This document shows positions 1-64,000 of a DNA stretch of 64,000 bases, piece after piece (positions within the stretch are counted from its first letter, which is position 1; each line of letters begins with the position of its first letter). The notes beneath the pieces are model-generated. The model was not told where the DNA came from, did not search any database, and saw only the letters and a program-made list of their open reading frames with translations. A program made the translations under genes and the position numbers. This DNA is from a virus (taxonomy: Duplodnaviria; Heunggongvirae; Uroviricota; Caudoviricetes): the IMG/VR virus record IMGVR_UViG_3300037400_006466, positions 172,098 through 236,097 of that record. The stretch is one strand, 5' to 3'.

Positions 1-150
1 ATCATTTGTTGTTGTTTTAGCATTACCGACAATATGAGACGTTCCTGCTTCAATTCCTCTCTCAACAGCTTCCATTATTTCAATAAGATTAAATGTCATA
101 TTTTTTTTACCCCAGTCATACACTAATATACACCTTATTATTTATTCCCC

Positions 151-363
151 TTATTTGAAATATAACCAATAGGTCCTTTTACATTCCTCACATTCCTGGC
201 CAATATAAGGAGAATTGCCAAGCTCTCCAAGGTCATACTTATCGTATTCCTCATTTATTGTATTGACATGGCCACAATAGGGGCACTTCGTATCAATCAT
301 CCATTTAACAGGATACCACTTGTCAAAACCACATACTATAATCTTTTCATCAGGATTCATCAT
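151..363 (-). CDS. small Zn-ribbon protein (CPYCG...CEEC); start moved to an internal ATG preceded by AAGGAGA
   Basis: ORF track 151..549, trimmed to the ATG at 363 with an SD 9 nt upstream. Contains C-x2-C...C-x2-C. Does not overlap the neighbouring gene that ends at 350. Confidence 0.5.
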   Translation of the reverse strand: MMNPDEKIIVCGFDKWYPVKWMIDTKCPYCGHVNTINEEYDKYDLGELGNSPYIGQECEECKRTYWLYFK

Positions 364-1180
364 CTGTCTCCTTATCCAAGATATGTGGGTCGTCCCACAT
401 GAATCCATCCTTCTCTTCTTCAGGAAGATTGTCAAACATATTAACCATACGTACACAGTCCTTCTCCCAAGAAGAGTCATAATTGTAGTAGACCTTCTCA
501 CCATCACTTGTGGTATACCATAGGTCACCCTTCTTGTAGTCTGGGTCATCTGCTATTCTCTCATAGTCATATGTCAGTTCTGGAACGCACTGTGCACGGA
601 GTCTGTAGGTCTCCTCATATTCATCACCACCAAGAATTCCGAAACTCTGTGGATTGAAGATAAAGGAATCTAGCCTTGTGGTATCCTCATCCTCACACAT
701 ATCCACAATCTCCTTGGAGTAAGAGCACTCTGTAGAGACCATGACATATGTCTTTATCTCATGTGTCTCATAATCGGGTTCTGTATTGTCAAACCACTCC
801 CAATGTGCATAAAGTGGAACAATCGGTATACGTATATAATACCAATGACCAAGACCAAGATTGAAAATCTTACTCTTGAGAGTCAGCACTTTTCTGAAAT
901 AATCTGGGTCATTCTCATACCATCTTGCGTAAAGGGCCATGATATACCTTATTTTGTCAGGTATGGAGTTGATTCTCATTATGTCTCCACGACAATAGGA
1001 AATCTCTCCAGATATATCCTCTACATTTATGTATTCCCAGTCATTGTGTACTGTCTTGTTCCTGGAGGATTCTCTCGTAAAGGTCTGCCCATACTTCTTA
1101 CTGTTGGGAACAGGAGTCTTGGCAATGAGGATAAAGCTGGCTGAGCTACTGTTGGATACAAATCCATTTCTGAACTTCAA
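350..1180 (-). CDS. member 1 of the MKIRNGFVSNSSSSSF N-terminal-signature family (homologous over its full length to 13099..13962)
   Basis: Long ORF. N-terminus is MKFRNGFVSNSSSASFIL. The body matches 13099..13962 at EVSYNRGDI, VSTECSY..IVDM and AILGGDEY. Confidence 0.75.
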   Translation of the reverse strand: MKFRNGFVSNSSSASFILIAKTPVPNSKKYGQTFTRESSRNKTVHNDWEYINVEDISGEISYCRGDIMRINSIPDKIRYIMALYARWYENDPDYFRKVLTLKSKIFNLGLGHWYYIRIPIVPLYAHWEWFDNTEPDYETHEIKTYVMVSTECSYSKEIVDMCEDEDTTRLDSFIFNPQSFGILGGDEYEETYRLRAQCVPELTYDYERIADDPDYKKGDLWYTTSDGEKVYYNYDSSWEKDCVRMVNMFDNLPEEEKDGFMWDDPHILDKETDDES

Positions 1181-1488
1181 TTTGTTCTCTCCTCATTACT
1201 TACAATGAACTCTGAATAATCATCATTTTCTGATAATTCATTAAAGAAGCTCTCAGTAAGACACTTCACAGGAATAGTACAGATATTCTCACCTCTCCAT
1301 TCACTACCATATCCACCAAAGAAAGCATGGAATCTGACGAAGACAGGATCATCCATACAAAGCTTAATAACAGGGCTTCTGTCTCCGACATCCCAATTAA
1401 GTGTAAGATATTTAAAATTAATTACCTGTGAAAGCTTTATTGCAACTGCCTTGAGGTTCTTGATTACCTGTTCTTTCTTATCCATCAT
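1177..1488 (-). CDS. hypothetical protein (tandem paralogue of 1489..1821)
   Basis: ORF with ATGA overlap to its neighbour. Both start MMDKKEQ / MIMDKREQ. Shared motifs include LNNLK and FIVSN. Confidence 0.6.
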   Translation of the reverse strand: MMDKKEQVIKNLKAVAIKLSQVINFKYLTLNWDVGDRSPVIKLCMDDPVFVRFHAFFGGYGSEWRGENICTIPVKCLTESFFNELSENDDYSEFIVSNEERTN

Positions 1489-1821
1489 TTACTCTCTATC
1501 AGGATTGCTGACGATGAACTGTGAGAAATCTGTATTCTTTGATATTCCACCAAGAGAAGTGCCTACAAGATTCTCAGCATTGATGATACAAAGAGGATAC
1601 TTCTCTTCCTTTCCGTTACCTTCCCAATGACTCAAAAAGACTTTGGGCATTTCAGTAATAACCCATGCATAACTTGGCTTATTCTCAAAAAGCTTGACAA
1701 CTGGTGCATCACAGCTGTTGCTCCAGTCAAGTACAAGATATCTGAAATAGATTGTCGGTGCGAGTCTTGCGGCCAATACCTTAAGATTGTTTAATGTCTG
1801 TTCTCTCTTGTCCATAATCAC
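1489..1821 (-). CDS. hypothetical protein (tandem paralogue of 1177..1488)
   Basis: ORF directly adjacent to 1177..1488. The track start is GTG; an in-frame ATG lies two codons downstream. Confidence 0.6.
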   Translation of the reverse strand: MIMDKREQTLNNLKVLAARLAPTIYFRYLVLDWSNSCDAPVVKLFENKPSYAWVITEMPKVFLSHWEGNGKEEKYPLCIINAENLVGTSLGGISKNTDFSQFIVSNPDRE

Positions 1822-2072
1822 ATCGGGTCCTTTCTGTTACTGTCAATAATCATCCTGATTCCCTTGATGATTCCTACAATAAATCCTACAACACAGACCA
1901 CAGTCAGTACAAGGACCGACAGTACGACCTGTCCCCAAAGAGGTGCAGTAACCCACCACCATGACCAGTCAATCACTCCTTTTATCTTGAGTCCCAGGAA
2001 CAGAAGGAACAGGGCGTCACACAGAGCCATCCCACCGATTACCTTTATCGCGCCTTCACTTTTGTAACCCAT
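1818..2072 (-). CDS. small membrane protein with WSWWWVTAPLW motif
   Basis: ORF with two hydrophobic helices. Has a paralogue at 17249..17428. Confidence 0.6.
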   Translation of the reverse strand: MGYKSEGAIKVIGGMALCDALFLLFLGLKIKGVIDWSWWWVTAPLWGQVVLSVLVLTVVCVVGFIVGIIKGIRMIIDSNRKDPM

Positions 2073-2075
2073 ATC

Positions 2076-2312
2076 TCATATCTCCAGGTAAATCTCTTCA
2101 TTGTTCCATATCTTCTCGAAATATGTCCCTATCTCAGCAAGGTCACTCAAAGTGACAGGGTGGCCCTCATTATAACGGAATTCTGCTCCGTTTATTCCTC
2201 TTACTTTTTGCATGAACACCTTGACGGCCTCAGCCATCACAGCCCCCACCACCTTGGGATTGTTCTTCTCATCCTTGCAGATATGTCTGTAATCCACCCT
2301 CTCAACACTCAT
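2076..2312 (-). CDS. hypothetical protein
   Basis: ORF sitting in a co-directional, tightly packed operon. Confidence 0.5.
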   Translation of the reverse strand: MSVERVDYRHICKDEKNNPKVVGAVMAEAVKVFMQKVRGINGAEFRYNEGHPVTLSDLAEIGTYFEKIWNNEEIYLEI

Positions 2313-2499
2313 CTGTCTCTATCCCCTGACTGTCAAAGGCCTTGTCAATAATAGGAAAGATAAGTCTTTCAATCCTCTCAGGCTCACACATATATCCACT
2401 TATTCCGAAATGGTCAATGAGAGGAACTCTGCCATCTTTATTGACTTTCTTGAGAAGCTCCTCTGAAATAAATTTCTTCAAGTTCTCTCTATCCATCAC
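2302..2499 (-). CDS. hypothetical protein
   Basis: ORF whose ends overlap both neighbours. Confidence 0.45.
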   Translation of the reverse strand: MMDRENLKKFISEELLKKVNKDGRVPLIDHFGISGYMCEPERIERLIFPIIDKAFDSQGIETDEC

Positions 2500-2726
2500 T
2501 TACCCCAGAAGTTCTCACAACCATTCTCACCGATTGCGTCTTCACCAGTGAGCATAAAGAAAGAATTATAGACACAGCCAAGTCTTATACATTCCTTGTG
2601 ATGCTCCCCCGTCCAAAATCTATGACACTTATCCCTTACAGGACATTCCTTGGTCAGAGTCACACCATCCTTCTCATACTGGGTCTTTCCATTACAAAAA
2701 GTTATGTCAAAATCATCTAAAGTCAT
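2496..2726 (-). CDS. Cys-rich small protein (FDITFC...C..C motif); paralogue of 17443..17691
   Basis: Track ORF 2496..2795 trimmed to the ATG at 2726 (MTLDDFDITFC). This matches the start of its paralogue, MGIDDFDITFC. Conserved Cys/His residues. Confidence 0.55.
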   Translation of the reverse strand: MTLDDFDITFCNGKTQYEKDGVTLTKECPVRDKCHRFWTGEHHKECIRLGCVYNSFFMLTGEDAIGENGCENFWGK

Positions 2727-2728
2727 TT

Positions 2729-2914
2729 TCAATTTTCTCCATCGAAAAAATCTGACAGCATCTTGAGAAAATCTTCCTCTTCCCAAAAGAACCAATCACT
2801 GTCATCATATCTTTTTAGATTCTCAATGAACTGTCCGAATCTCCAATCGGGGACTCTTTTCCAATACTCACCAAGCTTCTTCAAGAAAACATCTATCCTA
2901 TTAGGGTCTCTCAT
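2729..2914 (-). CDS. small protein with MRDPNRID...VPDWRFGQ motif; paralogue of 17064..17243
   Basis: ORF. About 60% identity to its paralogue across the whole length. Confidence 0.55.
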   Translation of the reverse strand: MRDPNRIDVFLKKLGEYWKRVPDWRFGQFIENLKRYDDSDWFFWEEEDFLKMLSDFFDGEN

Positions 2915-2926
2915 TCTTCCTCCTTT

Positions 2927-3175
2927 TCACCTCACATAATGCGCCCCAACATTAAGAAGAGACTGCACCTCATAGGTATCTACATCTCTGATAGGGGTAA
3001 TACTATCAAAGTACCACCCATAGATTTCCTGTCTCTGAATCTTTTCGATAAGGTCCTTCTCTGTCTTTACCCTGAATACAAAGCAAGTTACCATATACTT
3101 GTTTTCCATGCTACAGACATAGTACTTAAACCTATGACTTAATCTCATTATCCTCATCCTTACAGAAGCAGTCAA
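2927..3175 (-). CDS. hypothetical protein
   Basis: ORF. Confidence 0.5.
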   Translation of the reverse strand: MTASVRMRIMRLSHRFKYYVCSMENKYMVTCFVFRVKTEKDLIEKIQRQEIYGWYFDSITPIRDVDTYEVQSLLNVGAHYVR

Positions 3176-3214
3176 TATTCTCTTATATCTAATATAATAT
3201 AGAGTTAAGATTTT

Positions 3215-3478
3215 TCAAAAAATCTTATAATCAGCTGAACCGAAAATCCTGATACACTTGTAGGCGAAATTACCATAGGCCTTGCCAATAAGTTCCACAC
3301 CTTTCATGTATCTCTCCATGGCTTTATCCATACTGAAATACTCACCCCTCATGTGAGCTTTTCCCTCTTCGGAGTCTCCCTCAAAGTAAATGACATACTT
3401 GTTACCGGACTTATCAAGCTCCAGTCTGTAATCTCCCATATCCTTGTGTGACCTAAGTGACATAATCTCATAGAACAT
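3215..3478 (-). CDS. hypothetical protein
   Basis: ORF that follows a consensus promoter and a GTAAGGAGA Shine-Dalgarno site. Confidence 0.6.
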   Translation of the reverse strand: MFYEIMSLRSHKDMGDYRLELDKSGNKYVIYFEGDSEEGKAHMRGEYFSMDKAMERYMKGVELIGKAYGNFAYKCIRIFGSADYKIF

Positions 3479-3489
3479 ATGCTTCTCTT

Positions 3490-3536
3490 TTCTCCTTACA
3501 CTATAAATGTATCATATATGGGGAATCCTGTCAATA
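3490..3536 (-). promoter_or_regulatory. sigma-A-like promoter (TTGACA-N17-TACATT) followed by a GTAAGGAGA Shine-Dalgarno site
   Basis: Minus-strand read: TTGACAggattccccatatatgaTACATTtatagtGTAAGGAGaaaag...ATG. One of at least ten copies of this architecture. Confidence 0.55.
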
Positions 3537-3542
3537 GTTATA

Positions 3543-3569
3543 GGCAAAAAAAATACCCTCTTACAGAGG
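3543..3569 (-). terminator. rho-independent terminator
   Basis: GC-rich hairpin (ccctct / agaggg) followed by a run of 8 T on the minus strand, downstream of 3690..3995. Confidence 0.6.
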
Positions 3570-3689
3570 GCATCATTTCATCAGTTAAGAATCTCTTGTT
3601 TATAAACTCTTTCTTTCTCCCAAACAATAAAGGTGACCAATCTCCTCAGCTCCTTGTTCTTTCACTTGAACACACCTTTACTCTGTAAT

Positions 3690-3995
3690 TCAGGATAACA
3701 GACTCTTATAGGTATAATCATCAGAATCCTCCGTATCCCTCACCCTTATGGTATAAAAGTCCGGGTGCTCTTCAAGGTACTTCTCAATCATTTCCTTGGA
3801 CTCACAAATGAGATATGAAGGGAACTCAATCTCCATGGAATCCGTGAATCCCTTGATAGTAGGACCTTGTGTAATCCAATGACCAAAGCTCCGTGAAACA
3901 CCCTTCTTTTCATTGAGAATATCTATGAATCTATTACAAGCCTTTATAAATTCATTATTCAATCTCATGTATTTCATCAAATCATCAAATGTCAT
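3690..3995 (-). CDS. hypothetical protein
   Basis: ORF. Confidence 0.6.
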   Translation of the reverse strand: MTFDDLMKYMRLNNEFIKACNRFIDILNEKKGVSRSFGHWITQGPTIKGFTDSMEIEFPSYLICESKEMIEKYLEEHPDFYTIRVRDTEDSDDYTYKSLLS

Positions 3996-4162
3996 TTGCT
4001 TTCCTTATGATAATCCTCAGGTTCTCTACCCAAGATATACTCACCATCTTCTGTACAAGCAATCGTACCGAAATCATCATTGACAACTGGCTTATTCCTA
4101 AGCCTCTCTCTGAGCTCTTTAAGTTCTCTAAGCCTTTCATTATAATTATCATTTACAGACAT
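3992..4162 (-). CDS. small ORF (56 aa, coiled-coil-like) not in the track
   Basis: ATG at 4162 and stop TGA at 3994..3992, forming an ATGA overlap with the start of 3690..3995. Fills a gap that otherwise has no gene. Confidence 0.4.
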   Translation of the reverse strand: MSVNDNYNERLRELKELRERLRNKPVVNDDFGTIACTEDGEYILGREPEDYHKESK

Positions 4163-4353
4163 ATCTTGGCTTCTTCATACCTATTGGGAGAAGGCCTTGT
4201 ACTTGTATCATATTCAAACATAAGACCTTCATCTGCAATGTTCCAGATTTCATTGATGTTTATCTTTCTCTTACCCTTGGAATACTCCTGCTGACAAAGC
4301 TCACAAATTGCCCTGAGTGCCTCCTTTGGAGGAATACCATAACCATTACTCAT
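4153..4353 (-). CDS. hypothetical protein
   Basis: ORF. Confidence 0.5.
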   Translation of the reverse strand: MSNGYGIPPKEALRAICELCQQEYSKGKRKININEIWNIADEGLMFEYDTSTRPSPNRYEEAKICL

Positions 4354-4771
4354 TCCTAAGCTCCTCTTTGAGAAGTTGCCAGTCAGAAGGCAACATGGTC
4401 ACATTGTCAGGATTCTCAGCATTGAAGCTCTTGTGGTCAATCCTCTCAGGGGTAAAATACCACTCACCATCCTCAAAGAGATATGAGTAATCCATCCACT
4501 TGCCCGCCTGATAATACTTCTCCCTCACGTCCTCACAATCAGGAATGGTGTAAGGGTCAGTATCAGGGCCCTCCTTGTAGAAATTACACTCTTCAAGAGT
4601 GGCACCAAGACTACTCATGTCACCTTCAGCGATAAGGGCTTTGACCTTGTTCTCTGTGTCATAGTTCTCCAAAAGGGTCTTTCCCACTCCCTCAGGATAT
4701 CCGTCAAAATGACAATACACACCAGTGATTCCTCTGCTGTCCTTGATTCCAATATGTGACCTTGTACTCAT
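4346..4771 (-). CDS. hypothetical protein (MSTRSHIGIKDSRG N-terminus; a decayed paralogue fragment lies at 16012..16092)
   Basis: ORF. Confidence 0.6.
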   Translation of the reverse strand: MSTRSHIGIKDSRGITGVYCHFDGYPEGVGKTLLENYDTENKVKALIAEGDMSSLGATLEECNFYKEGPDTDPYTIPDCEDVREKYYQAGKWMDYSYLFEDGEWYFTPERIDHKSFNAENPDNVTMLPSDWQLLKEELRNE

Positions 4772-4920
4772 ACTTCCTCCACAGAAATAATCCGATACTC
4801 ACAATCAATTCCAAGTCCATAGATTCTCTTACATTCCTCTACGGAACTTACAACACACTCCTGCCTATTCCACTGGCCTCTGGAGTAATCATCCTTGTAC
4901 TCAAAGACAACTTTTACCAT
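4768..4920 (-). CDS. small ORF (50 aa) not in the track
   Basis: ATG at 4920 preceded by GGAGAG. Its stop forms an ATGA overlap with the start of 4346..4771. Confidence 0.4.
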   Translation of the reverse strand: MVKVVFEYKDDYSRGQWNRQECVVSSVEECKRIYGLGIDCEYRIISVEEV

Positions 4921-5117
4921 ATCACTCTCCTTTTTCTGTCAATGTTCTCAATCTCCTTACAGACAGATTCAAATGTACTTCTGTCAGACCCTACAAAGAT
5001 ACCTCTGTAAGATATGGTATAAAGACAATCAAAGTACCCCTCATCACTGAGAAATACCGGGTCATAATCAATATCACAACCCATAGTCTTAAGATTATCA
5101 AGCTCATGCTCTGTCAT
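4914..5117 (-). CDS. hypothetical protein
   Basis: ORF downstream of a consensus promoter. Confidence 0.55.
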   Translation of the reverse strand: MTEHELDNLKTMGCDIDYDPVFLSDEGYFDCLYTISYRGIFVGSDRSTFESVCKEIENIDRKRRVIW

Positions 5118-5170
5118 AGCTGTTATTTCCTTTACATATATAATGTATCATTATTTCAGTATTTTGTCAA
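5118..5170 (-). promoter_or_regulatory. sigma-A-like promoter (TTGACA-N17-TACATT)
   Basis: Same architecture as 3490..3536. Confidence 0.5.
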
Positions 5171-5180
5171 TAGTCATAGA

Positions 5181-5211
5181 TAAAAAAATACCCTCTTTTC
5201 TCAAAGAGGGC
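5181..5211 (-). terminator. rho-independent terminator after the methyltransferase operon
   Basis: Stem ccctcttt / aaagaggg with a 4-nt loop, then a run of 7 T on the minus strand. Confidence 0.6.
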
Positions 5212-5226
5212 TCAAATCATCTTAAA

Positions 5227-5955
5227 TCAGTTCAAATCACCTTTAATCACTTCAATGGTGCTTTTGAGGAACATGGGGGCTTCGTTCCTTATCCTTTTCA
5301 TAGCCTTGTCAAAATACTCCCCATTCCTCTCCACACCTATAAAGCTTCTGTCATTGGTGACACAGGCTACACCAGTTACACCACTTCCCATGAAGCAGTC
5401 AAGAACAAGGTCACCCTTGTTGGTATGTCTCCTGACCAAATCCACCATGAGATTAAGATTCTTCTGTGTAGGATGAATCCTGTTGTTGTTGCTTTCCGTG
5501 GGATAACTCAACACACATTCATCATATGTATCTGACTGCCTGTTGAAAGTCCATTTATCTCCGGGCTTCACATACCAGGATGCTATCTCTATATTGCAGA
5601 TATACCTTCTGTCTCTGTTTCTTGGCATAGGATTGGTCTTTCTCCAAATGATTCTGTCCTTAAGTTCCAGTCCGTCAAGGACATTCAGTAAGTCCATGTA
5701 TTGTTCAAAAGAATGGAATACAAGAAGTGTCCCACCTTTCTTCAACTTCGGAACAAGGATTCCAAGGCTGCCTATGTCAAAGTCCTTGTCCCATTCCCCG
5801 AAGTCTATCCCTTGTCTGAAGGGTCTGTTCTTCATTGTGGAGAAGCTGTTATCCTTGGAGATGCAATAAGGAAGGTCTGTTATGATGGCATCAATGGATT
5901 CATCCTCTAATGTGGGGACAAAGTTCCTGAAATCATCATTGACAAGCTTAATCAT
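5227..5955 (-). CDS. DNA amino-methyltransferase, beta class (N6-adenine or N4-cytosine)
   Basis: N-terminal ITDLPY (motif IV, DPPY-like) and C-terminal FMGSGVTGVAC (motif I, FxGxG). This order defines beta-class amino-MTases. Confidence 0.8.
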   Translation of the reverse strand: MIKLVNDDFRNFVPTLEDESIDAIITDLPYCISKDNSFSTMKNRPFRQGIDFGEWDKDFDIGSLGILVPKLKKGGTLLVFHSFEQYMDLLNVLDGLELKDRIIWRKTNPMPRNRDRRYICNIEIASWYVKPGDKWTFNRQSDTYDECVLSYPTESNNNRIHPTQKNLNLMVDLVRRHTNKGDLVLDCFMGSGVTGVACVTNDRSFIGVERNGEYFDKAMKRIRNEAPMFLKSTIEVIKGDLN

Positions 5956-6707
5956 ACAATCACCAAGTCCTTCTTTCTGAACATAGGTAAGTTATCTCTG
6001 ATTCTGCTACAGGATACCTTGAAGTAATTCTCATCCTTCTCTATGCCTATGAAGTCCCTTTCCGTATTTATGCAGGCAAGCCCAGTTGTTCCACTTCCCA
6101 TACAATTATCCATTACCAACATTCCCTTATCTGTATATGTCTTGATAAGATATTCCAACATGGGAACAGACTTTTCCGTTCTGTGCTGAGCTACAGAAGG
6201 GTGTGGCTTCTCATAAGAGATTATGGAAGTAGGATACTTCATTCCATCATAATTCGGTTCAACCCTTTCAAAATCTCCATAATTGTTATTGGTCATTTTT
6301 CCCTGCAGATTTCCTACATTATGATTAGGTTTACCTTTGACCCTCTGTGGATTATAAACGGGCTGATTGTTATAGAACACAGCAATCTGCTCATGTCTTC
6401 TCAACGGCATCCTATTGGCATTGAGGAATCCTGAGGTGAGGACCTTATCCCATACCAAGTCATATTTGAACATCTTCCTATTGGAATTAACAAGGTCTAT
6501 ATAGAATATTCCTTGTCCGAAAAGAAGAATGGCTGAATTGTCCTTTGCTATCCTGTTATATTGCTCCCATAATGAATCAAAAGGTATGACTATATCCAAT
6601 TCATTGGCAGTCACACCATATGGAAGGTCACATAATATCATATCAATGGAATTGTCCGGAATCTCCTTCATTCTTTCCAGACAATCACCTTTCATAAGTT
6701 TAATCAT
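5952..6707 (-). CDS. DNA amino-methyltransferase, beta class
   Basis: LCDLPYGV motif IV and CMGSGTTGLACI motif I. ATGA overlap with both neighbours. Confidence 0.8.
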   Translation of the reverse strand: MIKLMKGDCLERMKEIPDNSIDMILCDLPYGVTANELDIVIPFDSLWEQYNRIAKDNSAILLFGQGIFYIDLVNSNRKMFKYDLVWDKVLTSGFLNANRMPLRRHEQIAVFYNNQPVYNPQRVKGKPNHNVGNLQGKMTNNNYGDFERVEPNYDGMKYPTSIISYEKPHPSVAQHRTEKSVPMLEYLIKTYTDKGMLVMDNCMGSGTTGLACINTERDFIGIEKDENYFKVSCSRIRDNLPMFRKKDLVIV

Positions 6708-7471
6708 AAAGTCACCAAATCATTTTCCATATAGATAGGGGAATACCTTTTGAGTCTATCAAAAGCAATCTTATAGTAATTATCATCTTTCTCAATACCT
6801 ATAAAATTTCTTTTTAAGTTATTACAAGCTATGCCAGTTGTTCCACTTCCCATAAAACAATCAAGAACAAGGTCTCCCTCATTAGTCACAAGACTTACAC
6901 ATCTTTCCATAAGAGCAATAGGCTTCTGTGTAGGGTGATTAACCTTCTCTCTGGAATTATGTGGAAGAGCCTTTATATCACTCCACACATCAGACAAAGA
7001 TACTCCATCTTTAAGTATTCCAGTATTATATTCTGGTCTGTCGGAATCTACTTTGATTTTGAGATTATTGAAAGTCCCCTTACCCTTCGTATAATAAGCA
7101 ATAGGCTCATAACCACTTGCCAAAGCATTTCCCCTTGTGGAGTTAAAACCTCTTTTTCTACTCCAGATTATGATACGCTGTTCTTTAAAATACTTATCAA
7201 GTATATTACAGACTTTTCTGTTAAGTTGTCTGCTTGTGAATATCATTATGGAAGAATTATCTTTCAATACGGAATCAACCAATACTATAAAATCTTCCAA
7301 CCATTTCAAGTAACTTTCCTCAGAGTCCCATTGAGAGTCCCATGATTCATTAACCACCTTGAAATATGGAATATCTGTAATGAGGGCATCTACCTTGATA
7401 TTCTGCTCATTAAGCAATTTAAGATTTTCTAAACAATCACCTTGAATAAGCCTAATCATTCTTACCACCAA
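6704..7471 (-). CDS. DNA amino-methyltransferase, beta class
   Basis: ITDIPYFK motif IV and FMGSGTTGIAC motif I. Confidence 0.8.
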   Translation of the reverse strand: MVVRMIRLIQGDCLENLKLLNEQNIKVDALITDIPYFKVVNESWDSQWDSEESYLKWLEDFIVLVDSVLKDNSSIMIFTSRQLNRKVCNILDKYFKEQRIIIWSRKRGFNSTRGNALASGYEPIAYYTKGKGTFNNLKIKVDSDRPEYNTGILKDGVSLSDVWSDIKALPHNSREKVNHPTQKPIALMERCVSLVTNEGDLVLDCFMGSGTTGIACNNLKRNFIGIEKDDNYYKIAFDRLKRYSPIYMENDLVTL

Positions 7472-8031
7472 AGATAATGAAGAAGTTCCTTGAATACATC
7501 AATGGCCTCATCTTCAAGAGCCTTGAGCTCCTCGCCATTCTTCTTACTCTGTTCCCTAAAAGCCTTTAATTCTTCCTCTGAATTAATAAACTTTATAGCT
7601 GTATATCCAGTCTCAGGGTCAGTCACCTTCTCTGTCTTCCATTCGATATCTGGACAATCCTTGAATTCATCGAACAACATGACCTGCTTACACAAGTCTA
7701 TAAGGTACTCAATGTATTCTCCTTCCGTGTAAGTCTTACCCTTATGCTCAAATTTGTGCCAAGTCAAATCAGCATTGGTGTCTTTGAGTAACTGCTTACA
7801 ATTACAATAGAGCCATTGGAAAAAAGCAATATCTAAACTCCATGCATCTCTTGGGTCTATACCAGTCTTTTTTCTGATTCTCTCATTTCTCAAATGAGAC
7901 CCTAAATCAGCAAATGTATAAATCCCACCACAATGATTACAGGAATAGTTGGTCACCCCTATCTCTTCAAGATATGGATTCTTCTTGCAGAATATCTTTG
8001 TCAGTAATTTTCTGATAGGCTTGGGAAACAT
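7462..8031 (-). CDS. hypothetical protein
   Basis: ORF. Confidence 0.6.
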   Translation of the reverse strand: MFPKPIRKLLTKIFCKKNPYLEEIGVTNYSCNHCGGIYTFADLGSHLRNERIRKKTGIDPRDAWSLDIAFFQWLYCNCKQLLKDTNADLTWHKFEHKGKTYTEGEYIEYLIDLCKQVMLFDEFKDCPDIEWKTEKVTDPETGYTAIKFINSEEELKAFREQSKKNGEELKALEDEAIDVFKELLHYLWW

Positions 8032-8033
8032 CG

Positions 8034-8330
8034 TTATATTTTGACTCCTATATCAGAACTTTTGAGTCTGTTCTTGGTCTCTATGATTGACTTCTTGAAC
8101 TCTCTGCCACAATCCTCACAGAGATTCATGTGATGTTCCTCTGGTGGAATATAGCACAATAGTGTGACCATCTTCATTCCATTCACAGTTGTTGACTGGT
8201 GAGGAATTGTTCCTGTAAAGTCAAGGTTATAGTGGAAGTGATATCTGGTATAGTCCTCATCAAGTATCTGTCCACAGATGTCACAGGTCTTAGTTGTCAT
8301 CTTTATCCTCATCTTTGTATGTAAAGACAT
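8034..8330 (-). CDS. small Zn-finger protein (CDICGQ...CEDCG)
   Basis: ORF with paired CxxC. Confidence 0.55.
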   Translation of the reverse strand: MSLHTKMRIKMTTKTCDICGQILDEDYTRYHFHYNLDFTGTIPHQSTTVNGMKMVTLLCYIPPEEHHMNLCEDCGREFKKSIIETKNRLKSSDIGVKI

Positions 8331-8808
8331 TTCTCGCCATGTGTGCCCGCCATTTCTTTACAAGTTCAGGGTTTGCGAACAGGTCTTCTGCCTGTACCTT
8401 GTTGTTGTTCTGGTAGAGTTTGTCAATGATGTTCTTGATTGCGTTTATGACATCTTCTTTCTTTTCAGTGCTCTCTGCACCTTCACCTGATGCACTAGGT
8501 TTCTCTTCCTCTGCCTTGTCACCATCTTCAGGATGAAGACAATCTTCTATCATATTGAGTCCATCTTCTATCTCAATGAGAACATCAGACCTGTCCTTAA
8601 TCTCAAAGACATCCTGACCATAACCGATTATGTCCTCTATCTCTTTGAGGGTATGATACTTGTAATTCTCAAGTATGTTCTTGAGACTCATAAGGTCAGC
8701 TACAGATACCCATCTGTAGGATTCCTTCTGTGGATTGTATGGATTATCAGTACAATGAGTCCACTGTCCTCTTCTTGAGTCCGTTCCATCTTTAATATTA
8801 ATCTGCAT
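8290..8808 (-). CDS. hypothetical acidic protein
   Basis: ORF. The true start may be an internal Met. Confidence 0.5.
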   Translation of the reverse strand: MQINIKDGTDSRRGQWTHCTDNPYNPQKESYRWVSVADLMSLKNILENYKYHTLKEIEDIIGYGQDVFEIKDRSDVLIEIEDGLNMIEDCLHPEDGDKAEEEKPSASGEGAESTEKKEDVINAIKNIIDKLYQNNNKVQAEDLFANPELVKKWRAHMARNVFTYKDEDKDDN

Positions 8809-9003
8809 TACATTCCTCCTCCAACCATCTGTCCAAGTCCTCCACTGTCTTTCTGAAGGATGGACTGGTTTTCATCATGTGTTCATACATCTCTTCGTCT
8901 GTCATTGAGTCTAGTTTCTTGTTAAGTCCGTCTATTCTGTCAATTGTCTCTTGTCTTGTCATACGCAAAGTGTCTCTATATTATTATAATATAGAATATC
9001 CTT

Positions 9004-9549
9004 TTAACTGTGGATTATTGTCCCTTTTTCATCTACTTTCCAGAACTTCTCACCATTGTGCCATTTCTTGTTGTGAAAATCAGCTAGGGCCTCCAACAGA
9101 GGATTCTTCTCACCCTCATGTTTTTCAGCCTCAGCCCATGATTCCCTTTCAGAATCCATGAATTCATCCTCTGTAATGAAATCTGCATAAAATGAATCCT
9201 CATGGTCATGGTCTATGCTGCCTAAAGTGCCTTTCCTGAAACGGTAATTGAAATAAAGACCGTAATCCAAGTCACAATCCTTATCACGGAGTTCCTTAAG
9301 GAAGTCAAGGAGCCTGGGAGTAAGCTTCACAGCCTCATCTTTCCAGTTATCTGGGTTCTTCCTTGTAAGGAGAACGGGAACATCAAAGGTCACAGTATCA
9401 AGGGCCTTGATAAGTTCATTCTCATGGTCACCGAAATATAGAGGAGTCTCATCTATGCATCTGTCAAAGCAGATGATGTCTGCTTCTTCATTCATGAGTT
9501 CCTCTGGGCTTTTTCTCATTTCCTCAATAATCCTGTCAATATCTTCCAT
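9004..9549 (-). CDS. hypothetical protein
   Basis: ORF. Confidence 0.6.
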   Translation of the reverse strand: MEDIDRIIEEMRKSPEELMNEEADIICFDRCIDETPLYFGDHENELIKALDTVTFDVPVLLTRKNPDNWKDEAVKLTPRLLDFLKELRDKDCDLDYGLYFNYRFRKGTLGSIDHDHEDSFYADFITEDEFMDSERESWAEAEKHEGEKNPLLEALADFHNKKWHNGEKFWKVDEKGTIIHS

Positions 9550-9577
9550 ATGAATGCAAAATCAAACCAGTGAGGCC

Positions 9578-9772
9578 TCAAACCTCTACAAGCTCTCTGA
9601 TTCCATAGGTCTCCAAAGACCCGTCGTCCCATCTGACATGAATCTCCAGGAAATATCCATCATAGGACCAACCTATGACAATTCCCTTCATGCCCTCAAC
9701 ATCATCCCTGAGAACTACCCTTGACTTACCAGGTGTGAAATCATAATCCATATATGAGGTCTCCTTTATCAT
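9578..9772 (-). CDS. hypothetical protein
   Basis: ORF. Confidence 0.5.
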   Translation of the reverse strand: MIKETSYMDYDFTPGKSRVVLRDDVEGMKGIVIGWSYDGYFLEIHVRWDDGSLETYGIRELVEV

Positions 9773-10092
9773 ACAGGGAATCCCTTATGCCAAAGCTCAT
9801 TGTCAATGACTGCTGTGATTCCGGAAATCTGTGTCTGGAGTGCCATAATATCCTTGAAGTTGTCCTCTCCGATTTCATCCTGAACGGAGTTCATTCTTCT
9901 GACAACCGCATTTCTGACTGCTCTCAGTTCCTCTTCTGTATTGAGGTCAGCAAGTCCAAGGAGACTTCTGATTTTCTCAAAACTCTCCTGTGAAACTGTG
10001 TATCTTCCAATCTCAACATCCAGGAGCTCCTGAAGAACTGCATCAACTCTGTCATAATCAAAGACAAATCTTCCTTCTCTTGTAATTGCCAT
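9769..10092 (-). CDS. hypothetical protein
   Basis: ORF downstream of a consensus promoter. Confidence 0.55.
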   Translation of the reverse strand: MAITREGRFVFDYDRVDAVLQELLDVEIGRYTVSQESFEKIRSLLGLADLNTEEELRAVRNAVVRRMNSVQDEIGEDNFKDIMALQTQISGITAVIDNELWHKGFPV

Positions 10093-10146
10093 AGGTCTTG
10101 TCTCTCCTTACACTATAAATATACCATAGGGAGATAACTTTGTCAA
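10093..10146 (-). promoter_or_regulatory. sigma-A-like promoter (TTGACA-N17-TATATT) plus GTAAGGAGA
   Basis: Minus-strand read: TTGACAaagttatctccctatggTATATTtatagtGTAAGGAGagac...ATG. Confidence 0.55.
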
Positions 10147-10169
10147 TAGCTAATTCAAGATTTCTTCGG

Positions 10170-10499
10170 CTACTTTTCTTCAACTACAGTAATTTTAATA
10201 TTACTGAAAAACTTATCCCAATCCACCTCACCAGTCTCCTGGTCAGTCGCCTCATTCAAATCTTCAAGGAAATTGCCTATCTTCAACTTGAGCATAAGCT
10301 TAATCATTGGGATTGACATGATATCACCTGAGGGGTCTTCCAATAGGAGACATTCATTTATGAACTTATCAAAGAACTCTGACAACTGGCTGTTGTCCAT
10401 TATCCTTGACAGTGGTTTATAGACCTCTTTCTTTGGAACATAGTACACATGTTCTCCATCATTGGAACATATCTGAACACACTTCATTCTTCCAAACAT
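10170..10499 (-). CDS. hypothetical protein
   Basis: ORF. Confidence 0.55.
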   Translation of the reverse strand: MFGRMKCVQICSNDGEHVYYVPKKEVYKPLSRIMDNSQLSEFFDKFINECLLLEDPSGDIMSIPMIKLMLKLKIGNFLEDLNEATDQETGEVDWDKFFSNIKITVVEEK

Positions 10500-10688
10500 T
10501 TATAGTCTCACTCCTACAATTCCATTGAGTTCTCTTGACCGAATCTGAACTGCATTGCCAAAATGAGGATGATTCATTTCAACCACCTTGTCAATATCAA
10601 ATCCACGGAATGTATCAGCACTCTCAATCTCAATTGGAAGATTAGGGTCATAGTTGTTCAATATATTTTTGAGTTCACCAACTGTCAC
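10500..10688 (-). CDS. small protein of the MTVGEL/KELIE..L..YDP family
   Basis: ORF. The N-terminal pattern is shared with 10701, 14284, 23684 and 27783. Confidence 0.5.
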   Translation of the reverse strand: MTVGELKNILNNYDPNLPIEIESADTFRGFDIDKVVEMNHPHFGNAVQIRSRELNGIVGVRL

Positions 10689-10700
10689 TTATTTGTCTCC

Positions 10701-10901
10701 TTACAGGTCTGCACCCATTCTCTCAGAATCTATGTCAATGACTCCATAGGATATCAGATAGACAATCTTGTTCTTAGAATACCCTGTTCCTTCTGTAATA
10801 CCATTGATGGTATATCCAGAATCAGAAAGAGCTCCTTCTATCTCCACTTCTGAGTCCCAATCATACTTTGACAGAGCTTCTATAAGTTCTCTTATCTTCA
10901 T
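10701..10901 (-). CDS. small protein of the KELIE..L..YD family
   Basis: ORF. Confidence 0.5.
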   Translation of the reverse strand: MKIRELIEALSKYDWDSEVEIEGALSDSGYTINGITEGTGYSKNKIVYLISYGVIDIDSERMGADL

Positions 10902-10913
10902 AATGCTATCTCC

Positions 10914-11159
10914 TCAGTCCACTGTGTCTATGGCGTCTATATAGACTTCTGAGATGCAGGTTCCCTTGGGAGTATAGAAGTTCACGTCACCGCAACCGTA
11001 CTCCTTAATCAGAATGTCCTTGGCGTTTATCTCACCCACTATATAAGATTTCTTGGCCAACCACTCAAAAGCGGCCTTGATGGCGTTCTCTTTGCTGACA
11101 TAAAGGTCCTCAAACAGGGTCTCTCCCCATGAGTCGACTCCCAACTTGTAGATTCTCAT
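10914..11159 (-). CDS. hypothetical protein
   Basis: ORF downstream of a consensus promoter. Confidence 0.55.
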   Translation of the reverse strand: MRIYKLGVDSWGETLFEDLYVSKENAIKAAFEWLAKKSYIVGEINAKDILIKEYGCGDVNFYTPKGTCISEVYIDAIDTVD

Positions 11160-11211
11160 AAGCGATTTCTCCTTACATTGATATATTACATTATATCCGC
11201 ATTTTTGTCAA
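11160..11211 (-). promoter_or_regulatory. sigma-A-like promoter (TTGACA-N17-TAATAT) plus GTAAGGAGA
   Basis: Minus-strand read: TTGACAaaaatgcggatataatgTAATATatcaatGTAAGGAGaaatcgcttATG. Confidence 0.55.
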
Positions 11212-11221
11212 TGGCCATTAT

Positions 11222-11247
11222 AAAAAAATCCGTGGAGACCCACGGAT
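11222..11247 (-). terminator. rho-independent terminator
   Basis: Perfect 8-bp stem atccgtgg / ccacggat with loop agac, followed by a run of 7 T on the minus strand, downstream of 11268..11858. Confidence 0.65.
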
Positions 11248-11267
11248 TCCGTAAATGCACTGAACGG

Positions 11268-11858
11268 TCAGCCTTTCATCCTTTTCTCTAAATCTGCCAG
11301 AAGTCTTCCCATCTCATCATAGCTGTGTAGGATATCATTCCATAGGTCATTCAGGCTTCTCTTTGATTCCTGATTGCTGATTATTCTCTTTCTTCTGGAC
11401 TTCCATTCCTTGAAGTCATTGTATCCTGTTTCATCAGTGATGAACAGATGTTTGAGGTAATAGGTGGCATCGCTGTCCAGCTCTATATGATATTTGTTGT
11501 CTTTTCCGCAATCAAATCCGTCAGACCCCCAGCTGGGAATAATCTCTCTGGCCAGAAAATCCCTGATTCTCTTGATGTCATTGCTTGAGAGGCTTTCACA
11601 ACCGGAATAGACTCTTATCTCAGTATAAGGTCTTATATCATCCTCAATGCTTACATCAAGGGGAAGAGCATGAGCCACAAGTACGGTGAATTCATCATCC
11701 ACATTGTAATACATCAGGTCATCGAAGTACTCAAGATTATCATGCAGGGACTCGTTTATCTCTCTGATAAGAGAAGGCTTGATATCCTTGTTCTGCATAA
11801 GTTCAATGCTGCTCTTGTCATAGATATATAAGGGAACTTTGTATATAAGTTCAATCAT
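11268..11858 (-). CDS. hypothetical protein
   Basis: ORF. Confidence 0.6.
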   Translation of the reverse strand: MIELIYKVPLYIYDKSSIELMQNKDIKPSLIREINESLHDNLEYFDDLMYYNVDDEFTVLVAHALPLDVSIEDDIRPYTEIRVYSGCESLSSNDIKRIRDFLAREIIPSWGSDGFDCGKDNKYHIELDSDATYYLKHLFITDETGYNDFKEWKSRRKRIISNQESKRSLNDLWNDILHSYDEMGRLLADLEKRMKG

Positions 11859-11938
11859 TCTGCTCTCCTATATATAATATAAAGTCGGGCCTTTATATCC
11901 TCTGTCATTCAGGCATCCCATCGCAAAACGGGCAGGAC

Positions 11939-12115
11939 TTAAGCCCACTCATCTTCATGCCTCCAAATAACAAGATAACCCATACTATTCTCATTAATTA
12001 CATTTATGATTTTGTCTGCATTATCCAGCCCTTCAAAGTTGTCATTCCCACCTTCTCTGATGATTTCATTTATATCATTAAGGTCCTTTACATAATTCCA
12101 GTTCAATGAACTCAT
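11939..12115 (-). CDS. small ORF (58 aa) not in the track
   Basis: ATG at 12115 overlapping the stop of 12115..12363 (TAATG); stop at 11939. Confidence 0.35.
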   Translation of the reverse strand: MSSLNWNYVKDLNDINEIIREGGNDNFEGLDNADKIINVINENSMGYLVIWRHEDEWA

Positions 12116-12363
12116 TATTCTCCCTTTCTTCTTCTTTCAAGTTCAGCCTCAAATACATCAATCCAGCTATCAACCGTTTCTGCGTGTCTTCGGTAGAGCA
12201 TCCTTATGGTATTTTTAATGTGGGATGTTGACATATCACTCACCTTGATAGTCTGCCAATTTCTTTGCATCCAAGTTCTGTTCTTCACAAGTTCAAAATC
12301 ATCCCAAATATAAATCGGGTCATCGAACTCTCCACTGATAGCCATGTACTCTGCTTCACTCAT
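12115..12363 (-). CDS. hypothetical protein
   Basis: ORF. Confidence 0.55.
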   Translation of the reverse strand: MSEAEYMAISGEFDDPIYIWDDFELVKNRTWMQRNWQTIKVSDMSTSHIKNTIRMLYRRHAETVDSWIDVFEAELERRRKGE

Positions 12364-12561
12364 TCATTTTTCCTTCTTAATTCCACTTTGAAAGAAATTA
12401 CACTGCTTAATCAAATAGGAGTCAGCATAGAAACATTTATGATAGTTATCACAGGACTTACATATTGAGGAATAGTATTTGATTCCGAAAGCTTCCTCAG
12501 CCTTGTCATTCTTACTATAGCTATCATCTTTTGCCCATCTGTTAGCCTGCTCAAATGTCAT
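12364..12561 (-). CDS. small Cys-rich protein (MTFEQAN...AFGIKY...KCNFF); paralogue of 25446..25661
   Basis: ORF. N-terminus and Cys spacing are shared with the paralogue. Confidence 0.55.
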   Translation of the reverse strand: MTFEQANRWAKDDSYSKNDKAEEAFGIKYYSSICKSCDNYHKCFYADSYLIKQCNFFQSGIKKEK

Positions 12562-12681
12562 TTGAATTCTCCTCTATGCTGAGCTTTGAGATTTTCTCCC
12601 TTATAATCATGTTCGATATGACATCAAGTAATGATATGTCAAGTATAAGCAAAGGAAAATAAAGCAAAAACAGGATTATCA

Positions 12682-12903
12682 TTATATCTGCTCCTCAGCT
12701 TTGGAATCATCCTCTATATTATACACAATCCTGAGGAATTCAGGCTTGGACTTCTCCTTGAGCTCCTCTTTCAACTCTGGAAACTGGTGAGTCCAAATAG
12801 GCCTTCCCAAGAGCTTCTCACAATATGCATGGAAGTCTGAAAACTTCGGACAACAAAGAGTCCCTGTAAATGCTGAAAAAACACAAGCCTCATGTAATGT
12901 CAT
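12682..12903 (-). CDS. hypothetical protein
   Basis: ORF. Confidence 0.5.
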   Translation of the reverse strand: MTLHEACVFSAFTGTLCCPKFSDFHAYCEKLLGRPIWTHQFPELKEELKEKSKPEFLRIVYNIEDDSKAEEQI

Positions 12904-12907
12904 TCAA

Positions 12908-13090
12908 TCACCCCTTAATCTTCGGAATATCTGCCAATACTCCACAAACAATACTTAATACAGACCTATACATATCTGCTTCCTTATCTGATACATCCTT
13001 ATCAAAACTTTTCAGGAATTTGGTCAGTCTTTCAGAAAGCATTTCTCTGAAGGTACTTTCTCTGATAAGATTATCGTATTCATCTGCCAT
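12908..13090 (-). CDS. hypothetical protein
   Basis: ORF. Confidence 0.45.
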   Translation of the reverse strand: MADEYDNLIRESTFREMLSERLTKFLKSFDKDVSDKEADMYRSVLSIVCGVLADIPKIKG

Positions 13091-13098
13091 ATCCTATC

Positions 13099-13962
13099 TT
13101 ACTTGTAATTGTTCATATCCTGCCAATGATATGTCCAGGTATAATAATGGTCTACTCCATCTTTATCAGTATACCAATAATCTCCTTCATCGCAGTCAGG
13201 CTCATCGGTAAACATATCATACTCATAATCGACTTCCTGGGCGGCTTCCTTCTTAAGGACATCAGTTTCATTATACTCATCGCCACCAAGAATCGCAAAG
13301 CTCTTTGGGTTGAACAGGAATTCCTCAAGGAGATGTGTGTCCTCAGAATCAACCATATCTACTATCTTCTTCGCATAGGAACATTCAGTGGAGACTTGGG
13401 CATTCGGCTCAACGAAACCTGTCTCGTAGCTTTCATTCTTTTCCTCATCCCACTTGTCTTCCCATCTGAACTTGATGTTTGGAAGCTCTATATGAATCGC
13501 ATAATTGTACTTCTCACCAAGCTCCGCAATTTTCTTTTTGACGTTCAGCAAGTGCCCGAACAGCTTCTCAAGGTTATGGTCAAACTCATCATAATTGTAA
13601 TTACACTGGTACATTACATATAATGCATAGACATACTTGACCTTATCAGGAACGCTGTCAAGTCTCTGTATATCCCCACGATTATATGATACCTCACCTG
13701 GGTAGTCTATATAAATATGGAATGGCTGGAACGTGATTTCCATGGTCTCAGTGTCCCTGTAAGCTACGCCAGTATACTTCCCAAGATACTTCTTAGCCTC
13801 TTTCTTGAGCTTAAGGATATCCTGTGTCTCAAGGTATCTGAAAACTCTCTTGGTATTGACAAACTGCCTCCTGAGTTCATCACTTGTCGGGATATCTGAT
13901 TTAGCCATGAGAATGAATGAGCTTGAACTTGAGTTGCTTACGAATCCGTTTCTTATCTTCAT
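13099..13962 (-). CDS. member 2 of the MKIRNGFVSNSSSSSF N-terminal-signature family
   Basis: N-terminus MKIRNGFVSNSSSSSFILMAK. Homologous over its full length to 350..1180. Confidence 0.75.
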   Translation of the reverse strand: MKIRNGFVSNSSSSSFILMAKSDIPTSDELRRQFVNTKRVFRYLETQDILKLKKEAKKYLGKYTGVAYRDTETMEITFQPFHIYIDYPGEVSYNRGDIQRLDSVPDKVKYVYALYVMYQCNYNYDEFDHNLEKLFGHLLNVKKKIAELGEKYNYAIHIELPNIKFRWEDKWDEEKNESYETGFVEPNAQVSTECSYAKKIVDMVDSEDTHLLEEFLFNPKSFAILGGDEYNETDVLKKEAAQEVDYEYDMFTDEPDCDEGDYWYTDKDGVDHYYTWTYHWQDMNNYK

Positions 13963-13978
13963 TATGTTTACCCTTCTT

Positions 13979-14287
13979 TTATACTTTATTTCCCTTCACA
14001 ACCCCAGGAGCATTTTCGATTACGGAGAGCTTGACAGCATCATAATCTGTCTGCCACATTCCAGTATCAACACAGGTAATGTTCTGCCACTCCAGAAGTT
14101 TATCTCTGTCAATCAAATCCCCATACTCTGTAGGAAGTGTCTTGAAACCGTCAAGATAATCAATACAATCATCAATAAGCATGGAAAGGGACTCTGATTC
14201 AGGGTCAGCGTATTCCTCAAGAGCCTCTGAGACCAATCTGAGCTTTCTCAGACAATCTTCCATATTAACTGCTTTCTGAATACTCAT
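13979..14287 (-). CDS. hypothetical protein
   Basis: ORF. Confidence 0.55.
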   Translation of the reverse strand: MSIQKAVNMEDCLRKLRLVSEALEEYADPESESLSMLIDDCIDYLDGFKTLPTEYGDLIDRDKLLEWQNITCVDTGMWQTDYDAVKLSVIENAPGVVKGNKV

Positions 14288-14535
14288 TTGGCTTTCTCCT
14301 TTGCATCATCTTTGATTTTGAAGCTAACATAACATGTATCCCCGAGACCTTCATCATCTGTATCATCTTTATCCAAGAGATCTTCTAAAGAAAGAGATAG
14401 AAAGTCTACTTCACATATTGTACTTCTCTTTCTGGATTCATAATATCCGTGATGACATGTCTCTGACTCCATCTCAATCTTTTTACCCTCTTTAGCAGCA
14501 GCTGCTAATTCAAATAATTCACCAACTGTTATCAC
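14284..14535 (-). CDS. small protein (ITVGELFEL N-terminus, GTG start)
   Basis: The ORF's first codon is GTG at 14535..14533. N-terminus resembles the MTVGEL family. Confidence 0.45.
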   Translation of the reverse strand: MITVGELFELAAAAKEGKKIEMESETCHHGYYESRKRSTICEVDFLSLSLEDLLDKDDTDDEGLGDTCYVSFKIKDDAKEKAK

Positions 14536-14767
14536 TTCCTTCTCCCATCAATCGTCCCAAGATGTGAAATGTCGTCTGAAATATCTTAGAGGATAGTCCT
14601 TTCCCACCAACTCATAAAGTCTGCTGTAGAACTTTTTCTCAAGGGCATCAGCATCTTCATCTGAGCCCATGAACATATCTGCAGCATCTACAGCGCTCAT
14701 GTACTTGGTCCCAAAGATCTACAAGCTCTTTACGTTCTGACTTGGTTAAAATCTCAAATCTGTCCAT

Positions 14768-14822
14768 AGAATCATGTCTCCTTACATTATAAGTATATAA
14801 GAAATTCCAGAAAAAGTCAATA
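14768..14822 (-). promoter_or_regulatory. promoter variant (TTGACT ... GTAAGGAGA)
   Basis: A variant -35 TTGACT precedes the frameshifted small gene at 14548..14767. Confidence 0.4.
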
Positions 14823-14885
14823 CACAAAGAGAAAACAATCTGAAAATTTTTCTAACAGTATCAACAAATAACTCACCAACTGTTA

Positions 14886-15200
14886 TCATCCCAGTATTCC
14901 TCTAAGTCCCACAACATAGGGCATTTCTGAATCTTCATCTGTGGTCACCCTCTCATAAGTCTGCTCAAAGATATCAGGCTTACAAGGGTAGAGCTCACCT
15001 TGAACACCCCTGATAACATAATCCCCATCACTCACATGATGGTCACCCTCAAGGGTCTTGATATAGAGATTATTATTCTCCCAATATAAGGTCTTGTCCA
15101 AGGAAGCATCCCTGAGCCACTTGGGAATCTCCTCATCAAAGGCAGTCCCACCCACATACTTAATGGCCTCGATAATGACCGGCTTCTTTCTGTACTTCAT
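14886..15200 (-). CDS. hypothetical protein
   Basis: ORF. Confidence 0.55.
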   Translation of the reverse strand: MKYRKKPVIIEAIKYVGGTAFDEEIPKWLRDASLDKTLYWENNNLYIKTLEGDHHVSDGDYVIRGVQGELYPCKPDIFEQTYERVTTDEDSEMPYVVGLRGILG

Positions 15201-15209
15201 CCTCTTATC

Positions 15210-15476
15210 TCAATCCTTAAGCATATACTTTTCGGGAATTATGACCTCACTAACAGGACAGAATCCAAGGAGCTCTACTTCTCCACCTTCGAACCAGTCA
15301 TATTCCCAAGTCCATATCTCTGAGGCATTACATTCCAGATATACCTTTTCTTCCTGTCCGTCAATCCTGAGAAGAACCATCATGTCAGAATATCCATTAT
15401 CACTGCACCAGTTCTCAACAATTCTCTCTACCATATTGTATGGACTATCACTCTTTTCATACCAGTCAATCTTCAT
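15210..15476 (-). CDS. hypothetical protein
   Basis: ORF. Confidence 0.55.
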   Translation of the reverse strand: MKIDWYEKSDSPYNMVERIVENWCSDNGYSDMMVLLRIDGQEEKVYLECNASEIWTWEYDWFEGGEVELLGFCPVSEVIIPEKYMLKD

Positions 15477-15739
15477 TTCAATACTCCCATCTGATATTTG
15501 ACTCTGAAATCCTGCCCATTTTCTTTCTTTATGTCAGCATACCTCTTTTCCCAACATTCATTAGAACAGAAGTATTCTGCCCATTCTGTATGGATACCAA
15601 GATCACCTACATACATGACCTTTCCACACTCGTCACACTTCCCGAATCTTCTTGGAGTGAAAGTAGGTTCAATCTTTATTCCTCTTTTAAGGCTCATTCC
15701 AAAACCTTTCCTTGTCATAGACATCATCAACAGAATCAT
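15473..15739 (-). CDS. small Zn-ribbon protein (CDECGK...CSNEC)
   Basis: ORF. Confidence 0.55.
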   Translation of the reverse strand: MILLMMSMTRKGFGMSLKRGIKIEPTFTPRRFGKCDECGKVMYVGDLGIHTEWAEYFCSNECWEKRYADIKKENGQDFRVKYQMGVLK

Positions 15740-16001
15740 TCCAAAGGTCTTTCAAGGCTTCCTGATACCTTCTCAATTCTGTTTCAGTAACCATATGTCC
15801 ATATTCATCTTCAAAGATACACTCTCCACTCACCATACCCTTATAATTATATCTGCTACAAATATTTGAGGGAATGGGGGTATTTCTTGACATAAGGTCA
15901 ATCAGCTTGTCAAGTTTCTTCTCAATTCTAAGCAGGACATCAATTTCCCTTTCCCCTGAGACTGGCTTGTAGTCATCGAACAAATGGCTATCATCAATCA
16001 T
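15687..16001 (-). CDS. hypothetical protein
   Basis: ORF with GGGGAAAG before its ATG. Confidence 0.5.
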   Translation of the reverse strand: MIDDSHLFDDYKPVSGEREIDVLLRIEKKLDKLIDLMSRNTPIPSNICSRYNYKGMVSGECIFEDEYGHMVTETELRRYQEALKDLWNDSVDDVYDKERFWNEP

Positions 16002-16011
16002 ATCTTTCCCC

Positions 16012-16092
16012 TCATATCATCGTGTAGGCCATTACATCACACTTTCCGAATCTTCTGCTATTCTTGACCCCAATATGTGACCTTGTGTTCAT
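16012..16092 (-). pseudogene. 26-codon remnant: N-terminus of the 4346..4771 family fused to an RRFGKCD segment like that in 15473..15739
   Basis: Translation MNTRSHIGVKNSRRFGKCDVMAYTMI*. The DNA 16058..16092 closely matches 4741..4771. Confidence 0.4.
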
Positions 16093-16164
16093 ACTCTTAC
16101 TTTCTCCTTTTCAGAGTATTTTTTCAATTCTATTCTCTTTTGCTTTTGATATTTTTTATTTTCT

Positions 16165-16722
16165 CTAAAATGACCTGATAAAGCAGACAGCTGCATCCAT
16201 GCTCTTTATTTCTCTGTACCAGAACTTCTTCTTGCCAATCCAGCACCAGACCAGATTGGAATGATTTCTCTCTGAGGAGCACAGGATGTTTCCCTTATTT
16301 GTCTTCCAGTCCTTTATCAGTCCTGATTTAATCAGCTGGTCAACCTCATCCATGGAGCCTATATACCAGTCATTGCAATCACCTACTGATTTTCTGTTAT
16401 TTTCAGTAAGTTTTCCCCACATACTGTATTGGTCAGATGAATCTGGGGTACTCAAGGCAATTTCAGTATTCTGTCTGCCGGATCCTATTCCTGTATATGC
16501 CGCGCCTATTGCCTTATCAACAAAAGACCAAATAACAGGATAAACGAACTTTGTCTTTGAGTCCACGACATAGTATTTATCCTTAATTCCGTCAAAAGTC
16601 TTCTCATAATAGACAGCATCCTCTATCTTGTCAGTCTCTTTCTTGTCTTTATCATAGAGTCTATACTGACCGTTTGCACTAGGGTCAACATAGAATATTG
16701 TTCCACCTATAGGTTTAAGCAT
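16165..16722 (-). CDS. DUF1566-like protein (Lcl C-terminal / Fibrobacter paralogous domain); paralogue of 22669..23274
   Basis: Contains GIGSG, DWYIGSMDEVDQL and a C-terminal AVCFIRSF. The pattern resembles DUF1566 (...W.LPT..EL..L ... vRcvR). Assigned from memory. Confidence 0.5.
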   Translation of the reverse strand: MLKPIGGTIFYVDPSANGQYRLYDKDKKETDKIEDAVYYEKTFDGIKDKYYVVDSKTKFVYPVIWSFVDKAIGAAYTGIGSGRQNTEIALSTPDSSDQYSMWGKLTENNRKSVGDCNDWYIGSMDEVDQLIKSGLIKDWKTNKGNILCSSERNHSNLVWCWIGKKKFWYREIKSMDAAVCFIRSF

Positions 16723-16733
16723 CTTGGTTCCTC

Positions 16734-17054
16734 TTATGCTCCTCTTTTAAAAACCCTAATAGGCTCTGCTGTCTCTAGGTCAGAAATCCCGTCTTCAGGT
16801 CTATTGAACATGATACAGGCTACAACTGGTATGCCTGAAAAACTATGTTTCTCATTTTCTTCAAAATCAGGTCCAAATCTATATGGGAGTTCCCCTTCAT
16901 TAGCTGTAAGAAGAATTTTGTCTTTCAGCAAGTCACCATTTGGTGATATTTTGGTTAAATCACAGGATACCCAAACACTTTTAGCTTCAGGCCTAATGTC
17001 CTTATTGGCGAAAATAGAATCTTTCTTGCTTTCTACAAATTCCTTAAATGTCAT
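16734..17054 (-). CDS. hypothetical protein
   Basis: ORF. Confidence 0.55.
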   Translation of the reverse strand: MTFKEFVESKKDSIFANKDIRPEAKSVWVSCDLTKISPNGDLLKDKILLTANEGELPYRFGPDFEENEKHSFSGIPVVACIMFNRPEDGISDLETAEPIRVFKRGA

Positions 17055-17063
17055 TTTAAATCC

Positions 17064-17243
17064 TCACTCTGAAAAATACTTTCTAAAAAGAATAAGCAAA
17101 TCCTCGTCCTCTTTGTAAAACAGATCACTTCCGTCAAATCTCTGCATATTACAGAAAAGCTGCCCGAACCTCCAGTCCGGGACCTGCTTCCAGTACATAC
17201 CTAGTCTTTCTAAAAACTTATCGATTCTGTCAGGGTCTCTCAT
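17064..17243 (-). CDS. MRDPDRID...VPDWRFGQ small protein; paralogue of 2729..2914
   Basis: Track ORF 17064..17333 trimmed to the internal ATG at 17243. The upstream part of the track ORF overlaps the membrane-protein paralogue. Confidence 0.5.
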   Translation of the reverse strand: MRDPDRIDKFLERLGMYWKQVPDWRFGQLFCNMQRFDGSDLFYKEDEDLLILFRKYFSE

Positions 17244-17248
17244 GCTAC

Positions 17249-17428
17249 TTATAGTATCCTTATTATAATTATACAGATGATTACAATGATAACAGGAATC
17301 CATAGGGGAGCCGTGACCCACCACCATGACCAATTAATTACATTACAAAGTTTCAGTACCAGAAATACTATGAACAAAATTCCTGAGAATCCAATTCCAC
17401 CACCTGCACCACTGTTTCTGTCAGACAT
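17249..17428 (-). CDS. small membrane protein (59 aa, WSWWWVTAPLW) not in the track; paralogue of 1818..2072
   Basis: Translated by hand as MSDRNSGAGGGIGFSGILFIVFLVLKLCNVINWSWWWVTAPLWIPVIIVIICIIIIRIL. The DNA 17302..17340 matches 1945..1980. Confidence 0.5.
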   Translation of the reverse strand: MSDRNSGAGGGIGFSGILFIVFLVLKLCNVINWSWWWVTAPLWIPVIIVIICIIIIRIL

Positions 17429-17442
17429 CTATAAATACCTCT

Positions 17443-17691
17443 TTAATCAAAGTTTTTCCAATAATAGTCACATCCTTTATCTGTCAGAACATTGGGGTCT
17501 GTCAGCATAAAGAATGAATTATATATGTTTCCTGTCCTGACTGCTTCCTTTGCGTGTTTTTCAGTCCAATATCTTTTACAGGATTTCTTTACAGGACAGT
17601 CCAGGGAAACCTGTACCTCGGTATCTCCATGAGTATCTGTATACTCCACCTTTCCTCGGCAGAAAGTTATATCAAAATCATCTATTCCCAT
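17443..17691 (-). CDS. Cys-rich small protein (MGIDDFDITFC); paralogue of 2496..2726
   Basis: ORF. Confidence 0.55.
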   Translation of the reverse strand: MGIDDFDITFCRGKVEYTDTHGDTEVQVSLDCPVKKSCKRYWTEKHAKEAVRTGNIYNSFFMLTDPNVLTDKGCDYYWKNFD

Positions 17692-17741
17692 AGGAACCCC
17701 CAGATACTATATACAATTATTATAAAGTTTTCGTGAAAGGA

Positions 17742-18089
17742 TTAATAAGGTCTTTTCTGCTCATTTTTGGCTTTCAGTATGACAGGGGTCTTCTTGACTA
17801 TATCCATGAACTCCAGGAAAGCAGTATACCCGGGGTCTCCTTCTTTCCACATCTCTGTGGCATGCTTCTGGCACTTTCTGAACAGAACAGAGGCGTCTAT
17901 GACATCCCCATGAACCTCAGGAATCTCTCCTTCAATGGGGCACCACTCCATTCTCTTGTCATAAGGAGGGATAACCTCACTTATCTGCTTCTGCGTTCTG
18001 TTGCACCAGCAGACCCCACTACCCTCACGCCTAACCTCTATACAGAACCCACAACAAGGAGGGATACTTCCTGGAAAAACAACTGACAT
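17742..18089 (-). CDS. hypothetical Cys-rich protein
   Basis: ORF. Confidence 0.5.
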   Translation of the reverse strand: MSVVFPGSIPPCCGFCIEVRREGSGVCWCNRTQKQISEVIPPYDKRMEWCPIEGEIPEVHGDVIDASVLFRKCQKHATEMWKEGDPGYTAFLEFMDIVKKTPVILKAKNEQKRPY

Positions 18090-18103
18090 ACTTCACTTCT
18101 CCT

Positions 18104-18484
18104 TTACTCCGAAAAGCCCTTTAATACTGTAAGGCCATCAACAGCATATCCACCTTTGAATCCATGATTCAGCAGTACAAGTTCATCCCCACTTGCTGTC
18201 TTCCAAGGGTCTGACATGACTTTGAAAACTTCATCTTTGTGGTCTTCATATTCAGCATACCTGTCATTTAACCTGACATAACAGCCTTTCTCTACTCTAT
18301 TTAGAGTATCTTTAAGATCCATTGTCATAGCTTTTTCAAGTTCATTTGCAGTCTTTGCCTGAACTACCTCAATCACCTGTCTGTCTGAATATCCATGCTC
18401 CTCAGCCCATTTCTTAAGTATTCCTTTGGACTCTATGGTTTTAAGACCTATGTTTCTGATTTCAAGCGCTTCTGAAGCTGTCAC
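18104..18484 (-). CDS. hypothetical protein (GTG start chosen in place of the track's long N-terminus)
   Basis: GTG at 18484 follows GGGAGAGGtaaa, immediately after the stop of the upstream gene. The track's N-terminal 60 aa is low-complexity and overlaps that upstream gene. Confidence 0.45.
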   Translation of the reverse strand: MTASEALEIRNIGLKTIESKGILKKWAEEHGYSDRQVIEVVQAKTANELEKAMTMDLKDTLNRVEKGCYVRLNDRYAEYEDHKDEVFKVMSDPWKTASGDELVLLNHGFKGGYAVDGLTVLKGFSE

Positions 18485-18485
18485 T

Positions 18486-18689
18486 TTACCTCTCCCATCC
18501 TCTGAGCTCCATAAGCTCCTCATAGTTCTGCATCCACAGAGACAGGATTCTACCTGCCTCCCTTTTGTCAAGGTCAAATGCCTCCATGAGGTAGGGTCTC
18601 GCACCGAACATATTCGTGACCCCTGACTGTCTGAGGTCCTCAAGGTAATCAAAGCACTCAATCTCAAAATCTGTGTATTTATCCATCAT
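18486..18689 (-). CDS. hypothetical protein (start MMDKYTDFEIE)
   Basis: Track ORF 18486..18743 trimmed to the ATG at 18689, which forms an ATGA overlap with the stop of 18686..18988. Confidence 0.45.
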   Translation of the reverse strand: MMDKYTDFEIECFDYLEDLRQSGVTNMFGARPYLMEAFDLDKREAGRILSLWMQNYEELMELRGWER

Positions 18690-18988
18690 CTTACTCCATA
18701 TGTGACTTCTTCCAATGACAGGAATCCGAAGGAATCCCTGCACATATCCTCAAAATCGCAGTATCTGTCTGACAAATGCTTCGCACCCCTCAGAAAGGAT
18801 GCTTGGGCTTTACCATAATCATCATATAGGTTCATCTGCATCTTTCCTCTCTCGAATCTGTTCCCGTACATGGACTCAGACTCACCTATGACCTTATATG
18901 CGGAAAGGCACCATCTGTATCCGAAAGGCTCCAAGGTTAAGGTCATATCACCTTTTTTCATCACCACCCTGTCTGGCATATTCCACAT
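18686..18988 (-). CDS. hypothetical protein
   Basis: ORF. Confidence 0.5.
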   Translation of the reverse strand: MWNMPDRVVMKKGDMTLTLEPFGYRWCLSAYKVIGESESMYGNRFERGKMQMNLYDDYGKAQASFLRGAKHLSDRYCDFEDMCRDSFGFLSLEEVTYGVR

Positions 18989-19045
18989 CTCCTCATATAT
19001 AATATACTGCGATATAATGCATTTGTCAATAAGGATATGGAAAAA

Positions 19046-19390
19046 TCAAGGGATATTTCTTGCATTTTCCATATTGAGAATAACCTCATCATAAAGCTCA
19101 CCTAATCTGATGAACTCAAAGTCAAAATCCTTGAAATACGAGAAGTCAATGTCCTCTGCGGGTATCTGATTCCCATATCTGCTGACAAGGGCACAGAACA
19201 CAATCCAGTCACTCAAATGACTGATAGCATATCTGTCATGGACATCATCATACCAGATGGACTTTGATGTCAATGAGGGGTCAAGAATCTCCAATGCCCC
19301 TTCCAGTGACACATAATCAGGAATCTTGGCTGCCTTTTCGGCAAAATCCCAGTCAAGATTCAGTTTCTCGGCAAGTGCTCTCCTATCCAT
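19046..19390 (-). CDS. hypothetical protein
   Basis: ORF. Confidence 0.55.
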   Translation of the reverse strand: MDRRALAEKLNLDWDFAEKAAKIPDYVSLEGALEILDPSLTSKSIWYDDVHDRYAISHLSDWIVFCALVSRYGNQIPAEDIDFSYFKDFDFEFIRLGELYDEVILNMENARNIP

Positions 19391-19411
19391 AATGTCTCTC
19401 CTGTATGTCAG

Positions 19412-19927
19412 TCAATCCAAAGACCATGTGTGAAGGGTCTTTGACTCATATGTGTCAGACCATTTGACGTTGGTCACCCAATCTCCAAGGACATCCCACA
19501 GATTCCTCTCAGTCTCACTGGAGCTCTCCCAGTATCCAGGTCTCACAAAATACCCATAAAGGCCGTTGTCCTCTGAGTGCTTCTTGATGAAATCAAGGGG
19601 AACGTCTATTCTGTCCTTGGAATAGACCCTCAGACAATTCTCGCTGTTGCCGTCAGAGCTCTCAACTACATAGAGCTCATGATTGACCCAACTGGGATAT
19701 TCCTTTCCTTTACCCCAGGTATCACACCAGTCAGTTATCCTTCTGATAACCGTCTCTTTGGCTTTTTCTATGTCCTTCTCTGTGAAAGGACCCTCCTTGG
19801 AATAGAAGCTTCCTCTGAACTGACCTATGGAGAATCCAGTATCATCAGAATCAAGAATCTCAAAGCTTCTGATATAATCCTCTCCGGGCTCTGAAAAATG
19901 GCATTTAAGATATCCTTTATTCTGCAT
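19412..19927 (-). CDS. hypothetical protein
   Basis: ORF downstream of the clearest consensus promoter. Confidence 0.6.
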   Translation of the reverse strand: MQNKGYLKCHFSEPGEDYIRSFEILDSDDTGFSIGQFRGSFYSKEGPFTEKDIEKAKETVIRRITDWCDTWGKGKEYPSWVNHELYVVESSDGNSENCLRVYSKDRIDVPLDFIKKHSEDNGLYGYFVRPGYWESSSETERNLWDVLGDWVTNVKWSDTYESKTLHTWSLD

Positions 19928-19979
19928 ATTCTCTGCCCCCTTACACCATCAGTATAACAGACTTATGGGATATTGTCAA
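19928..19979 (-). promoter_or_regulatory. sigma-A consensus promoter (TTGACA-N17-TATACT)
   Basis: Minus-strand read: TTGACAatatcccataagtctgtTATACTgatggtGTAAGGGGgcagagaatATG. Confidence 0.6.
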
Positions 19980-19986
19980 CAGCAAT

Positions 19987-20019
19987 CAAAAAAAAATGTC
20001 CTGTATTTCTACAGGACAA
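19987..20019 (-). terminator. rho-independent terminator
   Basis: Perfect 9-bp stem tgtcctgta / tacaggaca with loop tttc, followed by a run of 9 T on the minus strand, downstream of 20044..20991. Confidence 0.65.
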
Positions 20020-20043
20020 AATATAAGGAGGAAAGAAATCCCT

Positions 20044-20991
20044 TTAAGGGAGCTCTTTTTTCAACTCTTCTATGTTATGGAATCCTTCACCTTCAAGTGC
20101 TGCGACTACTCTCTGGCTATCATCCTCTTTCTTCTTGTTCCATCTTTCCAAATCAAATGGAGCAGTATAGACCTGAGGTTCCTCAAAATCATCAACAGCT
20201 TTCCAGTTATCCTGTACCTTCTTGATTACATCCAGTACCTTGGCGAAAATCTCTGACTCTTTGTTCAGATACTTTCCTTCAGATATCTTTTCAAGATAGT
20301 AACACTTCTCTTTGAGTGCAAGGTCTCTCACCTCATGTTCAACCTCAGACAGTGCCTGACCTGCATCCTCACAAATCCACTTCTTCGGTTCTACAGGTGG
20401 ATGGGGTGGCTGACCCTTAAATTCATTCTCTGGCTGCTTGTCATACCATTCCTTGAGGACAGGATACATCTTTTCCTTATATAATTTACTTGTATAATAA
20501 TACTTTTCATCATAGTCATCCATGAAATACTTGTCATTTGCATAATTCTGTAGGTCAGTCCTTGCATCATTCAGACCGAGAGTACTTCTATAACTACCAG
20601 AATGTTCCAACCAGAGTCCACACTTGTCTATATCTACACCTATGACTTTAAGGAACTGTTCCATATCAAAGTTGTCCATGTCTGTAGAAAAATCAAAGAC
20701 ATTTGAACCTTCAGTCACATCCCAGCCTTCAGGATAATAGGCATAATCATGTTCTGAAAAAGGTTCGCAGTGATATGCTATTCGCTGATCCTCTGAACTC
20801 CAGTCATAGTATTCGGTATTATGCGGATAAAGGTCTCCGGCATACTTACTGACCATTTCCTTGTATTCATCAGACAGACTGAAGTTCTTCCAGTTCTTTA
20901 TCCATTTAATCTGCTCAGGAGTCAGATATGCCTTGAACAGAATAAATGAGGATGATGAACTATTACTTACAAAACCGTTTCTTATCTTCAT
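20044..20991 (-). CDS. member 3 of the MKIRNGFVSNSSSSSF N-terminal-signature family
   Basis: N-terminus MKIRNGFVSNSSSSSFILFKA. The rest is unrelated to the other members. Confidence 0.75.
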   Translation of the reverse strand: MKIRNGFVSNSSSSSFILFKAYLTPEQIKWIKNWKNFSLSDEYKEMVSKYAGDLYPHNTEYYDWSSEDQRIAYHCEPFSEHDYAYYPEGWDVTEGSNVFDFSTDMDNFDMEQFLKVIGVDIDKCGLWLEHSGSYRSTLGLNDARTDLQNYANDKYFMDDYDEKYYYTSKLYKEKMYPVLKEWYDKQPENEFKGQPPHPPVEPKKWICEDAGQALSEVEHEVRDLALKEKCYYLEKISEGKYLNKESEIFAKVLDVIKKVQDNWKAVDDFEEPQVYTAPFDLERWNKKKEDDSQRVVAALEGEGFHNIEELKKELP

Positions 20992-21575
20992 TAATCTCTA
21001 AACTCCCAGACTACATCATGCTTCCGGAATATATTACCGGCTGCACTCTTTATGGCATAGGTGTCTTCCCAATCAAGAAACTTGCACCCTTCACTGGTAT
21101 CGACCTCAATCTCATATACATTCTTGTCAGGGGTTATTTTACTGAGCAGCTCAGGGTCAGAGTACCTGTCTATCACATCATAGTAATCGTCCCCTCTGAC
21201 AGGCCTTAATTCTCTCTTGAAATATTTGCAGTTCAGACAATCACTGTTAGGCCATTCATCCGGGTCCTTAAAACAATAATGAGGGCAACTCCAGATATTC
21301 TGCATCTCATCCCAAGTGGCTGAACAGTATTTATGAGTCTCGGTCTCGCCTTCCTCGGGCTTATAGCGCCTGTCTATATCCCCGTATTCCTGCTTGGTAT
21401 ATTGGGACATGAACAGAAGATATGTCATAGCCCCTTGCTGAGCAGTGGTAAGCTCATCAGTGAATCCACCTACATAATCCTCAACCTCAGACAGTTTAAG
21501 CTCCCTGCCTTTTGGGACTATAAGAATAAAAGAGGAACTTGAACTATTGCTTACAAATCCGTTTCTTATCTTCAT
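20991..21575 (-). CDS. member 4 of the MKIRNGFVSNSSSSSF family (Cys-rich body)
   Basis: N-terminus MKIRNGFVSNSSSSSFILIVPKG. Confidence 0.75.
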   Translation of the reverse strand: MKIRNGFVSNSSSSSFILIVPKGRELKLSEVEDYVGGFTDELTTAQQGAMTYLLFMSQYTKQEYGDIDRRYKPEEGETETHKYCSATWDEMQNIWSCPHYCFKDPDEWPNSDCLNCKYFKRELRPVRGDDYYDVIDRYSDPELLSKITPDKNVYEIEVDTSEGCKFLDWEDTYAIKSAAGNIFRKHDVVWEFRD

Positions 21576-21593
21576 ATGATTATTATAACTCTG

Positions 21594-21923
21594 CTAGAAA
21601 TTTTCCAAGAAGAAATCCAAGGGGTAGCTTTGTCCAGTTAATTTACAAATCTTATTCAAAGACTCCTTAATCTCATTCAGTATATTCTTATCTCTGATTA
21701 TAGCATACTCAGTATTCTCTTTAGCCAAATCAGTGTAGTCACAGGTGTCCAAATCAAATTCATAGCAGTCCAGATAGAACCTGAGATTATTATAACAATT
21801 TCGGAAATCATGTATATTGGCACCTGTAACTTTATTTTCCCAGTCCCGAGACGCTATGTCCAAATGACTCTTATTTAATCGCAGCATCGTAAAATTATCG
21901 GATTCCCTGATTTTTATCTTCAC
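21594..21923 (-). CDS. hypothetical protein
   Basis: ORF. Confidence 0.55.
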   Translation of the reverse strand: MKIKIRESDNFTMLRLNKSHLDIASRDWENKVTGANIHDFRNCYNNLRFYLDCYEFDLDTCDYTDLAKENTEYAIIRDKNILNEIKESLNKICKLTGQSYPLDFFLENF

Positions 21924-21933
21924 TGGCCCCTCT

Positions 21934-22656
21934 CTACTTGTTATACCATACTACATATGGATAATTTCTGTCCTTCGGCATCTCAATCTGGTACTTATTC
22001 TCTTTGTGATCAAAATATATGGCATCCCAAACCGAAGGCCCCTCATCCCCGTTTTCGTCCATAAGATTTCCGCTACCATCATCATCATTAATACATCCAT
22101 TCTCGACCGCCTGAAGGAATTCCTCTATCGGATAAACACTTCCGAACTTTGCCTTTACCTGGACCTTTATCAGCTCTCTATACCTGGTGAGAAGCTCTTC
22201 AGCCTTTTCACTGAAAAGAAAATCCTCAGGGTCAGCTAAATATTCATCCTTAGCATCAATGAGGAATGCCCTCAGTATGCCCTCAAGTTCATAATCACAG
22301 TCCATAGGCATAAGATAGTCTTTCTCTATAAGAGACTGTAAGAAGTAATATATCTCCTTGACCAGTTTATCGTCTATATCTCTGGTCATATCTCTAAGGT
22401 TATAGAGTTTGATTCTAAAATCAGAGTCATCAAGTTCCTCATAATTAAACATCAGCCTGATAAATGAAGAGCATTCCTCAACAGTACCAGTGAACAGACT
22501 TGTAGACTGGCCTTTGATGGTCTGGTCGCTGACAACTGCCTTATCAGTATCCACCAAACTTATCTTAAGACACTTAACATCCTTATACTGTGTATTCTCG
22601 GCATTTTTAACGGAGACATTATAAGTCATTCCCGGAATCATTATTTTGTTAATCAT
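21934..22656 (-). CDS. hypothetical protein
   Basis: ORF. Confidence 0.6.
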   Translation of the reverse strand: MINKIMIPGMTYNVSVKNAENTQYKDVKCLKISLVDTDKAVVSDQTIKGQSTSLFTGTVEECSSFIRLMFNYEELDDSDFRIKLYNLRDMTRDIDDKLVKEIYYFLQSLIEKDYLMPMDCDYELEGILRAFLIDAKDEYLADPEDFLFSEKAEELLTRYRELIKVQVKAKFGSVYPIEEFLQAVENGCINDDDGSGNLMDENGDEGPSVWDAIYFDHKENKYQIEMPKDRNYPYVVWYNK

Positions 22657-22668
22657 TTCTTCTCCCCC

Positions 22669-23274
22669 TTAGAATGACCTGATAAAACAGACTGCCTTTC
22701 CTTCATATTTACCCCAATTAAACCACTTGGCTTTAAGAGGATTCCAGAACCATGCAAAACAGTTATCAGCGTCTACCTCATTGGAGGACCACATTTCATA
22801 ATTCTGCTTCTTTTTCTGCCAAGGCTTTCTGTTCTTGTTCCTGTCTATGAACCAGTCTACCCTACCGGACTCTCTCAGCCTATCAAGTTCAGACATGGAA
22901 CCGATATACCAGTCGTCACATCCGTTTGTCTTCTTTCCGTTCTGTTCTTCAACCAGATACTTCCACATAGTCTGGTCAGAATACTCACCAATATCTTCCT
23001 TGCTTAAGGCTTTCTCAGTATTTATTTTGCCGGAGCCTATACCATCCAAAGTGGCTTCTGTGGATATTCCATAACATCCCCATCTTTTAGGGAAGACAAC
23101 ACCTGTCTTGGTATCAACCACAAAGTATTTGTCAGAGTCACCTTTCTCAACTGTCTCATAGTAGACAGCCTTATTCAGGTCTTCAGTGGGCTTAGTATTC
23201 TTATCGTAGAACTTATATTTTCCATTACAGGAAGTATTTATGTAGTAGATTGTTCCGCCTATAGGTTTAAGCAT
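22669..23274 (-). CDS. DUF1566-like protein; paralogue of 16165..16722
   Basis: Start set at MLKPIGGTIYY, preceded by AGAGGAACaaag exactly as in the paralogue. Both end in the same C-terminal AVCFIRSF. Confidence 0.55.
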   Translation of the reverse strand: MLKPIGGTIYYINTSCNGKYKFYDKNTKPTEDLNKAVYYETVEKGDSDKYFVVDTKTGVVFPKRWGCYGISTEATLDGIGSGKINTEKALSKEDIGEYSDQTMWKYLVEEQNGKKTNGCDDWYIGSMSELDRLRESGRVDWFIDRNKNRKPWQKKKQNYEMWSSNEVDADNCFAWFWNPLKAKWFNWGKYEGKAVCFIRSF

Positions 23275-23307
23275 CTTTGTTCCTCTGATATTCTTTCTCA
23301 AACAGTG

Positions 23308-23691
23308 TCAGTACTCATGTTCCAAAGACTTGAATCTGTCTATAATCTCGTGGATATGATAGGATATCTCCTGGTCTTTCAGCATGGAACCTCTTTCCAG
23401 GAACTCTGCATCCCGCTCCAGTTCATCCAGAAGCTTCTCATCATAGGTCTCCTGCGTAATGTTGATATCAGCTTTGTAAGTATCCTTGAACGCAATCTTA
23501 CAGGAATCATAATCGCTTTCGAAAAGAATGATTGGCTTATCTTCCTTTGACTTCTTACCAAGGATACTCAGGTACCTCTTACCAGGGTCCTGAGACTCAA
23601 GGGTTCTACATGCAGGAACAAGTTTAATCCACTTGTATATGGAGTTATCATCCCCACATCTGTACCAAATGCCTATATCATGGTCAGTCAT
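23308..23691 (-). CDS. hypothetical protein (start MTDHDIG)
   Basis: Track ORF trimmed to the ATG at 23691, which overlaps the stop of 23684..23959 by 8 nt. Confidence 0.45.
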   Translation of the reverse strand: MTDHDIGIWYRCGDDNSIYKWIKLVPACRTLESQDPGKRYLSILGKKSKEDKPIILFESDYDSCKIAFKDTYKADINITQETYDEKLLDELERDAEFLERGSMLKDQEISYHIHEIIDRFKSLEHEY

Positions 23692-23959
23692 CCAGCTCCT
23701 CCAAATCCTCAACAATATAACCGATATCGTCCAGAGCACTTTCCATACCACTAAGCTCACTACTAGCATCATCTATGGCGTCTCTCAGTCTTTTGGCTAT
23801 ATCAGAGACATTAGGAACACGAATGTCAGGACACAGCTCAACACTTCTGTTTCCAAGTCTGACCTCACCCCACTCAATGCCATATCTGTTGTTGATGCTT
23901 ACAAGCATATTAGGGTCAAATTCTGAAAGTCTCTCAATAAGCTCCTTTACAGTCATCAA
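23684..23959 (-). CDS. small acidic protein of the KELIE.L..FDP family
   Basis: ORF. Confidence 0.5.
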   Translation of the reverse strand: MMTVKELIERLSEFDPNMLVSINNRYGIEWGEVRLGNRSVELCPDIRVPNVSDIAKRLRDAIDDASSELSGMESALDDIGYIVEDLEELDD

Positions 23960-24858
23960 TAGTCCTCCTCATCATCTGTGCTTATATTGAACTCATCAAG
24001 ATTCTCTATGATTTCCTTGAGGTCTCCCACAGTCAATGGATGATTGTCCACATAGAATATACCATTTCTATTCTTGTTCTGGAAGGTCTCTATGGCCTTG
24101 ATTACGGCTTCTCTGAATGTAGCCGGAGTACCTGGCTTGTCATAGTATGTACTTGAATCAAGACCGAAGTATCTCTCAGCAAACTCTGAAGCATTGGCAC
24201 TATCTGGGACACAGGAATCATAGTCTATATTCATATACTTGACCACAAGATTCTCAGGGTCGATCTTTTCAGACTTAATGAGCTCCTCTCTCATATCCTC
24301 AAGGGCTTTCTTGCGTGCCTGCCTTCTAGCTGTACGCTCTCTTTCATCTTTGACCTTATACCACTCGTCAGCCTTCTTGACTCTTGCCTCAGTCTCAGCA
24401 TCAGCCTCACCCTTTCGGACCTTTATACTATCCTCAATGGAGACCTCAGGAAGTTCCATGTCAGACATATCCACATCTGGTGACCTATACTCATACTCAT
24501 CAGACTGGCATCTGTATACTTCTGTGAGAGCCTGGACTCTCGGAATCTGAACCTTAGGATACTCCTTGTTTTCAACATAATCTTCGTCCCAATCACCATA
24601 GTCAGTATAAGAAACTGTTCCCTGATTATACTTGATGAACCTCTCTTTATGATTCAGGAGATAGTTCTTCTGATGCATATCAAGAGTAAAGAAATCCCAT
24701 CCATCATTGGCATCAGACTTGAATGTGATTTCATTTCTTGGATTCTCATTTATATATTTGACAATATCCTCGGGCTTTGTAAGTGTCTTGGACTTATCAT
24801 ATGCCACCAGAAAGCTTGAGGAACTTGAATTGCTTACAAAACCATTACGAATCTTCAT
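23956..24858 (-). CDS. member 5 of the MKIRNGFVSNSSSSSF family
   Basis: N-terminus MKIRNGFVSNSSSSSFLVAYDK. The body is charged and coiled-coil-like. Confidence 0.75.
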   Translation of the reverse strand: MKIRNGFVSNSSSSSFLVAYDKSKTLTKPEDIVKYINENPRNEITFKSDANDGWDFFTLDMHQKNYLLNHKERFIKYNQGTVSYTDYGDWDEDYVENKEYPKVQIPRVQALTEVYRCQSDEYEYRSPDVDMSDMELPEVSIEDSIKVRKGEADAETEARVKKADEWYKVKDERERTARRQARKKALEDMREELIKSEKIDPENLVVKYMNIDYDSCVPDSANASEFAERYFGLDSSTYYDKPGTPATFREAVIKAIETFQNKNRNGIFYVDNHPLTVGDLKEIIENLDEFNISTDDEEDY

Positions 24859-24896
24859 AATATTTCTCCTATACTATTATTATAATAGACTTTAAC

Positions 24897-25211
24897 TTAA
24901 TTGTCAAGAGATTCCTCAAGGTCTCTCATTTCAAGATTCATAAAAAGTCCTTCAGAAGAATCAGCCTTAAAATCTTTTGACAGAATCCTATCAGTATCTA
25001 TTCCTAAGACCAGCTCCAAGGTCATTAATGCATCATCTATTTCTTGATTTATGTGATAGAGATATGTCCCTGTGTCTGCATCTTTCTTAGCTATATCCCT
25101 TGATATCTTGTTCAAATTTCTGGAATACTCAAGTATTTCGTCAAGGAGTTTAGCTATTGTATATTGGTCTTTGGCTGACAGCTCAATCATACCAGCTTCA
25201 TTTCTTGTCAT
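24897..25211 (-). CDS. hypothetical protein
   Basis: ORF. Confidence 0.55.
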   Translation of the reverse strand: MTRNEAGMIELSAKDQYTIAKLLDEILEYSRNLNKISRDIAKKDADTGTYLYHINQEIDDALMTLELVLGIDTDRILSKDFKADSSEGLFMNLEMRDLEESLDN

Positions 25212-25417
25212 ACATTTGTCTTCAATACAGTAGGTATGTTCTCAGACCCTCTGATACTGAGCATTGCATCTGCAATCTCATAAGCCTCTTCAGCTATGGC
25301 AAGATGCCAGTCAGGATTAGCTCCTACCCGTGGTCTATATCTCGTTGAATGAGCCAGCATACCATTCAATGCTTCAATCGCAATTCTATCTCTCAACTCT
25401 AATTCTGTATTATTCAT
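25208..25417 (-). CDS. hypothetical protein
   Basis: ORF. Confidence 0.5.
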   Translation of the reverse strand: MNNTELELRDRIAIEALNGMLAHSTRYRPRVGANPDWHLAIAEEAYEIADAMLSIRGSENIPTVLKTNV

Positions 25418-25445
25418 TTACTTGCCTCCACTAAACCTAATCCTT

Positions 25446-25661
25446 CTAATTTAAGTTTATAATGTAATTTATATCTACTCTTGGTGCAAAGAAATTACAT
25501 TTGTAAACTAAAGGACTTATCATTTTACAAATCCCTCTATGTCTACATTCTCTACAAGGCTGCAATGTTGCGTACTTAATGCCAAAAGCTTCAGTAGCTT
25601 CTTTATCTTTCTGATAGTCATCTGTTGATTTTACAATTGTATTGGCTTCTTCAAACGTCAT
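25446..25661 (-). CDS. small Cys-rich protein (MTFEEAN...); paralogue of 12364..12561
   Basis: ORF. Confidence 0.55.
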   Translation of the reverse strand: MTFEEANTIVKSTDDYQKDKEATEAFGIKYATLQPCRECRHRGICKMISPLVYKCNFFAPRVDINYIINLN

Positions 25662-25831
25662 ATACTAGCCTCCACAAAAGCCTCAATGGTCTCCTTTGCT
25701 GCATCGACAAATAACTTCACCCTGTCAGGTTGATTTGCTTTCTTGAGCCTCCTCGCATTTCTGAGAAGTCCGTTTATTCGGATAAGTGCAAGAAGCCTAT
25801 ATTTACACAACCTTCTTATATCATCTGTCAT
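25658..25831 (-). CDS. small basic ORF (57 aa) not in the track
   Basis: ATG at 25831. Its stop forms an ATGA overlap with the start of 25446..25661. Confidence 0.35.
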   Translation of the reverse strand: MTDDIRRLCKYRLLALIRINGLLRNARRLKKANQPDRVKLFVDAAKETIEAFVEASI

Positions 25832-26165
25832 TCTGTTGCCCTTCTATTTTCTGCCATTCCATGTTCTTGAATGTACAATAAGGTGAATATTTGTAATTTT
25901 CAGTTCTGTAGCAGATTTCTTCTTCACCTTTCTTACCAATTACAAATTTAATCAGATACCAACCTTCCTCTGTCGGTGTCCCTGTGTGCCAAGGAGAAGA
26001 AGTTCTCTTGTCTTTGCAGTGATCGAGCTATTGCTCGACGCGGAAGCTGGATATCAGCCTTGACCCATTCGTGTATACTTTCTCTTCGTCTGTGAAACCA
26101 TAGGATTTCTCAAACTCTTCCCATGTCTCAGGGAAAACCATAGCATCACTCATCTTATCTATCTC

Positions 26166-26483
26166 CTACCAATAGAACTGCTCAGGGGCAGCCTCTCTAG
26201 GTATCGAAACATAATCCCACCAACCTTTGGAAGATATAGTCTCCAATGTTGAAGCTCTGTTATTGAACATGTCAACAGCAAATCTGTTTTTGCATACTGG
26301 ACACTTCCATGTAGGCACATTAGGATATCTGTCAACAGTGGCCTCAATACAATCTGGATCTGAAAAATAATAGGTCTTAAACTTCAGCCTTCTTCCAGCA
26401 ACAACATTAACTCTGGAATTACAATATGGGCAGTCTACATTAAAATTTTTCTTGATGGTCATTATGTTCTCCATCCATTTCAC
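26166..26483 (-). CDS. Zn-ribbon protein (CPYCNS...CPVCKN)
   Basis: ORF. Confidence 0.55.
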   Translation of the reverse strand: MKWMENIMTIKKNFNVDCPYCNSRVNVVAGRRLKFKTYYFSDPDCIEATVDRYPNVPTWKCPVCKNRFAVDMFNNRASTLETISSKGWWDYVSIPREAAPEQFYW

Positions 26484-26714
26484 TCATATATTTGAAAACA
26501 CCTCAAACAGAAGTCTCTCTTCCTTTGTATCCTCTGTGGACAGAGTGATCTCAGTTCTGTCATCATTGTACCAGAAGTAGTTACCATCATTCTCATAATC
26601 ATCAAGAAATTTACTGATTATGTCTCTTAACTTTTTCAGGTCTTCTATCCTCTCTTCATCTATTATAAAAGAAGAGGAACTTGAATTTGATACAAAGCCT
26701 TTTCTGATTTTCAT
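26484..26714 (-). CDS. member 6 (short, 76 aa) of the MKIRNGFVSNSSSSSF family
   Basis: N-terminus MKIRKGFVSNSSSSSFIIDEE. Confidence 0.65.
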   Translation of the reverse strand: MKIRKGFVSNSSSSSFIIDEERIEDLKKLRDIISKFLDDYENDGNYFWYNDDRTEITLSTEDTKEERLLFEVFSNI

Positions 26715-26905
26715 TTACAGTCCAACCTTGACATAAAGCTCTCAAAGCTTTCATTCACAACCATCTGTCCATTAGCATACCATGTTGTCCAAATCCAGAC
26801 AGAATCTTCTCTATTATTGGGATTTCTCTCGACACCGTTTATGGTATCTGTGTTAAGAACCAAGTCATATCCCCCATCTGTCTTGACATATATGAATTTA
26901 CTCAT
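26711..26905 (-). CDS. hypothetical protein
   Basis: ORF. Confidence 0.5.
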   Translation of the reverse strand: MSKFIYVKTDGGYDLVLNTDTINGVERNPNNREDSVWIWTTWYANGQMVVNESFESFMSRLDCK

Positions 26906-26924
26906 GTCTAATCCTTAGAAGACC

Positions 26925-27236
26925 TTATACATATTTATCTTTCTTGACATCTTTGTAATACTGCTTCCAGTCTTTACTGGTGAACTTACCAAATCTGTCT
27001 TTAATCCAATTCTCAAAGTCATTGAAGTGCCAGTCAGGATTTCTATACTCTATCTCTCTAAGAGTTTCCAAAACTTTAACTCTGTATTTAGAGCCAACAT
27101 AATAACTACCTTGCTCTTCAATAATGTTGTTCCAAAGCTCCAAAAGATATAAAGCTTCAAAAGGCGTAAGTCTTGACTTACCTTCCTCTCTTAAGAATGT
27201 AGGTTCAACTTTCATTTCGGGTATATTATATGTCAT
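26925..27236 (-). CDS. hypothetical protein
   Basis: ORF. Confidence 0.55.
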   Translation of the reverse strand: MTYNIPEMKVEPTFLREEGKSRLTPFEALYLLELWNNIIEEQGSYYVGSKYRVKVLETLREIEYRNPDWHFNDFENWIKDRFGKFTSKDWKQYYKDVKKDKYV

Positions 27237-27598
27237 TTGTCTTCTTCCTTTTTCTTTCCTCTGCCCTTGTAGGTGAAAGATTCAAGGTCATTCCATCCGC
27301 TTGACCTGTTAATCACTCCTCTGACCTTTTTGACCTTGTTGGGTCTGGCAGGCATCTTATGGAACTCCCACCATTCAGAACCATCATACTCTCCACGGGT
27401 CATGTAGAAATCCTTGCCTACAACCAAAAGGTCTTCGGCTACTTCAGCACACCCCCAGCCTGAGTCATACTCCTTGTCAAAGAGCTTGGAACAATCTTCC
27501 TTGGGAATCTCAAAGTCATAACAACCTACCCATTCCACATCATCCCATGAATAACCATGCTCATCGAGCACTTCATTTGTCTCTTCCCAAAGATTCAT
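27233..27598 (-). CDS. hypothetical protein
   Basis: ORF. Confidence 0.55.
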   Translation of the reverse strand: MNLWEETNEVLDEHGYSWDDVEWVGCYDFEIPKEDCSKLFDKEYDSGWGCAEVAEDLLVVGKDFYMTRGEYDGSEWWEFHKMPARPNKVKKVRGVINRSSGWNDLESFTYKGRGKKKEEDK

Positions 27599-27783
27599 GA
27601 TTTCTTCTCCTTTTTCTCCAACTTCTTACAGTCTCTTGTAAAGGAGCACAGTCCGATTATAAGACAAAGGCTGATTCCAATAGCAACTCCCAAAAGACCT
27701 GCCATGATGGTATTTCTCACCATATAGGAATTATATATCTCCATTATTGCAGTATATATCTCAAGTCTGGTTGCAGCGTCCAT
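27595..27783 (-). CDS. small membrane protein
   Basis: ORF containing a hydrophobic helix. Confidence 0.5.
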   Translation of the reverse strand: MDAATRLEIYTAIMEIYNSYMVRNTIMAGLLGVAIGISLCLIIGLCSFTRDCKKLEKKEKKS

Positions 27784-28172
27784 CAGTATATCTCCTTGTT
27801 TATATCATCCTCAAACTTATCAATTATCTTGAGAATCTTAGAGTTCTTAGGGTCTTCATCCTCTAAATCCTCGAGAATATCCTCAAGGATATCAATTGCC
27901 GCCTGCATATCATCTTTCAAATCATCAACAAAGTCCTCATAATCACCGACTTCGTTCTCAAGGTCCCTTATTTCAGAATCCTTTTCGTCAATGTCATTCT
28001 CAAGTTCCTCAATCCTATCATCAATAGGATAATCTGACTCAGGAACAATAGAGAAGGTATTTGCACCGATATTCTCTATTTTCTTGATACCTACACCATT
28101 AATGGTAATCTCAGCATAAGGCGCCTTCCAACTGTTCAGTTCCTCAATAAGCTCTTTGATATCCATAATCAC
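27783..28172 (-). CDS. acidic protein of the KELIEEL family
   Basis: ORF. Confidence 0.55.
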   Translation of the reverse strand: MIMDIKELIEELNSWKAPYAEITINGVGIKKIENIGANTFSIVPESDYPIDDRIEELENDIDEKDSEIRDLENEVGDYEDFVDDLKDDMQAAIDILEDILEDLEDEDPKNSKILKIIDKFEDDINKEIY

Positions 28173-28474
28173 TCCTCCCCATAATATGTTCCATATTCCT
28201 TTGCGAACATCTTCTGATATTCCTCGAACTTGATTTCCTCTTCATCGGTCAATTCACCCCTGAAGGATTTTCTCATAAGTTCCTTATAAACAGGGTCAAA
28301 CATATAATAGACCTCTTCCATATAATCGAAATTGTATGCTCCGAGGCCTACATCCTGTATCTTGCCCTCATCATCCTCCCATTCCACGAAATAGCACTGG
28401 CCATAATCATTGAGACCTAGCTTTATGTCTTTTCCGTCTATGTGAAAGGTCTTCACATACTCATTCGTATCCAT
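28169..28474 (-). CDS. hypothetical protein
   Basis: ORF. Confidence 0.55.
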   Translation of the reverse strand: MDTNEYVKTFHIDGKDIKLGLNDYGQCYFVEWEDDEGKIQDVGLGAYNFDYMEEVYYMFDPVYKELMRKSFRGELTDEEEIKFEEYQKMFAKEYGTYYGEE

Positions 28475-28480
28475 AAGCCC

Positions 28481-28828
28481 TCAATACCATGTGGCTCCCA
28501 TAAGTCTGAACCATTCATCAGGTACATCAAATCCCAAGGAATCCTTGATAATCCTCTTCACCTTCTCCCTGCATCTGCTGAGATTCTCAGGACTGACATC
28601 AAGGCTGATATTCTCTGCTCCATCACTCCAATAGGAAAGGGACTCTCCTATTATCTCATCCTCACAGAAAACGATATCCCACAAAGCATCATTATAATCC
28701 CTGTTACGGTCACTTTTGGCATCACCCCATTTCTCACAGAACTCATCCTCAAGCATCTCTGAGGGGAATCCATAGATGATATAACTTGAACTTGAGCTGT
28801 TGCTCACAAATCCTCTTCTAACCTTCAT
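28481..28828 (-). CDS. member 7 of the MKIRNGFVSNSSSSSF family
   Basis: N-terminus MKVRRGFVSNSSSSSYIIYGF. Confidence 0.7.
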   Translation of the reverse strand: MKVRRGFVSNSSSSSYIIYGFPSEMLEDEFCEKWGDAKSDRNRDYNDALWDIVFCEDEIIGESLSYWSDGAENISLDVSPENLSRCREKVKRIIKDSLGFDVPDEWFRLMGATWY

Positions 28829-29168
28829 TCACATTCTCCTCTATGTTCATATGTATCACCTTGAACAGTCCGTCAGGGATATAGACACCAGTCTCCTTCA
28901 TGATGAACTCCTGGAACAGCCTGCGGGAATAGGCCAGGGAATCGAATCTTACATCTACCCTGTCATTCATTTCACCCAAGGATACTGAGGACACTGAGGG
29001 ACCTATGACAATATCAGTGTTGATGCTGTGGACATACCTCCATGGAATGATGCCCTTGATTCTCTCCCAATCACTGGAAGTGATCTCACTTTTCTTGAAT
29101 CCATATATCATATAACTGGTTATCTTCTTCATATATCTAATATAATGAAAGCATTCAAGCCTCTTCAA
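28818..29168 (-). CDS. hypothetical protein
   Basis: ORF. Confidence 0.5.
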   Translation of the reverse strand: MKRLECFHYIRYMKKITSYMIYGFKKSEITSSDWERIKGIIPWRYVHSINTDIVIGPSVSSVSLGEMNDRVDVRFDSLAYSRRLFQEFIMKETGVYIPDGLFKVIHMNIEENVNEG

Positions 29169-29355
29169 TCTTTGATATGCATTCCCTGCTGAAAGTCAGC
29201 TCTTTTCTTATATCATCAAATCTTATGATGAATGACTTCCCGTCATCACTTCTATAAACAATCTTACCTATCTTTCCAAGAGGTTCAGGAAGCTCCTTGT
29301 ACTTCCTGTCCTTTGGATTCCTTATTATCTTCACCTTGTCTCCAGGTCTTATCAT
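29155..29355 (-). CDS. small KOW/SH3-like protein
   Basis: ORF. The GDKVKII...GKIGKIV pattern suggests this fold. Confidence 0.45.
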   Translation of the reverse strand: MIRPGDKVKIIRNPKDRKYKELPEPLGKIGKIVYRSDDGKSFIIRFDDIRKELTFSRECISKIEEA

Positions 29356-30320
29356 CAGATTCCCTTTTCCTTTCTGTATCTGAATATGCTTCTTGCCAAA
29401 GGGTCAGTCTCATCTTTACTTTCCCAATAAGACGCCCTTTTGTCAAAGTACTCCTTCTCAAGGTCAGGATTCAGCTCCACTCCGAACGGGTCAGGGTCCT
29501 CGAACTCAAGATTGTCCCATTGGACTCCGAAGGACTCAGCTGAGTTCTCCTCCTTGTAGTACTGACCTTTGGAATGGTCACTCAAGCTACAATCAGCAGG
29601 AAGTGGGACCCAGTAGTCAAGAAGCTCAGGAACCTTCCTCTCCTCAACGTGCTTGATATGGGCGAGAACATCCTTAAGCTCATCCTTGTGGATATAGTAG
29701 TCTATACTGTCATGGATCTCATTCCATACCCTTGACTTATATCCCTTGGATATGAGCCAATCCTCTATCTCCCTCATGGCCCTTCCCCTTATGCAGGCCT
29801 CGAAGTTCTGTGCCAGATAGTTCTTGGCTATGTTCTCAAGGTTCTTCAACTCACCTGAATAGAACTTGTTATCATAGGCTCCCCTCAACCTCAGCTCAAT
29901 GAGATTTCTGGTTGACCCGAAGACAGACCTGCAATATCCGTGTTTGGCGGCATAGTCCACCTCTCTGTCACATCTTGTGAGAAGTCCAGGATATCCATCA
30001 AAGAATCCCTTTCTCATTCTTGATGCGGCGGCCACATACCTCTGATGCTCATCTGTAAAAGTCTTGTATTTGGCTCTGACTTCCTCAAGCTCAGGTTCAC
30101 AATGGTTGTCCTCAATGTACTGGTCAACATCATTTATGTTCCAGTATATCTCAAGGGAATACTGTGACAGGATGCTGGCACTTCCTCCGAAAATCAAAGA
30201 GAAGTTCTCAGCCTTGGCGATTTGTCTGAACTTCTTGTAATCACCATATCCTTTCTGTTTCTTGAACTCATTGAGGGTTATTTCCCTGTGTTCTGTTCTT
30301 CTTGTTATCTTACAGGGCAT
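29355..30320 (-). CDS. family A DNA polymerase, C-terminal fragment (fingers O-helix motif B and palm motif C)
   Basis: FRQIAKAENFSLIFGGSA matches motif B (RRxAKxxNFGxxYG). VWNEIHDSI matches motif C (HDE). There is no motif A or exonuclease here; those are in 34367..36496. Confidence 0.8.
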   Translation of the reverse strand: MPCKITRRTEHREITLNEFKKQKGYGDYKKFRQIAKAENFSLIFGGSASILSQYSLEIYWNINDVDQYIEDNHCEPELEEVRAKYKTFTDEHQRYVAAASRMRKGFFDGYPGLLTRCDREVDYAAKHGYCRSVFGSTRNLIELRLRGAYDNKFYSGELKNLENIAKNYLAQNFEACIRGRAMREIEDWLISKGYKSRVWNEIHDSIDYYIHKDELKDVLAHIKHVEERKVPELLDYWVPLPADCSLSDHSKGQYYKEENSAESFGVQWDNLEFEDPDPFGVELNPDLEKEYFDKRASYWESKDETDPLARSIFRYRKEKGI

Positions 30321-30499
30321 TAAGTTGTCCTCCTTTGGTCATATACAGATTTTCAAAAATATATGAATCCACTATTAATATAAATCTTTATTTAAGATTC
30401 CTGGGAGGAAACTAATAGGCTTTTTAAGAACTTCTTTCCTCTGGTAACATTTATATATTTTATCATAGAATTAATATAAAATAAAGTAATGAGTATTTA

Positions 30500-30532
30500 T
30501 AAAAATAGGGTCAATTACTTGACCCCATTTTA
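30500..30532. terminator. hairpin terminator, T-rich on both sides (bidirectional)
   Basis: Stem gggtcaa / ttgaccc with loop ttac. Flanked by aaaaata and cattttatt. Confidence 0.5.
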
Positions 30533-30691
30533 TTGAAATTAATAAACTTCGGCTACTCTGGTTAGAGTCGGATACATCCCTACATCAATAGGAGTAGTAT
30601 AGTTTTTAAGTTCCTTAAGGACCCTTTGTTTAGTCTTTTCATCTACAAAGCCATACTCCTCAATTACCTTAGTTACGGATTTCTTGACGAT

Positions 30692-31417
30692 TTAACTTTT
30701 ATTTTTTGGCAATCTTCCTAAAGTACATCCTTCTGGACAAGTATTTGCAAAGAATTCTTGTGTATCATTATGATACCATTTTCTTCCTTTTTTAAATTCA
30801 GAAGAAAGAGCAGGATTATCTTTCATTTTTTCTAAAAGATTTGCTCTCTTTTCTGGGTCTGACCACATAATTTTATTATGATGTCTTGTACCATTTTTAC
30901 ATCTTTCTTGTTTTTGTATGTCTTCTTCTGACTGTGACTTCCAAAAGGCTTTTTGTTTTTCTATGCTCTCTTTAGATTTTTTCTTTCCAGTCCAATATAC
31001 TTTATTAAATTCTTTCATTCTATCAGAAGCATCTTTTCTTTGTTTAGGTGTATTTGCATATTTACCAGCTTGAGTAGAATTCCATCCTTCTCCACCAGAA
31101 CCTATATTATATTCTGCTTTTCCATTCAATCTATATTGTTGAATATAATATTTTTCTACTTCTGATATTTCTTGAATAGTAATATTATCTTTTTCAAAAA
31201 GAATCTGTTTAGAGAAATTTTCTTTACCATACTTTTGTATGGCTTCTCTTATTAATTTACCAGAACCATAATAGTCATTAAAATCTTCATCAATTTTTGG
31301 TGAATGTTGACCTATGTAAGTTTTATTATTGATTAAATTGGTGATTAAATAAACATACCTATATTTAGGTATTTGATTTGATTTTCTCATATTATTTTCC
31401 TTTAAAGAGGATTCCAC
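30692..31417 (-). CDS. GIY-YIG homing endonuclease
   Basis: KYRYVYLITNLINNKTYIGQHS...YYGSG is a GIY-YIG motif. A Lys-rich C-terminal region could bind DNA. Codon usage is AT-rich. Confidence 0.8.
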   Translation of the reverse strand: MESSLKENNMRKSNQIPKYRYVYLITNLINNKTYIGQHSPKIDEDFNDYYGSGKLIREAIQKYGKENFSKQILFEKDNITIQEISEVEKYYIQQYRLNGKAEYNIGSGGEGWNSTQAGKYANTPKQRKDASDRMKEFNKVYWTGKKKSKESIEKQKAFWKSQSEEDIQKQERCKNGTRHHNKIMWSDPEKRANLLEKMKDNPALSSEFKKGRKWYHNDTQEFFANTCPEGCTLGRLPKNKS

Positions 31418-31507
31418 GCCTCTATATATAATTAGTATATAAAAGAGTTAGGCACACCTATGAGATAAGTGTGCCAATAAGGTGGAATCTTACTGTCCTC
31501 TATAATT

Positions 31508-32479
31508 TTAGTTCAAATTTACAAGTGTGCCATTAGCTGTAAGTGGCACATAACTTGGAACTCTGCGTCCATCCCACAAATTAGCTTCAATTTCACTTAT
31601 ATCAAGTTCTCTTGTAAGTTCAATAATTTCCTTATAAGGAAGTAAGCTTTGATAATAACTAGCTTCTGCTTCTCCAGCTAGCTTTCTAGCCTGTGCTTCA
31701 GCTTCTGCTGCTATAACCTTAGCATCTGCTTCTGCTTGCATTTTTGTTTTTAATGCAATAGCCTCCTGCTCTGCTACAGCAACTCTCATTTGTGCTTCAA
31801 CCTCAGCTTTTTCCTTTGTAGCGGTTGCTTCTGCTACCTGCTTCTGAGCCTGTTGTTTAGTAACCTCAAGCTCCTGCTGAGCTACCTTAACCTGCTGGGC
31901 CATTCTCATTGTATTGGCAATCTGTTCATCAAACTGTGAGCTCCAATCATAATTATTTATAGTTAAAGAAGTTATAATAACAGGATACTTTTCCAGTCTA
32001 TCAATAAGAGCAATTCTTACTTTTTCTGTAACTTCCTCTTGTTTTTCAATAATATCATAGATGGAGTACTTACCGATTACCTCTTTGATAGCACCGAGTG
32101 TGTTGTCTCTGACAAGACTCTTGATTGTGGAATCCTGATATCCGTTTACAATATCCAGGATTCTGGTCTCATCATATGTCCAATAGGCGACAAGTTCACA
32201 GGCAACAGACTGCATATCTGAAGTGACTGCGGCATCCTGTCCCATACTGAATGTCATGTTGAGTGCCTTTGGACTCAGGTCATACTTTCTGACAGTCTGA
32301 AAGAAAGGTGCTTTGACCTGTATTCCAGGATTAAGTACAGTATCACCTGCCTTACCCATCGTGACCTTGACTCCTCTCTCAGTCGGATTAAGAACTGTAA
32401 ATGATGAAAAGACAAGTACCAAAAGTACCGCCAACATAACACCACCGATAATAAGCTTTTTCAGTGTCTTGGAATTCAT
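31508..32479 (-). CDS. SPFH / band-7 (stomatin/prohibitin/HflK-C-like) membrane protein
   Basis: N-terminal transmembrane helix, then an SPFH-like core (GVKVTMGKAGDTVLNPGIQVKAPFFQTV...), then a long Ala/Glu/Gln-rich coiled coil. Confidence 0.7.
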   Translation of the reverse strand: MNSKTLKKLIIGGVMLAVLLVLVFSSFTVLNPTERGVKVTMGKAGDTVLNPGIQVKAPFFQTVRKYDLSPKALNMTFSMGQDAAVTSDMQSVACELVAYWTYDETRILDIVNGYQDSTIKSLVRDNTLGAIKEVIGKYSIYDIIEKQEEVTEKVRIALIDRLEKYPVIITSLTINNYDWSSQFDEQIANTMRMAQQVKVAQQELEVTKQQAQKQVAEATATKEKAEVEAQMRVAVAEQEAIALKTKMQAEADAKVIAAEAEAQARKLAGEAEASYYQSLLPYKEIIELTRELDISEIEANLWDGRRVPSYVPLTANGTLVNLN

Positions 32480-32498
32480 TTTATATTCTCCTTAAAAA

Positions 32499-33068
32499 TT
32501 AATTATCTTTGACATATATGACAGTATGACAGGAATCAACTTCTGAGCTTATGAGCTTGAGTCTGTCCCACTTGACATACATTTCCTCTACTTCTTTGAT
32601 GCTCTCATTGAATTCATCAAGGTCTTCCTTCACTCTGTCCTCTATGGTCTTTATGATTGTGTCAGGCTCACCGAACCATATATATTCATTATCAAAGTCC
32701 TGAATCATTATGTATGGTCTGTCAATCTTGAATCCATCAAAGTCCTTGTAGAATATAACACTGACTTCCTCAACCTCTCTCCAGAAGTTGATATAGACAT
32801 TCAACAAGTCAATATGCTCCTGGGTCAGAGGCCATACCACATACCAGTCTCCATCACCAACCTCATGATATGGTGTGCTGAGATATCCAGGAGTCGGATT
32901 ATATAACTTGGTAATACTGTGACAGAACTCATCAAGAGAGTGTTTCTGTTCTTTCATGGCCTTCTCTGCCTTACAACTTGCCTCCCAAAACTCACACTGA
33001 GCCTTACTTGACCATCTTTTTCCATCTTCTGACTCATACAGAATCTGTGTATTGACTATTTCTCTCAT
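32499..33068 (-). CDS. hypothetical protein
   Basis: ORF. Confidence 0.55.
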   Translation of the reverse strand: MREIVNTQILYESEDGKRWSSKAQCEFWEASCKAEKAMKEQKHSLDEFCHSITKLYNPTPGYLSTPYHEVGDGDWYVVWPLTQEHIDLLNVYINFWREVEEVSVIFYKDFDGFKIDRPYIMIQDFDNEYIWFGEPDTIIKTIEDRVKEDLDEFNESIKEVEEMYVKWDRLKLISSEVDSCHTVIYVKDN

Positions 33069-33234
33069 TTTCTATTACTTCCTTCTATATATTGTTATTG
33101 GAGGTAAGAGGAGTCGAACCTCTGTGTCAGTTCAGTGCGTCCTTATCAGGGAACAGGGGATTTCGTAGCATGGGCCTTTCGTCTCTCCTAATCACCTTAC
33201 TGGTCGAATACCGATGTACCCCCAAGTAGCCTTG

Positions 33235-33624
33235 TCAGGCAGTCTCTGACTTTACCTTTGAGAGAGCCAGGGTGTAAACCATATCATTGGTAAGACACTC
33301 AAGGGAATGAAGAACGATGATAACCTTCTCAAAGAGAGGGTCTCCCATGCTTGATCCCATAGGGATAACACATCCGCTTCTTGTCTCAATGTCCTTGACG
33401 CTGAGATTCCCGAAATCCCTCAGAAGAAGAGGATTCTTCTCCCTGCACTCGACGGCTCTCTGATGGGCGAGATCCTTTCCTTTGTCCCTGTCGAACTTGT
33501 CAATCTTTGTGTTACAAAGGGACATACCCAGTCCGAACTTTCCCCTGTCATAGATAAGCTCCATGACACCGAACTTGTGACCATCAAAATCCTTGATGTA
33601 CCTTACTCTGCTGATTGTACTCAT
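33235..33624 (-). CDS. hypothetical protein
   Basis: ORF. Confidence 0.55.
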   Translation of the reverse strand: MSTISRVRYIKDFDGHKFGVMELIYDRGKFGLGMSLCNTKIDKFDRDKGKDLAHQRAVECREKNPLLLRDFGNLSVKDIETRSGCVIPMGSSMGDPLFEKVIIVLHSLECLTNDMVYTLALSKVKSETA

Positions 33625-33650
33625 ACTATATTTCTCCTATAATGATTATC

Positions 33651-34037
33651 TCAATGAAGATTCCATGCCTCCAGGGGCTTTCCGTCCCAGACACCATAGG
33701 AAATCTTGTCATAATCAACCTTCACCTTGGGAAGGCCCTGCTTGGTGTAGGTGACCTTCCTGCGGATTGTGGAGGGATCCCACTGGCTTCCCTCAGCCTC
33801 CACCCATTCTCCGTCACTGCCCTTCTTGGGAGCGACATGGTAGGGGTCGTCATAGTAATGGGGACCTTTCTTGCCATCATCATAAAGGGTCTCATGCTGA
33901 AGCTCCACAAGGGTCACCATCGACGGTGTGGTCTTAGTCACCTTATAAAAGGTGTATCCGCAGAACTCCCAACCATATGTTGACTTGGCTGCCAGAATAT
34001 CCCCGACCTTGATACTGTTGACTGCTGTGTTTGCCAT
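33651..34037 (-). CDS. hypothetical protein
   Basis: ORF downstream of a consensus promoter. Confidence 0.6.
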   Translation of the reverse strand: MANTAVNSIKVGDILAAKSTYGWEFCGYTFYKVTKTTPSMVTLVELQHETLYDDGKKGPHYYDDPYHVAPKKGSDGEWVEAEGSQWDPSTIRRKVTYTKQGLPKVKVDYDKISYGVWDGKPLEAWNLH

Positions 34038-34090
34038 AGGTCTCTTTCTCCTTACAATCCTATATTAACACACCATGGACTTTTTGTCAA
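34038..34090 (-). promoter_or_regulatory. sigma-A-like promoter (TTGACA-N17-TAATAT) plus GTAAGGAGA
   Basis: Minus-strand read: TTGACAaaaagtccatggtgtgtTAATATaggattGTAAGGAGaaagagacctATG. Confidence 0.55.
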
Positions 34091-34099
34091 TAGCCATAA

Positions 34100-34363
34100 T
34101 CAGATTTTTCCGAATGACCATTCAGTGTTGTGTATGATGCTGTTCACCTTGGCGGTCTCAACCAGTCTGTCAAGGAACACACATACTGACATATCCCAGT
34201 CCCTTCTCTCACAATCAGCTATGAAGTTCAACCTTGTGTCCCTTGTCATACGCACACCTGAAGCCTCACATAGCCTTTTCACAAAGCTGTCCTTATCAAG
34301 GAGTTCAGGCACAATATCAGCCATATTCAGCAACCTGTTCTTTCTGTCAAGTATATCAACCAT
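34100..34363 (-). CDS. hypothetical protein
   Basis: ORF. Confidence 0.5.
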   Translation of the reverse strand: MVDILDRKNRLLNMADIVPELLDKDSFVKRLCEASGVRMTRDTRLNFIADCERRDWDMSVCVFLDRLVETAKVNSIIHNTEWSFGKI

Positions 34364-34366
34364 ATC

Positions 34367-36496
34367 TCATCCCACTATCAGTGTATCATCTTCCCTAAGG
34401 TCAACTGCGAACTTCTCACCATGATCTGTCATGACTGTCTGACCACCCAAGAACTCATAGGTCTGTCCGTCCTGCTCCACCGTGATTATGTCTATGTCAA
34501 CTTCCTTTCCCACATAGAAGGTGTTGTAGGCAGTGTTGCTGTGAAGGTCAACTCCTGCTCCCTCCTGGAGAATCTTGACAAGGGGGTCATTCACATCTCT
34601 TATGTCTATGGCGGCAATTCTCATCTGCAGACTTGAATAGTCCACAGTACAGAGGTAATAGTTCTCATCATCCGGGGTCTTGAGACAGCTTTTTATCTCC
34701 TTTGCGAACTTTCCTCTTGTAGGGACCTGCTGCATATTGGGGGAGTTGCATCTGCTTCTTCCAGAATCTGTCATCATCGCAAGGAAATTGGGGTGCATTC
34801 TCCATGTTCCGTCCTCTTTGTGATACTGGATATACTGTGTCCATCCCTTGTCCCCTTCCTCATCATTCTCTCCGAGGAACTCAGCCATGAGTGAGTTCTT
34901 GGTATCCTCTCCGACAAAGGTGTTGAGAAGTGTGTTGAAGGACTTGAGCTGTTCAAGGACTGCGGCCTCAGGATGAGTCTTCTTCCATCTTGATATCTGG
35001 AAGTCTCCTGTGGCCAACTCCCCTGTGGAAGTCCTACCCCAGTCCTCCCATCCTTTCTTCTCAAGAAGCTTTCCCAACTTCTGTCCTGATTCCCACTGGA
35101 AGTCCATGGGGACACCGAAAGAGATTCCCAGCTTCTTCTTAAGCTCGTTGATGGCCTCCTTCATCTGGTTCCTGACATCATTCAGCATTCCCTTGTCAAT
35201 GAACACACCCAGATACTCCATCTTGGCGTAAGTCCTTGCAGCAGGTACACGGAAAGTCCTGTAATAGTACTCGAATCCATGGTCACTGAATTCATTGGGA
35301 TATTTGCTGTCCAGTTCCCTGCAATGGTCAAGTATGTTGTCCCACACCCTTCTGGTGACTATGGCATCCATGATTGCATAATCTTTGAGAGTATCCTCAG
35401 GAATCTCAAGGTAATTTATCTCATCCCTTTTCTTTCCCAGCTTCTCCTTATACTGGTCAAGAGGTCTCTCATACCCTCCGAACTCGCTGTAAAGGAAAGC
35501 CAAGGCCTTCAAGGAGTTGGAGCGGGTCTCATCAAGGGTATGACCCATGAGGATTATATCCTCATCTATCTGAGCCTCAGGTATTCCGTTACGCCAAAGG
35601 AACTTCACATCGAACTTGAGGTTGGCACCGAGCTGTCTGTTGTTCTTCAGTATGGACCCCAGCTTTCTCTTGTTATCCTTATCCATCAGTCTCCAAGGGA
35701 TGTAATATCCTGTAATTCCGTCAAAGCTCAGGGTTATGCATCCTATGGTGTCCTTGATGAAGTTGAGTCCTGATGTCTCCAAGTCCCATGCCAGCACCTC
35801 GTCATGTCTGTCCTTGTTGGGCTCATAGAACAGAGTGTCGAACTCCTCTGCATTCCTTATGAATATCTTGTTCAGCTTGGGGAATCTGGGAGGTATGAAG
35901 GGATTCCCCTTGATGGCATTGCTTATCTGCAATGAGGCCAACTTGGTCTTATATGAATCAACTGCACCGGTGCACCACTTTCCGTATCCACTGAATCCGA
36001 AGATGTCATCCCTTATGGACGCCATGGGGAACACCCTATGGCAGTTGTCCCTTGTGAGGTCAGGGGTGAACCAGAAATTGGACTTACCGAAAAGTATCTG
36101 CTCCATATGGTTGGGATAGAGGTCATCTTCTTGAAGGAGTCCGTAGAGGGCAGGTCCGCTTGTGAGGATAGGAGCAAACTGAGGGATATGATCCATGAAC
36201 TTTGACCTGTTGTTCTTGTAGAACTTGATGAGTCCTTCCTTGGCCTCCTTCTCATTCCACTCACAGGAAAGGACATTGAGTATCATGTATTTGGTGCATC
36301 CGTTTGACGCAAGCCATTTATCTATGTATCCCAGGTATCTGGGCTCGAACTGGTCCTCCACCAGTATTATCAGAGGAAGGTCATATTTGGCCTTGTTCTG
36401 AGATTTATCCAAGAGAACAGGGTTGTCATGAACCTTGAGATTGAGCGCCTGCTTCCTTGAATTGGCGCTGATATTACCGAAGCTGAAATCACTCAT
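34367..36496 (-). CDS. family A DNA polymerase, N-terminal fragment (3'-5' exonuclease and palm motif A); ends before motif B
   Basis: LAWDLETSGL matches Exo I. RMHPNF...TDSGRSRCNSPNMQQVP matches the conserved PolA block. CTVDYSSLQMRIAA matches motif A (DYSQIELR). It then reads QEGAGVDLHSNTAYNTF, followed by a 40-aa tail and a stop. Confidence 0.85.
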   Translation of the reverse strand: MSDFSFGNISANSRKQALNLKVHDNPVLLDKSQNKAKYDLPLIILVEDQFEPRYLGYIDKWLASNGCTKYMILNVLSCEWNEKEAKEGLIKFYKNNRSKFMDHIPQFAPILTSGPALYGLLQEDDLYPNHMEQILFGKSNFWFTPDLTRDNCHRVFPMASIRDDIFGFSGYGKWCTGAVDSYKTKLASLQISNAIKGNPFIPPRFPKLNKIFIRNAEEFDTLFYEPNKDRHDEVLAWDLETSGLNFIKDTIGCITLSFDGITGYYIPWRLMDKDNKRKLGSILKNNRQLGANLKFDVKFLWRNGIPEAQIDEDIILMGHTLDETRSNSLKALAFLYSEFGGYERPLDQYKEKLGKKRDEINYLEIPEDTLKDYAIMDAIVTRRVWDNILDHCRELDSKYPNEFSDHGFEYYYRTFRVPAARTYAKMEYLGVFIDKGMLNDVRNQMKEAINELKKKLGISFGVPMDFQWESGQKLGKLLEKKGWEDWGRTSTGELATGDFQISRWKKTHPEAAVLEQLKSFNTLLNTFVGEDTKNSLMAEFLGENDEEGDKGWTQYIQYHKEDGTWRMHPNFLAMMTDSGRSRCNSPNMQQVPTRGKFAKEIKSCLKTPDDENYYLCTVDYSSLQMRIAAIDIRDVNDPLVKILQEGAGVDLHSNTAYNTFYVGKEVDIDIITVEQDGQTYEFLGGQTVMTDHGEKFAVDLREDDTLIVG

Positions 36497-36546
36497 ACTT
36501 CTAATATAAAGACAGGAATGACTAATTTGAGAGAAAGGAAAACCCT

Positions 36547-37053
36547 ATGAACAAAAAGATAGTCAAAGCTCTCATGAAGGGATATCTCACGTTAAGGAAG
36601 TTCTGGGACCCTCTTAAAGAGCCTGTAAAGGTAAGGAGTGAGTATCACTGCTCAGGAAGTGAGTTCTCTGACAGGATAAACTCCTTCGAGTATAAGGCTG
36701 ACCCGTTAGGGGGACTGTTTGACCATACAGCTGACCCCAACAAGTTCTTTGATAATACAAAAGAATCAGGCAGAGACTGTGATGATTTCCAGAGACAGTG
36801 GTCTTGGTGGGGAAGATACAATGGCTATAAAGCCTATGAGTATGTGATATGTGACCCCACTACTGTGAAGACTGCATTCGGAACGATGCACGTCATAGGG
36901 ACGTTGCAGGATGAAAGGACTAGGATGTGGTATCTGACCAATTACAATATCTATGGGCCTTTTGTGACCGAGGAGGATGCCCTGGGTTACATGAGGAACT
37001 TCATATCCTATTCAAAGGATAACGTCATAGTCAAATACAGGGAAGTGAAATAA
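36547..37053 (+). CDS. hypothetical protein (Cys/His-containing, possible papain-like fold)
   Basis: ORF with SD AAAGGAAAA. The DCDDF...HVIG pattern is only suggestive. Confidence 0.55.
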   Translation: MNKKIVKALMKGYLTLRKFWDPLKEPVKVRSEYHCSGSEFSDRINSFEYKADPLGGLFDHTADPNKFFDNTKESGRDCDDFQRQWSWWGRYNGYKAYEYVICDPTTVKTAFGTMHVIGTLQDERTRMWYLTNYNIYGPFVTEEDALGYMRNFISYSKDNVIVKYREVK

Positions 37054-37207
37054 AAAGGAACAATCCCTTCTCTTTAAGAATACTTATAAAAAGTTCATTC
37101 ATGATATACAACACCTTTATTCATTACTCTTGCCAATGATTCCTGGGTTCTCCTTCTTTTGCAATTAAACTAATTGTTTATATAATTATATAGGTAGATA
37201 ACTGATA

Positions 37208-39697
37208 ATGGATCATTTCTTTTTAGATGACGAAGGTCTTAGACACTTACTTGAGCGCATAAAGAACTATTTTGCATCTCAGACTCAAGTCAACAGCGAC
37301 CTGACTGATTTGTTAAATAGAATAAACAATCTTAATGAAGCTAAGGCTGACAAGAGTACTCTTAATACAGAGATAGACAGAATTGACAACTCTCTAAGAG
37401 ACCTCAGTGATAATAAGGTAAACGTATCCACATATAATGATGATAAAAGTACCATTCAAAGCTCAATCAACAGCTTAGGTACTTCAATAAGCAGCCTTGA
37501 AAATAAGCATGATACTGATGTCAGCAGCATACAGTCTTCACTGGATGAGATAGAAGGTGACATCAGTGGACTTGGAAGTTCTAAGCTTGATAAATCTACA
37601 TATAATACAGACAAGAGTGAAATTGACAGTGAAATCAGTGGAATTCAAGAGTCACTGACTGATCTTGGTAACTCTAAGGCCAGCAAGGCTGAGCTCAATA
37701 CAGAAGTAGAGAGAATTGACAACTCAATCAGCACCGTCAATGAATCAATAGGAGGAATCAGTTCCTCTATTGGAACAATCAATACCTCTATAAGCACAAT
37801 CAATACCTCTATTGATGCAATCGACACCTCTATAGAAACAATCAATGGTTCTATAGGAAGTTTGGAAGAATCAGTAGAAGGACTTGACACTTCAGTATCT
37901 GCACTTGAAAGTTCTGTAGAATCCATTGAAGGTTCAATAGATGACCTTGGTGATTCTCTATCTCCTGTGGCCACAAGTGGTGACTACTCAGACTTAATCA
38001 ACAAGCCAACCTTATCTCAAGTTGCTACAAGCGGAAGTTACAATGACCTGTCTGATAAACCTTCCATTCCGGATTCCCCAGTACAAAGTGACTGGAATGA
38101 AAGTGACAGCTCTTCTCAGGCCTACATACAGAACAAACCCTCCATACCAGTTGTTCCCACAAATATCAGTTCCTTCACAAATGATGCAGGATACATAACC
38201 CTCAGTGAAGTTACTGAACAACAGCAGTCAGACTGGTCTCAATCAGATAGCACTGCTCCAGACTTCATCAAGAATAAGCCAACAATTCCGGCTGCTCAAG
38301 TGAACAGTGACTGGAACAGCGATTCTGGTGTAAGTCAAATACTCAACAAGCCCAGTCTTTCTTCTGTGGCTATAAGCGGAAGTTACGATGACTTGTCTGA
38401 CAAGCCGACAATACCTACTGTCAATAATTCTACTATCACATTCACTCAAGGTGGAACAACAAAGGGAACCATAACTCTGAATCAGAGTGAAAACAGTACC
38501 ATTGCTCTAGACGCTGGTGGTGATGGAAGTGCTGATATAACTGAAATAGAAAATAGAATGGATACTGTTGAAGATACAGTGTCTGATCTTCAGAATCTCA
38601 TAGAAACCTATGACTTTGGTGACCCTGCATCTAAGACATATGTAGCCAATACAGTTCGTGCTACTGAAGAAAGATTGAATGGACAGCTGGAAACTCATGA
38701 GAATGATACAAACAATCCTCACAGTGTAACTTATAATCAGGTAGGTCTGGAAGTAGTTGAGGACATAGAGTCTGAACCAGAAGAACCAGAGAATCCTGAT
38801 CCATCTGAGGAACCAGATTACAAGTATATAGCATCAATTGATTATGTAAAGCAGTATGTAGATGAAAACGGTATAGGAATCGAAACCTTAGAAAGTCTAG
38901 AAGGTCCTGGTAAACCAGGATTATTATACATATATGGAGAGACACTCTATATATGGAAAGATGATGCATTCACTGCGGTATCCACTGCAAGCAGTGGTGT
39001 ATCAAGAGAACTTGAAGAAAAAATTAATACTTCCTACAGTCATACTTTTGATACAATAACCAATCCACATAACATAACCAAGGGAACAATAGGACTTGGA
39101 AATGTAGATAATACTTCAGATATAAATAAACCATTAAGCAGTGCGGCTATAACTGAACTTGCTAGAAAAGTAAATGTTGCTGAAATAGTGGATAATCTGA
39201 CTACACAGTCATCAGTTGCACCTTTGAGTGCAAATATGGGATATGAACTCAGTGGTAAAATAGCAGCATTGAGGTTGGAAGTAAATGGTATTGGATCCGC
39301 CCTTAGATTTAAAGGCACAGTATCCTCACGTTCAGATTTAGCCAATGTGCAGAGCCCTGCAGCAGGTGACTGTTATCAGATAGTGTCTGTTGATGGGCAG
39401 GACCCAGACGAAGGTCATATGTTCAGTTATACAGAGGGTGGCGGCGGCAGTTGGGTTGAGATAAGCGGATCCTTTGGAATTGATTTCGTTGCTGCTACAA
39501 TGGATGAAGTTCAATCAATCATAGACAGCTATCAACGTCCTAATAGCAATCAGAATGAGAACAACCAGACTGGTGAAAGCGAAGAAACAGGAGATGGCGA
39601 AGATAATGGACAGACAGGTGAAGGTGAAAAAGGTGAAAATGATGGTCAAGGATCCGAACCAGTAGTTGACCCTAATGCAGAATCTAGTGGAAATTAA
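37208..39697 (+). CDS. tail fibre protein with N-terminal coiled-coil heptads and NKP(S/T)...SGSY(N/D)DLSDKP(S/T)IP repeats
   Basis: Four copies of an (I/L)xNKPxLSxVAxSGSYxDLSDKPxIP repeat. S/T/I-rich heptads (TINTSIS...). Acidic, Gly-rich C-terminal tail. Confidence 0.75.
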   Translation: MDHFFLDDEGLRHLLERIKNYFASQTQVNSDLTDLLNRINNLNEAKADKSTLNTEIDRIDNSLRDLSDNKVNVSTYNDDKSTIQSSINSLGTSISSLENKHDTDVSSIQSSLDEIEGDISGLGSSKLDKSTYNTDKSEIDSEISGIQESLTDLGNSKASKAELNTEVERIDNSISTVNESIGGISSSIGTINTSISTINTSIDAIDTSIETINGSIGSLEESVEGLDTSVSALESSVESIEGSIDDLGDSLSPVATSGDYSDLINKPTLSQVATSGSYNDLSDKPSIPDSPVQSDWNESDSSSQAYIQNKPSIPVVPTNISSFTNDAGYITLSEVTEQQQSDWSQSDSTAPDFIKNKPTIPAAQVNSDWNSDSGVSQILNKPSLSSVAISGSYDDLSDKPTIPTVNNSTITFTQGGTTKGTITLNQSENSTIALDAGGDGSADITEIENRMDTVEDTVSDLQNLIETYDFGDPASKTYVANTVRATEERLNGQLETHENDTNNPHSVTYNQVGLEVVEDIESEPEEPENPDPSEEPDYKYIASIDYVKQYVDENGIGIETLESLEGPGKPGLLYIYGETLYIWKDDAFTAVSTASSGVSRELEEKINTSYSHTFDTITNPHNITKGTIGLGNVDNTSDINKPLSSAAITELARKVNVAEIVDNLTTQSSVAPLSANMGYELSGKIAALRLEVNGIGSALRFKGTVSSRSDLANVQSPAAGDCYQIVSVDGQDPDEGHMFSYTEGGGGSWVEISGSFGIDFVAATMDEVQSIIDSYQRPNSNQNENNQTGESEETGDGEDNGQTGEGEKGENDGQGSEPVVDPNAESSGN
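37751..37860 (+). repeat. tandem 21-bp (7-codon) coding repeat, about 5 copies
   Basis: The unit acaatcaatacctctataagc and variants encode (T/A)I(N/D)(T/G)SI(S/D/E/G). In frame inside the fibre gene. Confidence 0.7.
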
Positions 39698-39720
39698 TTA
39701 TAGATAAAAAAGGACACTTC

Positions 39721-42700
39721 ATGGATACTAAAGATAAATTTGTTACACTCGAAGGGGCAGGATTACTCTATAATAGTGTAAAAGACGACATAGAAGATTT
39801 AAATGATTCTCTTTCTGCTCTTGACGACCGCAAAATAGGATTTGCCACTGTTGATGGAGAAGAGCTGGTTTTGAAATCATCAGCTAATTCGGAAACGGAA
39901 ATTGCCAGACTTTCAGGCTTTGGTGGTGGTGGAGGTGGTGGACCTTCCTATATGTTCAGAGTTACCAATACCACTGGGTTCTTGGATACTACCAGAAAAG
40001 AGGGAAGTGAAATTGTTCTGTCATTCAACTGGTCCTCAAAGTATGATAATCAGAATACTGGTGATGGTGAGGTCAACGTAACCTTTAAGAACTTGCCAAA
40101 CGAGAAAATAAGACAATCAATATCTCAAACTGATGCTGGCGGTAATGTCTCTATTGATGTATCCAAATACATGAGACTCGGCCGTAATGACGTGACTGTA
40201 TCTGTTATTGATTCCTATTATCAGAAAAGAGAGCTTAACTTCTCTATTAATATTGTATCTCTGGAAATAAGTTCAAATTTTGTAGATACTGTTGTATACC
40301 CTATAGACAGTTCTAATAGTGTGCTTTTCCCGTACTCTATGAGTTATTCAGGAGAAAAGATAGTTCACTTTATATTGGATGGTACTGAGATAGCTACAAG
40401 ATCAATAACAACAACCTCAGAAGTTACTGAAACACTTACAGGATTGACTCATGGTGCTCATGAACTTGAAGTCTACTATACTGCTGTTATAAATGATGTC
40501 CCTGTCAATTCAAAAAACACTCTCAGATACAGTATTATGTATGCTGTCAGTGGAAATACTACTCCAATCATATCTTGTCCGTTTGATGATACCACTGTTA
40601 CACAATATGATAATGTGTCTATTCCTTATATGGTATATACCAACGGCCAAGAAACAAGTCATGTGTCTTTGTACATAAAAGGAACTGATTCAGAAACATT
40701 TACCTTAATCAATGAGCTGGATGTCAGATTAGCCAGACAGATTTGGACCTATAGAGCAGAAACACCAGGATCATTTACTTTTAGAATAGAGTCAGGAACT
40801 GTCTATAAAGAATTTACAATAACTGTTAGAAAAAGTGATATAGAAATTTCTCCTCACGAAGGTAATTTGATGCTGCATCTGAACCCATATCAGAGAGACA
40901 ACAGCAATGAAGAGACCAGAGGCACTTGGACCCAAGTGTGGGATCAAGGACAATGGGTAGCTACCAATGTTAATCCAGTATTCACTGGGTTCAACTGGAA
41001 GTCTGATGGTTGGATAAAAGATAGCAATAACATAGATGTATTAAGACTCCACTCTTTAGCAAAGGTTGAAATACCTTTTGATCCTTTTGACCCTGACAAT
41101 GCTACTGCTATTCCAACAAATGGAATGACCATTGAACTGGAATTTGCAACATCCAGTGTCATGAACTATAATTCTCCTGTGATTTCTTGTATGTATGAGG
41201 GTGTTGGCTTTGAGGTCACTTCTCAAGAAGCTAGACTCAGTGGTGCTGGTGAAAGCATAGGAACACAATTTAAGGAAGACGAGCATGTCAGAATCTCTTT
41301 TGTAATAACAAGACAAAACCCTGAACATATGATATACATTTATATCAATGGTGTTTTATCAGGTGCTAAAAGATATTCTGGTAACTTTGCACATCTTCAG
41401 TCATCTAAAATAACACTGGGATCTCAATTCAGTACTCTGGATTTATATCATATACGTATATATAATGTTTCTCTGAGTCACAAAGATATAGTTGACAACT
41501 GGATTGCTGATATGCAAGACAGTGAACAGATGATGACTGAATACTTTAATAAACTTATATATGATGATTCTGGAGAAGTATCATTAGCAAATATTTCAGA
41601 TCTTCCAATTGGATTACCATATCTGGTCTTAGAGACTGGGAGGCTTTCTGAATCAAAGAAAGACAAGGTGTCCACAGATGGATATTATGTAAATCCAAAA
41701 GACAGTTCAAGAAACTTTACATTTAAGAATGCTGTACTTTCTGTCCAGGGTACATCATCTGCTGACTATCCTAGAAAAAACTATAAGCTCAAATTTGAAA
41801 ACGGACTCACCATGAATGATGGTGAACATAAGAGTAAATATGCATTGAGAGAGGGGTCTATACCTGTAAAGACCTTTTGTTTCAAAGCTGACTATGCTTC
41901 TTCAGAAGGAGCAAACAACGTTGAGCTTGTAAGATACTATTGTGATATATGTCCAGTGAAGACTCCCCCTCAGACATATGATGAAAATGATACAGATGAA
42001 GAGAAGGCAGCAAAAGACAAAATACGTCAAGGTATTGATGGATTCCCAATAGTTGTTTTCTGGGATGATAAGGTGGAGGAGCCAAATCATAAGTTAAAGT
42101 TCCTTGGAAAATATAATTTCAACAATGATAAGGGAACCTCAGAAGTCTATGGTTTTTATGCAGATGATAATGTACATGACCAGTCTTGGGAAACAAAAAA
42201 CAACGACACTAACAAGGCACTGTGGAAGGATGACAACTATACAGATTATGATTCATGGAAAAATGCCTTTGAATCCAGATTCCCAGATTATGGTGATGAA
42301 GAAGGAACAAAAGCTGATATCTCAGGTTTAAAAGCTCTTGCTTCATGGATAAAATCAACTGACACAAATAACATAATTGATTCTGTATTTAATCAAGAAA
42401 CAGGAGAGACTACATACAGTGATACAGGTAGGCCAATATGGGCTGTTGGTGATAGTGAAGTAGTAGATGGTAAAACCATCTGGCATGGTGCGCCATTATC
42501 TCCAGCTGTTGAGATTAATGGCGTAGAATATGAAGAAGATAATGAGGAATATAGACTTGCCAAGTTCAAATCACAGATAGAGGATTACTTCGATCTTGAA
42601 GATACTCTTTTCTATTATCTTTTCACTGAAGTGTTCTTGATGGTTGACTCAAGAGTAAAGAATTCATTCCCTACCAGATATGATTCTCATCCAGGTGCAA

Positions 42701-45700
42701 AATGGATGTGGCTACCATACGATATGGATACTGCTATAGGAATCAACAATGAAGGTCAACTTGCATTCCATTATTCTCTAGAAGATATTGACTGGGTAAA
42801 TGAAAATAGCGCAATGGTCTATAATGGTCAGCATTCTGCTTTATGGCTAAATGTCAGAAAGTGTTTCTTTAATGAAATAAAGCAAATGTATCATGACCTT
42901 AGAACTGGAGATAGAAAACTCTCTTATGAAGAAATAGAGAAGAGATTTGAAGACCACCAGAAAATGTGGCCTGCCTCTATTTATAATGAAGATGCTTATC
43001 AAAAGTATATAGTGCCAGTAGTCTATGAAGGGGAAGATGAAGAATACCTCGAAATGTGTCTTGGATCAAAGGCTGAACAGAGAAAATGGTGGCTATATAA
43101 CAGATTCAAGTATCTTGATTCAAAGTATGAGGTTGGAGATTCTGCTACCAAGAAAATAACATTCAGAGCCTATCAGCCAGGATCATTCACCTTGACTCCT
43201 TATTCAGATGTTTATCTTAAAATTGAGGCATCTCATATTGGTTCAGATCTTGTAAGAGGTCAAAAAGGAATTGCTTCTCCAGTACCTATTTCTTTTGGAT
43301 CAGCAAATGATTCTGTAGTTAACATATATTCAGCAGACCTTCTCATGGATATTGGAGACCTTTCTCAACTTAGACCAGGATTCTGTTCCATATCAGATGC
43401 AGTTAAACTTCAGCGTTTAAAAATAGGTGGAGAAACCAGAAACACTCTATTCAATTCACTTACTCTTGGAAACAACACTTTGTTGACATACATAGATGTA
43501 CGTAACTGTCCGAATTTAAGAGGAGTTATAAGTGCAAAAGGATGTCTCTCACTGCAGACAGCACTGTTTGAAGGTACTTCCATTACTGGTATTGAATTAC
43601 CAGATGGTGGAATTGTAAAAACCTTACATTTGCCATCTACCATAACTACACTTGAAATACTGAATCAGCCTTACATATCTGACTTCCAGATAGAATCTTA
43701 CAGCAACATAGTTGAGTTAAATCTGGAAAATGCCGGGGCTGCACAATCTAATGCTTTGGATACTTTAATGCAGTTAAAGAAAGGTGCCTTTGTCAGAATT
43801 ACTGGACTTGATTTGAGATTTGAGGGTGGAGCAGACATTAAAGCTTTTCTCAATAAGACTGCAACTCTTCGTGGAGGATATAGGAATGATGACCGCATTC
43901 TTATTACACGAGACTACCCATATCTGTCTGGAACTGCCTATATAAAAGATGCAACTCCTCAACAAGTCGAGACTCTTGAAAGTTATGGACTTACAGTCAC
44001 CTATGATCACTTTGTCATGATTGTAGAGTTCTATGATGAATTCGGACGTACAAAGCTTCAGGAGCAGAAGACTTATACAGGAAATGTGAATTACACAGGT
44101 TCACCCGTAGCAAAGGACCCAGATGCACAGTATACCTATTCTTTCGGTGGTTGGAGTAGAGTTCCTGGAGGAGATCCCGAACCTAGAATACTCAATAACA
44201 TTACAGACTCATGTAGTCTGTACATGGCCTATAACAAGCTGATAAGGTCTTATGAAATATCTTTCTACAATGAAGGCAGATTACTTGTAAGAAAGGCTGT
44301 TCCATATGGCACAATGCCCATATATGATGGAGTTACCCCAGTATATGAGGGAGTAGATCCAGATAACTACGGTGAGTTTACAGGCTGGACTCCTGAGCCC
44401 CATGAAGTAAACGGTACTGCAAATTATTTTGCTACATTCAGATATACTGGATTATATACATACAACTACTTGATGAAAGAAGCAGCTTCTGTAGAAAGTG
44501 ATAATGTTACAGGAATAGCTCAGTACGCATTTGCCAACCACAGTAAACTGAGAACTGCTACCTTTGAGGCTGTTACAAGAATTGGAAACAATGCTTTCAG
44601 TGGGTGTTCTTTATTATCAGAGCTGATAGTTCCAAACGTAGAATATATTGGAGAATATGCTCTTAATGGTACCAGAATTTATAATTTGAACTTCCCAAAG
44701 GTTAAAGAATGCTATGGAATATACACGGGTGCTGAAATACTTGATTTTGATATTCCAAATTTGGAAATACTTAGAGAATCTGGATTTAATGGTAATGGAA
44801 ATACATCAATAACGTCGATATCCTTCCCTAAATTGACAGACTTTACAGAAATATCATATGCCCCAAGTTTGGTTTCAGGATTTAAAAACTTAAGTAGTTT
44901 ACAATTGCCTGTATTAAGAAGGTTATCCGGTGCTACATTTGGAGAATCTGCGATGGATGACTTTACTGAAATCAATCTACCTTCACTTCGTACTATTAGT
45001 TATTTTAGGTCACAAAACCCGATTGAAACTGTAGATTTAGGTCCCGATTTGCAGAGATTCCCACAAGGAGGATCTTCTTATTCTAGCACATATAATAAGC
45101 TTAATAGTGAATTAAAAACATTGATTCTCAGGCCAAAGAGACTTCTGACTTTATCTCAATCAGTATCTGATAGTTACAGTCCTTTCTATTATTGCTATAA
45201 TACAGTGACAATCTATGTGGATCCCTCTCTTGTAGACCAATATAGGAATGCTACAAACTGGAGCGTGATGTCTGATAGAATCAAACCTATATATGAAATC
45301 ATTGCAGCATCTACTTTGACTGTAACTGCAAACAATGTTTCTGGAAGATATTCAACTACTACACTTCATGTTCATGCTGAAGGAAGCGGTGAATACCTGG
45401 GAGAGTTACAACCTGGAACAATGACACTTGACTTTGATTGCATATCACCAGACTTTGGTATAAACCCAACTGAAAATGACAGAACTGTTACAGTTGAATA
45501 CACATATGGTGGACAGACAGTGAATGTCAGCTTTACTCAGACTGGTTGTAAGCCAAATACCCTAGTCATAGATACTACAAGAAATATAATAAATACTTCT
45601 TCATATGTATATGAAGGAAATCTGAGTGTAATTATTAACGGAAGTTATGTTACTAAATCATCAGCACAAATCCTTACCAGAGGACTTGAAAAAGCTGAAA

Positions 45701-46209
45701 ACCAGCCTTATGATGACTTTGTAATGTATGTAAGTACTAACGGATATACAGCAGTATCTCCAGAAGAAATGGATTTGACTGGAACTAGATTGGGCTTAGA
45801 TAAAGAAATATTGATACCAACAACTATTGCTAAATTCAGATTCTTTGATATGACAAGCTATCCTACATTTAAAGCTAAAGCTTTCTATGGAAATTATGAA
45901 AATAGATATTACGATTATACCTATTCTACAAATGTTGCAAGAGAAGAATCCTTTAGTAGTTGGCCTTATTTCGGTAGCAATGTTATATCCTTGAGTAGTT
46001 CTGGAAATAAGTTAGATCCTGAAGTTCATGAAATATCTTCATTTAATACTTTTACTGAATCTGTAGATATGGATCATACATACAGTGTAAGCATAAGAGA
46101 CTGCTATGGAATAGAAAGCACAGAAGAAGTAGAAATAGATAGAGCTACATATTTCTTATTCCCAGACAGATACAATATTGAATTTAGAGAGGTTGAACCT
46201 ACAACATGA
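39721..46209 (+). CDS. giant (2162 aa) tail / host-interaction protein with a CotH-kinase-like domain and BspA-type leucine-rich repeats
   Basis: LSVQGTSSADYPRKNYKLKF and KNSFPTRYDSHPGAKWMWLPYDMDTAIG resemble CotH signature blocks. The C-terminal third carries about 22-aa leucine-rich repeats (NAFSGCSLLSELIVPNVEYIGEYALNGT...). Confidence 0.7.
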   Translation: MDTKDKFVTLEGAGLLYNSVKDDIEDLNDSLSALDDRKIGFATVDGEELVLKSSANSETEIARLSGFGGGGGGGPSYMFRVTNTTGFLDTTRKEGSEIVLSFNWSSKYDNQNTGDGEVNVTFKNLPNEKIRQSISQTDAGGNVSIDVSKYMRLGRNDVTVSVIDSYYQKRELNFSINIVSLEISSNFVDTVVYPIDSSNSVLFPYSMSYSGEKIVHFILDGTEIATRSITTTSEVTETLTGLTHGAHELEVYYTAVINDVPVNSKNTLRYSIMYAVSGNTTPIISCPFDDTTVTQYDNVSIPYMVYTNGQETSHVSLYIKGTDSETFTLINELDVRLARQIWTYRAETPGSFTFRIESGTVYKEFTITVRKSDIEISPHEGNLMLHLNPYQRDNSNEETRGTWTQVWDQGQWVATNVNPVFTGFNWKSDGWIKDSNNIDVLRLHSLAKVEIPFDPFDPDNATAIPTNGMTIELEFATSSVMNYNSPVISCMYEGVGFEVTSQEARLSGAGESIGTQFKEDEHVRISFVITRQNPEHMIYIYINGVLSGAKRYSGNFAHLQSSKITLGSQFSTLDLYHIRIYNVSLSHKDIVDNWIADMQDSEQMMTEYFNKLIYDDSGEVSLANISDLPIGLPYLVLETGRLSESKKDKVSTDGYYVNPKDSSRNFTFKNAVLSVQGTSSADYPRKNYKLKFENGLTMNDGEHKSKYALREGSIPVKTFCFKADYASSEGANNVELVRYYCDICPVKTPPQTYDENDTDEEKAAKDKIRQGIDGFPIVVFWDDKVEEPNHKLKFLGKYNFNNDKGTSEVYGFYADDNVHDQSWETKNNDTNKALWKDDNYTDYDSWKNAFESRFPDYGDEEGTKADISGLKALASWIKSTDTNNIIDSVFNQETGETTYSDTGRPIWAVGDSEVVDGKTIWHGAPLSPAVEINGVEYEEDNEEYRLAKFKSQIEDYFDLEDTLFYYLFTEVFLMVDSRVKNSFPTRYDSHPGAKWMWLPYDMDTAIGINNEGQLAFHYSLEDIDWVNENSAMVYNGQHSALWLNVRKCFFNEIKQMYHDLRTGDRKLSYEEIEKRFEDHQKMWPASIYNEDAYQKYIVPVVYEGEDEEYLEMCLGSKAEQRKWWLYNRFKYLDSKYEVGDSATKKITFRAYQPGSFTLTPYSDVYLKIEASHIGSDLVRGQKGIASPVPISFGSANDSVVNIYSADLLMDIGDLSQLRPGFCSISDAVKLQRLKIGGETRNTLFNSLTLGNNTLLTYIDVRNCPNLRGVISAKGCLSLQTALFEGTSITGIELPDGGIVKTLHLPSTITTLEILNQPYISDFQIESYSNIVELNLENAGAAQSNALDTLMQLKKGAFVRITGLDLRFEGGADIKAFLNKTATLRGGYRNDDRILITRDYPYLSGTAYIKDATPQQVETLESYGLTVTYDHFVMIVEFYDEFGRTKLQEQKTYTGNVNYTGSPVAKDPDAQYTYSFGGWSRVPGGDPEPRILNNITDSCSLYMAYNKLIRSYEISFYNEGRLLVRKAVPYGTMPIYDGVTPVYEGVDPDNYGEFTGWTPEPHEVNGTANYFATFRYTGLYTYNYLMKEAASVESDNVTGIAQYAFANHSKLRTATFEAVTRIGNNAFSGCSLLSELIVPNVEYIGEYALNGTRIYNLNFPKVKECYGIYTGAEILDFDIPNLEILRESGFNGNGNTSITSISFPKLTDFTEISYAPSLVSGFKNLSSLQLPVLRRLSGATFGESAMDDFTEINLPSLRTISYFRSQNPIETVDLGPDLQRFPQGGSSYSSTYNKLNSELKTLILRPKRLLTLSQSVSDSYSPFYYCYNTVTIYVDPSLVDQYRNATNWSVMSDRIKPIYEIIAASTLTVTANNVSGRYSTTTLHVHAEGSGEYLGELQPGTMTLDFDCISPDFGINPTENDRTVTVEYTYGGQTVNVSFTQTGCKPNTLVIDTTRNIINTSSYVYEGNLSVIINGSYVTKSSAQILTRGLEKAENQPYDDFVMYVSTNGYTAVSPEEMDLTGTRLGLDKEILIPTTIAKFRFFDMTSYPTFKAKAFYGNYENRYYDYTYSTNVAREESFSSWPYFGSNVISLSSSGNKLDPEVHEISSFNTFTESVDMDHTYSVSIRDCYGIESTEEVEIDRATYFLFPDRYNIEFREVEPTT

Positions 46210-48074
46210 GTGATTATACTACAACAAGACAAGAAATGGGTGATAAGCTTACGAGAGATGCCCTTATACAAGGAAATTTGGATACCTTTATAGAAGATCT
46301 TATAATAGAGCCTCCATATTATTTTTTCTATTATAATAATTCTATACGTGAGCTCCATTTGATAAATTTGAATAAATTATCAGATTCCTCAATAAGTAAT
46401 TGTCAAGCACTGACTAAAATAAACCTTCCAGATTTAGAGGATATAAGTAGTAGTTGCATTAGTGATTTAAACAATCTTGAAATAATAGGAAATGATATTT
46501 CATTGGGCCCAACACTCCCAAAGCTTAAGTATATCAGGAACTCGGGAATTTCTAATATTTCAAAGCTACAAAAATTAAATCTTCCGGAACTAGTATATGC
46601 TAATGGTGGTATTACTAATCTAGGCAGCTTAATTGAACTTAATATGCCAAAACTGGAAGTTTGTAACACTAATTTTAATAGATTATCACGTTTACTTACA
46701 TTAGAACTTCCTAGTATTAAACTTCTTGGTTTACAAACTTATTATAGTCCATATCAAGAAAACTGGAATAGTATGGCTTCCTATACGTTTAGAGATTGCA
46801 TTTTACTTCAAACTATTGATATTTCCTCAGAAACTCTATATTTGATTAATTTAGGAAGAGCTCTTTATAACTATTCTTATTCTATTTCTAGTGGTGCTTC
46901 TATTGTAAATCTAATAATCAGAAGTAAGATAATTCCATATCTACAGGCATTTCAGGTACCAATGCTTAATGTTGATGATGGACAAGAACAATATAAAACA
47001 ATTAATATCAGAGTTCCATTCCATTTGTTGAATGACTATAAGAGTAGTCCTTTCTGGGGAAGTCCCAATTATCTTTCACATTTACTCCCAATAGAAACCG
47101 TAAATACAGAATACAGTAGATCAATAACTATAGCTAATAATGAGATTCCATATTGGGCAACCTCTAATGAAATTACCTGCACACTCAACTGTGACTGGAC
47201 AGATAATGTAACTAATGTCACACATACTGGTGAAGATCTCACCTATACTGTACATAAGAGATTTAATCCTTATCTAAGTTCCACCACAAGAACTGTTACT
47301 TTATCTCAACAATATGGATCTCAGGAATTATCTGCTCAGTATACACAAACACCAATTGATTTTTCTGTTGGTTATAGTGTACCGGATCAGACAACTTGGC
47401 ACTATGTTGGTGAATGGGGAACATTACAGGACCCAAATCCTGCTCTTCAGCCTCTTAAAGAAAATCATGTACTTACATATCATGACAACTATGTATACTT
47501 TACATGCGATGGTTTCCATGACAGTAATATTGAGTTCTATAAAAAAAGAACAGGAATTGATTTATATCACTTAATCAACATGCCAGATGAATGTGACTAT
47601 TTTAAAAATTCAATATGTATTTTCTTCAATGGATATACAACTTTTGATTTTTATATAGTACAGAATGTAGGGTCATATACTTATGGAAATAATATAATGG
47701 TTCTTCCAATTGACCAGTATTATCCGAATCCAAATGAAATTCCACCCCTTTATAGTGATATCAGCAATTCTAGCTCCTATAATGGTGCTTATTATATTCG
47801 TAATAACATCAATGATACAGGTACTTATACTGGTTATGGTCATTATCATAAAAGCACACAAGAGGGAGTTCCTAATTATAATGATGCACTTTCTAGTCCA
47901 TATGATGGAAACTGGCATCATGTACGTTTCACAAATTTAGATGGTGGAGCACATTTTGTAAGAGTAATAGAATATTCTACAAGTCATACACAAGATAAAG
48001 AACTGTATTATTTGAATAGACCTATAATTGCAATAAACAAGAATTATACATATAATCCAACACAGAATGCATAA
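46206..48074 (+). CDS. leucine-rich-repeat (BspA-like) tail-associated protein
   Basis: ATGA overlap with the upstream gene. N-terminal leucine-rich repeats (LNLPELVYANGGITNLGSLIELNMPKLEV...). Confidence 0.7.
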   Translation: MSDYTTTRQEMGDKLTRDALIQGNLDTFIEDLIIEPPYYFFYYNNSIRELHLINLNKLSDSSISNCQALTKINLPDLEDISSSCISDLNNLEIIGNDISLGPTLPKLKYIRNSGISNISKLQKLNLPELVYANGGITNLGSLIELNMPKLEVCNTNFNRLSRLLTLELPSIKLLGLQTYYSPYQENWNSMASYTFRDCILLQTIDISSETLYLINLGRALYNYSYSISSGASIVNLIIRSKIIPYLQAFQVPMLNVDDGQEQYKTINIRVPFHLLNDYKSSPFWGSPNYLSHLLPIETVNTEYSRSITIANNEIPYWATSNEITCTLNCDWTDNVTNVTHTGEDLTYTVHKRFNPYLSSTTRTVTLSQQYGSQELSAQYTQTPIDFSVGYSVPDQTTWHYVGEWGTLQDPNPALQPLKENHVLTYHDNYVYFTCDGFHDSNIEFYKKRTGIDLYHLINMPDECDYFKNSICIFFNGYTTFDFYIVQNVGSYTYGNNIMVLPIDQYYPNPNEIPPLYSDISNSSSYNGAYYIRNNINDTGTYTGYGHYHKSTQEGVPNYNDALSSPYDGNWHHVRFTNLDGGAHFVRVIEYSTSHTQDKELYYLNRPIIAINKNYTYNPTQNA

Positions 48075-48090
48075 AATGGAGTAAAAAAAT

Positions 48091-48315
48091 ATGGCAATTA
48101 AAACTTCTTATTTAGAAATTAATAAAAGACTTTATGTCAAAACCTTTTCTAGTCTTGAAGGATATGGGGTTAAGAGAGATGGAATCATATATTATGAAGC
48201 CGTTGACCCTGAGGAACTTCACAGAGAATACACAGAGGTAAAATTACCTGAGGATATGCTTCCAAAAGAAGAAGATCCTAAACAGGAAGAAGAATCAGAA
48301 CAGATGGTTCAATAA
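48091..48315 (+). CDS. small hypothetical protein
   Basis: Last ORF of the plus-strand block before the terminator. Confidence 0.5.
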   Translation: MAIKTSYLEINKRLYVKTFSSLEGYGVKRDGIIYYEAVDPEELHREYTEVKLPEDMLPKEEDPKQEEESEQMVQ

Positions 48316-48338
48316 TAAAATTTTATATAAAAAAAAAT

Positions 48339-48366
48339 AAGAGAGCCAATTGGCTCTCTTTTTCAT
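48339..48366 (+). terminator. rho-independent terminator of the plus-strand tail-fibre operon
   Basis: Perfect stem agagagcc / ggctctct with loop aatt, then TTTTT. Confidence 0.75.
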
Positions 48367-48521
48367 TTCAATAATAACTTAATACCAGATAATTCTAGAA
48401 ATTTTAAATCACTTAAAATTAAGGCTCGGGTGTTGCTGAAAAAAAAGGAGGCCTCATACAAGGAGGTCTCCTAAATGTAAGAATAAAAGGAGGTTTATGA
48501 TGTCAGAAGAACAACATCTTT

Positions 48522-48605
48522 TGCCCAGAACGGGACTCGAACCCGTACTCCTTTACAGGAAGAAAATTTTAAGTCTTCTGCGGCTACCTATTACGCCATC
48601 TGGGC
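48522..48605 (-). tRNA. trnL: tRNA-Leu (anticodon UAA), class II with a long variable arm
   Basis: Minus-strand read: GCCCAGAtgGCGTAATAGGTAGCCGC... Anticodon stem gaaga / ttttc with loop cTTAAaa. Long variable arm. T-arm acGGGTTCGAGTCCCgt. 7-bp acceptor stem gcccaga / tctgggc. No CCA encoded. Confidence 0.75.
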
Positions 48606-48624
48606 TTTCGTGGGAATCATATCC

Positions 48625-48777
48625 CTATTCGCAACATCCCACAGTGAAGTTGGATATTCCGTTCAAATCCACATATTCATCATTAGTGCCCACACCATAA
48701 AGGTTACCTTCAACCATTGAAAGCACTTTAATCTGAATCCTGACCTTCTTTCCATCTTTAATATAAATCAGCCACAT
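48625..48777 (-). CDS. small ORF (50 aa, beta-rich) not in the track
   Basis: ATG at 48777 preceded by TAGGAGACAGAAAGTT. Fills the gap between the tRNA and the ATPase gene. Confidence 0.45.
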   Translation of the reverse strand: MWLIYIKDGKKVRIQIKVLSMVEGNLYGVGTNDEYVDLNGISNFTVGCCE

Positions 48778-48804
48778 AACTTTCTGTCTCCTATCACTGA
48801 ATTA

Positions 48805-49869
48805 TCAGCAAGCCTTCTGGAACTTGCTCTTGAGATACCACTGGAGAGACCTTGAAAGCTCCTCTCCGGTCTTGGGGTCAACATACTTGCCCTCATTGTT
48901 CTTGGGAGGCTCAACATCCCACTTGGAGTTCTTGGATGATGTGGACTTCTTTGATGCAGAGGCCTTCTTGACTATTCTTGCCTTCCTGACATTCTTGACA
49001 TCCTCTGGGTTCTCAATGACACCCTTCTGAATCTCATCAAGCTCACAAGCCGCCTCAAGCTTTCTGTAGGTGATGTTGAAGTCCTTCCAGTCCTCACCAT
49101 AGACACGCTGAGCATCCACGAACTTCTTGACAAGTCTGATGGAGTAGTTGACCTTGGCCTTTCTGAAAGCATCATGCTCCATCCATCTTCTGATGTCAGT
49201 GTTGAACAGATTGATTACATCCTGAATCTCCTCATCAGAGAGCTCATCAGTGTTGTCATTGAGGTAATCCTCAAGAAGATGGGTTGTGAAAATCATCATA
49301 TCATTGGGCTGAAGGTCAATGGACAACTGCTGAACTCTGTCAAGGAGGGCCTCCTGATGGACAGAGAGCTTCTTGTTACCGAAATCATTGTTACAGATGA
49401 TGATTCCGAATCCGTTGAACTTGAAACCTCTACCGCCATCCTCAGTCATGTAGAAGACCTTTCTGTTGGTCCTTGTATCAGACTTGGTGTCAAAGGCGGC
49501 CTTCATGAGCTCCAGACATCCCTCATCACCGAGACAATCCACATCATCAAGAAGAAGAACATAGGGTCTTCCGCTCTTGTCAGGAGTTGCAGTCTCCTTC
49601 ATGACATGATACATTGACTTGGGAGTGACATGACCAGGAACTCTGACCACACCCGCGATAACCTCATCCTCTTTGAGCTGCTCAAGGAAGGTCTCACAGA
49701 GAGTGGTCTTACCAGTACCAGCCTTACCCTGAATCATAAGACAGTTGCTGAAAAGCTTGTTGTAGTTAATAACTGAGCTCTTAATCATGCTCTTGAATCT
49801 GGAACGCCTTGAAATGACCAATGGAAGCTGAGCTCTTTCTGCTGATGTAAGTAGTGAAATGTTCTTCAT
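48805..49869 (-). CDS. P-loop NTPase (AAA-like or DnaC/IstB-like ATPase) with a basic C-terminal tail
   Basis: Walker A QGKAGTGKTT. Walker B VLLLDDVD. Strong SD AAAGGAGAAAGG. Confidence 0.65.
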   Translation of the reverse strand: MKNISLLTSAERAQLPLVISRRSRFKSMIKSSVINYNKLFSNCLMIQGKAGTGKTTLCETFLEQLKEDEVIAGVVRVPGHVTPKSMYHVMKETATPDKSGRPYVLLLDDVDCLGDEGCLELMKAAFDTKSDTRTNRKVFYMTEDGGRGFKFNGFGIIICNNDFGNKKLSVHQEALLDRVQQLSIDLQPNDMMIFTTHLLEDYLNDNTDELSDEEIQDVINLFNTDIRRWMEHDAFRKAKVNYSIRLVKKFVDAQRVYGEDWKDFNITYRKLEAACELDEIQKGVIENPEDVKNVRKARIVKKASASKKSTSSKNSKWDVEPPKNNEGKYVDPKTGEELSRSLQWYLKSKFQKAC

Positions 49870-49937
49870 AATTCCTTTCTCCTTTTAATCTCTTTTCCTT
49901 ACACTGATATACTACCATATTCAGACTTTTTTGTCAA
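49870..49937 (-). promoter_or_regulatory. sigma-A-like promoter (TTGACA-N17-TAGTAT)
   Basis: Minus-strand read: TTGACAaaaaagtctgaatatggTAGTATatcagtGTAAGGAAaag...AAAGGAGAaaggaattATG. Confidence 0.55.
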
Positions 49938-49960
49938 CACCCATACAACATTTTTTTTCA

Positions 49961-51442
49961 TCAGATAACCTTGATGATTCCCTGATTGGCCTTGAGATAC
50001 TTGTTCCACTCATCCTCACCCATAGGAGGATTGTTGACTGAATAGGAATCTGTGACCTGGATTGAATAGAGATTGACCTTCTCCTTCTTCACAAGGTCAG
50101 CCATATCTGAGAGTCCGAAGTCAAAGAAGTCAGAATAGATTACCACAGTGTCACACTTCTTCTCATTGACAAGATACTGGAGTCCAGGGAGAAGTCTTGT
50201 GCCTCCGCCAAGCTCCACACTCTCTGGAACGTGTCTGAAATCGAACTCCTCAAGCTTTCCTGTATCCCATGTGACTGCGAATGAATCAGGTGCCAGAGAA
50301 CCAGACATTGAACTGAGGGTTGAACAGGCCTTGAGGATTGACTCAGTGGACATTGACCCTGATACATCAATCAGAACACCAAGCTTGGCCTTCTTGAATC
50401 TCTGAACAGTGGACACCGCTGAATACATGATGTTGCTGTTTCCTCTTGAGCCCCTGTTGTAGTGCTTGATGTGGTTAATCTTGTAGGCTGTGGACCTCTT
50501 GATGATATTTGAGAAGAACCTTGAAATCTCCTTGCTGTTGTTGGGGACAATCTGAATCTTCCCTGTGACACCACCGATGTTTCCCACACCGAATCCTCTG
50601 TTTGAGGAAATCTCCACATAATCAACTTCCTGACCCTCATCCTCTGAATTGAGGGATTCCTCAACGCTCTTCTCAGTCTCAGGAGTCTTATCATCAGGGT
50701 TCTCATAGTTCTCTTCTCTGAGAGCCTTTCCTATTTCCTTGTCAAGGTCTGAATCCATGGGGTCAATATCACTGCTGATATCCTTCATCCCATCAGGAAC
50801 ACCTCTTCCTTCCTCATCATCAAGGAAACTGTCAATATCATCAGAGATTCCCGCTGAACCCTTTGAGCTCTTGCCGTTCCCCTTCTGCTGATTCTTGTCT
50901 GACTCACCGTTCTGATTCCCGTTTGCTCTCTGCTCTTTTCTCTCATCAATCTTGTCCTTGAGCTGAGAGATAAGAACCTCATAGTAATCTCTGAATCCAT
51001 CAAGGATTGGAACATCCATGGACTTGTGTGTGAGAATCTTGAAGTTGTTGTCATACATTGTCTTGACATTGGCCAGAGTCAGAAGCTTGGAATTGACTTC
51101 CAAATCCATGCAGATATTGAGGAAGGACATCGGGCCACCGAAGTGTCTGATACCCTTGATATAAGGAATACCATACTTCTCAAATATCCCCTTCACAGAG
51201 ACCATTTCCTGCTTGATATTGACAGAGTTGTGGTTGAAGTATACATGACCTACCTCGTGAAGAAGAACCACCTTCTTGACATCCCTGTCAATGTCTGAGG
51301 CGATGTGAATCTCATCCACAGGGGAACTCTTGTGAGTGTAACCCAACTGTCTGCTTCTGCTCCACATATTCTTGTGGTAATGGACATTGGCCATTGCCAG
51401 ATAACCCATGACCTTCTTCTGTTCTCTTGTGTAGTAGCTCAT
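49961..51442 (-). CDS. metallopeptidase-like (HExxH) plus von Willebrand factor A domain protein, of the kind that partners MoxR
   Basis: N-terminal LLHEVGHVYFNH (HExxH motif). C-terminal VLIDVSGSMSTES (VWA MIDAS DxSxS). Acidic linker between them. Confidence 0.7.
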   Translation of the reverse strand: MSYYTREQKKVMGYLAMANVHYHKNMWSRSRQLGYTHKSSPVDEIHIASDIDRDVKKVVLLHEVGHVYFNHNSVNIKQEMVSVKGIFEKYGIPYIKGIRHFGGPMSFLNICMDLEVNSKLLTLANVKTMYDNNFKILTHKSMDVPILDGFRDYYEVLISQLKDKIDERKEQRANGNQNGESDKNQQKGNGKSSKGSAGISDDIDSFLDDEEGRGVPDGMKDISSDIDPMDSDLDKEIGKALREENYENPDDKTPETEKSVEESLNSEDEGQEVDYVEISSNRGFGVGNIGGVTGKIQIVPNNSKEISRFFSNIIKRSTAYKINHIKHYNRGSRGNSNIMYSAVSTVQRFKKAKLGVLIDVSGSMSTESILKACSTLSSMSGSLAPDSFAVTWDTGKLEEFDFRHVPESVELGGGTRLLPGLQYLVNEKKCDTVVIYSDFFDFGLSDMADLVKKEKVNLYSIQVTDSYSVNNPPMGEDEWNKYLKANQGIIKVI

Positions 51443-51493
51443 GTATCTTCTCCTCTACATATATAATATACCATACATCATAACTTATGTCAA
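51443..51493 (-). promoter_or_regulatory. sigma-A-like promoter (TTGACA-N17-TATATT)
   Basis: Minus-strand read: TTGACAtaagttatgatgtatggTATATTatatatGTAGAGGAGaagatacATG. Confidence 0.55.
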
Positions 51494-51558
51494 TAGCCAT
51501 CAAAGAAAAAGGACACCAGTCAACGAAAGGTGTCCTCAAAGGAGTTAAAGAATATGAC

Positions 51559-52710
51559 TTATGAGAGCTTCTTGATAAGCGTTCTGTTAAGATAATCAAG
51601 AGTCTCACTTGCAGGATACTTGCTGACAATATCACTGAAATACTGGAGGTCAGCACTTGTGGTGTTGCTGAGGGTTGCGTTCCTCACAAGGTCATTCAGA
51701 CCCTTCAGAACATCCTCTGTGAGTCCCATTGAGAGAGCCTCATCCCTGAGGGACCTGAAGGTCTTGACTTCCCTGGATTCCTTTGCAAGGAACTCTGACT
51801 CATTGGCCATGAGGACTGTCCTGATGGCATTGCCCTCTCTTTTCTTGGACATTCCAAGAGTATCTCCCACAATCCTCATCCAGATTGGGTCATTGAATCT
51901 GCTCATGTAGGCCTCTGCGAAAATCATGGAGAACTTGAACACTCTAGGAGAAATGAATCCCAGAAGTCCACCCACTTCCACACTCTCCGTATACTCAGCC
52001 TTTCCAGGTGTGAACTCTGAGAGATTGTCTCCGACCCACTCCTTGAATCTGTTGAAATCATACTTCTTTCTGGAAGGGGCTGTGAGTCCGAGAAACTCAG
52101 GGATATCCTCATAGGAAATCTCATCAATGTCCTCCTCATCCTCAAGGAGCTCCCTGTAGGAGACATCTGTGTTAAGGAGATTGAGAATCATGAACCTGTT
52201 CACAAGAGGAGCAGTCATTTTGAAGGCATTGTTCAGGTCCTCACTGTAATTGCCCGCTGCAATGACCAGTGTGTTCTCAGGAAGTCTCTTTGTGGCCAGA
52301 ACCCTGTCAAAGACCAGTCTGAAAAGAGGCGGCTGAAGAATATCAGTGGTGGCTGAAATCTCATCAATGAACAGAACATTTCTTCTTCCGTTCTGAGCCT
52401 TGTCAGCCAGCTCATGGTACCATGACGGAGCGATTCTCTCCATTCTGTAACCTGTGACCTCATCACCTACTCTGACATCCAGTCCAAGAATATCATCCAC
52501 AGAGTATGTGGAAGGTGTGAGTGTCACAAGATTGTATCCCTTGTACTGTGTCCAGAGATTGACTGTTGAGGTCTTTCCGATTCCAGGATTACTCATGATG
52601 ATTCCTGCGACCCTCTTGGCCTTCTTTCCGTTCCTGATGGCCTCATCAGCCTGCTTATCAATGAGGTCGATGGTCTCCAAAAACTGTCCCATGTACTGAT
52701 TGGTCTTCAT
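51559..52710 (-). CDS. MoxR-like AAA+ ATPase
   Basis: Walker A GIIMSNPGIGKTS. Walker B VLFIDEISATTD. About 380 aa. Sits next to a VWA protein. Confidence 0.75.
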   Translation of the reverse strand: MKTNQYMGQFLETIDLIDKQADEAIRNGKKAKRVAGIIMSNPGIGKTSTVNLWTQYKGYNLVTLTPSTYSVDDILGLDVRVGDEVTGYRMERIAPSWYHELADKAQNGRRNVLFIDEISATTDILQPPLFRLVFDRVLATKRLPENTLVIAAGNYSEDLNNAFKMTAPLVNRFMILNLLNTDVSYRELLEDEEDIDEISYEDIPEFLGLTAPSRKKYDFNRFKEWVGDNLSEFTPGKAEYTESVEVGGLLGFISPRVFKFSMIFAEAYMSRFNDPIWMRIVGDTLGMSKKREGNAIRTVLMANESEFLAKESREVKTFRSLRDEALSMGLTEDVLKGLNDLVRNATLSNTTSADLQYFSDIVSKYPASETLDYLNRTLIKKLS

Positions 52711-52763
52711 AATCTTCTTTCTCCTTACACTGATAATATACCATATAGGGAAAAGTTTGTCAA
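52711..52763 (-). promoter_or_regulatory. sigma-A-like promoter (TTGACA-N17-TATATT) plus GTAAGGAGA
   Basis: Minus-strand read: TTGACAaacttttccctatatggTATATTatcagtGTAAGGAGaaagaagattATG. Confidence 0.55.
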
Positions 52764-52771
52764 CACCCGAT

Positions 52772-52801
52772 TAAAAAAAATCCTGCCTTTACAGCAGGAT
52801 T
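52772..52801 (-). terminator. rho-independent terminator
   Basis: Stem atcctgc / gcaggat with loop ctttaca, then a run of 8 T on the minus strand, downstream of 52821..53366. Confidence 0.6.
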
Positions 52802-52820
52802 GTTTCAGGTGACGGAAGGG

Positions 52821-53366
52821 TCATGCCTTGGCGGCCACAGCCTCCTTGAAGGCATCAACGATAATCTTTGCCTTCACATCATCAACTCCAATCTCCTTGA
52901 GGTATCCCTCGATTGTATCCTCTGTAACACCTACTACCTGAAGAAGATTGACGACAAGATTGACATTGACCTTTGTCTTGGCATTGAAGTCAAGGATGAA
53001 CTGCTTCAGCTCTGTGACAATGGACTCCTTGTCCTTGAGAACAGCCTGTGTGGCAATCTTGACGATGGCCTTGACTGTCTTCATGTCAGCTTCCAACTGA
53101 CATACAAAGATAACCACAGCATAAAGCGCAACATCAACCCAAACTGTAACACTTGGCCAAATTGCTGTAATGACAGGTGTGAACAGTCCAGTAATCTTGA
53201 ATCCTACTGCAGCAGCGCATGAGAGAACCGCAGAAATAAGTCTGATTTCCCAGACCTTGGCCTCGTCCTTTCTGATTTTCTTCTTGTAGAACTCCATCAG
53301 AGTACCGATTCCGAAAGATCCCAATACAACCATCAGAACCTGAATTATGATTCTTGTTACGTTCAT
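52821..53366 (-). CDS. multi-pass membrane protein (holin-like candidate)
   Basis: Three to four predicted hydrophobic helices, then a charged C-terminal tail. Confidence 0.55.
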   Translation of the reverse strand: MNVTRIIIQVLMVVLGSFGIGTLMEFYKKKIRKDEAKVWEIRLISAVLSCAAAVGFKITGLFTPVITAIWPSVTVWVDVALYAVVIFVCQLEADMKTVKAIVKIATQAVLKDKESIVTELKQFILDFNAKTKVNVNLVVNLLQVVGVTEDTIEGYLKEIGVDDVKAKIIVDAFKEAVAAKA

Positions 53367-53418
53367 TTATTTATCTCCTTATGAACATTCTTTATATTGA
53401 TTCCTTATATAATAAGTT

Positions 53419-54393
53419 TCAAAACAGAAAACCCCAAGATGCATCACTGTCTGCATCACCTATGGATATGTGGTCCAATTTCCTCTGTCCGTCCTTGACC
53501 CATTCAAGGCACCTGTTGTTGTTCATCAGAAGGTCATAGAACTCCTTCTTGGTGAACTTGGCACCTGCGGCCTGCTTATGTCCCATGACACCATGAATCC
53601 TTGTGAGGTCCAGGTCTTTGCAGGTTCTGAGTGAGAAGGATGTCCTTGACCCTCCATAGCAGATGCAATAGTCAATCTCAGGATGATTCTTCATGAGCTT
53701 TGAGCAGACCATGGATAGTCTGGACTTCTCATCTATCCTTATATATACATAGGTATGTCCGCTATTGTCCTTTCTTAACTCAAGGTCTTTCTCAACATCA
53801 GCAAGAATAAGGTTCTCTGAGTTCTCTATCATCTCGAAGCAATCAGCCTCCTCTGGAGTCCACTCCCAAGGGGCATTAAGCTTCTTGACCATATGGTCCA
53901 CAAAGGGATAAGTTCCCAATCCGGTACAGACTTTATTGAGTCTTGTGGCATCCAACCAAAGGTCTGAGGTATCCACCCATCTGTCATAGGTGTCAACAAG
54001 AGATACGAAATAATCCACCTTCTTATCCCATATCTGGCCGCATTCCACAAGCTTTTTCTTGACCACATGAATCCAGAAAAGGGCTGTGCCACAATAGTCT
54101 GTGGACCATACATTTCCAGGATACTTGTCAAGATAGAAGGAGGTCTCATGATGGTCTATGATTATAAGACTCTTGAGTACCTTTCTCCATTCAATGAAGA
54201 CATCCTCAGGTATGGACAGGTCAGTTATCATGAGCTCATTGTCAGGAGTTATAAGCTCCTTGACAGAGGACTCATTCTCAAATCCGTAGTTCTTATTGAG
54301 AATCAAATCAAATCCAAGGTAATCATGATAGAGCCTTTCAAGGACATTGACTCCAAAACCGTCAATGTCAGTATGGCTCAACAATATTCTCAT
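53419..54393 (-). CDS. DHH-DHHA1 family phosphoesterase (NrnA / GdpP-like nanoRNase or cyclic-nucleotide phosphodiesterase)
   Basis: Start set at MRILLSHTDIDGFGV (DHH motif I). IIDHHET is DHH motif III. GVMGHKQAAGAKF is the DHHA1 GGGH motif. The track's N-terminal 40 aa is discarded. Confidence 0.75.
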   Translation of the reverse strand: MRILLSHTDIDGFGVNVLERLYHDYLGFDLILNKNYGFENESSVKELITPDNELMITDLSIPEDVFIEWRKVLKSLIIIDHHETSFYLDKYPGNVWSTDYCGTALFWIHVVKKKLVECGQIWDKKVDYFVSLVDTYDRWVDTSDLWLDATRLNKVCTGLGTYPFVDHMVKKLNAPWEWTPEEADCFEMIENSENLILADVEKDLELRKDNSGHTYVYIRIDEKSRLSMVCSKLMKNHPEIDYCICYGGSRTSFSLRTCKDLDLTRIHGVMGHKQAAGAKFTKKEFYDLLMNNNRCLEWVKDGQRKLDHISIGDADSDASWGFLF

Positions 54394-54436
54394 ACATATA
54401 ATATAAAGATGTACTGAAAGGATTCGTAAAAGTATT

Positions 54437-54640
54437 TTAATAAACTGAAAGCAGGAAATCCTCACCGGACTTGGTGAGCTCAACCCATGGAGTCCCTTCA
54501 TGGTCATCATCAAGGAATATGTATCCGTGCCTTATCAGGGTGCTTCTGTCCTCAGGCTGGAGGTCATCCAACCTGGTCTCATCACCAAACAATATCCCCT
54601 TATTGGCCTTTAAATATGAAAGATACTCCAATGCTGTCAT
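54437..54640 (-). CDS. small protein (MTALEYLSYLKANKG...)
   Basis: ORF. A frameshifted paralogue lies at 55740..55911. Confidence 0.5.
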   Translation of the reverse strand: MTALEYLSYLKANKGILFGDETRLDDLQPEDRSTLIRHGYIFLDDDHEGTPWVELTKSGEDFLLSVY

Positions 54641-54688
54641 AACACATTATTCCACAAAGAATAATTAGTTATGATTTTTTATGAAAAG

Positions 54689-55051
54689 TTAGTTCTCCAG
54701 AATATCATCAAAAGGAATCTTGGTATAGTCCTTTATCCAGTTGTAGATTGCAGTATATTGGGTATCCCTTCCCGCAGGAATGGAACCATCTGGGAAAATA
54801 TCTGTTATATTTGTGACAACGCTCCACTGATAAAGGCAACAGTTCACAATATTGTCCCCTGAGCCAATTCCTATTGTAGGATTCTCCAGAACCTGACCGT
54901 TCATCAATTTGGCTTCCCTACTAGGGTAAGCCTTCAATGAAAATTTTATAATGTCTGTAGTGTAAGCAACTTCATCTATTGCCCAGTATGCATCCTTGAA
55001 AGTAGTATACATGGAATTCTTTGTCTTATCTAAAGCGAATCTCAATCCCAT
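54689..55051 (-). CDS. small tail-associated protein (MGL...DAYWAI...AYPSRE); paralogue of 57356..57751
   Basis: ORF. Confidence 0.55.
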   Translation of the reverse strand: MGLRFALDKTKNSMYTTFKDAYWAIDEVAYTTDIIKFSLKAYPSREAKLMNGQVLENPTIGIGSGDNIVNCCLYQWSVVTNITDIFPDGSIPAGRDTQYTAIYNWIKDYTKIPFDDILEN

Positions 55052-55101
55052 TCTTCAATTCTCCTATTTTTTCTATAAAAACTATTATCCAATATTTCCA
55101 A

Positions 55102-55734
55102 TCAGTTATGAGAGTATGCTCCTCTGGCAGTGCTGACTCCCATAGGTGATCCATAATAAACGGAAGGCTTATAATCCCTGATAAAAGAAGAATCATCCCC
55201 GCTGGATGTCCTCACTAAAGGGCACCTGAAGACATATGACCCAGGTCTCCACATATAATTATAACTTGAGTTATTAGGAACAGTTTCTATTCCTCCATAA
55301 GAAAGGGTTACCTGTTCTGAAGGTGACCCTATTCCATCTCCTCCATAAGATATTATGAATTTCCATAAATGAATATCTGAGCTATCAGCATAATTTCTTC
55401 CTGTAGCATTAGATCCTCCCCTATTATGCTTGGCGCTACAAGTGCTATTATTATAGTTTCCAGGACTCATTGTAATAGTATAGCTATTAACCTTAGTGAA
55501 TCCTCCCCCTCCATTCCATTTATAGATATCAATTATACAAGCAGCAGCTGAAAGACCTGTTTGGTCCACAGAGGCACTAATCTCCCATGCAGGAGCAGCC
55601 AAATAAACAGTTTTTGTTAAATAACTTGTTCCTTTTTTTGAGGTATTATCAACTACTCTTCCAGACCATGCCCAACCGCTATATGACCCTGTATGGTTCT
55701 GATATGATATGTAATTTCCAGTTGCTACAGCCAT
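55102..55734 (-). CDS. Gly/Ser-rich fibre-like or receptor-binding protein
   Basis: ORF. Confidence 0.55.
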   Translation of the reverse strand: MAVATGNYISYQNHTGSYSGWAWSGRVVDNTSKKGTSYLTKTVYLAAPAWEISASVDQTGLSAAACIIDIYKWNGGGGFTKVNSYTITMSPGNYNNSTCSAKHNRGGSNATGRNYADSSDIHLWKFIISYGGDGIGSPSEQVTLSYGGIETVPNNSSYNYMWRPGSYVFRCPLVRTSSGDDSSFIRDYKPSVYYGSPMGVSTARGAYSHN

Positions 55735-55739
55735 AGTAT

Positions 55740-55911
55740 ATATTTAGTTCAAAATTACTCCTGCTCCCAGGAGTTCCCTTATCATCATTTTTCAGGAGGT
55801 CCCCCTGTCCTCTGGTAGAACTTCACTAATCCTGGTTTCATCTTCATACTTGTCCTTAATGAGAAGTCCCTTTTTTGACTTTAAATATAAAAGATACTCA
55901 AACTTAGTCAT
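55740..55911 (-). pseudogene. frameshifted paralogue of 54437..54640
   Basis: From the ATG at 55911 the frame encodes MTKFEYLLYLKSKKGLLIKDKYEDETRISEVLPEDRGTS*. The +1 frame continues LKNDDKGTPGSRSNFELN, which matches FLDDDHEGTPWVELTKSG in the paralogue. Confidence 0.4.
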
Positions 55912-55960
55912 AACATTTTACTCTATAAAAGAATAATTTGTTATGACTTTTTATGGAAAA

Positions 55961-57352
55961 TTAGACGAATGATTCTATTGTAGAAGACAACCCCTTACAA
56001 TGTACTCTACCTATTTCATCAAAATAAACCTTATTTATTTCAGGTTCTATAAGTATGTCATTACATATGATATCATATGTTGAGTTGAACTTTATTTTTC
56101 TATCTTCTGCCAATGGGGAAGGACAATGAATAAAAGGTTGAGAATACCCATCTGCCCAGCAATCAAAGAAGTATCTATTTACACCGGTACTTGTAGGTCC
56201 TACGGAACTACTACGAGATGTATTATAATAATAGAACCATCCATTACTTGAAGCAGTACCCATAGGATGAATACCACCAAATGCGTGTGTATATACTCTT
56301 AGATCTGTACCATTATTATTCACATCAAATCTAGGGCTATAGTTTCCCGAGCTCCAATTAGACCTTATAGCATAATCACTTGTTATTCTCCAATCTTTTG
56401 CATTACCATATTTGGATTGTGTAACGAGTAAAGGTTGATTACCCATATTAGGTTCTGCTTCAGGCCAGTACCATTCATATGATTTTCCTTGATAAGCATA
56501 ATTTGTATTTGGCATAAAATAAGTCTGTGCATAATAATACTGATTTTGCACTAGATTCAACTTATCAAAATATAGTAAAGCCTCACTACCAGTACCCGTA
56601 TTATAGGCAATATACCACTCAGAATCCCATGAAGTATCAAATTCACCAGAAGATTTATTATAATCAGCCTTGCTATTAGTACCACCTCCGGTTCCGCTTG
56701 GTTTCAAGTAATGCGTACCCTCTACATTTGCTGTGACGAATGTTCTGTTTTCCCTAAGATAATTATCACACCATGTCTTCCAAAAACCACTTGTATCATT
56801 TCCCGTATAGAAAGTATCAGCAATTGTACTTCCAAACATAGCAGTAATGTCAAATAATATTGTTCTTGTAAAACAGCAAGTACCTGAACCTACCCATACA
56901 ACCCAGTTTGCTCCTGATGAGTAACTTCTCCAATTGCCATGTGCAATAGTAGTATCTGCTTTGAATGTCCTTGATGAAAATCTCCACGTATCATCAGTAA
57001 TCAAGCTGAGGCCCCATCTATCAGTACCACCATTTCTTATTACAAAAGCAGTAGGTCCAGATGTTTTATACCAAGTGGAAAAATAATATATATGATTCTG
57101 CTCTATCTGTACGAGGGGTTGTCCTACCATACCAGTAATCCTTGCCCAATGGAAACCACATTTGGTAGTATAGATACTTCCAGTATTATATCCACTGAAA
57201 TCATTGAAATCAGAGTCAGCCCATGATGCAGGGTTTCCATCAAAAAATTTACCGCATCCGCACCCGTATCTGATAAGATTGGGAGTTACACCCCAGTTTC
57301 TTTGTATAGAGTTACATTCTAGTATTCCATTGGACTTGAATTTTATTGCCAT
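55961..57352 (-). CDS. fibre-like / receptor-binding protein
   Basis: ORF, Gly/Trp/Tyr-rich. Confidence 0.6.
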   Translation of the reverse strand: MAIKFKSNGILECNSIQRNWGVTPNLIRYGCGCGKFFDGNPASWADSDFNDFSGYNTGSIYTTKCGFHWARITGMVGQPLVQIEQNHIYYFSTWYKTSGPTAFVIRNGGTDRWGLSLITDDTWRFSSRTFKADTTIAHGNWRSYSSGANWVVWVGSGTCCFTRTILFDITAMFGSTIADTFYTGNDTSGFWKTWCDNYLRENRTFVTANVEGTHYLKPSGTGGGTNSKADYNKSSGEFDTSWDSEWYIAYNTGTGSEALLYFDKLNLVQNQYYYAQTYFMPNTNYAYQGKSYEWYWPEAEPNMGNQPLLVTQSKYGNAKDWRITSDYAIRSNWSSGNYSPRFDVNNNGTDLRVYTHAFGGIHPMGTASSNGWFYYYNTSRSSSVGPTSTGVNRYFFDCWADGYSQPFIHCPSPLAEDRKIKFNSTYDIICNDILIEPEINKVYFDEIGRVHCKGLSSTIESFV

Positions 57353-57355
57353 AGA

Positions 57356-57751
57356 TTACTCTGTTTCTTCAAAAACATCCTTATATGAAACATTCTTAGA
57401 ATCAAGATAGTTCTTAAAATGTTCATAGCATCCTGCTTTAATGGAATCAGAAGTAGAAGGTATAGATGTTGGGAATATATCTATAAGGTTTGCTTCTCCA
57501 TGATACTGCATTATCTTAGCATCATAGAAGGGCTCAATGGGAACAACACCCCAATCAAGAAGTGGAATACCAGTATGAGAAGTACTAAGTATCTTCAGTT
57601 CTCTTGAAGGATATGCTGAGAATTCATAACTTACTTTAAATTCCCCTGATTCAATTGTTCTGATTTCAAAATCTGTAATTGCAAAATATGCATCAGTATA
57701 ATCAGTAGCCATTGAATTATGTCTTGAGCTAATGTCAATTAAAAGTCCCAT
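57356..57751 (-). CDS. small tail-associated protein; paralogue of 54689..55051
   Basis: ORF. Shares MGL..D......M.T...DAY.AI and AYPSRE.K. Confidence 0.55.
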   Translation of the reverse strand: MGLLIDISSRHNSMATDYTDAYFAITDFEIRTIESGEFKVSYEFSAYPSRELKILSTSHTGIPLLDWGVVPIEPFYDAKIMQYHGEANLIDIFPTSIPSTSDSIKAGCYEHFKNYLDSKNVSYKDVFEETE

Positions 57752-57793
57752 TTATCATTTTCTCCTATATATAATAACATAAAATTTTATCCC

Positions 57794-60700
57794 CTATATT
57801 CCTCTATAAGTGAAAGTTAGGTCTGAGCCACCCTCAACATCCCATCCTGATAAATAGAGGGAAATGAATCTATGATTGGAGTCTCCTAAATAATATTGAT
57901 TATTCACTTTAGGATATATATTTGTAACTTCAATTCTAACCTGACTTGATAAGGTAGTCAAATCATATCTAAGGTCTCCTGGGTCATAAACTCCATGATT
58001 TCTAAGATTTAGAAGTTCAGTATCCCCACTTCCTCCTGAGGGTCCTTCTATACTGTATCTATTGATTCTATACCAATCAGAACCTCCTGTAATTAAAAAC
58101 TCTATTCCTCTTGATGGTATCAATCTTACAGTACTTACATTATCAAAATAATAATTTGAACCAGATGTACCTATTACTCTTGTTGCAGTAGTATCAATAA
58201 AGACACTTGAGGAATCCGTAGGAAAAAGACCTGAATTCAAGAAATCATTATAAAATAATGTTCCAGATAATTTCTCACAAGATACAATATTGGAACCACT
58301 ATATGTGGGAGGAGCAGTACCATCATCTCCTACCCAGTTCTGCCAAGCAGAACTTTCAAAATATTGTATAAATTGATTAGAACTAGATGAGGTACTCCAA
58401 AATATAACACCTTTTTTATTAGCAGTATTGGAATCATATACATATGCAAATATTCCATTACATATACTTTCAGGATAATAGTACCCTACTATTACATCAA
58501 CTGGATACTTTTCCCCTGTCTCTTCATCATATTCTGTCTGACTTTCTGTCTCTGTATACAAAGGTCTGGATATCCTAATACGATATGAAGTATTAGGGGT
58601 ACAATTATAGGTTACAGAACCTGAAGAACAATTTGCTAAAAGATTCCCACTTGAATCATAAATTCCTATGGAGCACTCCTCCTTATAAGGACAAACAAGA
58701 ACAAGTTTATTTCCGAATCTTGGAGTAGTAATATTCATAATATCAGTTTCATACCCGGGATTGGCTGAAGTTTCACTTGCAGTTTCACTAGCATATGTTT
58801 TACTTATAATGGAACTACTACACCATGATAATCTGTAGTCCCATTCTCCATATATTTCCCAACTCCAAGAAATATTAGCTTTTTGGAATATATTATTATT
58901 CTTTGCTCTAAATCTAATAGTATCATTTAAACTTATGAAACCTGAAAAAAGAGTTCTCTCTGAATTACTCCTATGGGAAGTAGCACTATATACCAGATTG
59001 TCATTTATATAGAACCAATGAGGCATTGTATAATTACTATCCATTCGAGCTTTAAATATCAGATAGACCTTCTTTGAAGAATTTTCTAATGCTGTTTCTG
59101 ATATCAATGTTGGTAAATTATATACTTTAATATTTACTTTATTTGAAGCTGAATTATTGCCTATTGAACCAGAACCTGACCCGTATCTTACTCTAACTCT
59201 TGAACCATTTTGAGAAGCGCATCTGTCATATTGAGTGCCCTTATATGTTATAGTTTTCTCCATGAATCCATGAGTGGAAGTTCCCTTAACAGAAGAAGAA
59301 CTGTCCAATATACCAGAACTGAATAGAGCACTACTGCTCCAAAGATTTGCGGTAAAGGTTTTTGCCCCATCAGAAGTAGGTATCTTATCTCCAGGAGAAT
59401 TTGCATAAGTAGTCAAAGATTCATGCTCTATAGTTCCATTGAATGTTCCACTATTCACTTTAAGAGAATTGGCAGTAATGTTATTTATTGTAGCACCAGT
59501 TATCTCAGTATTACCAGTTATAGTAGCATCTACTGCTGTAAGACCATTAGCTGTCAAAGTTGTTACAGTGGCATTTTCAGCAGTAAGACCTTGTATAGTT
59601 GCACCATATAGGTCTGCATCAACAAAGGATGCTTTTCCATCTGAAGAGGTAAGCTTGAATCCAGAAGTAGGAATACTATTAGTTTCCTCATAATTGCTGG
59701 ATTGGATTGTTCCTTTGGAGGACATTGTTATTTGATTGGCGAAGAGAGAATCTGCTACTATTGAGGAGAACCACGAGACACTGTTGGATGATGATAACTC
59801 TGAAAGATTCTCACCTGAATCCTTAAGCATGGAAAGCCCAGAAAGGATCTTGTCGCCGTTAGGGGCATTTTGTCTCATAAGCCCCCAGATATAGCTACCA
59901 TTACTTTTATCATACTGATATTCAAGAACAGATCCTTTAGGTATTTCCTCAGAAATGGTATATCCTGAAATATACCAATCTCCTTCCAAAAGACCTGTTG
60001 TAGGAACATCCTCAGGTATCTTTATAAGACCCAGAAATTTCTCTCTTTTAGTCTTATCAATAACTATAAGATTAAGTTCTCTTACTGTAGTATTATCCCC
60101 TTGAATTTGACCTTTTATTTTTATTTTGTCATAGACTGAATTATAAGGAATATTCATATAGTAATGCTGATTGGCTGTTACAGAATTGATTGTGAATCCT
60201 GGGGTCACCTCAGCATCATTATCATCAATCCAATTGGCAGTAATAACACAATTATTGGAGTATCCTTGTCTTGTAACAAATATGTCTAAGGACTGACCTC
60301 CAGAGAGTCTCATATCTCTAACAAACTCAGATGATGAGGCACTTATCTCAAATATCCTAATATTCGTTCCAGGAATACCTTGCTTCTGCTTGACTACTGT
60401 AAACACTTTAGTGTATGTCTCTGTACCATAGATTACCTTCATAGATACAGATGCAGAATCTGATGTCATTTCGGATAAAGTTACAGTAGGGGTTCCTGTG
60501 ACTGTAGTATTCCCATTATTTATCTTACACCCTGATGCAATATGGGAATATGTCAATCCACTGGTAACCTTTGATCCCCCTTCATACAATTCTATTGTTG
60601 TTGTAGCTCCTACAAAAGAAGATACATTACCATCTTTATCAGCAGGAATCTGTGAGGAATCATTTGTAAGTATAGCTACTACTGCATTCTTACCGTTCTG

Positions 60701-63700
60701 TCCGTTCTCACCGAAATCTATTATAGGTATTGTCTCCCTGTCGAGTTCAGTTGAATCAGAATATAATATAGCAGTATATATGGATACAGAGGAACTGGGT
60801 GTAAAAGTAACTGACCCTGATGTGCTTTCATAATCCCTTATTCCAGTCGTATCTGTTCCTTTCCACACCTTTATAACTCCTCCTGTAAATGAAGAAGTCA
60901 CTCCAGCTTTGTTAAATTTAGCTTCAAGCTTTATTTCATTAGGAGTAAGAGAATTTGAATTATTTACATCCTTTGAGATTATTGAAGTTGATTTCTCTAT
61001 CCAATAAGATATGGAGTTCTTACCATCATTTCCCCTAAGATACATTGAAAGAATATGTGGAGTAGCATGTGACCAATCAGGGTCACTTGATGTTTCAGGG
61101 TCAGTATCATAGATAACCCTTTCCCTTTGCCATACATATTGTTGACCTGCTGTATCTGATGGTGTTTTTACAGGAGTACCCCAAGCATCAGAAGCACTAC
61201 TAGGAGCAGAAGCTGTTCCATATGCATATTGCTCTTCTATTCTTTTAAGACTCTTACCATCTTCAGTGTATCTATATACTATATGAGGAGTTAATGTTTC
61301 TGTTGGATTGGTAGTTCTGTTATAAGAAACTATTTCTCTATTCCAAATAAATCTACAGGTAGGTCCTATATCTTCTATTGCTTCAGCAAATGTTCCCCAA
61401 GATTCAGAATCAGAAGCCGGTGGAGTATCTTCACTATTATTTGCTGCATATTCATCAGAAGTTCCAGTTACACTTATACCATTCTTATTGAGAATACCCC
61501 AATAATTCATGGTTTCATAATCATATATAAAATTGTTACTAGCAGTATGAGATTGTTTACAAGCAAAAGAAGCCCCTAAGCTGTCAACATAAACAACATC
61601 TATAATACCATCTTCTGCTACATATTCTGCACCTGCTGTCCATTCATCTCTGGGATTGAATGTTACATTTTGACCATCTTGGGCATTTATAGATGACCAT
61701 GTATATGAACTTGGTGATGCAGGAGGATTATTTTTATCAGAATTGACGGCAACACCCATATACTTGTCAGCACTTTGCATAGGAGTATGCATATCATTAT
61801 GAGGTGCATCTGTTGCTGAGTATCTTAAATGAATATATTCACTTACACCATTACCACCAGTAGCACCTTTATGGGCAAGTACTGTCCACTTGGAAGAATC
61901 AAATGTTGCTCCTGATTCATGTGTTTCATTACACATATAGGAATTTTCATCAGTTTCATAATAAACTACATCAATATATTCATCATTATTGACATACTTA
62001 TTGTTACCTGTCTGATTGGCTTTCCATTTTCCTCTGTTTCTGAATGAAACTGCACTTGTTCCATCTTCACCTACAAAATAGGACCATCTATAATCTATCT
62101 TTCTTGTAGGAGGAGTTGAACTTGTAATAACAGACATACCAAGGTACTTGTCAGTAGGTCTTAAAGTATCACTCATATCATCAAGACTGGTATCATCTGT
62201 AGGAGCGTATCTGATATGAATATACTGACTTATACCATCATTTCCATCCTTTATAATCTGTACTGTTTCAGTATCAAGGACAGGGTCAGTTTCTGGGTCG
62301 GTTTCTGAATTTTCATAGAGTTTAACTGTATAATAGTTATCTCCTTCTGTTGCAGTAACTGTCAACGTTCCAGTACCGTGGTCATCTTCAACAGAATCAC
62401 CATTCTTCCATAATCTGAGATAACCAGTTGTAAATCTTATAGGAGCATCTGAACCTACCTGCTTCATTGCAGTAAATACAACTTCATCAGGGTCAAAATC
62501 CAATGGGTCAGAGTTTATCCTTTCTTTTATTATACTGGTTGATTTATCAATCCAATAGGAAATTGCATTTTCACCATCAGCACCTTTCTTCTGCTTGGTG
62601 ACAATGAATCTTTTCACATAATGGTTATCATTATATGTTGCTTCAATATCAGCAAAACAGGTATCTGCTTCCAAAGCAGTAACAGTAAACTCATTACCAC
62701 TTTGACTTAATGTAATCTCATTTGATTTGTTTGATACCCTATATGTAGCAGTTACAGCGTCTCCACCAACATAAAGAGTAGCAGTTGTCTTAGCATTTGT
62801 AAGTACAGGGCTTGTACCATCTGCATTACTTGGTACGGAACAGTTTTCATTGGATAGAGTAAGAACAACTGCTGATTCACCATTTTTACCATCTATACCA
62901 TCAGCAGTCATCAATGACCAGTTTGTAGGAACAAAGACACTTCCTGAGGTATGTGTATGGGTGCAGGCATATGTTCCCTTTGTATATACAGGGTCATCAA
63001 CATATACCACATCTATGAAGTCTCCTGCTTCTCTTGGAGGTATAGGAGGATTTACTGTATCATCTCCTGGGTCTCCTGCATCATATCCGTTGAAATATGG
63101 TGTATTGGAATCCCATTCCCCTCTAATACGGAGTTTACCTGCATCAGTACCTTCAACTTTTGACCATTCATAACTTCCTGGATTGGAAGGGGCAGTATCA
63201 TCAGTGGTTGAGCAGATTCCCATCCACACATCAGCATCAGTCCTCTCATCCTTAGTGTGAAGTACATTTGTATCAGGGTCAGGAGAATACATTATGTAGA
63301 CATACTGACTTACACCATCACTTCCCTTAGGCCCTGCAGGTCCCTTTATGTTTCCTATACTTGAACCCCAATCAGAGGATCCTCTACAGTAGACATCACC
63401 GTTAGATACATTGAGATAATAATCCCCTTCTTTAGCATTTACATAATAGTATCCTTCTCTGGATTCAGAAGGGTTTATACTGGGAATTCCAGAACCACTG
63501 AACCATTTATCTCCATCATCTCCTCTGATATCTCCATCTTGAACCCATGCACCATTTACCTTATGATACACTTTTCCACTTGAAGTATCAAGACACCAGT
63601 CACCATCAGCTCCTATGCTGTCAGAGGGAGTATCATTTGAATTGAACCACTTGTCACCATCAGAACCCTTGAGGGTATTAAGCCATTGTTCCTCTGTACC

Positions 63701-63997
63701 CTGATACCCATGACTGACTGCAACATCATATGCACTTTGTCCTTCATCACCGAATCTTCCTATAAGGGTGATATCGGATTCATAATCAGAGTTGTCAGTA
63801 TAATGTACTTTGGTATAATTCCACAGGCACTTCAATGCAGGTGTTATTGTAGGAGGGGTTGATGACCAGTTGTCATCAGATTTGGAAGGTCTATGTGACT
63901 CATTGTCTGTGAGTATGTAGAAATCAGTTATGCTGTCCACACCTACACCATCCTCTGAGTAATATCCCACTATCCTTGGAGTAGTGTTGACAATCAC
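57794..63997 (-). CDS. giant tail fibre (more than 2067 aa; N-terminus lies beyond the window) with collagen-like phage-tail repeats
   Basis: The ORF is open up to the window edge. Repeated GDDGDKWF...GADGDWCLDTSSGKVYHKVNGAWV...GNIKGPAGPKGSDG blocks resemble phage tail repeats. The body is Thr/Ser/Asn-rich and beta-rich. Confidence 0.8.
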   Translation of the reverse strand: MIVNTTPRIVGYYSEDGVGVDSITDFYILTDNESHRPSKSDDNWSSTPPTITPALKCLWNYTKVHYTDNSDYESDITLIGRFGDEGQSAYDVAVSHGYQGTEEQWLNTLKGSDGDKWFNSNDTPSDSIGADGDWCLDTSSGKVYHKVNGAWVQDGDIRGDDGDKWFSGSGIPSINPSESREGYYYVNAKEGDYYLNVSNGDVYCRGSSDWGSSIGNIKGPAGPKGSDGVSQYVYIMYSPDPDTNVLHTKDERTDADVWMGICSTTDDTAPSNPGSYEWSKVEGTDAGKLRIRGEWDSNTPYFNGYDAGDPGDDTVNPPIPPREAGDFIDVVYVDDPVYTKGTYACTHTHTSGSVFVPTNWSLMTADGIDGKNGESAVVLTLSNENCSVPSNADGTSPVLTNAKTTATLYVGGDAVTATYRVSNKSNEITLSQSGNEFTVTALEADTCFADIEATYNDNHYVKRFIVTKQKKGADGENAISYWIDKSTSIIKERINSDPLDFDPDEVVFTAMKQVGSDAPIRFTTGYLRLWKNGDSVEDDHGTGTLTVTATEGDNYYTVKLYENSETDPETDPVLDTETVQIIKDGNDGISQYIHIRYAPTDDTSLDDMSDTLRPTDKYLGMSVITSSTPPTRKIDYRWSYFVGEDGTSAVSFRNRGKWKANQTGNNKYVNNDEYIDVVYYETDENSYMCNETHESGATFDSSKWTVLAHKGATGGNGVSEYIHLRYSATDAPHNDMHTPMQSADKYMGVAVNSDKNNPPASPSSYTWSSINAQDGQNVTFNPRDEWTAGAEYVAEDGIIDVVYVDSLGASFACKQSHTASNNFIYDYETMNYWGILNKNGISVTGTSDEYAANNSEDTPPASDSESWGTFAEAIEDIGPTCRFIWNREIVSYNRTTNPTETLTPHIVYRYTEDGKSLKRIEEQYAYGTASAPSSASDAWGTPVKTPSDTAGQQYVWQRERVIYDTDPETSSDPDWSHATPHILSMYLRGNDGKNSISYWIEKSTSIISKDVNNSNSLTPNEIKLEAKFNKAGVTSSFTGGVIKVWKGTDTTGIRDYESTSGSVTFTPSSSVSIYTAILYSDSTELDRETIPIIDFGENGQNGKNAVVAILTNDSSQIPADKDGNVSSFVGATTTIELYEGGSKVTSGLTYSHIASGCKINNGNTTVTGTPTVTLSEMTSDSASVSMKVIYGTETYTKVFTVVKQKQGIPGTNIRIFEISASSSEFVRDMRLSGGQSLDIFVTRQGYSNNCVITANWIDDNDAEVTPGFTINSVTANQHYYMNIPYNSVYDKIKIKGQIQGDNTTVRELNLIVIDKTKREKFLGLIKIPEDVPTTGLLEGDWYISGYTISEEIPKGSVLEYQYDKSNGSYIWGLMRQNAPNGDKILSGLSMLKDSGENLSELSSSNSVSWFSSIVADSLFANQITMSSKGTIQSSNYEETNSIPTSGFKLTSSDGKASFVDADLYGATIQGLTAENATVTTLTANGLTAVDATITGNTEITGATINNITANSLKVNSGTFNGTIEHESLTTYANSPGDKIPTSDGAKTFTANLWSSSALFSSGILDSSSSVKGTSTHGFMEKTITYKGTQYDRCASQNGSRVRVRYGSGSGSIGNNSASNKVNIKVYNLPTLISETALENSSKKVYLIFKARMDSNYTMPHWFYINDNLVYSATSHRSNSERTLFSGFISLNDTIRFRAKNNNIFQKANISWSWEIYGEWDYRLSWCSSSIISKTYASETASETSANPGYETDIMNITTPRFGNKLVLVCPYKEECSIGIYDSSGNLLANCSSGSVTYNCTPNTSYRIRISRPLYTETESQTEYDEETGEKYPVDVIVGYYYPESICNGIFAYVYDSNTANKKGVIFWSTSSSSNQFIQYFESSAWQNWVGDDGTAPPTYSGSNIVSCEKLSGTLFYNDFLNSGLFPTDSSSVFIDTTATRVIGTSGSNYYFDNVSTVRLIPSRGIEFLITGGSDWYRINRYSIEGPSGGSGDTELLNLRNHGVYDPGDLRYDLTTLSSQVRIEVTNIYPKVNNQYYLGDSNHRFISLYLSGWDVEGGSDLTFTYRGI

Positions 63998-64000
63998 AGT

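Follow-up and report, generated by a model that had tools for sequence, protein, structure and literature searches.

The seven open reading frames (ORFs) described here from the window, i.e. the whole stretch of 64,000 nucleotides analysed, are members of a very large, undescribed and phage-restricted superfamily, the sole common feature of which is an N-terminal module of 18 residues (the leader), the bodies following this module being shown, as far as their sequences can be compared, to be mutually unrelated. One conserved genomic partner of the leader genes was found, a divergent radical-SAM/SPASM (rSAM) maturase, and the position of the tagged genes directly after the rSAM gene in other phages suggests that the tag serves as an enzyme handle rather than as a capsid-packaging signal.

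All seven ORFs of the original prediction were recovered, together with their size range of 76–315 aa (Table 1). Their common start reads MK(I/F/V)R(N/K/R)GFVSNSSS(S/A)S(F/Y); a six-frame motif scan of the window gave exactly seven matches, each at an ORF start, and the leader HMM the same number, with E-values from 1e-9 to 1e-12 and the next best match at 1.8. The body of leader protein 1 (pI 4.5) is paralogous to that of leader protein 2. The N-terminal domain of leader protein 3 represents the most widespread body type (c0), and the start of its gene overlaps the stop of leader protein 4, the body of which has four invariant cysteines in five orthologs; the same protein is also carried by a contig of 284,702 bp. 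The body type of leader protein 5 is absent from the other six proteins, the leader makes up about one quarter of leader protein 6, and the leader most divergent among the seven is that of leader protein 7. Most of the genes are preceded by a Shine-Dalgarno-like sequence or overlap, stop to start, with the preceding gene, and all are situated among early-type genes on the same strand as methylases and the DNA polymerase. Just past the left edge of the window, two more tagged ORFs of the same genome are found on the contig L163 (11443–11904 and 11916–12560), which is 100% identical to the window across 11,180 bp and adds 9.6 kb to the left, bringing the tagged genes in this genome of ~285 kb to at least nine.

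Table 1 Leader-bearing ORFs of the window
Protein	Position	Strand	Length (aa)	Features
Leader protein 1	350..1180	-	276	TTG start; begins MKFRNGFVSNSSSASFIL
Leader protein 2	13099..13962	-	287	body 42% identical to leader protein 1
Leader protein 3	20044..20991	-	315	
Leader protein 4	20991..21575	-	194	
Leader protein 5	23956..24858	-	300	...SSFLVAY...
Leader protein 6	26484..26714	-	76	smallest of the seven
Leader protein 7	28481..28828	-	115	begins MKVRRGFVSNSSSSSYII

Concerning the nature of the conservation, any two of the seven leaders are identical at 13–18 of the 18 residues, and at 5–12 of these identical residues per pair (about half overall) the codons differ synonymously, the first 54 nucleotides being identical at only 29–47 positions (54–87%). 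The codon examples quoted in the original prediction are correct (members 2 and 4 versus 5; member 4 versus 2), and its view that selection acts on the peptide and not on the DNA is supported by this pattern. The opposite view, that the shared N-terminus reflects a DNA-level repeat, a junction of a recombination cassette or chance, has nothing beyond the repetition itself in its favour and retains a negligible probability: the DNA-repeat reading is ruled out by the synonymous sites, the motif always stands in frame at an ORF start, and 1.06 Mb of shuffled DNA yielded 0 matches. Beyond residue 20, only the bodies of members 1 and 2 align (BLASTP, 42% identity, E = 5e-49), as had been predicted, all the remaining pairs having E > 0.03.

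The search for the leader in related phages, proposed together with the original prediction, revealed the extent of the superfamily. A search of 1.84 billion cluster representatives with a leader-only profile (the 30 N-terminal residues) gave 21,664 matches at E ≤ 1e-3, of which nearly all begin at residue 1. The carriers are nearly all uncultured phages, with more than 107 confirmed leader sites on IMG/VR contigs of 9–548 kb, but the leader is also present in T4-like phages such as phiEap-3; among 185,579 cellular species genomes only 12 leader loci were seen, all of them on contigs of metagenome-assembled genomes. Tandem co-directional arrays of leader genes are frequent, the 91 leader-anchored loci containing 249 leader ORFs, all co-directional and up to 11 per 6 kb. 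The tagged proteins of related loci have a median length of ~130 aa, and 248 of them fall into 90 BLAST clusters according to their bodies, which range from 58 to ~300 residues, are acidic (median pI 4.55) and comprise Zn-ribbon-like, all-helical and alpha/beta types. Between any two of the 12 largest body clusters, the HHalign probability is at most 15%, in agreement with the predicted pattern of a conserved leader on divergent bodies.

The leader consensus is M-K-h-R-x-G-F-V-S-N-S-S-S-x-S-F-h-h, with M1, K2, N10, S11 and S12 invariant and R4, G6, F7, V8, S9, S15 and F16 conserved to at least 94%; hydrophobic and polar residues alternate on the flanks of its Ser/Asn loop. The first reading of this DNA could place the signature in no described family, and this still holds: neither the PDB nor the literature gave a record of the leader, and neither the seven window proteins nor ten further body types reached a curated cut-off in Pfam, NCBIfam or PADLOC. 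The only family match is PHROG 7397 (function unknown), the first 18–42 profile positions of which are matched by all seven proteins (E = 3e-5 to 0.017). Only with leader protein 3 does the match extend further, over residues 1–105 and profile positions 1–112 (E = 0.017); six stop at positions 1–18 to 1–42 and none covers the full 170 positions. PHROG 7397 is evidently one body type of the superfamily, but it lacks an annotation and does not cover the superfamily as a whole.

With regard to the structure, the AF2 model of leader protein 3 (36 sequences; pLDDT 81) leaves residues 1–11 unplaced (pLDDT <50) and makes residues 14–19 the first core beta-strand of a confident domain. The model thus suggests that residues 1 to ~13 would be a basic, Ser/Asn-rich free peptide and that residues 14 to ~19 (S-F-h-h-h) would form the first beta-strand of whichever acidic body comes next. 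The alternative mentioned earlier, a shared N-terminal fold element, holds in this one good model for the strand and fails for the unplaced residues. The leader could also be the start of a single, highly diverged enzyme or ligand-binding fold with a beta1-loop active site (HAD, flavodoxin-like, SGNH or TIR), the bodies being homologous beyond recognition, since an N-terminal strand with a Ser-rich loop is typical of phosphate-binding or nucleophile loops and residues 14–19 are modelled as a core strand. This is, however, highly improbable in view of the several fold types of the bodies, their size range, the lack of profile-profile similarity between them and the position of the most conserved residues, which the model leaves outside its folded part.

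The partner of the leader genes is a protein of ~350 aa with a CxxxCxxC motif (carrying an insertion in some) and a Cys-rich C-terminus, encoded in 29 of the 91 leader-anchored loci. It matches SPASM and Radical_SAM weakly, many rSAM/SPASM maturase models of NCBIfam (best 9.5e-12) and, in the PDB, the peptide maturase SkfB (E = 7e-5), and it has a conserved N-terminal extension of ~45 residues. In the reciprocal test, 59 of 71 rSAM-anchored loci had 1–11 leader genes within 8 kb, 246 of the 247 leader genes lying on the same strand as the rSAM gene (shuffled DNA gave 0 matches); once the G-H-VSNSS variant is counted and truncated rSAM loci are left out, the share is ~61 of 67 (~91%). On the downstream side of the rSAM gene, the density of leader genes is 5.8 times that on the upstream side, and a median of 580 nt separates the rSAM gene from the first leader gene. 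The synteny is thus shown to be tight, polar and bidirectional, and the few rSAM loci with no leader gene nearby are scattered over the rSAM tree. There is no third conserved gene, every other family being limited to at most 10 of the 71 rSAM loci, and neither an RRE/PqqD-like recognition protein nor a leader protease or an exporter accompanies the pair in these loci.

Both components, the leader proteins and the rSAM enzyme, are present in cultured T4-like phages as well. The whole genome of phiEap-3 encodes exactly one rSAM protein (gp161) and two leader proteins (gp113 and gp118), the leader genes being 20 kb from the enzyme gene. Among the GenBank phage records, rSAM is found in 173 and homologs of gp118 in 175, and the two sets are distributed over the taxa in the same way; it should be noted that these records represent one clade, the co-occurrence thus amounting to roughly one evolutionary event.

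These observations bear on the reading favoured in the original prediction, a T4-like capsid-targeting sequence (CTS) whose Ser run would contain a protease site: the leader would steer diverse cargo into the prohead, be removed there by the prohead protease and let the cargo be injected with the DNA. The formal pattern fits, since the T4 internal proteins, too, are unrelated, fast-evolving, multi-copy small proteins from plastic regions that share a short conserved N-terminus; residues 1–11 are predicted to be free, and the carriers include T4-like phages, which possess the CTS system, phiEap-3 itself encoding a standard gp21-type protease. The leader, however, has no sequence similarity to the T4 CTS. 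In 392 distinct leaders, Asp and Glu are missing from the six most frequent residues at each of positions 1–18 (Glu reaches ~1%, at position 14 only), which leaves no acidic consensus and no L/I-x-E cleavage site, and removal of the whole leader would, according to the model, take away a structural element. The leader genes appear to keep to an early-type rather than a late setting, and those of phiEap-3 have no exact TATAAATA late promoter within 3 kb upstream, unlike the known late genes (only the exact 8-mer was scanned). Furthermore, the same leader in unrelated phage groups, from T4-like phages to the sources of the 9–548 kb contigs, would require a common capsid receptor, none being evident, and the conserved neighbour is the rSAM gene, not a head or protease gene. 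On this mild evidence, capsid targeting is considered quite unlikely, and its predicted protease site was not borne out.

The rSAM gene was not detected everywhere alongside the leader, which counts against a role as its enzyme, as does the 20-kb distance in phiEap-3. It was not found by tblastn and profile search in the window and its 9.6-kb extension (74 kb of the ~285-kb genome), nor in a human-gut lineage of 22 contigs (100–160 kb) with the FVTNSSS variant; among the leader-bearing IMG/VR contigs, it was detected on the same contig in at least 30 of 74, a lower bound owing to the partial nature of the contigs and to the capped, pattern-limited scans. The many leader-bearing contigs that lack a detectable rSAM gene, together with the 74 kb examined here, speak for an autonomous docking or assembly peptide that would bind a conserved host or phage hub by beta-strand addition, or self-associate, the enzyme being an optional accessory in some phages. 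The alternation of hydrophobic and polar residues around the loop and the fact that the most conserved residues are unplaced in the monomer model, as would be the case for an intermolecular motif, point in the same direction. This reading is nevertheless doubtful: there is no candidate for the hub, which, if a host protein, would have to be conserved across very different hosts (those of enterobacterial T4-like phages and of gut, aquatic and other metagenomes), and it does not account for the near-constant presence of leader genes directly downstream of the rSAM gene. The same synteny is left unexplained by a degradation or timing tag, an alternative already named in the original prediction, in which an N-terminal degron or protease-recognition site would limit the lifetime of early accessory proteins. 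An N-terminal, exposed, basic-hydrophobic tag on many accessory proteins would suit this role, but no protease gene is linked to it, N-S-S stays invariant across more than 20,000 clusters, a strictness well beyond that usual for degrons, and the leader is not known to fit the published ClpX N-motifs; we regard the degron as very unlikely.

The reading preferred here, tentatively and with a likelihood approaching an even one, is a system resembling those of the RiPPs, one enzyme acting on many substrate proteins by recognising or modifying their common tag. The free N-terminal peptide would be the recognition site, and probably also the modification site, of the phage-encoded rSAM/SPASM maturase, presumably at the invariant N10-S11-S12, and a single maturase would process many different substrates, the "cores" being whole proteins (76–315 aa here); the genome of the window may likewise use such an enzyme. 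It should be pointed out that the gene neighbourhood falls short of proof of this enzyme-substrate relation. The likeness to RiPP clusters (the Nif11/NHLP-leader families and prochlorosins; SkfB, AlbA, PqqE and MftC) consists, in the related phage loci, in an rSAM/SPASM gene followed by a same-strand array of genes, the products of which have a near-invariant N-terminus and are otherwise hypervariable. RiPP precursors are, however, short peptides, typically <100 aa, the variable core of which is modified and released, whereas the phage "precursors" are acidic proteins with folded bodies, belonging to 90 or more unrelated types, and their far larger size speaks against the RiPP-like reading. 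In addition, only 18 residues are conserved in the phage proteins, the C-terminal third of these being predicted as a structural strand of the body; the RRE, leader protease and exporter are missing from the phage loci; the system is phage-borne, many leader genes lying far from any rSAM gene or having none; and modification of the phage leader is a proposal from gene context.

A second comparison is offered by anSME/AtsB, radical-SAM/SPASM enzymes that modify Ser or Cys in a short motif of full-length folded sulfatases. As proposed for the phages, the target there is a short Ser-containing motif in a full-length folded protein and not a peptide, but the sulfatase motif (C/S-x-P/A-x-R) is absent from the phage leader, the phage substrates do not form a single enzyme family, and no anSME model is among the best NCBIfam matches of the phage enzyme. 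As for the chemistry, the leader contains no Cys, and thioether formation is therefore excluded. A glycyl-radical motif (R-V-x-G-[FY]-[SA]) was rejected, some leaders having Asp or Tyr in place of Gly6, the spacing of the Arg being off by one residue, and the enzyme being of the SPASM and not the PflA type.

From their context, the early-region, multi-copy and acidic tagged proteins may be guessed to be accessory proteins, e.g. effectors of host takeover or anti-defence. A further step, possible but on balance unlikely, would be a dedicated phage tagging system, in which the rSAM/SPASM enzyme would modify the 18-residue tag on dozens of unrelated effectors per genome in many phage lineages, candidate modifications being the oxidation of Ser to formylglycine, epimerisation or a cross-link within F-V-S-N-S-S. 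If true, it would be a viral post-translational "licensing" with no described counterpart, its tag being portable to any protein.

The seven open reading frames predicted to share an 18-residue N-terminal leader (M-K-h-R-x-G-F-V-S-N-S-S-S-x-S-F-h-h) are all present on the minus strand of the window, encode proteins of 76-315 aa and correspond to exactly seven matches of the leader motif in a six-frame scan of the window, each at the start of one ORF. The leader hidden Markov model recognises them with E = 1e-9 to 1e-12, the next-best match in the window having E = 1.8. Most of the seven genes have a Shine-Dalgarno-like sequence or a stop/start overlap with the upstream gene. Over the first 18 residues, the pairwise identity is 13-18/18, and 5-12 identical residues per pair differ in codon (DNA identity 29-47/54 nt); a repeat conserved at the level of DNA is therefore unlikely, in agreement with the original prediction, the quoted codon examples of which were correct. 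The homology of the remainder of the proteins, here called the body, is also as it had claimed, members 1 and 2 being the sole pair alignable beyond residue 20 (42% identity, E = 5e-49).

The metagenomic contig to which the window belongs is 284,702 bp long. As hallmarks of a phage, the window contains three DNA methylases, a clamp loader, giant ORFs resembling tail fibres and a family-A-like DNA polymerase that is split; 10 kb of it had no match to GenBank phages by megablast. A contig 100% identical to the window reaches 9.6 kb past its left edge and carries two further leader members there; the genome total is thus at least nine. Paralog families are abundant across the leader region of the window. 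The three products of the duplicated block listed below are a small membrane protein, characterised by WSWWWVTAPLW, a Cys-containing protein with DDFDITFC...YNSFFMLT and a protein with RDP.RID.FL..LG.YWK.VPDWRFGQ. The two DNA polymerase parts are separated by about 4 kb of other ORFs.

Features of the window, with positions in nucleotides
Feature	Position	Strand	Remarks
Leader member 1	350-1180	-	
Leader member 2	13099-13962	-	
Leader member 3	20044-20991	-	
Leader member 4	20991-21575	-	
Leader member 5	23956-24858	-	
Leader member 6	26484-26714	-	
Leader member 7	28481-28828	-	
Three tandem N6/N4 DNA methyltransferase paralogs	5227-5955, 5952-6707, 6704-7471	-	28-31% mutual identity, stop-start overlaps
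Duplicated three-gene block	1818-2914 and 17064-17691	-	46-62% protein identity
Paralog pair	16165-16722 and 22669-23301	-	small early-type genes; 35-45% identity; start MLKPIGGTI.Y, end CFIRSF
Paralog pair, small early-type genes	1177-1488 and 1489-1821	-	35-45% identity
Paralog pair, small early-type genes	12364-12561 and 25446-25661	-	35-45% identity
DNA polymerase in two ORFs	29355-30320 and 34367-36496	-	PHROG 17 positions 657-1050 and 1057-1241
PHROG-200 'lipoprotein' homolog, 323 aa	31508-32479		between the DNA polymerase parts
Tail-fibre-like protein, 829 aa	37208-39697		precedes the first giant ORF
Giant ORF, 2,162 aa	39721-46209	+	
Giant ORF, at least 2,067 aa	57794-63997	-	runs off the window
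tRNA-Leu(TAA), single	48522-48605	-	

All seven proteins match PHROG 7397 (function unknown), over residues 1-18 to 1-42 only in six of them and over residues 1-105 in member 3 (E = 0.017). Neither these proteins nor ten other body types reached any threshold in Pfam, NCBIfam or PADLOC, and the motif has no matching sequence in the PDB, so that the leader, which the original prediction had not assigned to any family, fits no known one except PHROG 7397. A sequence match to YtoQ in the PDB, at E = 0.74, was taken as noise. The search for the leader in other phages, proposed together with the original prediction, found it widely. Scanning IMG/VR for the leader by itself yielded over 107 confirmed sites, the contigs concerned ranging from 9 to 548 kb, and HMMER, with an alignment of the 30-residue N-terminal stretch of the window proteins as query against 1.84 billion cluster representatives, retrieved 21,664 clusters at E ≤ 1e-3, nearly always from residue 1. 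The leader is nearly absent from cellular genomes, with 12 MAG contigs carrying it among 185,579 species. The 91 leader-anchored loci retrieved, of which 79 are viral and 12 come from MAGs, contain 249 leader ORFs, co-directional within every locus and frequently in tandem, an array comprising up to 11 within 6 kb. No match was obtained by tblastn of the leader, one protein of the largest body type and 17 members joined into a 2,404-aa sequence against 50,697 phage records, a negative result limited by the low-complexity filter masking the Ser run of the leader; cultured carriers were reached only indirectly, via the enzyme described below and a whole-genome HMM scan. The leader alignment, used in a word-indexed protein search, retrieved short fragments only, without names or domains.

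Among 392 distinct leaders, M1, K2, N10, S11 and S12 are invariant, and conservation reaches 94% or more at R4, G6, F7, V8, S9, S15 and F16; position 5 varies freely, and hydrophobic residues occupy positions 17-19. Variants with His for Phe7 (MKIR.GHVSNSS) and with Asp for Gly6 (MK.R.DFVSNSS), seen at loci L136 and L137 of IMG/VR and L010, show that these positions tolerate change. The 'double-leader' proteins (P0074-P0080, P0083 and P0122) are products of neighbouring family genes that are fused head-to-tail or read through, the internal copy retaining its own Met-Lys. Two related proteins of the 'FhhYG' body type, P0089 and P0145, have a second, internal CRNGFVS resembling leader residues 4-9, which could be due to chance or to a partial internal duplication.

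The bodies are truly diverse. BLAST clustering of 248 proteins gave 90 groups, of which 63 are singletons, and the 12 largest body clusters, compared after removal of the leader, exhibit no profile-profile similarity (best HHalign probability 15%); a common enzyme fold from which all the bodies would have diverged is unlikely. The same grade applies to a degron, by which the leader would mark these proteins for degradation. The bodies have acidity in common (uniformly acidic, median pI 4.55). The largest body type includes member 3, and another recurrent one includes an extra gene on the leftward contig. The AlphaFold2 model of member 3, built with 36 homologs, has a pLDDT of 81; residues 1-11 remain unplaced (block mean pLDDT 28) despite being the most conserved part of the family, and residues 14-19 (SSFILF) form the first β-strand of a confident α/β domain. 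In member 4, C84, C97, C113 and C116 are invariant in five orthologs, down to 49% identity, which suggests a metal site in this body type; its AlphaFold2 model, from five sequences, is not usable (pLDDT 44).

When the non-leader ORFs of the leader-anchored loci were clustered, one family of about 350 aa stood out, occurring in 29 of the 91 loci and always on the leader strand. This divergent radical-SAM/SPASM maturase-like enzyme (rSAM) has a C-terminus rich in Cys and the motif CxxxCxxC, which carries an insertion in some members. It gives sub-threshold matches to Radical_SAM and SPASM in Pfam, matches many rSAM/SPASM maturase models of NCBIfam (best E = 9.5e-12; none at the family level) and, as a profile against the PDB, finds the peptide maturase SkfB (E = 7e-5 over 240 residues); PPR matches of this profile were discarded as repeat artefacts. 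The radical-SAM core is preceded by a conserved N-terminal extension, about 45 residues long (residues ~20-60 of alignment A4; Y-N-x-x-F-N-x-x-x-G-x-x-x-R-W-G-x-x-x-x-x-D-P...G-P-E), which has no annotated counterpart and is a candidate substrate-binding element.

Anchoring on the enzyme instead, 59 of 71 IMG/VR loci have 1-11 leader genes within 8 kb, i.e. 247 genes, 246 of them on the strand of the enzyme, and shuffled DNA gave 0 matches. The leader-negative loci reviewed comprise two with the G-H-VSNSS variant, three truncated after the enzyme gene and one dubious partial, the corrected value thus being about 61/67. The density of leader genes is 5.8-fold higher downstream of rSAM than upstream, the first leader gene following the rSAM stop codon at a median gap of 580 nt, with 174 of the 196 downstream copies lying within 5 kb. 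No third gene is conserved at the 71 loci, where no family occurs in more than 10 and neither an RRE nor a protease or exporter was found; rSAM is the single conserved partner of the leader genes.

The rSAM family (~45% identity) is present in 173 GenBank phage records, all from T4-like phages of Klebsiella, Enterobacter, Cronobacter, Citrobacter, Escherichia and relatives. The complete genome of phiEap-3, rebuilt and scanned, encodes a single rSAM, gp161, and just two leader proteins; these, gp113 and gp118, both start MKIRSGFVSNSSSSSF and are encoded on the same strand about 20 kb from gp161. The body of gp118 is of the second most common type, and 175 records contain homologs of gp118, distributed over taxa in the same way as rSAM, although this co-occurrence involves essentially one clade and counts as one data point. 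Within that clade, it shows that the enzyme and leader genes travel together even when non-adjacent. KP15, KP27, phiEap-3, RB43 and Lw1—T4-like phages of Klebsiella, Enterobacter and E. coli—carry a minimal version, one enzyme and two putative substrates.

These carriers also bear on the original proposal that the leader is a T4-like capsid-targeting signal, with its Ser-rich stretch as a possible protease site. The leader lacks acidic residues and so offers no T4-type cleavage site, which counts against this proposal, and the site is missing although the carriers have a gp21-type protease. The genomic setting of the leader genes is of the early type; in phiEap-3, no late promoter (exact motif match) lies in the 3 kb upstream of them, whereas all nine plus-strand TATAAATA motifs fall within the late structural module, many of them immediately in front of a known late gene. 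The tag is, moreover, unchanged across unrelated phage groups, and residues 14-19 are structural in the model of member 3. Capsid targeting is considered improbable. The literature searched offered nothing relevant on Slopekvirus proteomics, the phiEap-3 paper (PMC6412083) containing none, and the virion mass spectrometry in PMC13119998 covers Jiaodavirus, which is not a leader carrier.

The dependence between the two partners is asymmetric, because rSAM was not detected on many leader contigs and leader genes are rarely missing at rSAM loci: the enzyme almost never occurs without leader genes. Neither the window nor its 9.6-kb extension contains rSAM, and two independent pattern scans (union of 116 contigs) found it on the same contig in at least 30 of 74 leader-bearing contigs. 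Half of the 44 rSAM-negative contigs (22) belong to one human-gut lineage with an FVTNSSS variant, in whose contigs of 100-160 kb no rSAM was detected. This lineage (L011, L021, L022 and about 20 related IMG/VR loci) has the leader variant MKIRNGFVTNSSSSSF and a fixed trio of leader genes of about 90, 152 and 250 aa, beside a DUF5688 gene and one for a Cys-rich protein of 193 aa. The rSAM loci without a leader are scattered over the enzyme tree, so that a separate 'leader-less' clade was rejected. Leader genes may accordingly exist without a nearby rSAM, and possibly without any. The main rival, an autonomous docking or assembly peptide to which rSAM would be an optional accessory, is judged fairly improbable.

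The best-supported reading, held tentatively and at a little short of even probability, is a RiPP-like arrangement scaled to whole proteins. The phage rSAM/SPASM maturase would recognise the free N-terminal leader peptide and probably modify it, the invariant N-S-S being the obvious candidate site, so that one enzyme would serve many different substrate proteins. We infer the enzyme-substrate relationship, the modification site and the chemistry. Concerning the last, thioether formation was ruled out because the leader has no Cys to act as acceptor, and a glycyl-radical site because Gly6 is not invariant. Closest in kind is the leader-guided rSAM/SPASM maturation of RiPPs and by anSME, from which the present system differs in being viral, in the size and diversity of its substrates and in having no recognition, protease or export components. 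In the literature searched, nothing relevant on phage rSAM/SPASM systems was found, the leader motif was absent, and neither the family nor the motif nor its link to rSAM was found described; that this is a truly new viral protein-tagging system is regarded as somewhat doubtful.

Since cultured T4-like phages carry the minimal version, the question is directly testable. Should the proposed maturation be true, the leader proteins, which form over 21,000 clusters at 50% identity and have no Pfam entry, would rank among the largest phage protein superfamilies still uncharacterised; the surprise for specialists would be that as few as 18 residues define a superfamily of this size (more than 20,000 clusters), which has nonetheless escaped annotation. 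In that case, the 18-residue tag with its one enzyme might serve as a protein-engineering tool. Even without the rSAM link, a leader so conserved on unrelated bodies must contact something conserved, and its partner would be informative. With that link, thousands of 'hypothetical' early genes would obey a common logic, and whole-protein radical-SAM maturation would be a widespread viral strategy.

Follow-up and report, generated by a model that had tools for sequence, protein, structure and literature searches.

The replicative family A DNA polymerase (UDG-PolA) of this large, uncultivated phage is most probably a non-covalent two-subunit enzyme, encoded by two independent genes as the outcome of an old split with a variable gap. 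In the 64 kb stretch of DNA that we analyzed (the window), an N-terminal polymerase gene of 709 aa (34367..36496, minus strand) and a C-terminal polymerase gene of 321 aa (29355..30320, minus strand) are separated by 4046 bp (30321..34366), a variable cargo island containing six genes that are co-oriented with both polymerase ORFs. The cut lies inside the catalytic domain, and the active site would be shared between two chains.

Gene Structure and Colinearity

Both ORFs, taken from the ORF list, match family A polymerases in Pfam and PHROG 17, both being further placed by alignment with homologues, and they as well as the six intervening genes (ORFs, Pfam, PHROG) are found where a preliminary description of this DNA had put them. 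The N subunit carries a UDG-like domain and a proofreading exonuclease, together with the thumb, palm motif A and the beginning of the fingers. Its gene includes the stretch 35882..36496 (minus strand), the 3'-5' exonuclease domain (residues 213-389; 35330..35860, minus strand; Pfam DNA_pol_A_exo1, E 1.6e-11) and the polymerase domain through motif A, which reads DYSSLQMR in the translation (residues 619-626; 34619..34642, minus strand); alignment A2 shows no variation at D619 and R626 of this motif. The C ORF contains the predicted beta strand 5, the fingers O-helix with motif B, FRQIAKAENFSLIFG (residues 31-45; 30186..30230, minus strand), palm motif C, IHDS (residues 202-205; 29706..29717, minus strand), and a C-terminal extension. 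Residues R32, K36, N39, F40, F44 and G45 of motif B and H203, D204 and S205 of motif C are invariant in alignment A3, and motif C is HDS throughout the clade as against HDE in Pol I. The cut lies between motifs A and B, as had been proposed.

The two halves are contiguous, since their matches to PHROG 17 adjoin (positions 657-1050 for the N half and 1057-1241 for the C half). On the Pfam DNA_pol_A profile, the N ORF covers positions 3-198 and the C ORF positions 235-376 of 381, and when the halves are aligned with nine intact homologues (987-1057 aa) they meet directly, no segment being lost between them.

As the source is metagenomic, the arrangement could in principle be an assembly chimera. 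The identical arrangement is present in a public Logan contig (L008, 100% identity over 11 kb), which may, however, come from the same sample or be the window's own source. The same architecture also occurs, with sequence differences, as close variants in assemblies from two other runs (L009 and L010), and dozens of more distant contigs have it too. A chimera can be dismissed with near certainty.

The N gene ends in its own stop codon (34367..34369, minus strand) directly after the subunit's tail, and inspection of the sequence places a strong Shine-Dalgarno element, AAAGGAGG (30329..30336, minus strand), 8 nt 5' of the C-gene ATG. A single chain would nevertheless result if the halves were joined later, by an intron of group I or II, by trans-splicing, through ribosomal bypass or through a split intein. 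Phage polA genes often carry introns with homing endonucleases, TIGR01453 ('group I intron endonuclease') matches the GIY-YIG protein encoded in the gap with 53.1 bits, and a true split intein exists in a related PolA (L026). In that locus, the N-gene tail starts with CFIKGTKILT and contains TKDHNMII, the C gene contains ...IIGQ|CNFGF, and the intein parts, once joined, match Hint_2 (E 0.0034) as well as Intein_splicing (E 0.023); the gap of this locus holds a weak TnsA-like nuclease match. In contrast, the tail and head in the window give no Hint or intein match, the tail does not start with Cys or Ser, the head lacks HN|C, and the two together, at about 57 aa, were judged too small for an intein; intact homologues retain both in the mature chain. 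No intron model was matched at E values up to 1 in 29000..37000 (Rfam), and the gap spans 4 kb with six translated-looking genes. Moreover, the gene order is permuted in one relative (L021, C gene upstream of N gene), and in others (L012-L020) the search for a C half within 10 kb found none. Later joining is therefore very unlikely, and we concur with the preliminary description in rejecting an intron, given the empty Rfam ribozyme search and the separate stop, Shine-Dalgarno and ATG.

The Break Point and a Predicted Beta Module

The position of the break was examined on an AF2 model of an intact homologue, P0015 (pLDDT 93.7, pTM 0.90), which represents a fused homologue and not two chains. 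In this confident model the break maps to loop 718-738, between strands 4 and 5 of an inserted sheet that sits just before the O-helix. The N-subunit tail (residues 665-709; 34370..34504, minus strand) aligns to the P0015 strands 685-717 and the C-subunit head, MPCKITRRTEHRE (30282..30320, minus strand), to strand 739-747, so that the model predicts a five-stranded, clade-specific beta module with strands 1-4 contributed by the N tail and strand 5 by the C head. E. coli Pol I has neither the N tail nor the module, and more distant intact (outgroup) polymerases skip profile positions about 657-713, the site of the module. The beta module may help to hold the two subunits together, with the contacts of strand 5 predicted from secondary-structure order only.

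Conservation of the Split and Purifying Selection

The split is ancient and inherited rather than recent. The same alignment end position is found in about 108 homologue clusters with identities of 37%-98%, and every split N fragment ends at the same tail position. On the C side, close-clade C fragments have the head motif M.CKI..(T)EHR.IT in common, and an ML/IKI.K head is present in about 40 further, more distant 50%-identity clusters with stand-alone C halves. Eleven intact forms are nested among the split ones, which suggests that they are re-fusions; the direction of the transitions between split and intact forms is one that we infer.

Purifying selection on both halves is strong, with dN/dS values relative to L010 of 0.046 for the N gene and 0.039 for the C gene. 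This level, about 0.04, is difficult to reconcile with the two ORFs being remnants of a dead polymerase gene in a genome replicated by another polymerase. Large phages sometimes have several polymerases, and the visible part of the genome is the 64 kb window. However, the clade shows no variation in motifs A, B and C, both halves are kept in >100 lineages, and the neighborhood in relatives is a replication module with genes for primase, 5'-3' exonuclease and SNF2 helicase. Within these 64 kb (the whole genome may comprise about 285 kb), an HMM built from intact homologues matched these two ORFs only; a second complete polymerase ORF, which had earlier been named as evidence against a split enzyme, is absent from the window. 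Altogether, we regard a dead gene as highly improbable.

Gap Contents and Expression Signals

The six gap genes all lie on the minus strand. The first (34100..34363, 87 aa), which belongs to no family by Pfam/PHROG search and is conserved in L009 and L010, has its ATG 3 nt past the N-gene stop and in frame with the N gene. It is followed by three more genes without family assignment, of 128 aa (33651..34037), 129 aa (33235..33624) and 189 aa (32499..33068); in place of the last, L009 has a 76 aa gene and L010 one of 174 aa, the latter in a region that still aligns at about 91% DNA identity. The fifth gene (31508..32479, 323 aa) encodes an SPFH/Band_7 membrane protein (Pfam Band_7, E 9.6e-25; HflC/HflK-like by NCBIfam), the 3' end of which is unlike the L010 allele, with DNA homology to L010 breaking at 31754. 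The sixth (30692..31417, 241 aa) encodes a free-standing GIY-YIG homing endonuclease, as judged from SegE_GIY-YIG in Pfam (27.6 bits, cut-off 25), PHROG 314 homing endonuclease (E 7.7e-29) and a PADLOC HEase match; its TIGR01453 score falls just below the cut-off of 56.05. This gene lies in a low-GC patch of 0.27-0.32, compared with about 0.45 in the polymerase ORFs.

The preliminary description had also credited the gap with its own promoter and terminators. The best sigma-70-like site of the region (TTGACA, a 17 nt spacer, and TAATAT with TG in front of it; 34062..34090, minus strand) is a putative promoter by consensus match only. Candidate terminators, by pattern match only, are a hairpin of 11 bp with a T-rich stretch behind it, immediately 5' of the endonuclease gene (31451..31475, minus strand) and, downstream of it, a palindromic GC hairpin with T-runs on both strands (30508..30525). 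The number of terminators in the region is not above the shuffled expectation.

Gap contents differ in every relative examined (L001, L002, L003/L004, L009, L010, L015) and consist of one to six unrelated genes, including methylase, Vsr-like nuclease and IS605 TnpA/TnpB genes. The preliminary description had included neither this variability, nor the beta module straddling the break, nor the relatives with permuted halves or no nearby C half.

To the preliminary description, the locus looked like a polymerase gene split by homing of the GIY-YIG endonuclease; on this view the endonuclease or its cassette was recently inserted into an intact polA. The position of the endonuclease gene in the gap, within a low-GC patch, agrees with this, and several relatives have nuclease-like genes in their gaps: Vsr-like nuclease genes in L003/L004, a HEase-like C-terminal region in L022 and a GIY-YIG gene in L034, there at a different break. 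Comparison of the window with L010 by blastn further delimits a segment without DNA homology (30315..31753; 1439 bp, versus about 456 bp in L010), which comprises the 3' end of the SPFH gene, the GIY-YIG gene, the leader and the C-gene start codon with its ribosome-binding site; from the third C-gene codon onward the two sequences are homologous again. The C gene has these two translation signals from the cassette, in line with a prediction of the fractured-gene model (PMC2677866). However, L010, the halves of which are 98-99% identical in protein and about 91-92% in DNA to those of the window, is split at the same codon and has no GIY-YIG gene, which refutes the recent version of this explanation. 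L001 and L002 show the same split with a methylase or unknown gene in place of the endonuclease, and the break point is common down to 37% identity. The endonuclease invaded a gene that was already split, because L010 is split without it and about 108 clusters share the break. As a whole, an origin of the split by endonuclease or cassette insertion is unlikely, with an ancient endonuclease-driven event being possible.

Proposed Two-Subunit Enzyme

We propose that each half is translated separately, in line with the conserved position of the N stop and with a ribosome-binding site and ATG that belong to the C gene itself. The two chains would then associate without a covalent bond into one Klenow-like active site, held together by strand complementation in the beta module and by the native palm-fingers interface. 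The gap DNA has turned into a high-turnover slot for accessory and selfish nuclease genes, into which the window's GIY-YIG endonuclease came late, with a cassette replacing the C-gene leader and start codon. A two-subunit enzyme, as earlier proposed, is our best reading, the physical association of the halves and the activity of the enzyme being predicted from sequence.

Comparison with Known Systems

The split described here is an instance of the known "genes-in-pieces" phenomenon. Experimental precedent for split enzymes working as two subunits comes from gp43A/B of Aeromonas phage 25 and NrdA of Aeromonas phage Aeh1 (PMC2988022). In Aeromonas phages 25 and 44RR (Petrov, Karam), gp43A and gp43B form a split PolB-type polymerase whose halves co-purify and are active, and in phage 25 the endonuclease is suspected to have invaded a gene already split (PMC2988022). 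As in the window, a replicative polymerase is encoded by two genes in their original order with a variable insert, which in one phage includes a GIY-YIG seg-like gene. In contrast to the family B gp43, known from a few closely related phages and supported by biochemistry, the enzyme reported here belongs to family A, is known from genes alone and spans a deep clade (37-98% identity, >100 clusters) with one break point, up to six gap genes, and halves that may be permuted or lie more than 10 kb apart.

For NrdA of Aeh1, the published accounts (Friedrich et al. 2007; PMC2988022, PMC2677866) describe a mobE insertion that cut an essential enzyme in a functionally critical region without an intein, with non-covalent reassembly of the halves and expression signals supplied by the invading cassette, all features that parallel our proposal. 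There, however, insertion of the endonuclease evidently caused the split, and did so recently, whereas the split described here does not depend on the endonuclease, a later arrival. The layout of N part, nuclease gene and C part is also that of fractured genes in which split inteins are accompanied by a free-standing endonuclease (Dassa et al. 2009, PMC2677866), and the evolutionary model for these genes includes endonuclease loss and dislocation of parts (PMC2677866). Both states are seen among the clade's relatives, and L026 is a true example in a related PolA. Unlike fractured genes, the halves in the window have no intein or splicing motifs, and their extra residues remain in intact homologues.

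Among family A phage polymerases, the T7-like cyanophage PolA of the S-SBP1/S-TIP37 type has undergone an exonuclease/polymerase gene fission (Czernecki et al. 2023, PMC10201439; PMC12695635), likewise with two adjacent genes whose products are predicted to reassemble. That split, called the first seen in PolAs, falls at the exonuclease/polymerase domain boundary (PMC10201439; PMC12695635), whereas here motifs A and B of the polymerase domain lie on either side of the cut, and other genes separate the halves. A phage DNA polymerase split into two genes with an insert, an unknown ORF, has also been reported for MEP401-type OM43 phages, in a paper that gives no break position, mechanism or clade survey (PMC10580990); a search of INPHARED phage records gave no close match and no sequence relationship to that polymerase.

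Two Colinear Genes Encode One Family A DNA Polymerase

The polymerase is encoded by two minus-strand ORFs, one at 34367..36496 (-) with a 709 aa product (the N half) and the other at 29355..30320 (-) with a 321 aa product (the C half). The preliminary description had assigned both ORFs to a single family A DNA polymerase, and the ORF list, Pfam and PHROG 17 agree with that assignment. Pfam PF00476 and PF01612 both score above their cut-offs in the halves; DNA_pol_A_exo1 is found at residues 213-389 of the N protein, and of the 381 positions of DNA_pol_A, 3-198 are matched by the N protein and 235-376 by the C protein. Together, the halves follow the family A order, with a 3'-5' exonuclease domain and then a polymerase domain of Klenow-like right-hand fold carrying motifs A, B and C. 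The N protein carries motif A (DYSSLQMR), the C protein carries motifs B (FRQIAKAENFSLIFG) and C (IHDS), and the catalytic residues are invariant across the clade in both halves. Motif C (29706..29717 (-)) reads IHDS in place of the usual HDE, a serine replacing the glutamate clade-wide, intact members included.

The contiguity check on PolA profiles that had been proposed shows nothing missing between the fragments. On PHROG 17, the N half covers positions 657-1050 and the C half 1057-1241, and in an alignment with nine intact homologues (A1; 987-1057 aa, from public metagenomes) the two proteins abut with no segment lost. HMM coverage runs from 1 to 699 for the N ORF and from 702 to 1021 for the C ORF, the latter figure measured on the identical copy in L008, a Logan contig. 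Single-gene homologues thus exist with which the two ORFs are colinear without loss. When the 659 stop-to-stop ORFs of the window (at least 40 aa) were searched with an HMM of the intact homologues, the N and C ORFs were the only matches; a complete polymerase domain on a third ORF, which the preliminary description had named as fatal to its interpretation, is absent from the window. The N-terminal domain of about 205 aa (35882..36496 (-)) has no sequence match. In the model of a homologue this domain has the uracil-DNA glycosylase fold of family 4, and by predicted fold the window polymerase is a UDG-PolA.

Each Half Has Its Own Translation Signals and Is Under Purifying Selection

The N ORF ends in a stop codon after residue 709 and the C gene has AAAGGAGG 8 nt before its ATG at 30320, so that each piece has its own translation signals. 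Compared with L010, a close variant from another assembly, dN/dS is 0.046 for the N half and 0.039 for the C half, and by this measure both halves are under strong purifying selection. These low ratios and the clade-wide invariance of the catalytic residues argue against a pseudogene. An assembly artefact is argued against by the recurrence of the arrangement in L008, L009 and L010; L008 is identical to the window across 11 kb and may be its own source, and L009 and L010, which are not identical to it in sequence, derive from other runs.

Joining of the halves at the RNA or protein level was also considered. A group I or II intron carrying the endonuclease ORF is disfavored because Rfam reveals no ribozyme structure flanking that ORF: no intron family was matched in the whole window at the gathering threshold, or within 29000..37000 at E values up to 1, in keeping with the earlier view that this is not a group I intron. 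Against a split intein stand the lack of any Hint or intein profile match to the N tail and C head at E values up to 10, the short C head (about 12 aa) and the retention of both tail and head in the mature chain of intact homologues. With colinear halves, separate translation signals and neither intron nor intein, the two-subunit enzyme proposed in the preliminary description is the best-supported reading of the sequence.

After the TGA of the N gene come GAT and the start codon (ATG) of an 87 aa gene, all in one frame (34364..34369 (-)), and these two genes are tightly coupled. Read-through of the TGA into the 87 aa gene is unlikely, as TGA is a common stop and as the in-frame arrangement is not seen in L001, a relative with 76% identity. 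The 61 long ORFs of the window (at least 100 aa) end in TGA (29), TAA (26) or TAG (6), a usage that fits the standard code.

The Split Is Old and Shared by a Whole Clade

Among the N protein's 120 best homologue clusters (98% to 36% identity), approximately 108 are proteins of about 680-785 aa that stop at one alignment position, 86-117 residues past the start of motif A and a few residues past a conserved '..A.DL.E.D.L' motif. The C fragments (about 260-340 aa) all begin with 'M.CKI(T/K)(K/R)..EHR.IT.EEF'. When 1.84 billion representative proteins were searched exhaustively with phmmer, 365 relatives of the C half were found; the best 150 of these matches comprised 148 new proteins, 57 of which stand alone (at most 345 aa), about 40 of those with a 'ML/IKI.K' head like that of the window. 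The split is therefore old and clade-wide.

The 11 intact homologues carry variable linkers at the junction. In neighbor-joining trees, built without support values, they fall at six or seven places in the crown of the clade, and in a tree rooted on more distant polymerases the approximately 55 earliest-branching tips after those are all split. Because the intact forms are nested in the crown and the earliest tips are split, the trees favor repeated re-fusion over repeated splitting, with six to seven re-fusions as an indicative count. Intact polymerases are found in more distant relatives (about 30% identity; L023-L025, L027-L033 and L035), which skip profile positions ~657-713, a segment of about 55 residues that holds the break and that E. 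coli Pol I also lacks. As to the origin of the linkers, the junction DNA of an intact member (L007) shares no recognizable homology with the leader and the stop-codon region of L003, its split sister. When the 8 kb region was compared by megablast with 50,697 phage records, nothing matched, and no clade member was found among these GenBank records. Either half matched them in tblastn only at 23-30% identity, and hence there is no cultured relative for comparison.

A Beta Module Spans the Break

The AlphaFold2 model of the intact homologue P0015 (mean pLDDT 93.7, pTM 0.90), which is 61% and 60% identical to the window halves (alignment A5), places five beta strands between the helix that follows motif A and the helices of motif B. 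Strands 1-4 comprise residues 685-695, 698-703, 707-710 and 714-717, and a loop (718-738) leads to strand 5 (739-747). The N tail of the window aligns to strands 1-4 (EVDIDIITVEQ, QTYEFL, TVMT and EKFA), the C head aligns to strand 5 (KITRRTEHRE), and the break aligns to the loop. Several positions in tail and head are invariant or nearly so, which, taken with the model of the intact protein, supports a possible role for the beta module, shared by both chains, in helping to dock them.

Genuine split inteins do occur in related polymerases. L026 (L026:4359-8725) is a split-intein fractured PolA, in direct contrast to the intein-less halves of the window. Its N-intein, at the end of the N ORF, starts with CFIKGTKILT, contains TKDHNMII and ends with DEIICI. 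The C ORF starts with MRIKKIIKKIYDKKIPVYCFS and reads IIGQ followed by CNFGFLYG, and the intact sister L024 has KSKN followed by CNFGFLYG at the same site. The intein matches Hint_2 at E 0.0034, and between the two ORFs lies a gene whose 387 aa product weakly matches a TnsA-like nuclease (E 0.0008, below cut-off). The exhaustive search also gave six short proteins that are probably of the same type (P0293, P0294, P0299, P0321, P0330 and P0334). The intein site of L026 is motif B, and the existence of such proteins marks the region between motifs A and B as a recurrent target of mobile elements.

It is tempting to speculate, though with low probability, that the beta module is itself the vestige of a split intein, given that the 'MLKIxK' heads resemble the first strand of C-inteins and the 'T..(H/R)G..FA.DL..D.L' tails the end of N-inteins. 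However, the module matches no Hint or intein profile and lies upstream of the true L026 intein site by about 25-28 residues.

The Gap Between the Half-Genes Is a High-Turnover Slot

The gap (30321..34366) is 4046 bp long and holds six genes, as the preliminary description had counted: four of 87, 128, 129 and 189 aa with no family, an SPFH/Band_7 gene (31508..32479) and a GIY-YIG endonuclease gene (30692..31417). PADLOC and NCBIfam searches with the four unassigned genes returned nothing. The contents of this slot differ widely among relatives. L001 has a single D12 methyltransferase gene and L002 (65% identity) a single 257 aa gene with no assigned function. Four genes are found in L003-L006 (53%). 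Among their products are a zinc-finger protein encoded on the opposite strand (169 or 359 aa), whose C-terminal motif looks Vsr-like by eye, and a protein of 401 or 157 aa; both of these differ among contigs with identical N proteins. Even in L009, at 98% identity, the fourth gap gene differs.

In L015, a 53%-identical relative (L015:7539-15470, on an IMG/VR contig of 158,768 bp), polA is in three pieces, corresponding to HMM positions 1-305, 291-702 and 704-1021, with a DUF7487 gene (387 aa) within the exonuclease domain; the second gap is occupied by an IS200/IS605 TnpA-TnpB pair. A DUF7487 gene also overlaps the 3' end of the C-half gene at L003:15720-16676 and at the equivalent positions of L004-L006, and DUF7487, present in the exonuclease-domain break of L015 as well, may be a mobile nuclease-associated family.

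In L021 (31%; 9098-13989) the order is permuted, with the C gene (9098..9982) lying 12 nt upstream of the N gene (9995..12118), after which comes a 584 aa protein with repeated KYGVDN motifs and a C-terminal motif like that of Vsr-type nucleases (by eye). In L012-L020 (32-47%) the 10 kb flanking the N gene on each side contain no C half. Searches for their C halves by an IMG/VR pattern scan with the C-fragment alignment recovered P0023-type contigs only, and neither a second scan, based on the more distant C halves P0159 and P0160, nor tblastn on these loci gave a match; the two contigs carrying P0159 and P0160 terminate just upstream of the C gene. Joining in cis cannot account for the permutation in L021 or for the lack of a C half near the N gene in L012-L020, and the halves thus behave as ordinary separate genes.

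The GIY-YIG Endonuclease Is a Late Arrival

The GIY-YIG gene product has a GIY-YIG catalytic domain, matching SegE_GIY-YIG with 27.6 bits (cut-off 25) and PHROG 314 at E 7.7e-29, with lower scores for the generic GIY-YIG model (18.1 against a cut-off of 22.6) and TIGR01453 (53.1 against 56.05). The L010 halves are 98% and 99% identical to those of the window in protein and about 91-92% in DNA, and the L010 gap contains the first three gap genes of the window and an SPFH gene without the GIY-YIG gene. DNA homology between the two ends at 31754, within the 3' end of the SPFH gene, and restarts at 30314, in the third codon of the C gene. The exchanged segment, 1439 bp in the window against approximately 456 bp in L010, contains the GIY-YIG gene, two flanking hairpins, a leader and the start codon of the C gene with its ribosome-binding site; the GC content of the GIY-YIG patch is 0.27-0.32, compared with about 0.45 in the polymerase ORFs. 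Presence in one and absence from the other of two near-identical genomes, with altered flanks, is a footprint of mobility. As L010 has the same split without the endonuclease, the sequence comparison shows a nuclease that entered a gene already split. The earlier proposal that the resident GIY-YIG endonuclease caused the split is not supported for this locus, given L010 and the clade-wide break point.

A broader scenario, which we consider rather doubtful, is that the split is a stable and reversible state in which the two-chain beta module, possibly a split-intein vestige, evolved or was co-opted as a non-covalent clasp. Such a clasp would permit repeated separation, permutation and re-fusion, and the slot between two indispensable half-genes would act as a protected landing pad in which accessory and selfish genes are kept and exchanged.

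Genomic Setting

The N protein also occurs as an exact copy (P0183) on a contig of 284,702 bp, which suggests a jumbo phage. The window has a strong strand bias, with 55 of its 61 ORFs of at least 100 aa on the minus strand. Large proteins are encoded within 37208..48074 (+) and 57794..63997 (-), comprising a repeat-rich protein of 829 aa with only faint coiled-coil-type Pfam matches, two proteins carrying BspA-type leucine-rich repeats (LRR_5; 2162 and 622 aa) and an ORF that extends to the window end and is no shorter than 2067 aa; these are probably tail-fiber or adhesin-like. Rfam matches in the window are confined to a tRNA-Leu (anticodon TAA; 48522..48605 (-)), its only tRNA, a sub-threshold CyaR and a marginal SNORD36 (42317..42382 (-); 32.1 against a gathering threshold of 30 bits, E 0.34) that lies within the 2162 aa ORF and is almost certainly spurious.

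An N6/N4 DNA methylase gene lies at 5227..5955 (-) (Pfam N6_N4_Mtase, E 2.6e-35); the methylase in the gap of L001 is of the D12 class. Two distant relatives (L052:5919-9208 and L054:7846-10053) have 7-deazaguanine/queuosine-type genes near the C-half and SNF2 helicase genes, namely GTP cyclohydrolase I (GCHY-1), PTPS/QueD and radical SAM/QueE, with Vut_1 also in L052. Such genes suggest that some clade members may have modified DNA. A radical SAM gene is located downstream in L001 too.

Comparison with Known Split Polymerases

Split replicative polymerases are known as rare curiosities. Here, the cut has been inherited by a large and deep clade of uncultivated phages with contigs of up to 285 kb. 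Of most interest are how old the break point is and how faithfully it has been kept, the beta module across it, the seeming reversibility of the split, and the gap serving as a slot for cargo genes. The clade provides a natural series: intact without the module, split with adjacent halves, split by a cargo-filled gap, permuted, without a C half within 10 kb, and intact again, apparently re-fused. This series lets one ask how an active site shared by two chains assembles, a question called open for gp43 and NrdA (PMC2988022), and whether essential half-genes act as anchors of gene-flux hotspots. Annotation pipelines will mislabel such halves as truncated polymerases, and the beta module might serve as a small intein-free tag for joining two proteins.

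The locus is a variant of the known genes-in-pieces phenomenon and not a new kind of system. The family A literature that was searched describes no clade-wide cut within the polymerase domain, from motif A to motif B, that is straddled by a module; MEP401-type phages have a polymerase split that is uncharacterized (PMC10580990). Among systems studied by experiment, the nearest parallels are gp43A/B, the split PolB of Aeromonas phages 25 and 44RR, and the split NrdA of phage Aeh1; both are active as reassembled pieces (PMC2988022). The seg-like gene of phage 25 gp43 is likewise suspected of having entered an already-split gene (PMC2988022), and the exchanged segment of the window, as the source of the C gene's start codon and ribosome-binding site, agrees with a published proposal in which the signals for expressing the downstream piece arrive with the invading nuclease cassette (PMC2677866). 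Within family A, T7-like cyanophages have a PolA fission at the boundary of the exonuclease and polymerase domains (PMC10201439, PMC12695635), described in a 2023 survey as the first split in PolAs (PMC10201439). In contrast to that split at a domain boundary, the cut described here passes through the catalytic domain itself.

Follow-up and report, generated by a model that had tools for sequence, protein, structure and literature searches.

A program-made list of open reading frames places three genes on the minus strand of the window, the whole 64,000-nucleotide stretch of phage DNA analysed here, in agreement with the original prediction. Sequence comparison identifies them as a divergent copy of a known phage pair, a MoxR ATPase and a peptidase-vWA protein, together with a third, uncharacterised ATPase. 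Every motif first named for them was found: those of a MoxR-like ATPase, of an HExxH peptidase-like domain fused to a MIDAS-vWA domain, and of a further Walker A/B ATPase. The original prediction missed that the pair itself has been published and is widespread among phages; the new element is the third ATPase (PHROG 1250) that accompanies it. The genes and their signals are as follows.

52779..52801, minus strand: terminator-like hairpin and T-run (9-bp stem, 4 GC pairs, then TTTTTT)
52723..52763, minus strand: MoxR-gene promoter and leader (TTGACA-N17-TATATT, extended -10, then TGTAAGG; 11/12 with TG)
51559..52710, minus strand: MoxR-like AAA+ ATPase, 383 aa (AAA+ core at about residues 1-185, then a helical C-terminal region)
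51506..51535, minus strand: terminator-like hairpin past the MoxR stop codon (GGACACC, 11-nt loop, GGTGTCC, then TTTTT)
51453..51493, minus strand: peptidase-vWA promoter and leader (11/12 with TG; composite motif with 2 mismatches)
49961..51442, minus strand: zincin-like metallopeptidase and vWA protein, 493 aa (PHROG 1314, Pfam, AF2, Foldseek)
51230..51259, minus strand: codons for HEVGHVYFNH (HExxHxxxxH, residues 62-71), predicted zinc site (sequence motif)
50354..50368, minus strand: codons for DVSGS (MIDAS DxSxS, residues 359-363; sequence motif)
49897..49937, minus strand: third-ATPase promoter and leader (10/12 with TG; exact composite match)
48805..49869, minus strand: third AAA+ ATPase, 354 aa (AAA_22, PHROG 1250; Lys/Ser-rich linker and conserved C-terminal peptide)
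48625..48777, minus strand: short ORF of 50 aa, downstream of the third-ATPase gene (conserved in the close relative L003; by eye ~78% identical to its positions 12731-12883)

The hairpin at 52779..52801 closes the upstream gene (52821-53366) just ahead of the MoxR promoter. The one past the MoxR stop codon was read from the sequence, its loop exceeding the length allowed by the scan. The small ORF is possibly co-transcribed with the third ATPase, and its membership of the module is uncertain.

The MoxR-like ATPase and its peptidase-vWA partner

The product of 51559..52710 carries the motifs SNPGIGKTS (Walker A), VLFIDEIS (Walker B), AAGN (sensor 1), and LVNRF, and matches PHROG 1297 at 5.6e-26 in a profile search. 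Its Pfam AAA score lies barely above the cut-off (22.5 versus 21.2 bits); among nine homologues, AAA_5 is found in seven and AAA_3 in three. Residues G43, G45, K46, T47, D116, E117, N154, and R172 are invariant in the homologue alignment. Profile searches returned no terminase or nuclease match for this ATPase, and the MoxR call thus stands against the alternative of a terminase or packaging ATPase. On these motifs and profiles, we assign the gene to the MoxR-type AAA+ ATPases. A vWA gene always adjoins it.

That neighbor encodes the predicted vWA partner of MoxR. A zincin-type domain (~residues 1-175) is joined through an acidic, disordered linker of roughly 170 residues (~180-345) to a C-terminal MIDAS-vWA domain (~346-493), whose metal site is intact (DVSGSMS at residues 359-365). 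Across 29 homologues, H62, E63, H66, H71, N109, D113, and N117 are invariant in the peptidase domain, as are D359, S361, S363, T415, and D438 in the vWA domain. Because the HExxH residues persist in all 29, the motif is not spurious. The protein matches PHROG 1314 at 7.5e-14 across residues 50-439. Pfam finds VWA_CoxE in 27 and DUF2201 in 19 members of the set of 29, though the window protein scores below the VWA_CoxE threshold (17.4 bits versus a cut-off of 26.4) and has no DUF2201 match; DUF2201_N was matched neither in it nor in the 28 homologues scanned. In the AF2 model, pLDDT is ~85-93 for the two domains but drops below 50 along the linker. In Foldseek searches, the vWA domain resembles those of CLCA1, ITIH1, NorD, and MDN1, and proteins of many phages, named 'VWA-like' or 'Metallopeptidase domain', match full-length across both domains. 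The predicted structure confirms the vWA fold. On the same contigs, the vWA protein is 36-55% identical between relatives, versus 41-63% and 50-87% for the two ATPases, and thus changes faster than both.

Iyer et al. 2021 (PMC7824862) reported the pair from jumbo phages of group 2.2, and at least 431 cultured phage records hold the PHROG 1314-type vWA protein family. Examples are phiTE gp58/gp60, GAP32_210/211, and PA5oct gp335/gp340, with phiTE gp58 and gp60 being full members of PHROG 1297 and PHROG 1314. The window has the same two-gene unit and the same vWA-protein architecture, consisting of HExxHxxxxH, a downstream N..D..N, a charged linker, and a DxSxS MIDAS-vWA domain. PhiTE gp60, which matches Pfam DUF2201_N (1.5e-22) and DUF2201, has the same HExxHxxxxH spacing. 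Against the known pair, hhalign gives 95-99% for the window proteins: 96% for the MoxR-like protein with phiTE 'MoxR' gp58, 98.8% with the PA5oct ATPase, and 95% for the vWA protein with its phiTE counterpart. The window proteins are very divergent from those of cultured phages, and tblastn with the vWA protein found no cultured phage.

A third ATPase linked to the pair

By its motifs, the third gene product is a complete AAA+ ATPase; its family is uncharacterised, and all catalytic motifs are in place (GKAGTGKTT, LLLDDVD, IIICNN, ALLDRVQ, and SIRLVKKF, followed by a Lys/Ser-rich tail). Invariant residues are G48, G51, G53, K54, T55, D108, D109, N160, R178, and R245, joined by R76, G79, H80, N135, and R136; the pore loops present Arg/His and Asn-Arg in place of an aromatic residue. 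The nearest known kin are PHROG 1250, a family of unknown function (3.6e-21, residues 18-263), and generic AAA_22/AAA_16 ATPases. The core family is small, with 22 representatives at E<=1e-30 among 1.84 billion proteins. Ten second-tier relatives were scanned, nine of them at 1e-13 to 1e-19, and for seven of the ten Pfam gave nothing beyond general AAA+ families (AAA, AAA_14, AAA_16, AAA_5) and no family that names a function. The third ATPase is the most conserved gene of the trio and ends in a conserved, family-specific C-terminal peptide with the consensus INPKTGxPYS.

Two gene orders of the trio occur across nine independent metagenomic loci (the window, L003, L004, L007/8, L010, L011, L012, L015, and L016), and contigs of 2.7-5.8 kb are common to the vWA-protein and third-ATPase match tables. 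The original prediction missed that the third ATPase is a conserved partner of the pair. Alternatively, it could be an AAA+ protein of replication type, resembling a clamp-loader, an initiator, or a loader, that merely adjoins the pair. Its best Pfam match is AAA_22 (34.1 bits, over the cut-off), it matches PHROG 168 'clamp loader' at 4.6e-9, and RFC and ORC subunits appear in its Foldseek list. The extreme C-terminus shows a weak Q-x-x-L-x-x-x-[YF] pattern, which we take to resemble a clamp-binding box. In Vibrio phage VAP7 a distant relative occurs on its own, and the pair is found without a third ATPase nearby in loci L005/6 and L009 and in the cultured phages examined (phiTE, GAP32, and PA5oct). 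However, the adjacency holds in all nine loci amid unrelated flanks, and it survives the change of gene order in L012 and L015, with the genes overlapping end to start in L015. In all five look-ups seeded with third-ATPase homologues, the MoxR and vWA genes lay next to the seed gene, and no clamp or clamp-loader small-subunit gene was seen beside the third ATPase. The AF2 model (pLDDT 85) has a generic AAA+ fold, and its Foldseek matches to dynein modules, TRIP13, NorQ, and McrB are equally good, singling out no clade. An accidental neighbor is quite unlikely on this evidence; the third ATPase is tightly linked to the pair genetically within this clade of phages.

Promoters, neighboring genes, and a possible virion role

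Each of the three genes is preceded by a sigma-70-like TTGACA-N17-TAtatT motif with an extended -10, bearing out the idea that each has its own promoter. The composite motif occurs ten times in the window versus 0.05 expected, and the MoxR-gene copy matches it exactly. L003, a relative of about 60% identity, has equivalent copies for all three genes, the MoxR one at the same relative place. The remaining seven copies are confined to 3-34 kb, a stretch with a DNA polymerase and DNA methyltransferases as its recognisable genes, all non-structural, and none was found ahead of the window's tail-fibre genes. The trio's promoters belong to a class common to non-structural genes in this window.

The module was first described as lying inside a structural block. 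Tail-fibre-like gene sets do lie on either side of it, but the module itself sits in a small non-structural island composed of a tRNA, the trio, a membrane protein, and a DHH phosphoesterase. Tail genes nearby had been taken as a clue to its role, whereas the flanking genes differ among relatives. L004 has nucleotide-metabolism genes and glycosyltransferases there, L012 has DnaB/DnaC/topoisomerase, and each of L009, L011, and L015 has helicases. Because the flanks vary and the promoters are shared with non-structural genes and absent before tail-fibre genes, the structural-block reading is weak, and the three genes look like a non-structural module rather than tail parts.

The same evidence bears on a role in virion assembly or maturation, in which MoxR-vWA would assemble or fold parts of the tail or head, and structural proteins would be processed by the fused peptidase. 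Iyer et al. 2021 proposed such a role for the same architecture by analogy with ATV p618/p892 (PMC7824862, section 3.4.5). That pair, a MoxR ATPase and a vWA protein, is the only viral one with experiments, which demonstrated interaction and ATPase stimulation; p618 interacts with both p892 and virion proteins, and the pair functions while the tails develop (PMC4124505). A structural search with the window protein aligned p892 through its vWA domain (rank 21, 180 columns). Unlike the window protein, p892 lacks a peptidase domain. ATV is an archaeal spindle virus with p618 as a major component of its virion, and no third ATPase has been described for it. Tail-fibre-like genes also flank the module in L003, tail-tube-like or collar-domain genes lie within a few kb in L007 and L016, and the PA5oct ATPase homologue was flagged by ESI-MS/MS in virion preparations. 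However, enzymes such as RNase H are also on the PA5oct virion list, whose authors count 7 'virion-unrelated enzymes', and in GAP32 the three genes before the pair are annotated as virion proteins but the pair is not. Neighbors are not conserved, being non-structural in L004, L009, L011, L012, and L015, and the other copies of the trio's promoter class lie in the stretch with recognisable non-structural genes, with none found before the tail-fibre genes. Since a chaperone need not adjoin the genes of its clients, context only weakens this explanation. A virion maturation or ejection machine, as first suggested, is thus possible but not favored, and we judge it somewhat unlikely.

Relation to other MoxR-vWA systems and a proposed mechanism

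In the MoxR-vWA-centric ternary conflict systems of Kaur et al. 2020 (PMC7159879), which comprise VMAP, iSTAND, FtsH, and beta-propeller types, a MoxR-vWA core is likewise joined by one conserved third component, an AAA+/STAND-kind NTPase in two of the types, and the vWA protein likewise outpaces the ATPase in divergence. A conflict system for superinfection exclusion, or a host-takeover device whose vWA domain captures a host protein such as a defence factor for destruction by the peptidase, would fit this likeness to the iSTAND and FtsH sets, the fast divergence of the vWA protein, and the sigma-70-like promoters, which suggest expression from the start of infection. A less constrained adaptor would diverge faster all the same. 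The window's third protein differs from a double FtsH module and from an inactive STAND NTPase in having one AAA+ domain that is catalytically intact, and VMAP, iSTAND, FtsH, and beta-propeller components are all missing. The variable effector domains and EAD adaptors of the conflict systems are absent; the peptidase sits N-terminal of the vWA domain, which is itself C-terminal with nothing variable after it, in an architecture constant in 29 homologues. PADLOC matched neither MoxR nor vWA and gave only P-loop-level matches for the third ATPase. The module occurs in phages rather than multicellular bacteria and behaves as a conserved gene set of its clade, not as a patchy accessory island. With these defining features missing, the conflict-system suggestion of the original prediction is not supported, and counter-defence in either form is unlikely.

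The cellular pairs RavA-ViaA, NorQ-NorD, CbbQ-CbbO, CoxD-CoxE, CobS-CobT, and BchI-BchD also combine an AAA+ ring with a MIDAS-vWA adaptor bearing a flexible charged linker, and they mature specific metalloenzymes or complexes, none of which is linked to the window module. Metal-cofactor insertion into a phage or host metalloenzyme, after the manner of NorQ/NorD, CoxD/CoxE, CbbQ/CbbO, or CobS/CobT, is the classical MoxR-vWA role (PMC7159879). Structural matches include NorD for the vWA protein and NorQ for the third ATPase, and radical-SAM genes lie 3-5 kb from the module in L004, L009, and L011. Such genes are common in large phages, however, and none lies near the module in the window, L003, L007, L010, L012, or L016. 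No consistently linked metalloenzyme gene was seen, and the conserved HExxHxxxxH peptidase-like domain, fused to the vWA protein in none of the cellular pairs, would be out of place. We consider an insertase very improbable.

We tentatively favor, with slightly less than even confidence, a module of three non-structural genes with which an uncultured jumbo phage would remodel and clip proteins, driven by ATP. The mechanism of MoxR-vWA pairs is taken from PMC7159879. As in the characterised pairs, the MoxR ATPase would form a ring, the vWA MIDAS would capture an acidic peptide of a client protein, and ATP hydrolysis would remodel the client, which the tethered zinc peptidase would then cut. The third ATPase may supply or position the client, or may itself be the regulated platform. 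Because its pore loops are non-aromatic and its tail is Lys/Ser-rich, it more likely acts on nucleic acid than threads a polypeptide, a role read from pore-loop composition alone. Host RNA polymerase would probably transcribe the trio together with the phage non-structural genes. On the remodelling and clipping model, the module would work in the infected cytoplasm, outside the tail, and its client might come from the host or be a phage protein requiring maturation.

Gene organization and the MoxR-like ATPase

Three minus-strand genes encode a MoxR-like ATPase, a protein that fuses a predicted peptidase domain to a vWA domain, and a third ATPase. The ORF listing places all three exactly where the original prediction had put them, and every motif quoted there is present in the translated sequences.

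Features of the three-gene locus in the window
48339–48360: bidirectional terminator-like hairpin, between the tRNA-Leu gene and the convergent tail-fibre gene block
48522–48605, minus strand: tRNA-Leu (anticodon TAA), just downstream of the trio
48805–49869, minus strand: third ATPase gene, 354 aa
49961–51442, minus strand: peptidase-vWA gene, 493 aa
51559–52710, minus strand: MoxR-like ATPase gene, 383 aa
After the MoxR stop codon: hairpin and T-run
Before the MoxR promoter: hairpin and T-run

The window has a G+C content of ~40%, and blastn of the region retrieved no DNA-level relative among cultured phages. An uncultured jumbo phage is the probable source, given that homologues of the peptidase-vWA protein occur on metagenomic contigs as large as 287 kb. 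Directly 3' of the third ATPase, a 50-aa ORF (48625–48777, minus strand), which falls under the cut-off of the ORF listing, is ~78% identical by eye to positions 12731–12883 of the close relative L003 and may be a fourth, co-transcribed gene. On the 5' side of the module, 52821–54513 (minus strand) encodes a 181-aa multi-pass membrane-like protein and a DHH-family phosphoesterase (PHROG 4771, 2.6e-15); L003 has genes of 181 and 326 aa in equivalent positions, compared by position only.

The MoxR-like ATPase contains the motifs SNPGIGKTS, VLFIDEIS, AAGN, and LVNRF. Its catalytic set is complete, with Walker A, Walker B (DE), sensor 1, and an arginine at the LxNRF position, and residues G43, G45, K46, T47, D116, E117, N154, and R172 are invariant in nine MoxR-like sequences. 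The window protein itself matches only the general AAA model of Pfam (22.5 bits, cut-off 21.2); MoxR-clade models appear among nine homologues from related contigs (AAA_5 in seven and AAA_3 in three, both named in the original prediction, and bpMoxR in one). The protein matches PHROG 1297, 'ATPase', at 5.6e-26, and hhalign gives 96% to the 'MoxR' protein gp58 of phage phiTE, a full PHROG 1297 member, and 98.8% to the ATPase of phage PA5oct. A tblastn search returned 390 phage records at 24–31% identity, many deposited as MoxR or MoxR-like. NCBIfam yielded only P-loop-level noise, and PDB sequences gave no significant match, either in a profile search with the MoxR-like ATPase or in searches with all three proteins or their profiles. 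A terminase or packaging ATPase, the identity that would have undone the MoxR assignment, is rejected for 51559–52710 because both a terminase profile match and a nuclease domain are absent.

The vWA-partner gene adjoins the MoxR-like gene, or is separated from it by one inserted gene, in the window and in 11 of 11 metagenomic loci examined, and likewise in phages phiTE and GAP32. The PA5oct genes are further apart, with three small genes and a homing endonuclease gene between them.

The peptidase-vWA protein and the third ATPase

The peptidase-vWA protein bears HEVGHVYFNH at residues 62–71 and DVSGSMS at residues 359–365. A search of a large protein collection yielded 47 homologues. The HExxH motif, on which the peptidase call hinged, is present in 29 of 29 homologues aligned, and H62, E63, H66, H71, N109, D113, and N117 are invariant around it, as are the MIDAS residues D359, S361, S363, T415, and D438. 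The N-terminal HExxHxxxxH domain is a predicted zincin-type peptidase. In the same alignment, residues ~180–345 form an acidic low-complexity stretch whose length varies, and AlphaFold2 models a confident N-terminal helical domain (pLDDT 85–93) and a confident C-terminal domain with disorder between them.

Foldseek against the PDB retrieved the vWA domains of CLCA1, alpha2delta, ITIH1, NorD, and MDN1 (its MIDAS domain), with E values of 1e-5 to 1e-3. [quoted passage not shown]

At the level of families, both domains of the window protein are covered by a PHROG 1314 match (7.5e-14), and the protein's best Pfam match, VWA_CoxE, stays under the cut-off at 17.4 bits. DUF2201 (PF09967), named in the original prediction, matches 19 of 29 sequences, the window protein not among them. 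None of the 29 matches PF13203, and five weakly match Peptidase_M78. The full PHROG 1314 member gp60 of phiTE (4.5e-113) carries Pfam DUF2201_N (1.5e-22) and DUF2201 (1.6e-9) and has the same layout as the window protein, HExxHxxxxH followed by N-x-A-x-D-x-x-x-N. With the window protein as query, tblastn detected no relative among cultured phages; with phiTE gp60, the family is found in 431 cultured phage records, including rV5-like phages, GAP32, PA5oct, Serratia phage BF, Atu_ph07, and 72–78 kb Pseudomonas and Vibrio phages. We conclude that the pair belongs, as a divergent member, to a known and widespread phage family, and its identity at that level is secure.

PHROG 1314 is labelled 'HNH endonuclease', a name that many GenBank records have taken over; GAP32_211 and Escherichia phage slur16 (3905–5260 of locus L018) are examples. 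This label is wrong, because its member phiTE gp60 consists of DUF2201_N and DUF2201 with HExxHxxxxH. The misnomer, which is worth correcting, probably stems from homing HNH genes: these frequently interrupt the MoxR-vWA pair, phiTE gp59 and PA5oct gp339 being examples.

The third ATPase displays GKAGTGKTT, LLLDDVD, IIICNN, ALLDRVQ, and SIRLVKKF, followed by a Lys/Ser-rich tail. It is built on a single AAA+ domain with intact Walker A and B, sensor 1, Arg finger, and sensor 2. Conserved across 28 homologues are Walker A, a DD Walker B, sensor 1 (N160), R178, and R245. An invariant R76-x-x-G79-H80 loop follows strand 2, and an insert before sensor 1 bears invariant N135 and R136. The protein scores above the cut-off for Pfam AAA_22 (34.1 bits) and matches PHROG 1250, of unknown function, at 3.6e-21 and PHROG 168, a clamp loader, at 4.6e-9. 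Its structure model (pLDDT 85) shows a generic AAA+ base-plus-lid fold in which no single AAA+ clade stands out, as dynein modules, RFC, Rubisco activase, TRIP13, ORC, NorQ, and McrB score alike in Foldseek. RFC subunits stand level with dynein, TRIP13, ORC, NorQ, and McrB in that list, at rmsd 8–13 Å, and no clamp gene adjoins the third ATPase in any locus examined.

The core family is small: of 1.84 billion representatives, 22 reach E<=1e-30, a number that rises to 390 when the limit is E<=1e-10. Among ten second-tier relatives, seven match at most general AAA+ families of Pfam (AAA, AAA_14, AAA_16, AAA_5), and none matches a family that names a function. A recent paralogy with the MoxR-like ATPase is rejected, the similarity being limited to the stretch from Walker A to Walker B.

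C-terminal to a variable basic linker, the protein ends in a conserved peptide (consensus INPKTGxPYS). Its extreme C-terminus (48805–48900, minus strand) reads Q-x-x-L-[KR]-[KR]-x-[YF] in most homologues, a pattern that we take to resemble a PIP-like (clamp-binding) box in degenerate form. The entire tail is missing from homologues P0121 and P0123, which still belong to a trio. A requirement of this peptide for partnership with the pair is rejected, as the tail-less form at metagenomic locus L015 sits in a trio whose genes overlap. The most tentative of our inferences is that the third ATPase may contact nucleic acid rather than thread polypeptide, since its putative pore loops are Arg/His and Asn-Arg, not aromatic, and its tail is basic.

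The architecture of the module bears on whether it is a MoxR-vWA conflict system, as the original prediction had allowed; the defining features of those systems are missing here. In the systems of Kaur et al. 2020, the third component is VMAP, an inactive STAND, an FtsH-type double AAA+ protein, or a beta-propeller fused to vWA (PMC7159879), whereas the window module has a single intact AAA+ domain in that place. STAND models match the third ATPase only at the P-loop (residues 42–70), with no FtsH or propeller signal. The Kaur systems also carry variable effectors fused C-terminally to the vWA component; in the window family, the vWA domain forms the C-terminal end in 29 of 29 homologues, none has such a fusion, and only the internal low-complexity linker varies. 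PADLOC returned no family for the MoxR and vWA proteins; its matches to the third ATPase are limited to P-loop level.

Linkage, gene context, and promoters

We established co-occurrence by contig look-ups from vWA and third-ATPase homologues. From the vWA side, the order MoxR - vWA - third ATPase recurs in L003 (287-kb contig), L004 (239 kb), and L007/L008 (67 kb), and L005/L006 and L009 hold the pair only. From the third-ATPase side, the pair adjoins in five of five look-ups.

Gene order at loci reached from third-ATPase homologues
L010 (217 kb): MoxR - vWA - third ATPase
L011: trio with a 77-aa ORF inserted
L012: third ATPase - 120-aa ORF - MoxR - vWA
L015: third ATPase - MoxR - vWA, stop and start codons overlapping
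L016 (183 kb): MoxR - vWA - third ATPase

Thirteen contig sizes coincide between the vWA and third-ATPase match tables; five of these contigs are only 2.7–5.8 kb, and the two genes are therefore adjacent on them. An IMG/VR scan with the third-ATPase alignment, which used a generic back-translated Walker A, gave one doubtful locus, L014, among the matches listed. When the three proteins are compared on the same contigs, the third ATPase shows the highest conservation (50–87% identity to the window, against 41–63% for MoxR and 36–55% for the vWA protein). In this clade, the pair has a true genetic partner in the third ATPase, and the conserved three-gene form is new; the cultured phages examined (phiTE, GAP32, and PA5oct) have the pair without that third gene. 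A candidate counterpart, phiTE gp55, which lies 5' of the phiTE MoxR gene, is rejected: it is of the HNH/HD type and scores 0.2% in hhalign.

Gene context and promoters both bear on a role of the pair in virion assembly, which is a live alternative. Iyer et al. proposed virion assembly and proteolytic processing for the pair, citing p618 and p892 of ATV (PMC7824862), and this precedent is joined by the tail-gene context of the window locus. However, context varies between loci: the tail-fibre-like flanks are confined to the window and its close relative L003, and flanks differ widely elsewhere.

Flanking genes at other loci
L004: thymidylate synthase, DHFR, radical SAM, Hsp20, and glycosyltransferases
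L012: DnaB, DnaC-like protein, and topoisomerase
L009, L011, and L015: helicases

Radical-SAM genes lie 3–5 kb from the module in L004 (3130–3945), L009 (3374–4573), and L011 (1–930), which is probably a coincidence in large phages of anaerobes. In the tail-fibre region of the window, 39721–46209 (plus strand) encodes a 2162-aa protein with segments that resemble CotH-like and BspA-type leucine-rich-repeat sequences by eye.

The promoter class also weighs against assuming an assembly role. As originally claimed, a near-consensus sigma-70-like promoter precedes each of the three genes, and all have an extended -10. These form part of a composite motif, TTGACA-N14-TGnTAnnnT-N5-TGTAAGG, that occurs 10 times in the window against 0.05 expected. 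All 10 copies are on the minus strand, within 3494–52763; three precede the trio and the other seven fall in the 3–34 kb stretch. Genes recognised there are a DNA polymerase and three DNA methyltransferases, and there are no structural-protein matches. Pfam gave no match for ten other genes of the 4–25 kb stretch, four of them directly 3' of a motif copy. No copy precedes the tail-fibre-like genes of the window. In L003, whose proteins are 55–87% identical to those of the window, the motif has only three copies in 21.5 kb, again before the three genes; it is absent from the more distant L004. The motif appears to define one transcription class of the window phage, and, judged from promoter sequence, the trio would be expressed by the host polymerase and not late. 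A TATATATAG-like box was considered as a late promoter of structural genes; it is seen before some genes and is not relied on because it is not significantly enriched.

Within the 3–34 kb stretch, the DNA polymerase is apparently split between ORFs at 29355–30320 and 34367–36496 (both minus strand), with ~4 kb of other genes between them; these match consecutive parts of PHROG 17 (profile positions 657–1050 and 1057–1241). Three tandem ORFs occupy 5227–7471 (minus strand), of which the first and third match DNA methyltransferase PHROG 67 (2.7e-58 and 2e-67) and the middle one (5952–6707, minus strand) by eye resembles a paralogue.

Indirect evidence on virions comes from PA5oct (EST35_0335 and EST35_0340; loci L017/L019), where the MoxR-like ATPase carries an ESI-MS/MS flag from virion preparations and its vWA partner does not. 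This would favour assembly, but the preparation also contained RNase H, which carries that flag too, and other enzymes, so abundant enzymes may have contaminated it. For GAP32, the annotation does not list the pair as virion protein, and in 2007 a MoxR pair was noted in the non-structural arm of phage 0305phi8-36 (PMC2147016). We found no experiment in the literature on any tailed-phage member of the pair. Context variation and promoter class are cheap arguments against assuming a virion-assembly role.

A possible mechanism and its significance

In characterised MoxR-vWA systems, peptide capture falls to the MIDAS of the vWA protein and client remodelling to the ATPase, which acts via a flexible charged linker (PMC7159879). 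Carried over to the window phage, the same capture and remodelling would gain a cutting step from the fused zincin domain. We advance as a long shot that the three proteins form an ATP-dependent protease, split between phage genes and programmable in what it captures, for early removal of specific host proteins. The third AAA+ ATPase would engage a nucleic-acid-bound or folded target, the MIDAS-vWA adaptor would grip it, the MoxR ring would supply force, and the tethered zincin domain would cut. Candidate targets are defence factors and roadblocks bound to DNA, which would be cleared from the cell or off the phage's own replicating DNA. Such a protease would act like the eukaryotic SPRTN-p97 arrangement, to which it is unrelated.

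MoxR-vWA pairs span hundreds of cultured phages, from rV5-like and GAP32-/PA5oct-type jumbo phages to 72–78 kb Pseudomonas and Vibrio phages. If the trio works together, mutants of the three genes should phenocopy each other. The locking of the pair to a highly conserved third AAA+ ATPase in this clade suggests a machine with a dedicated partner or client platform.
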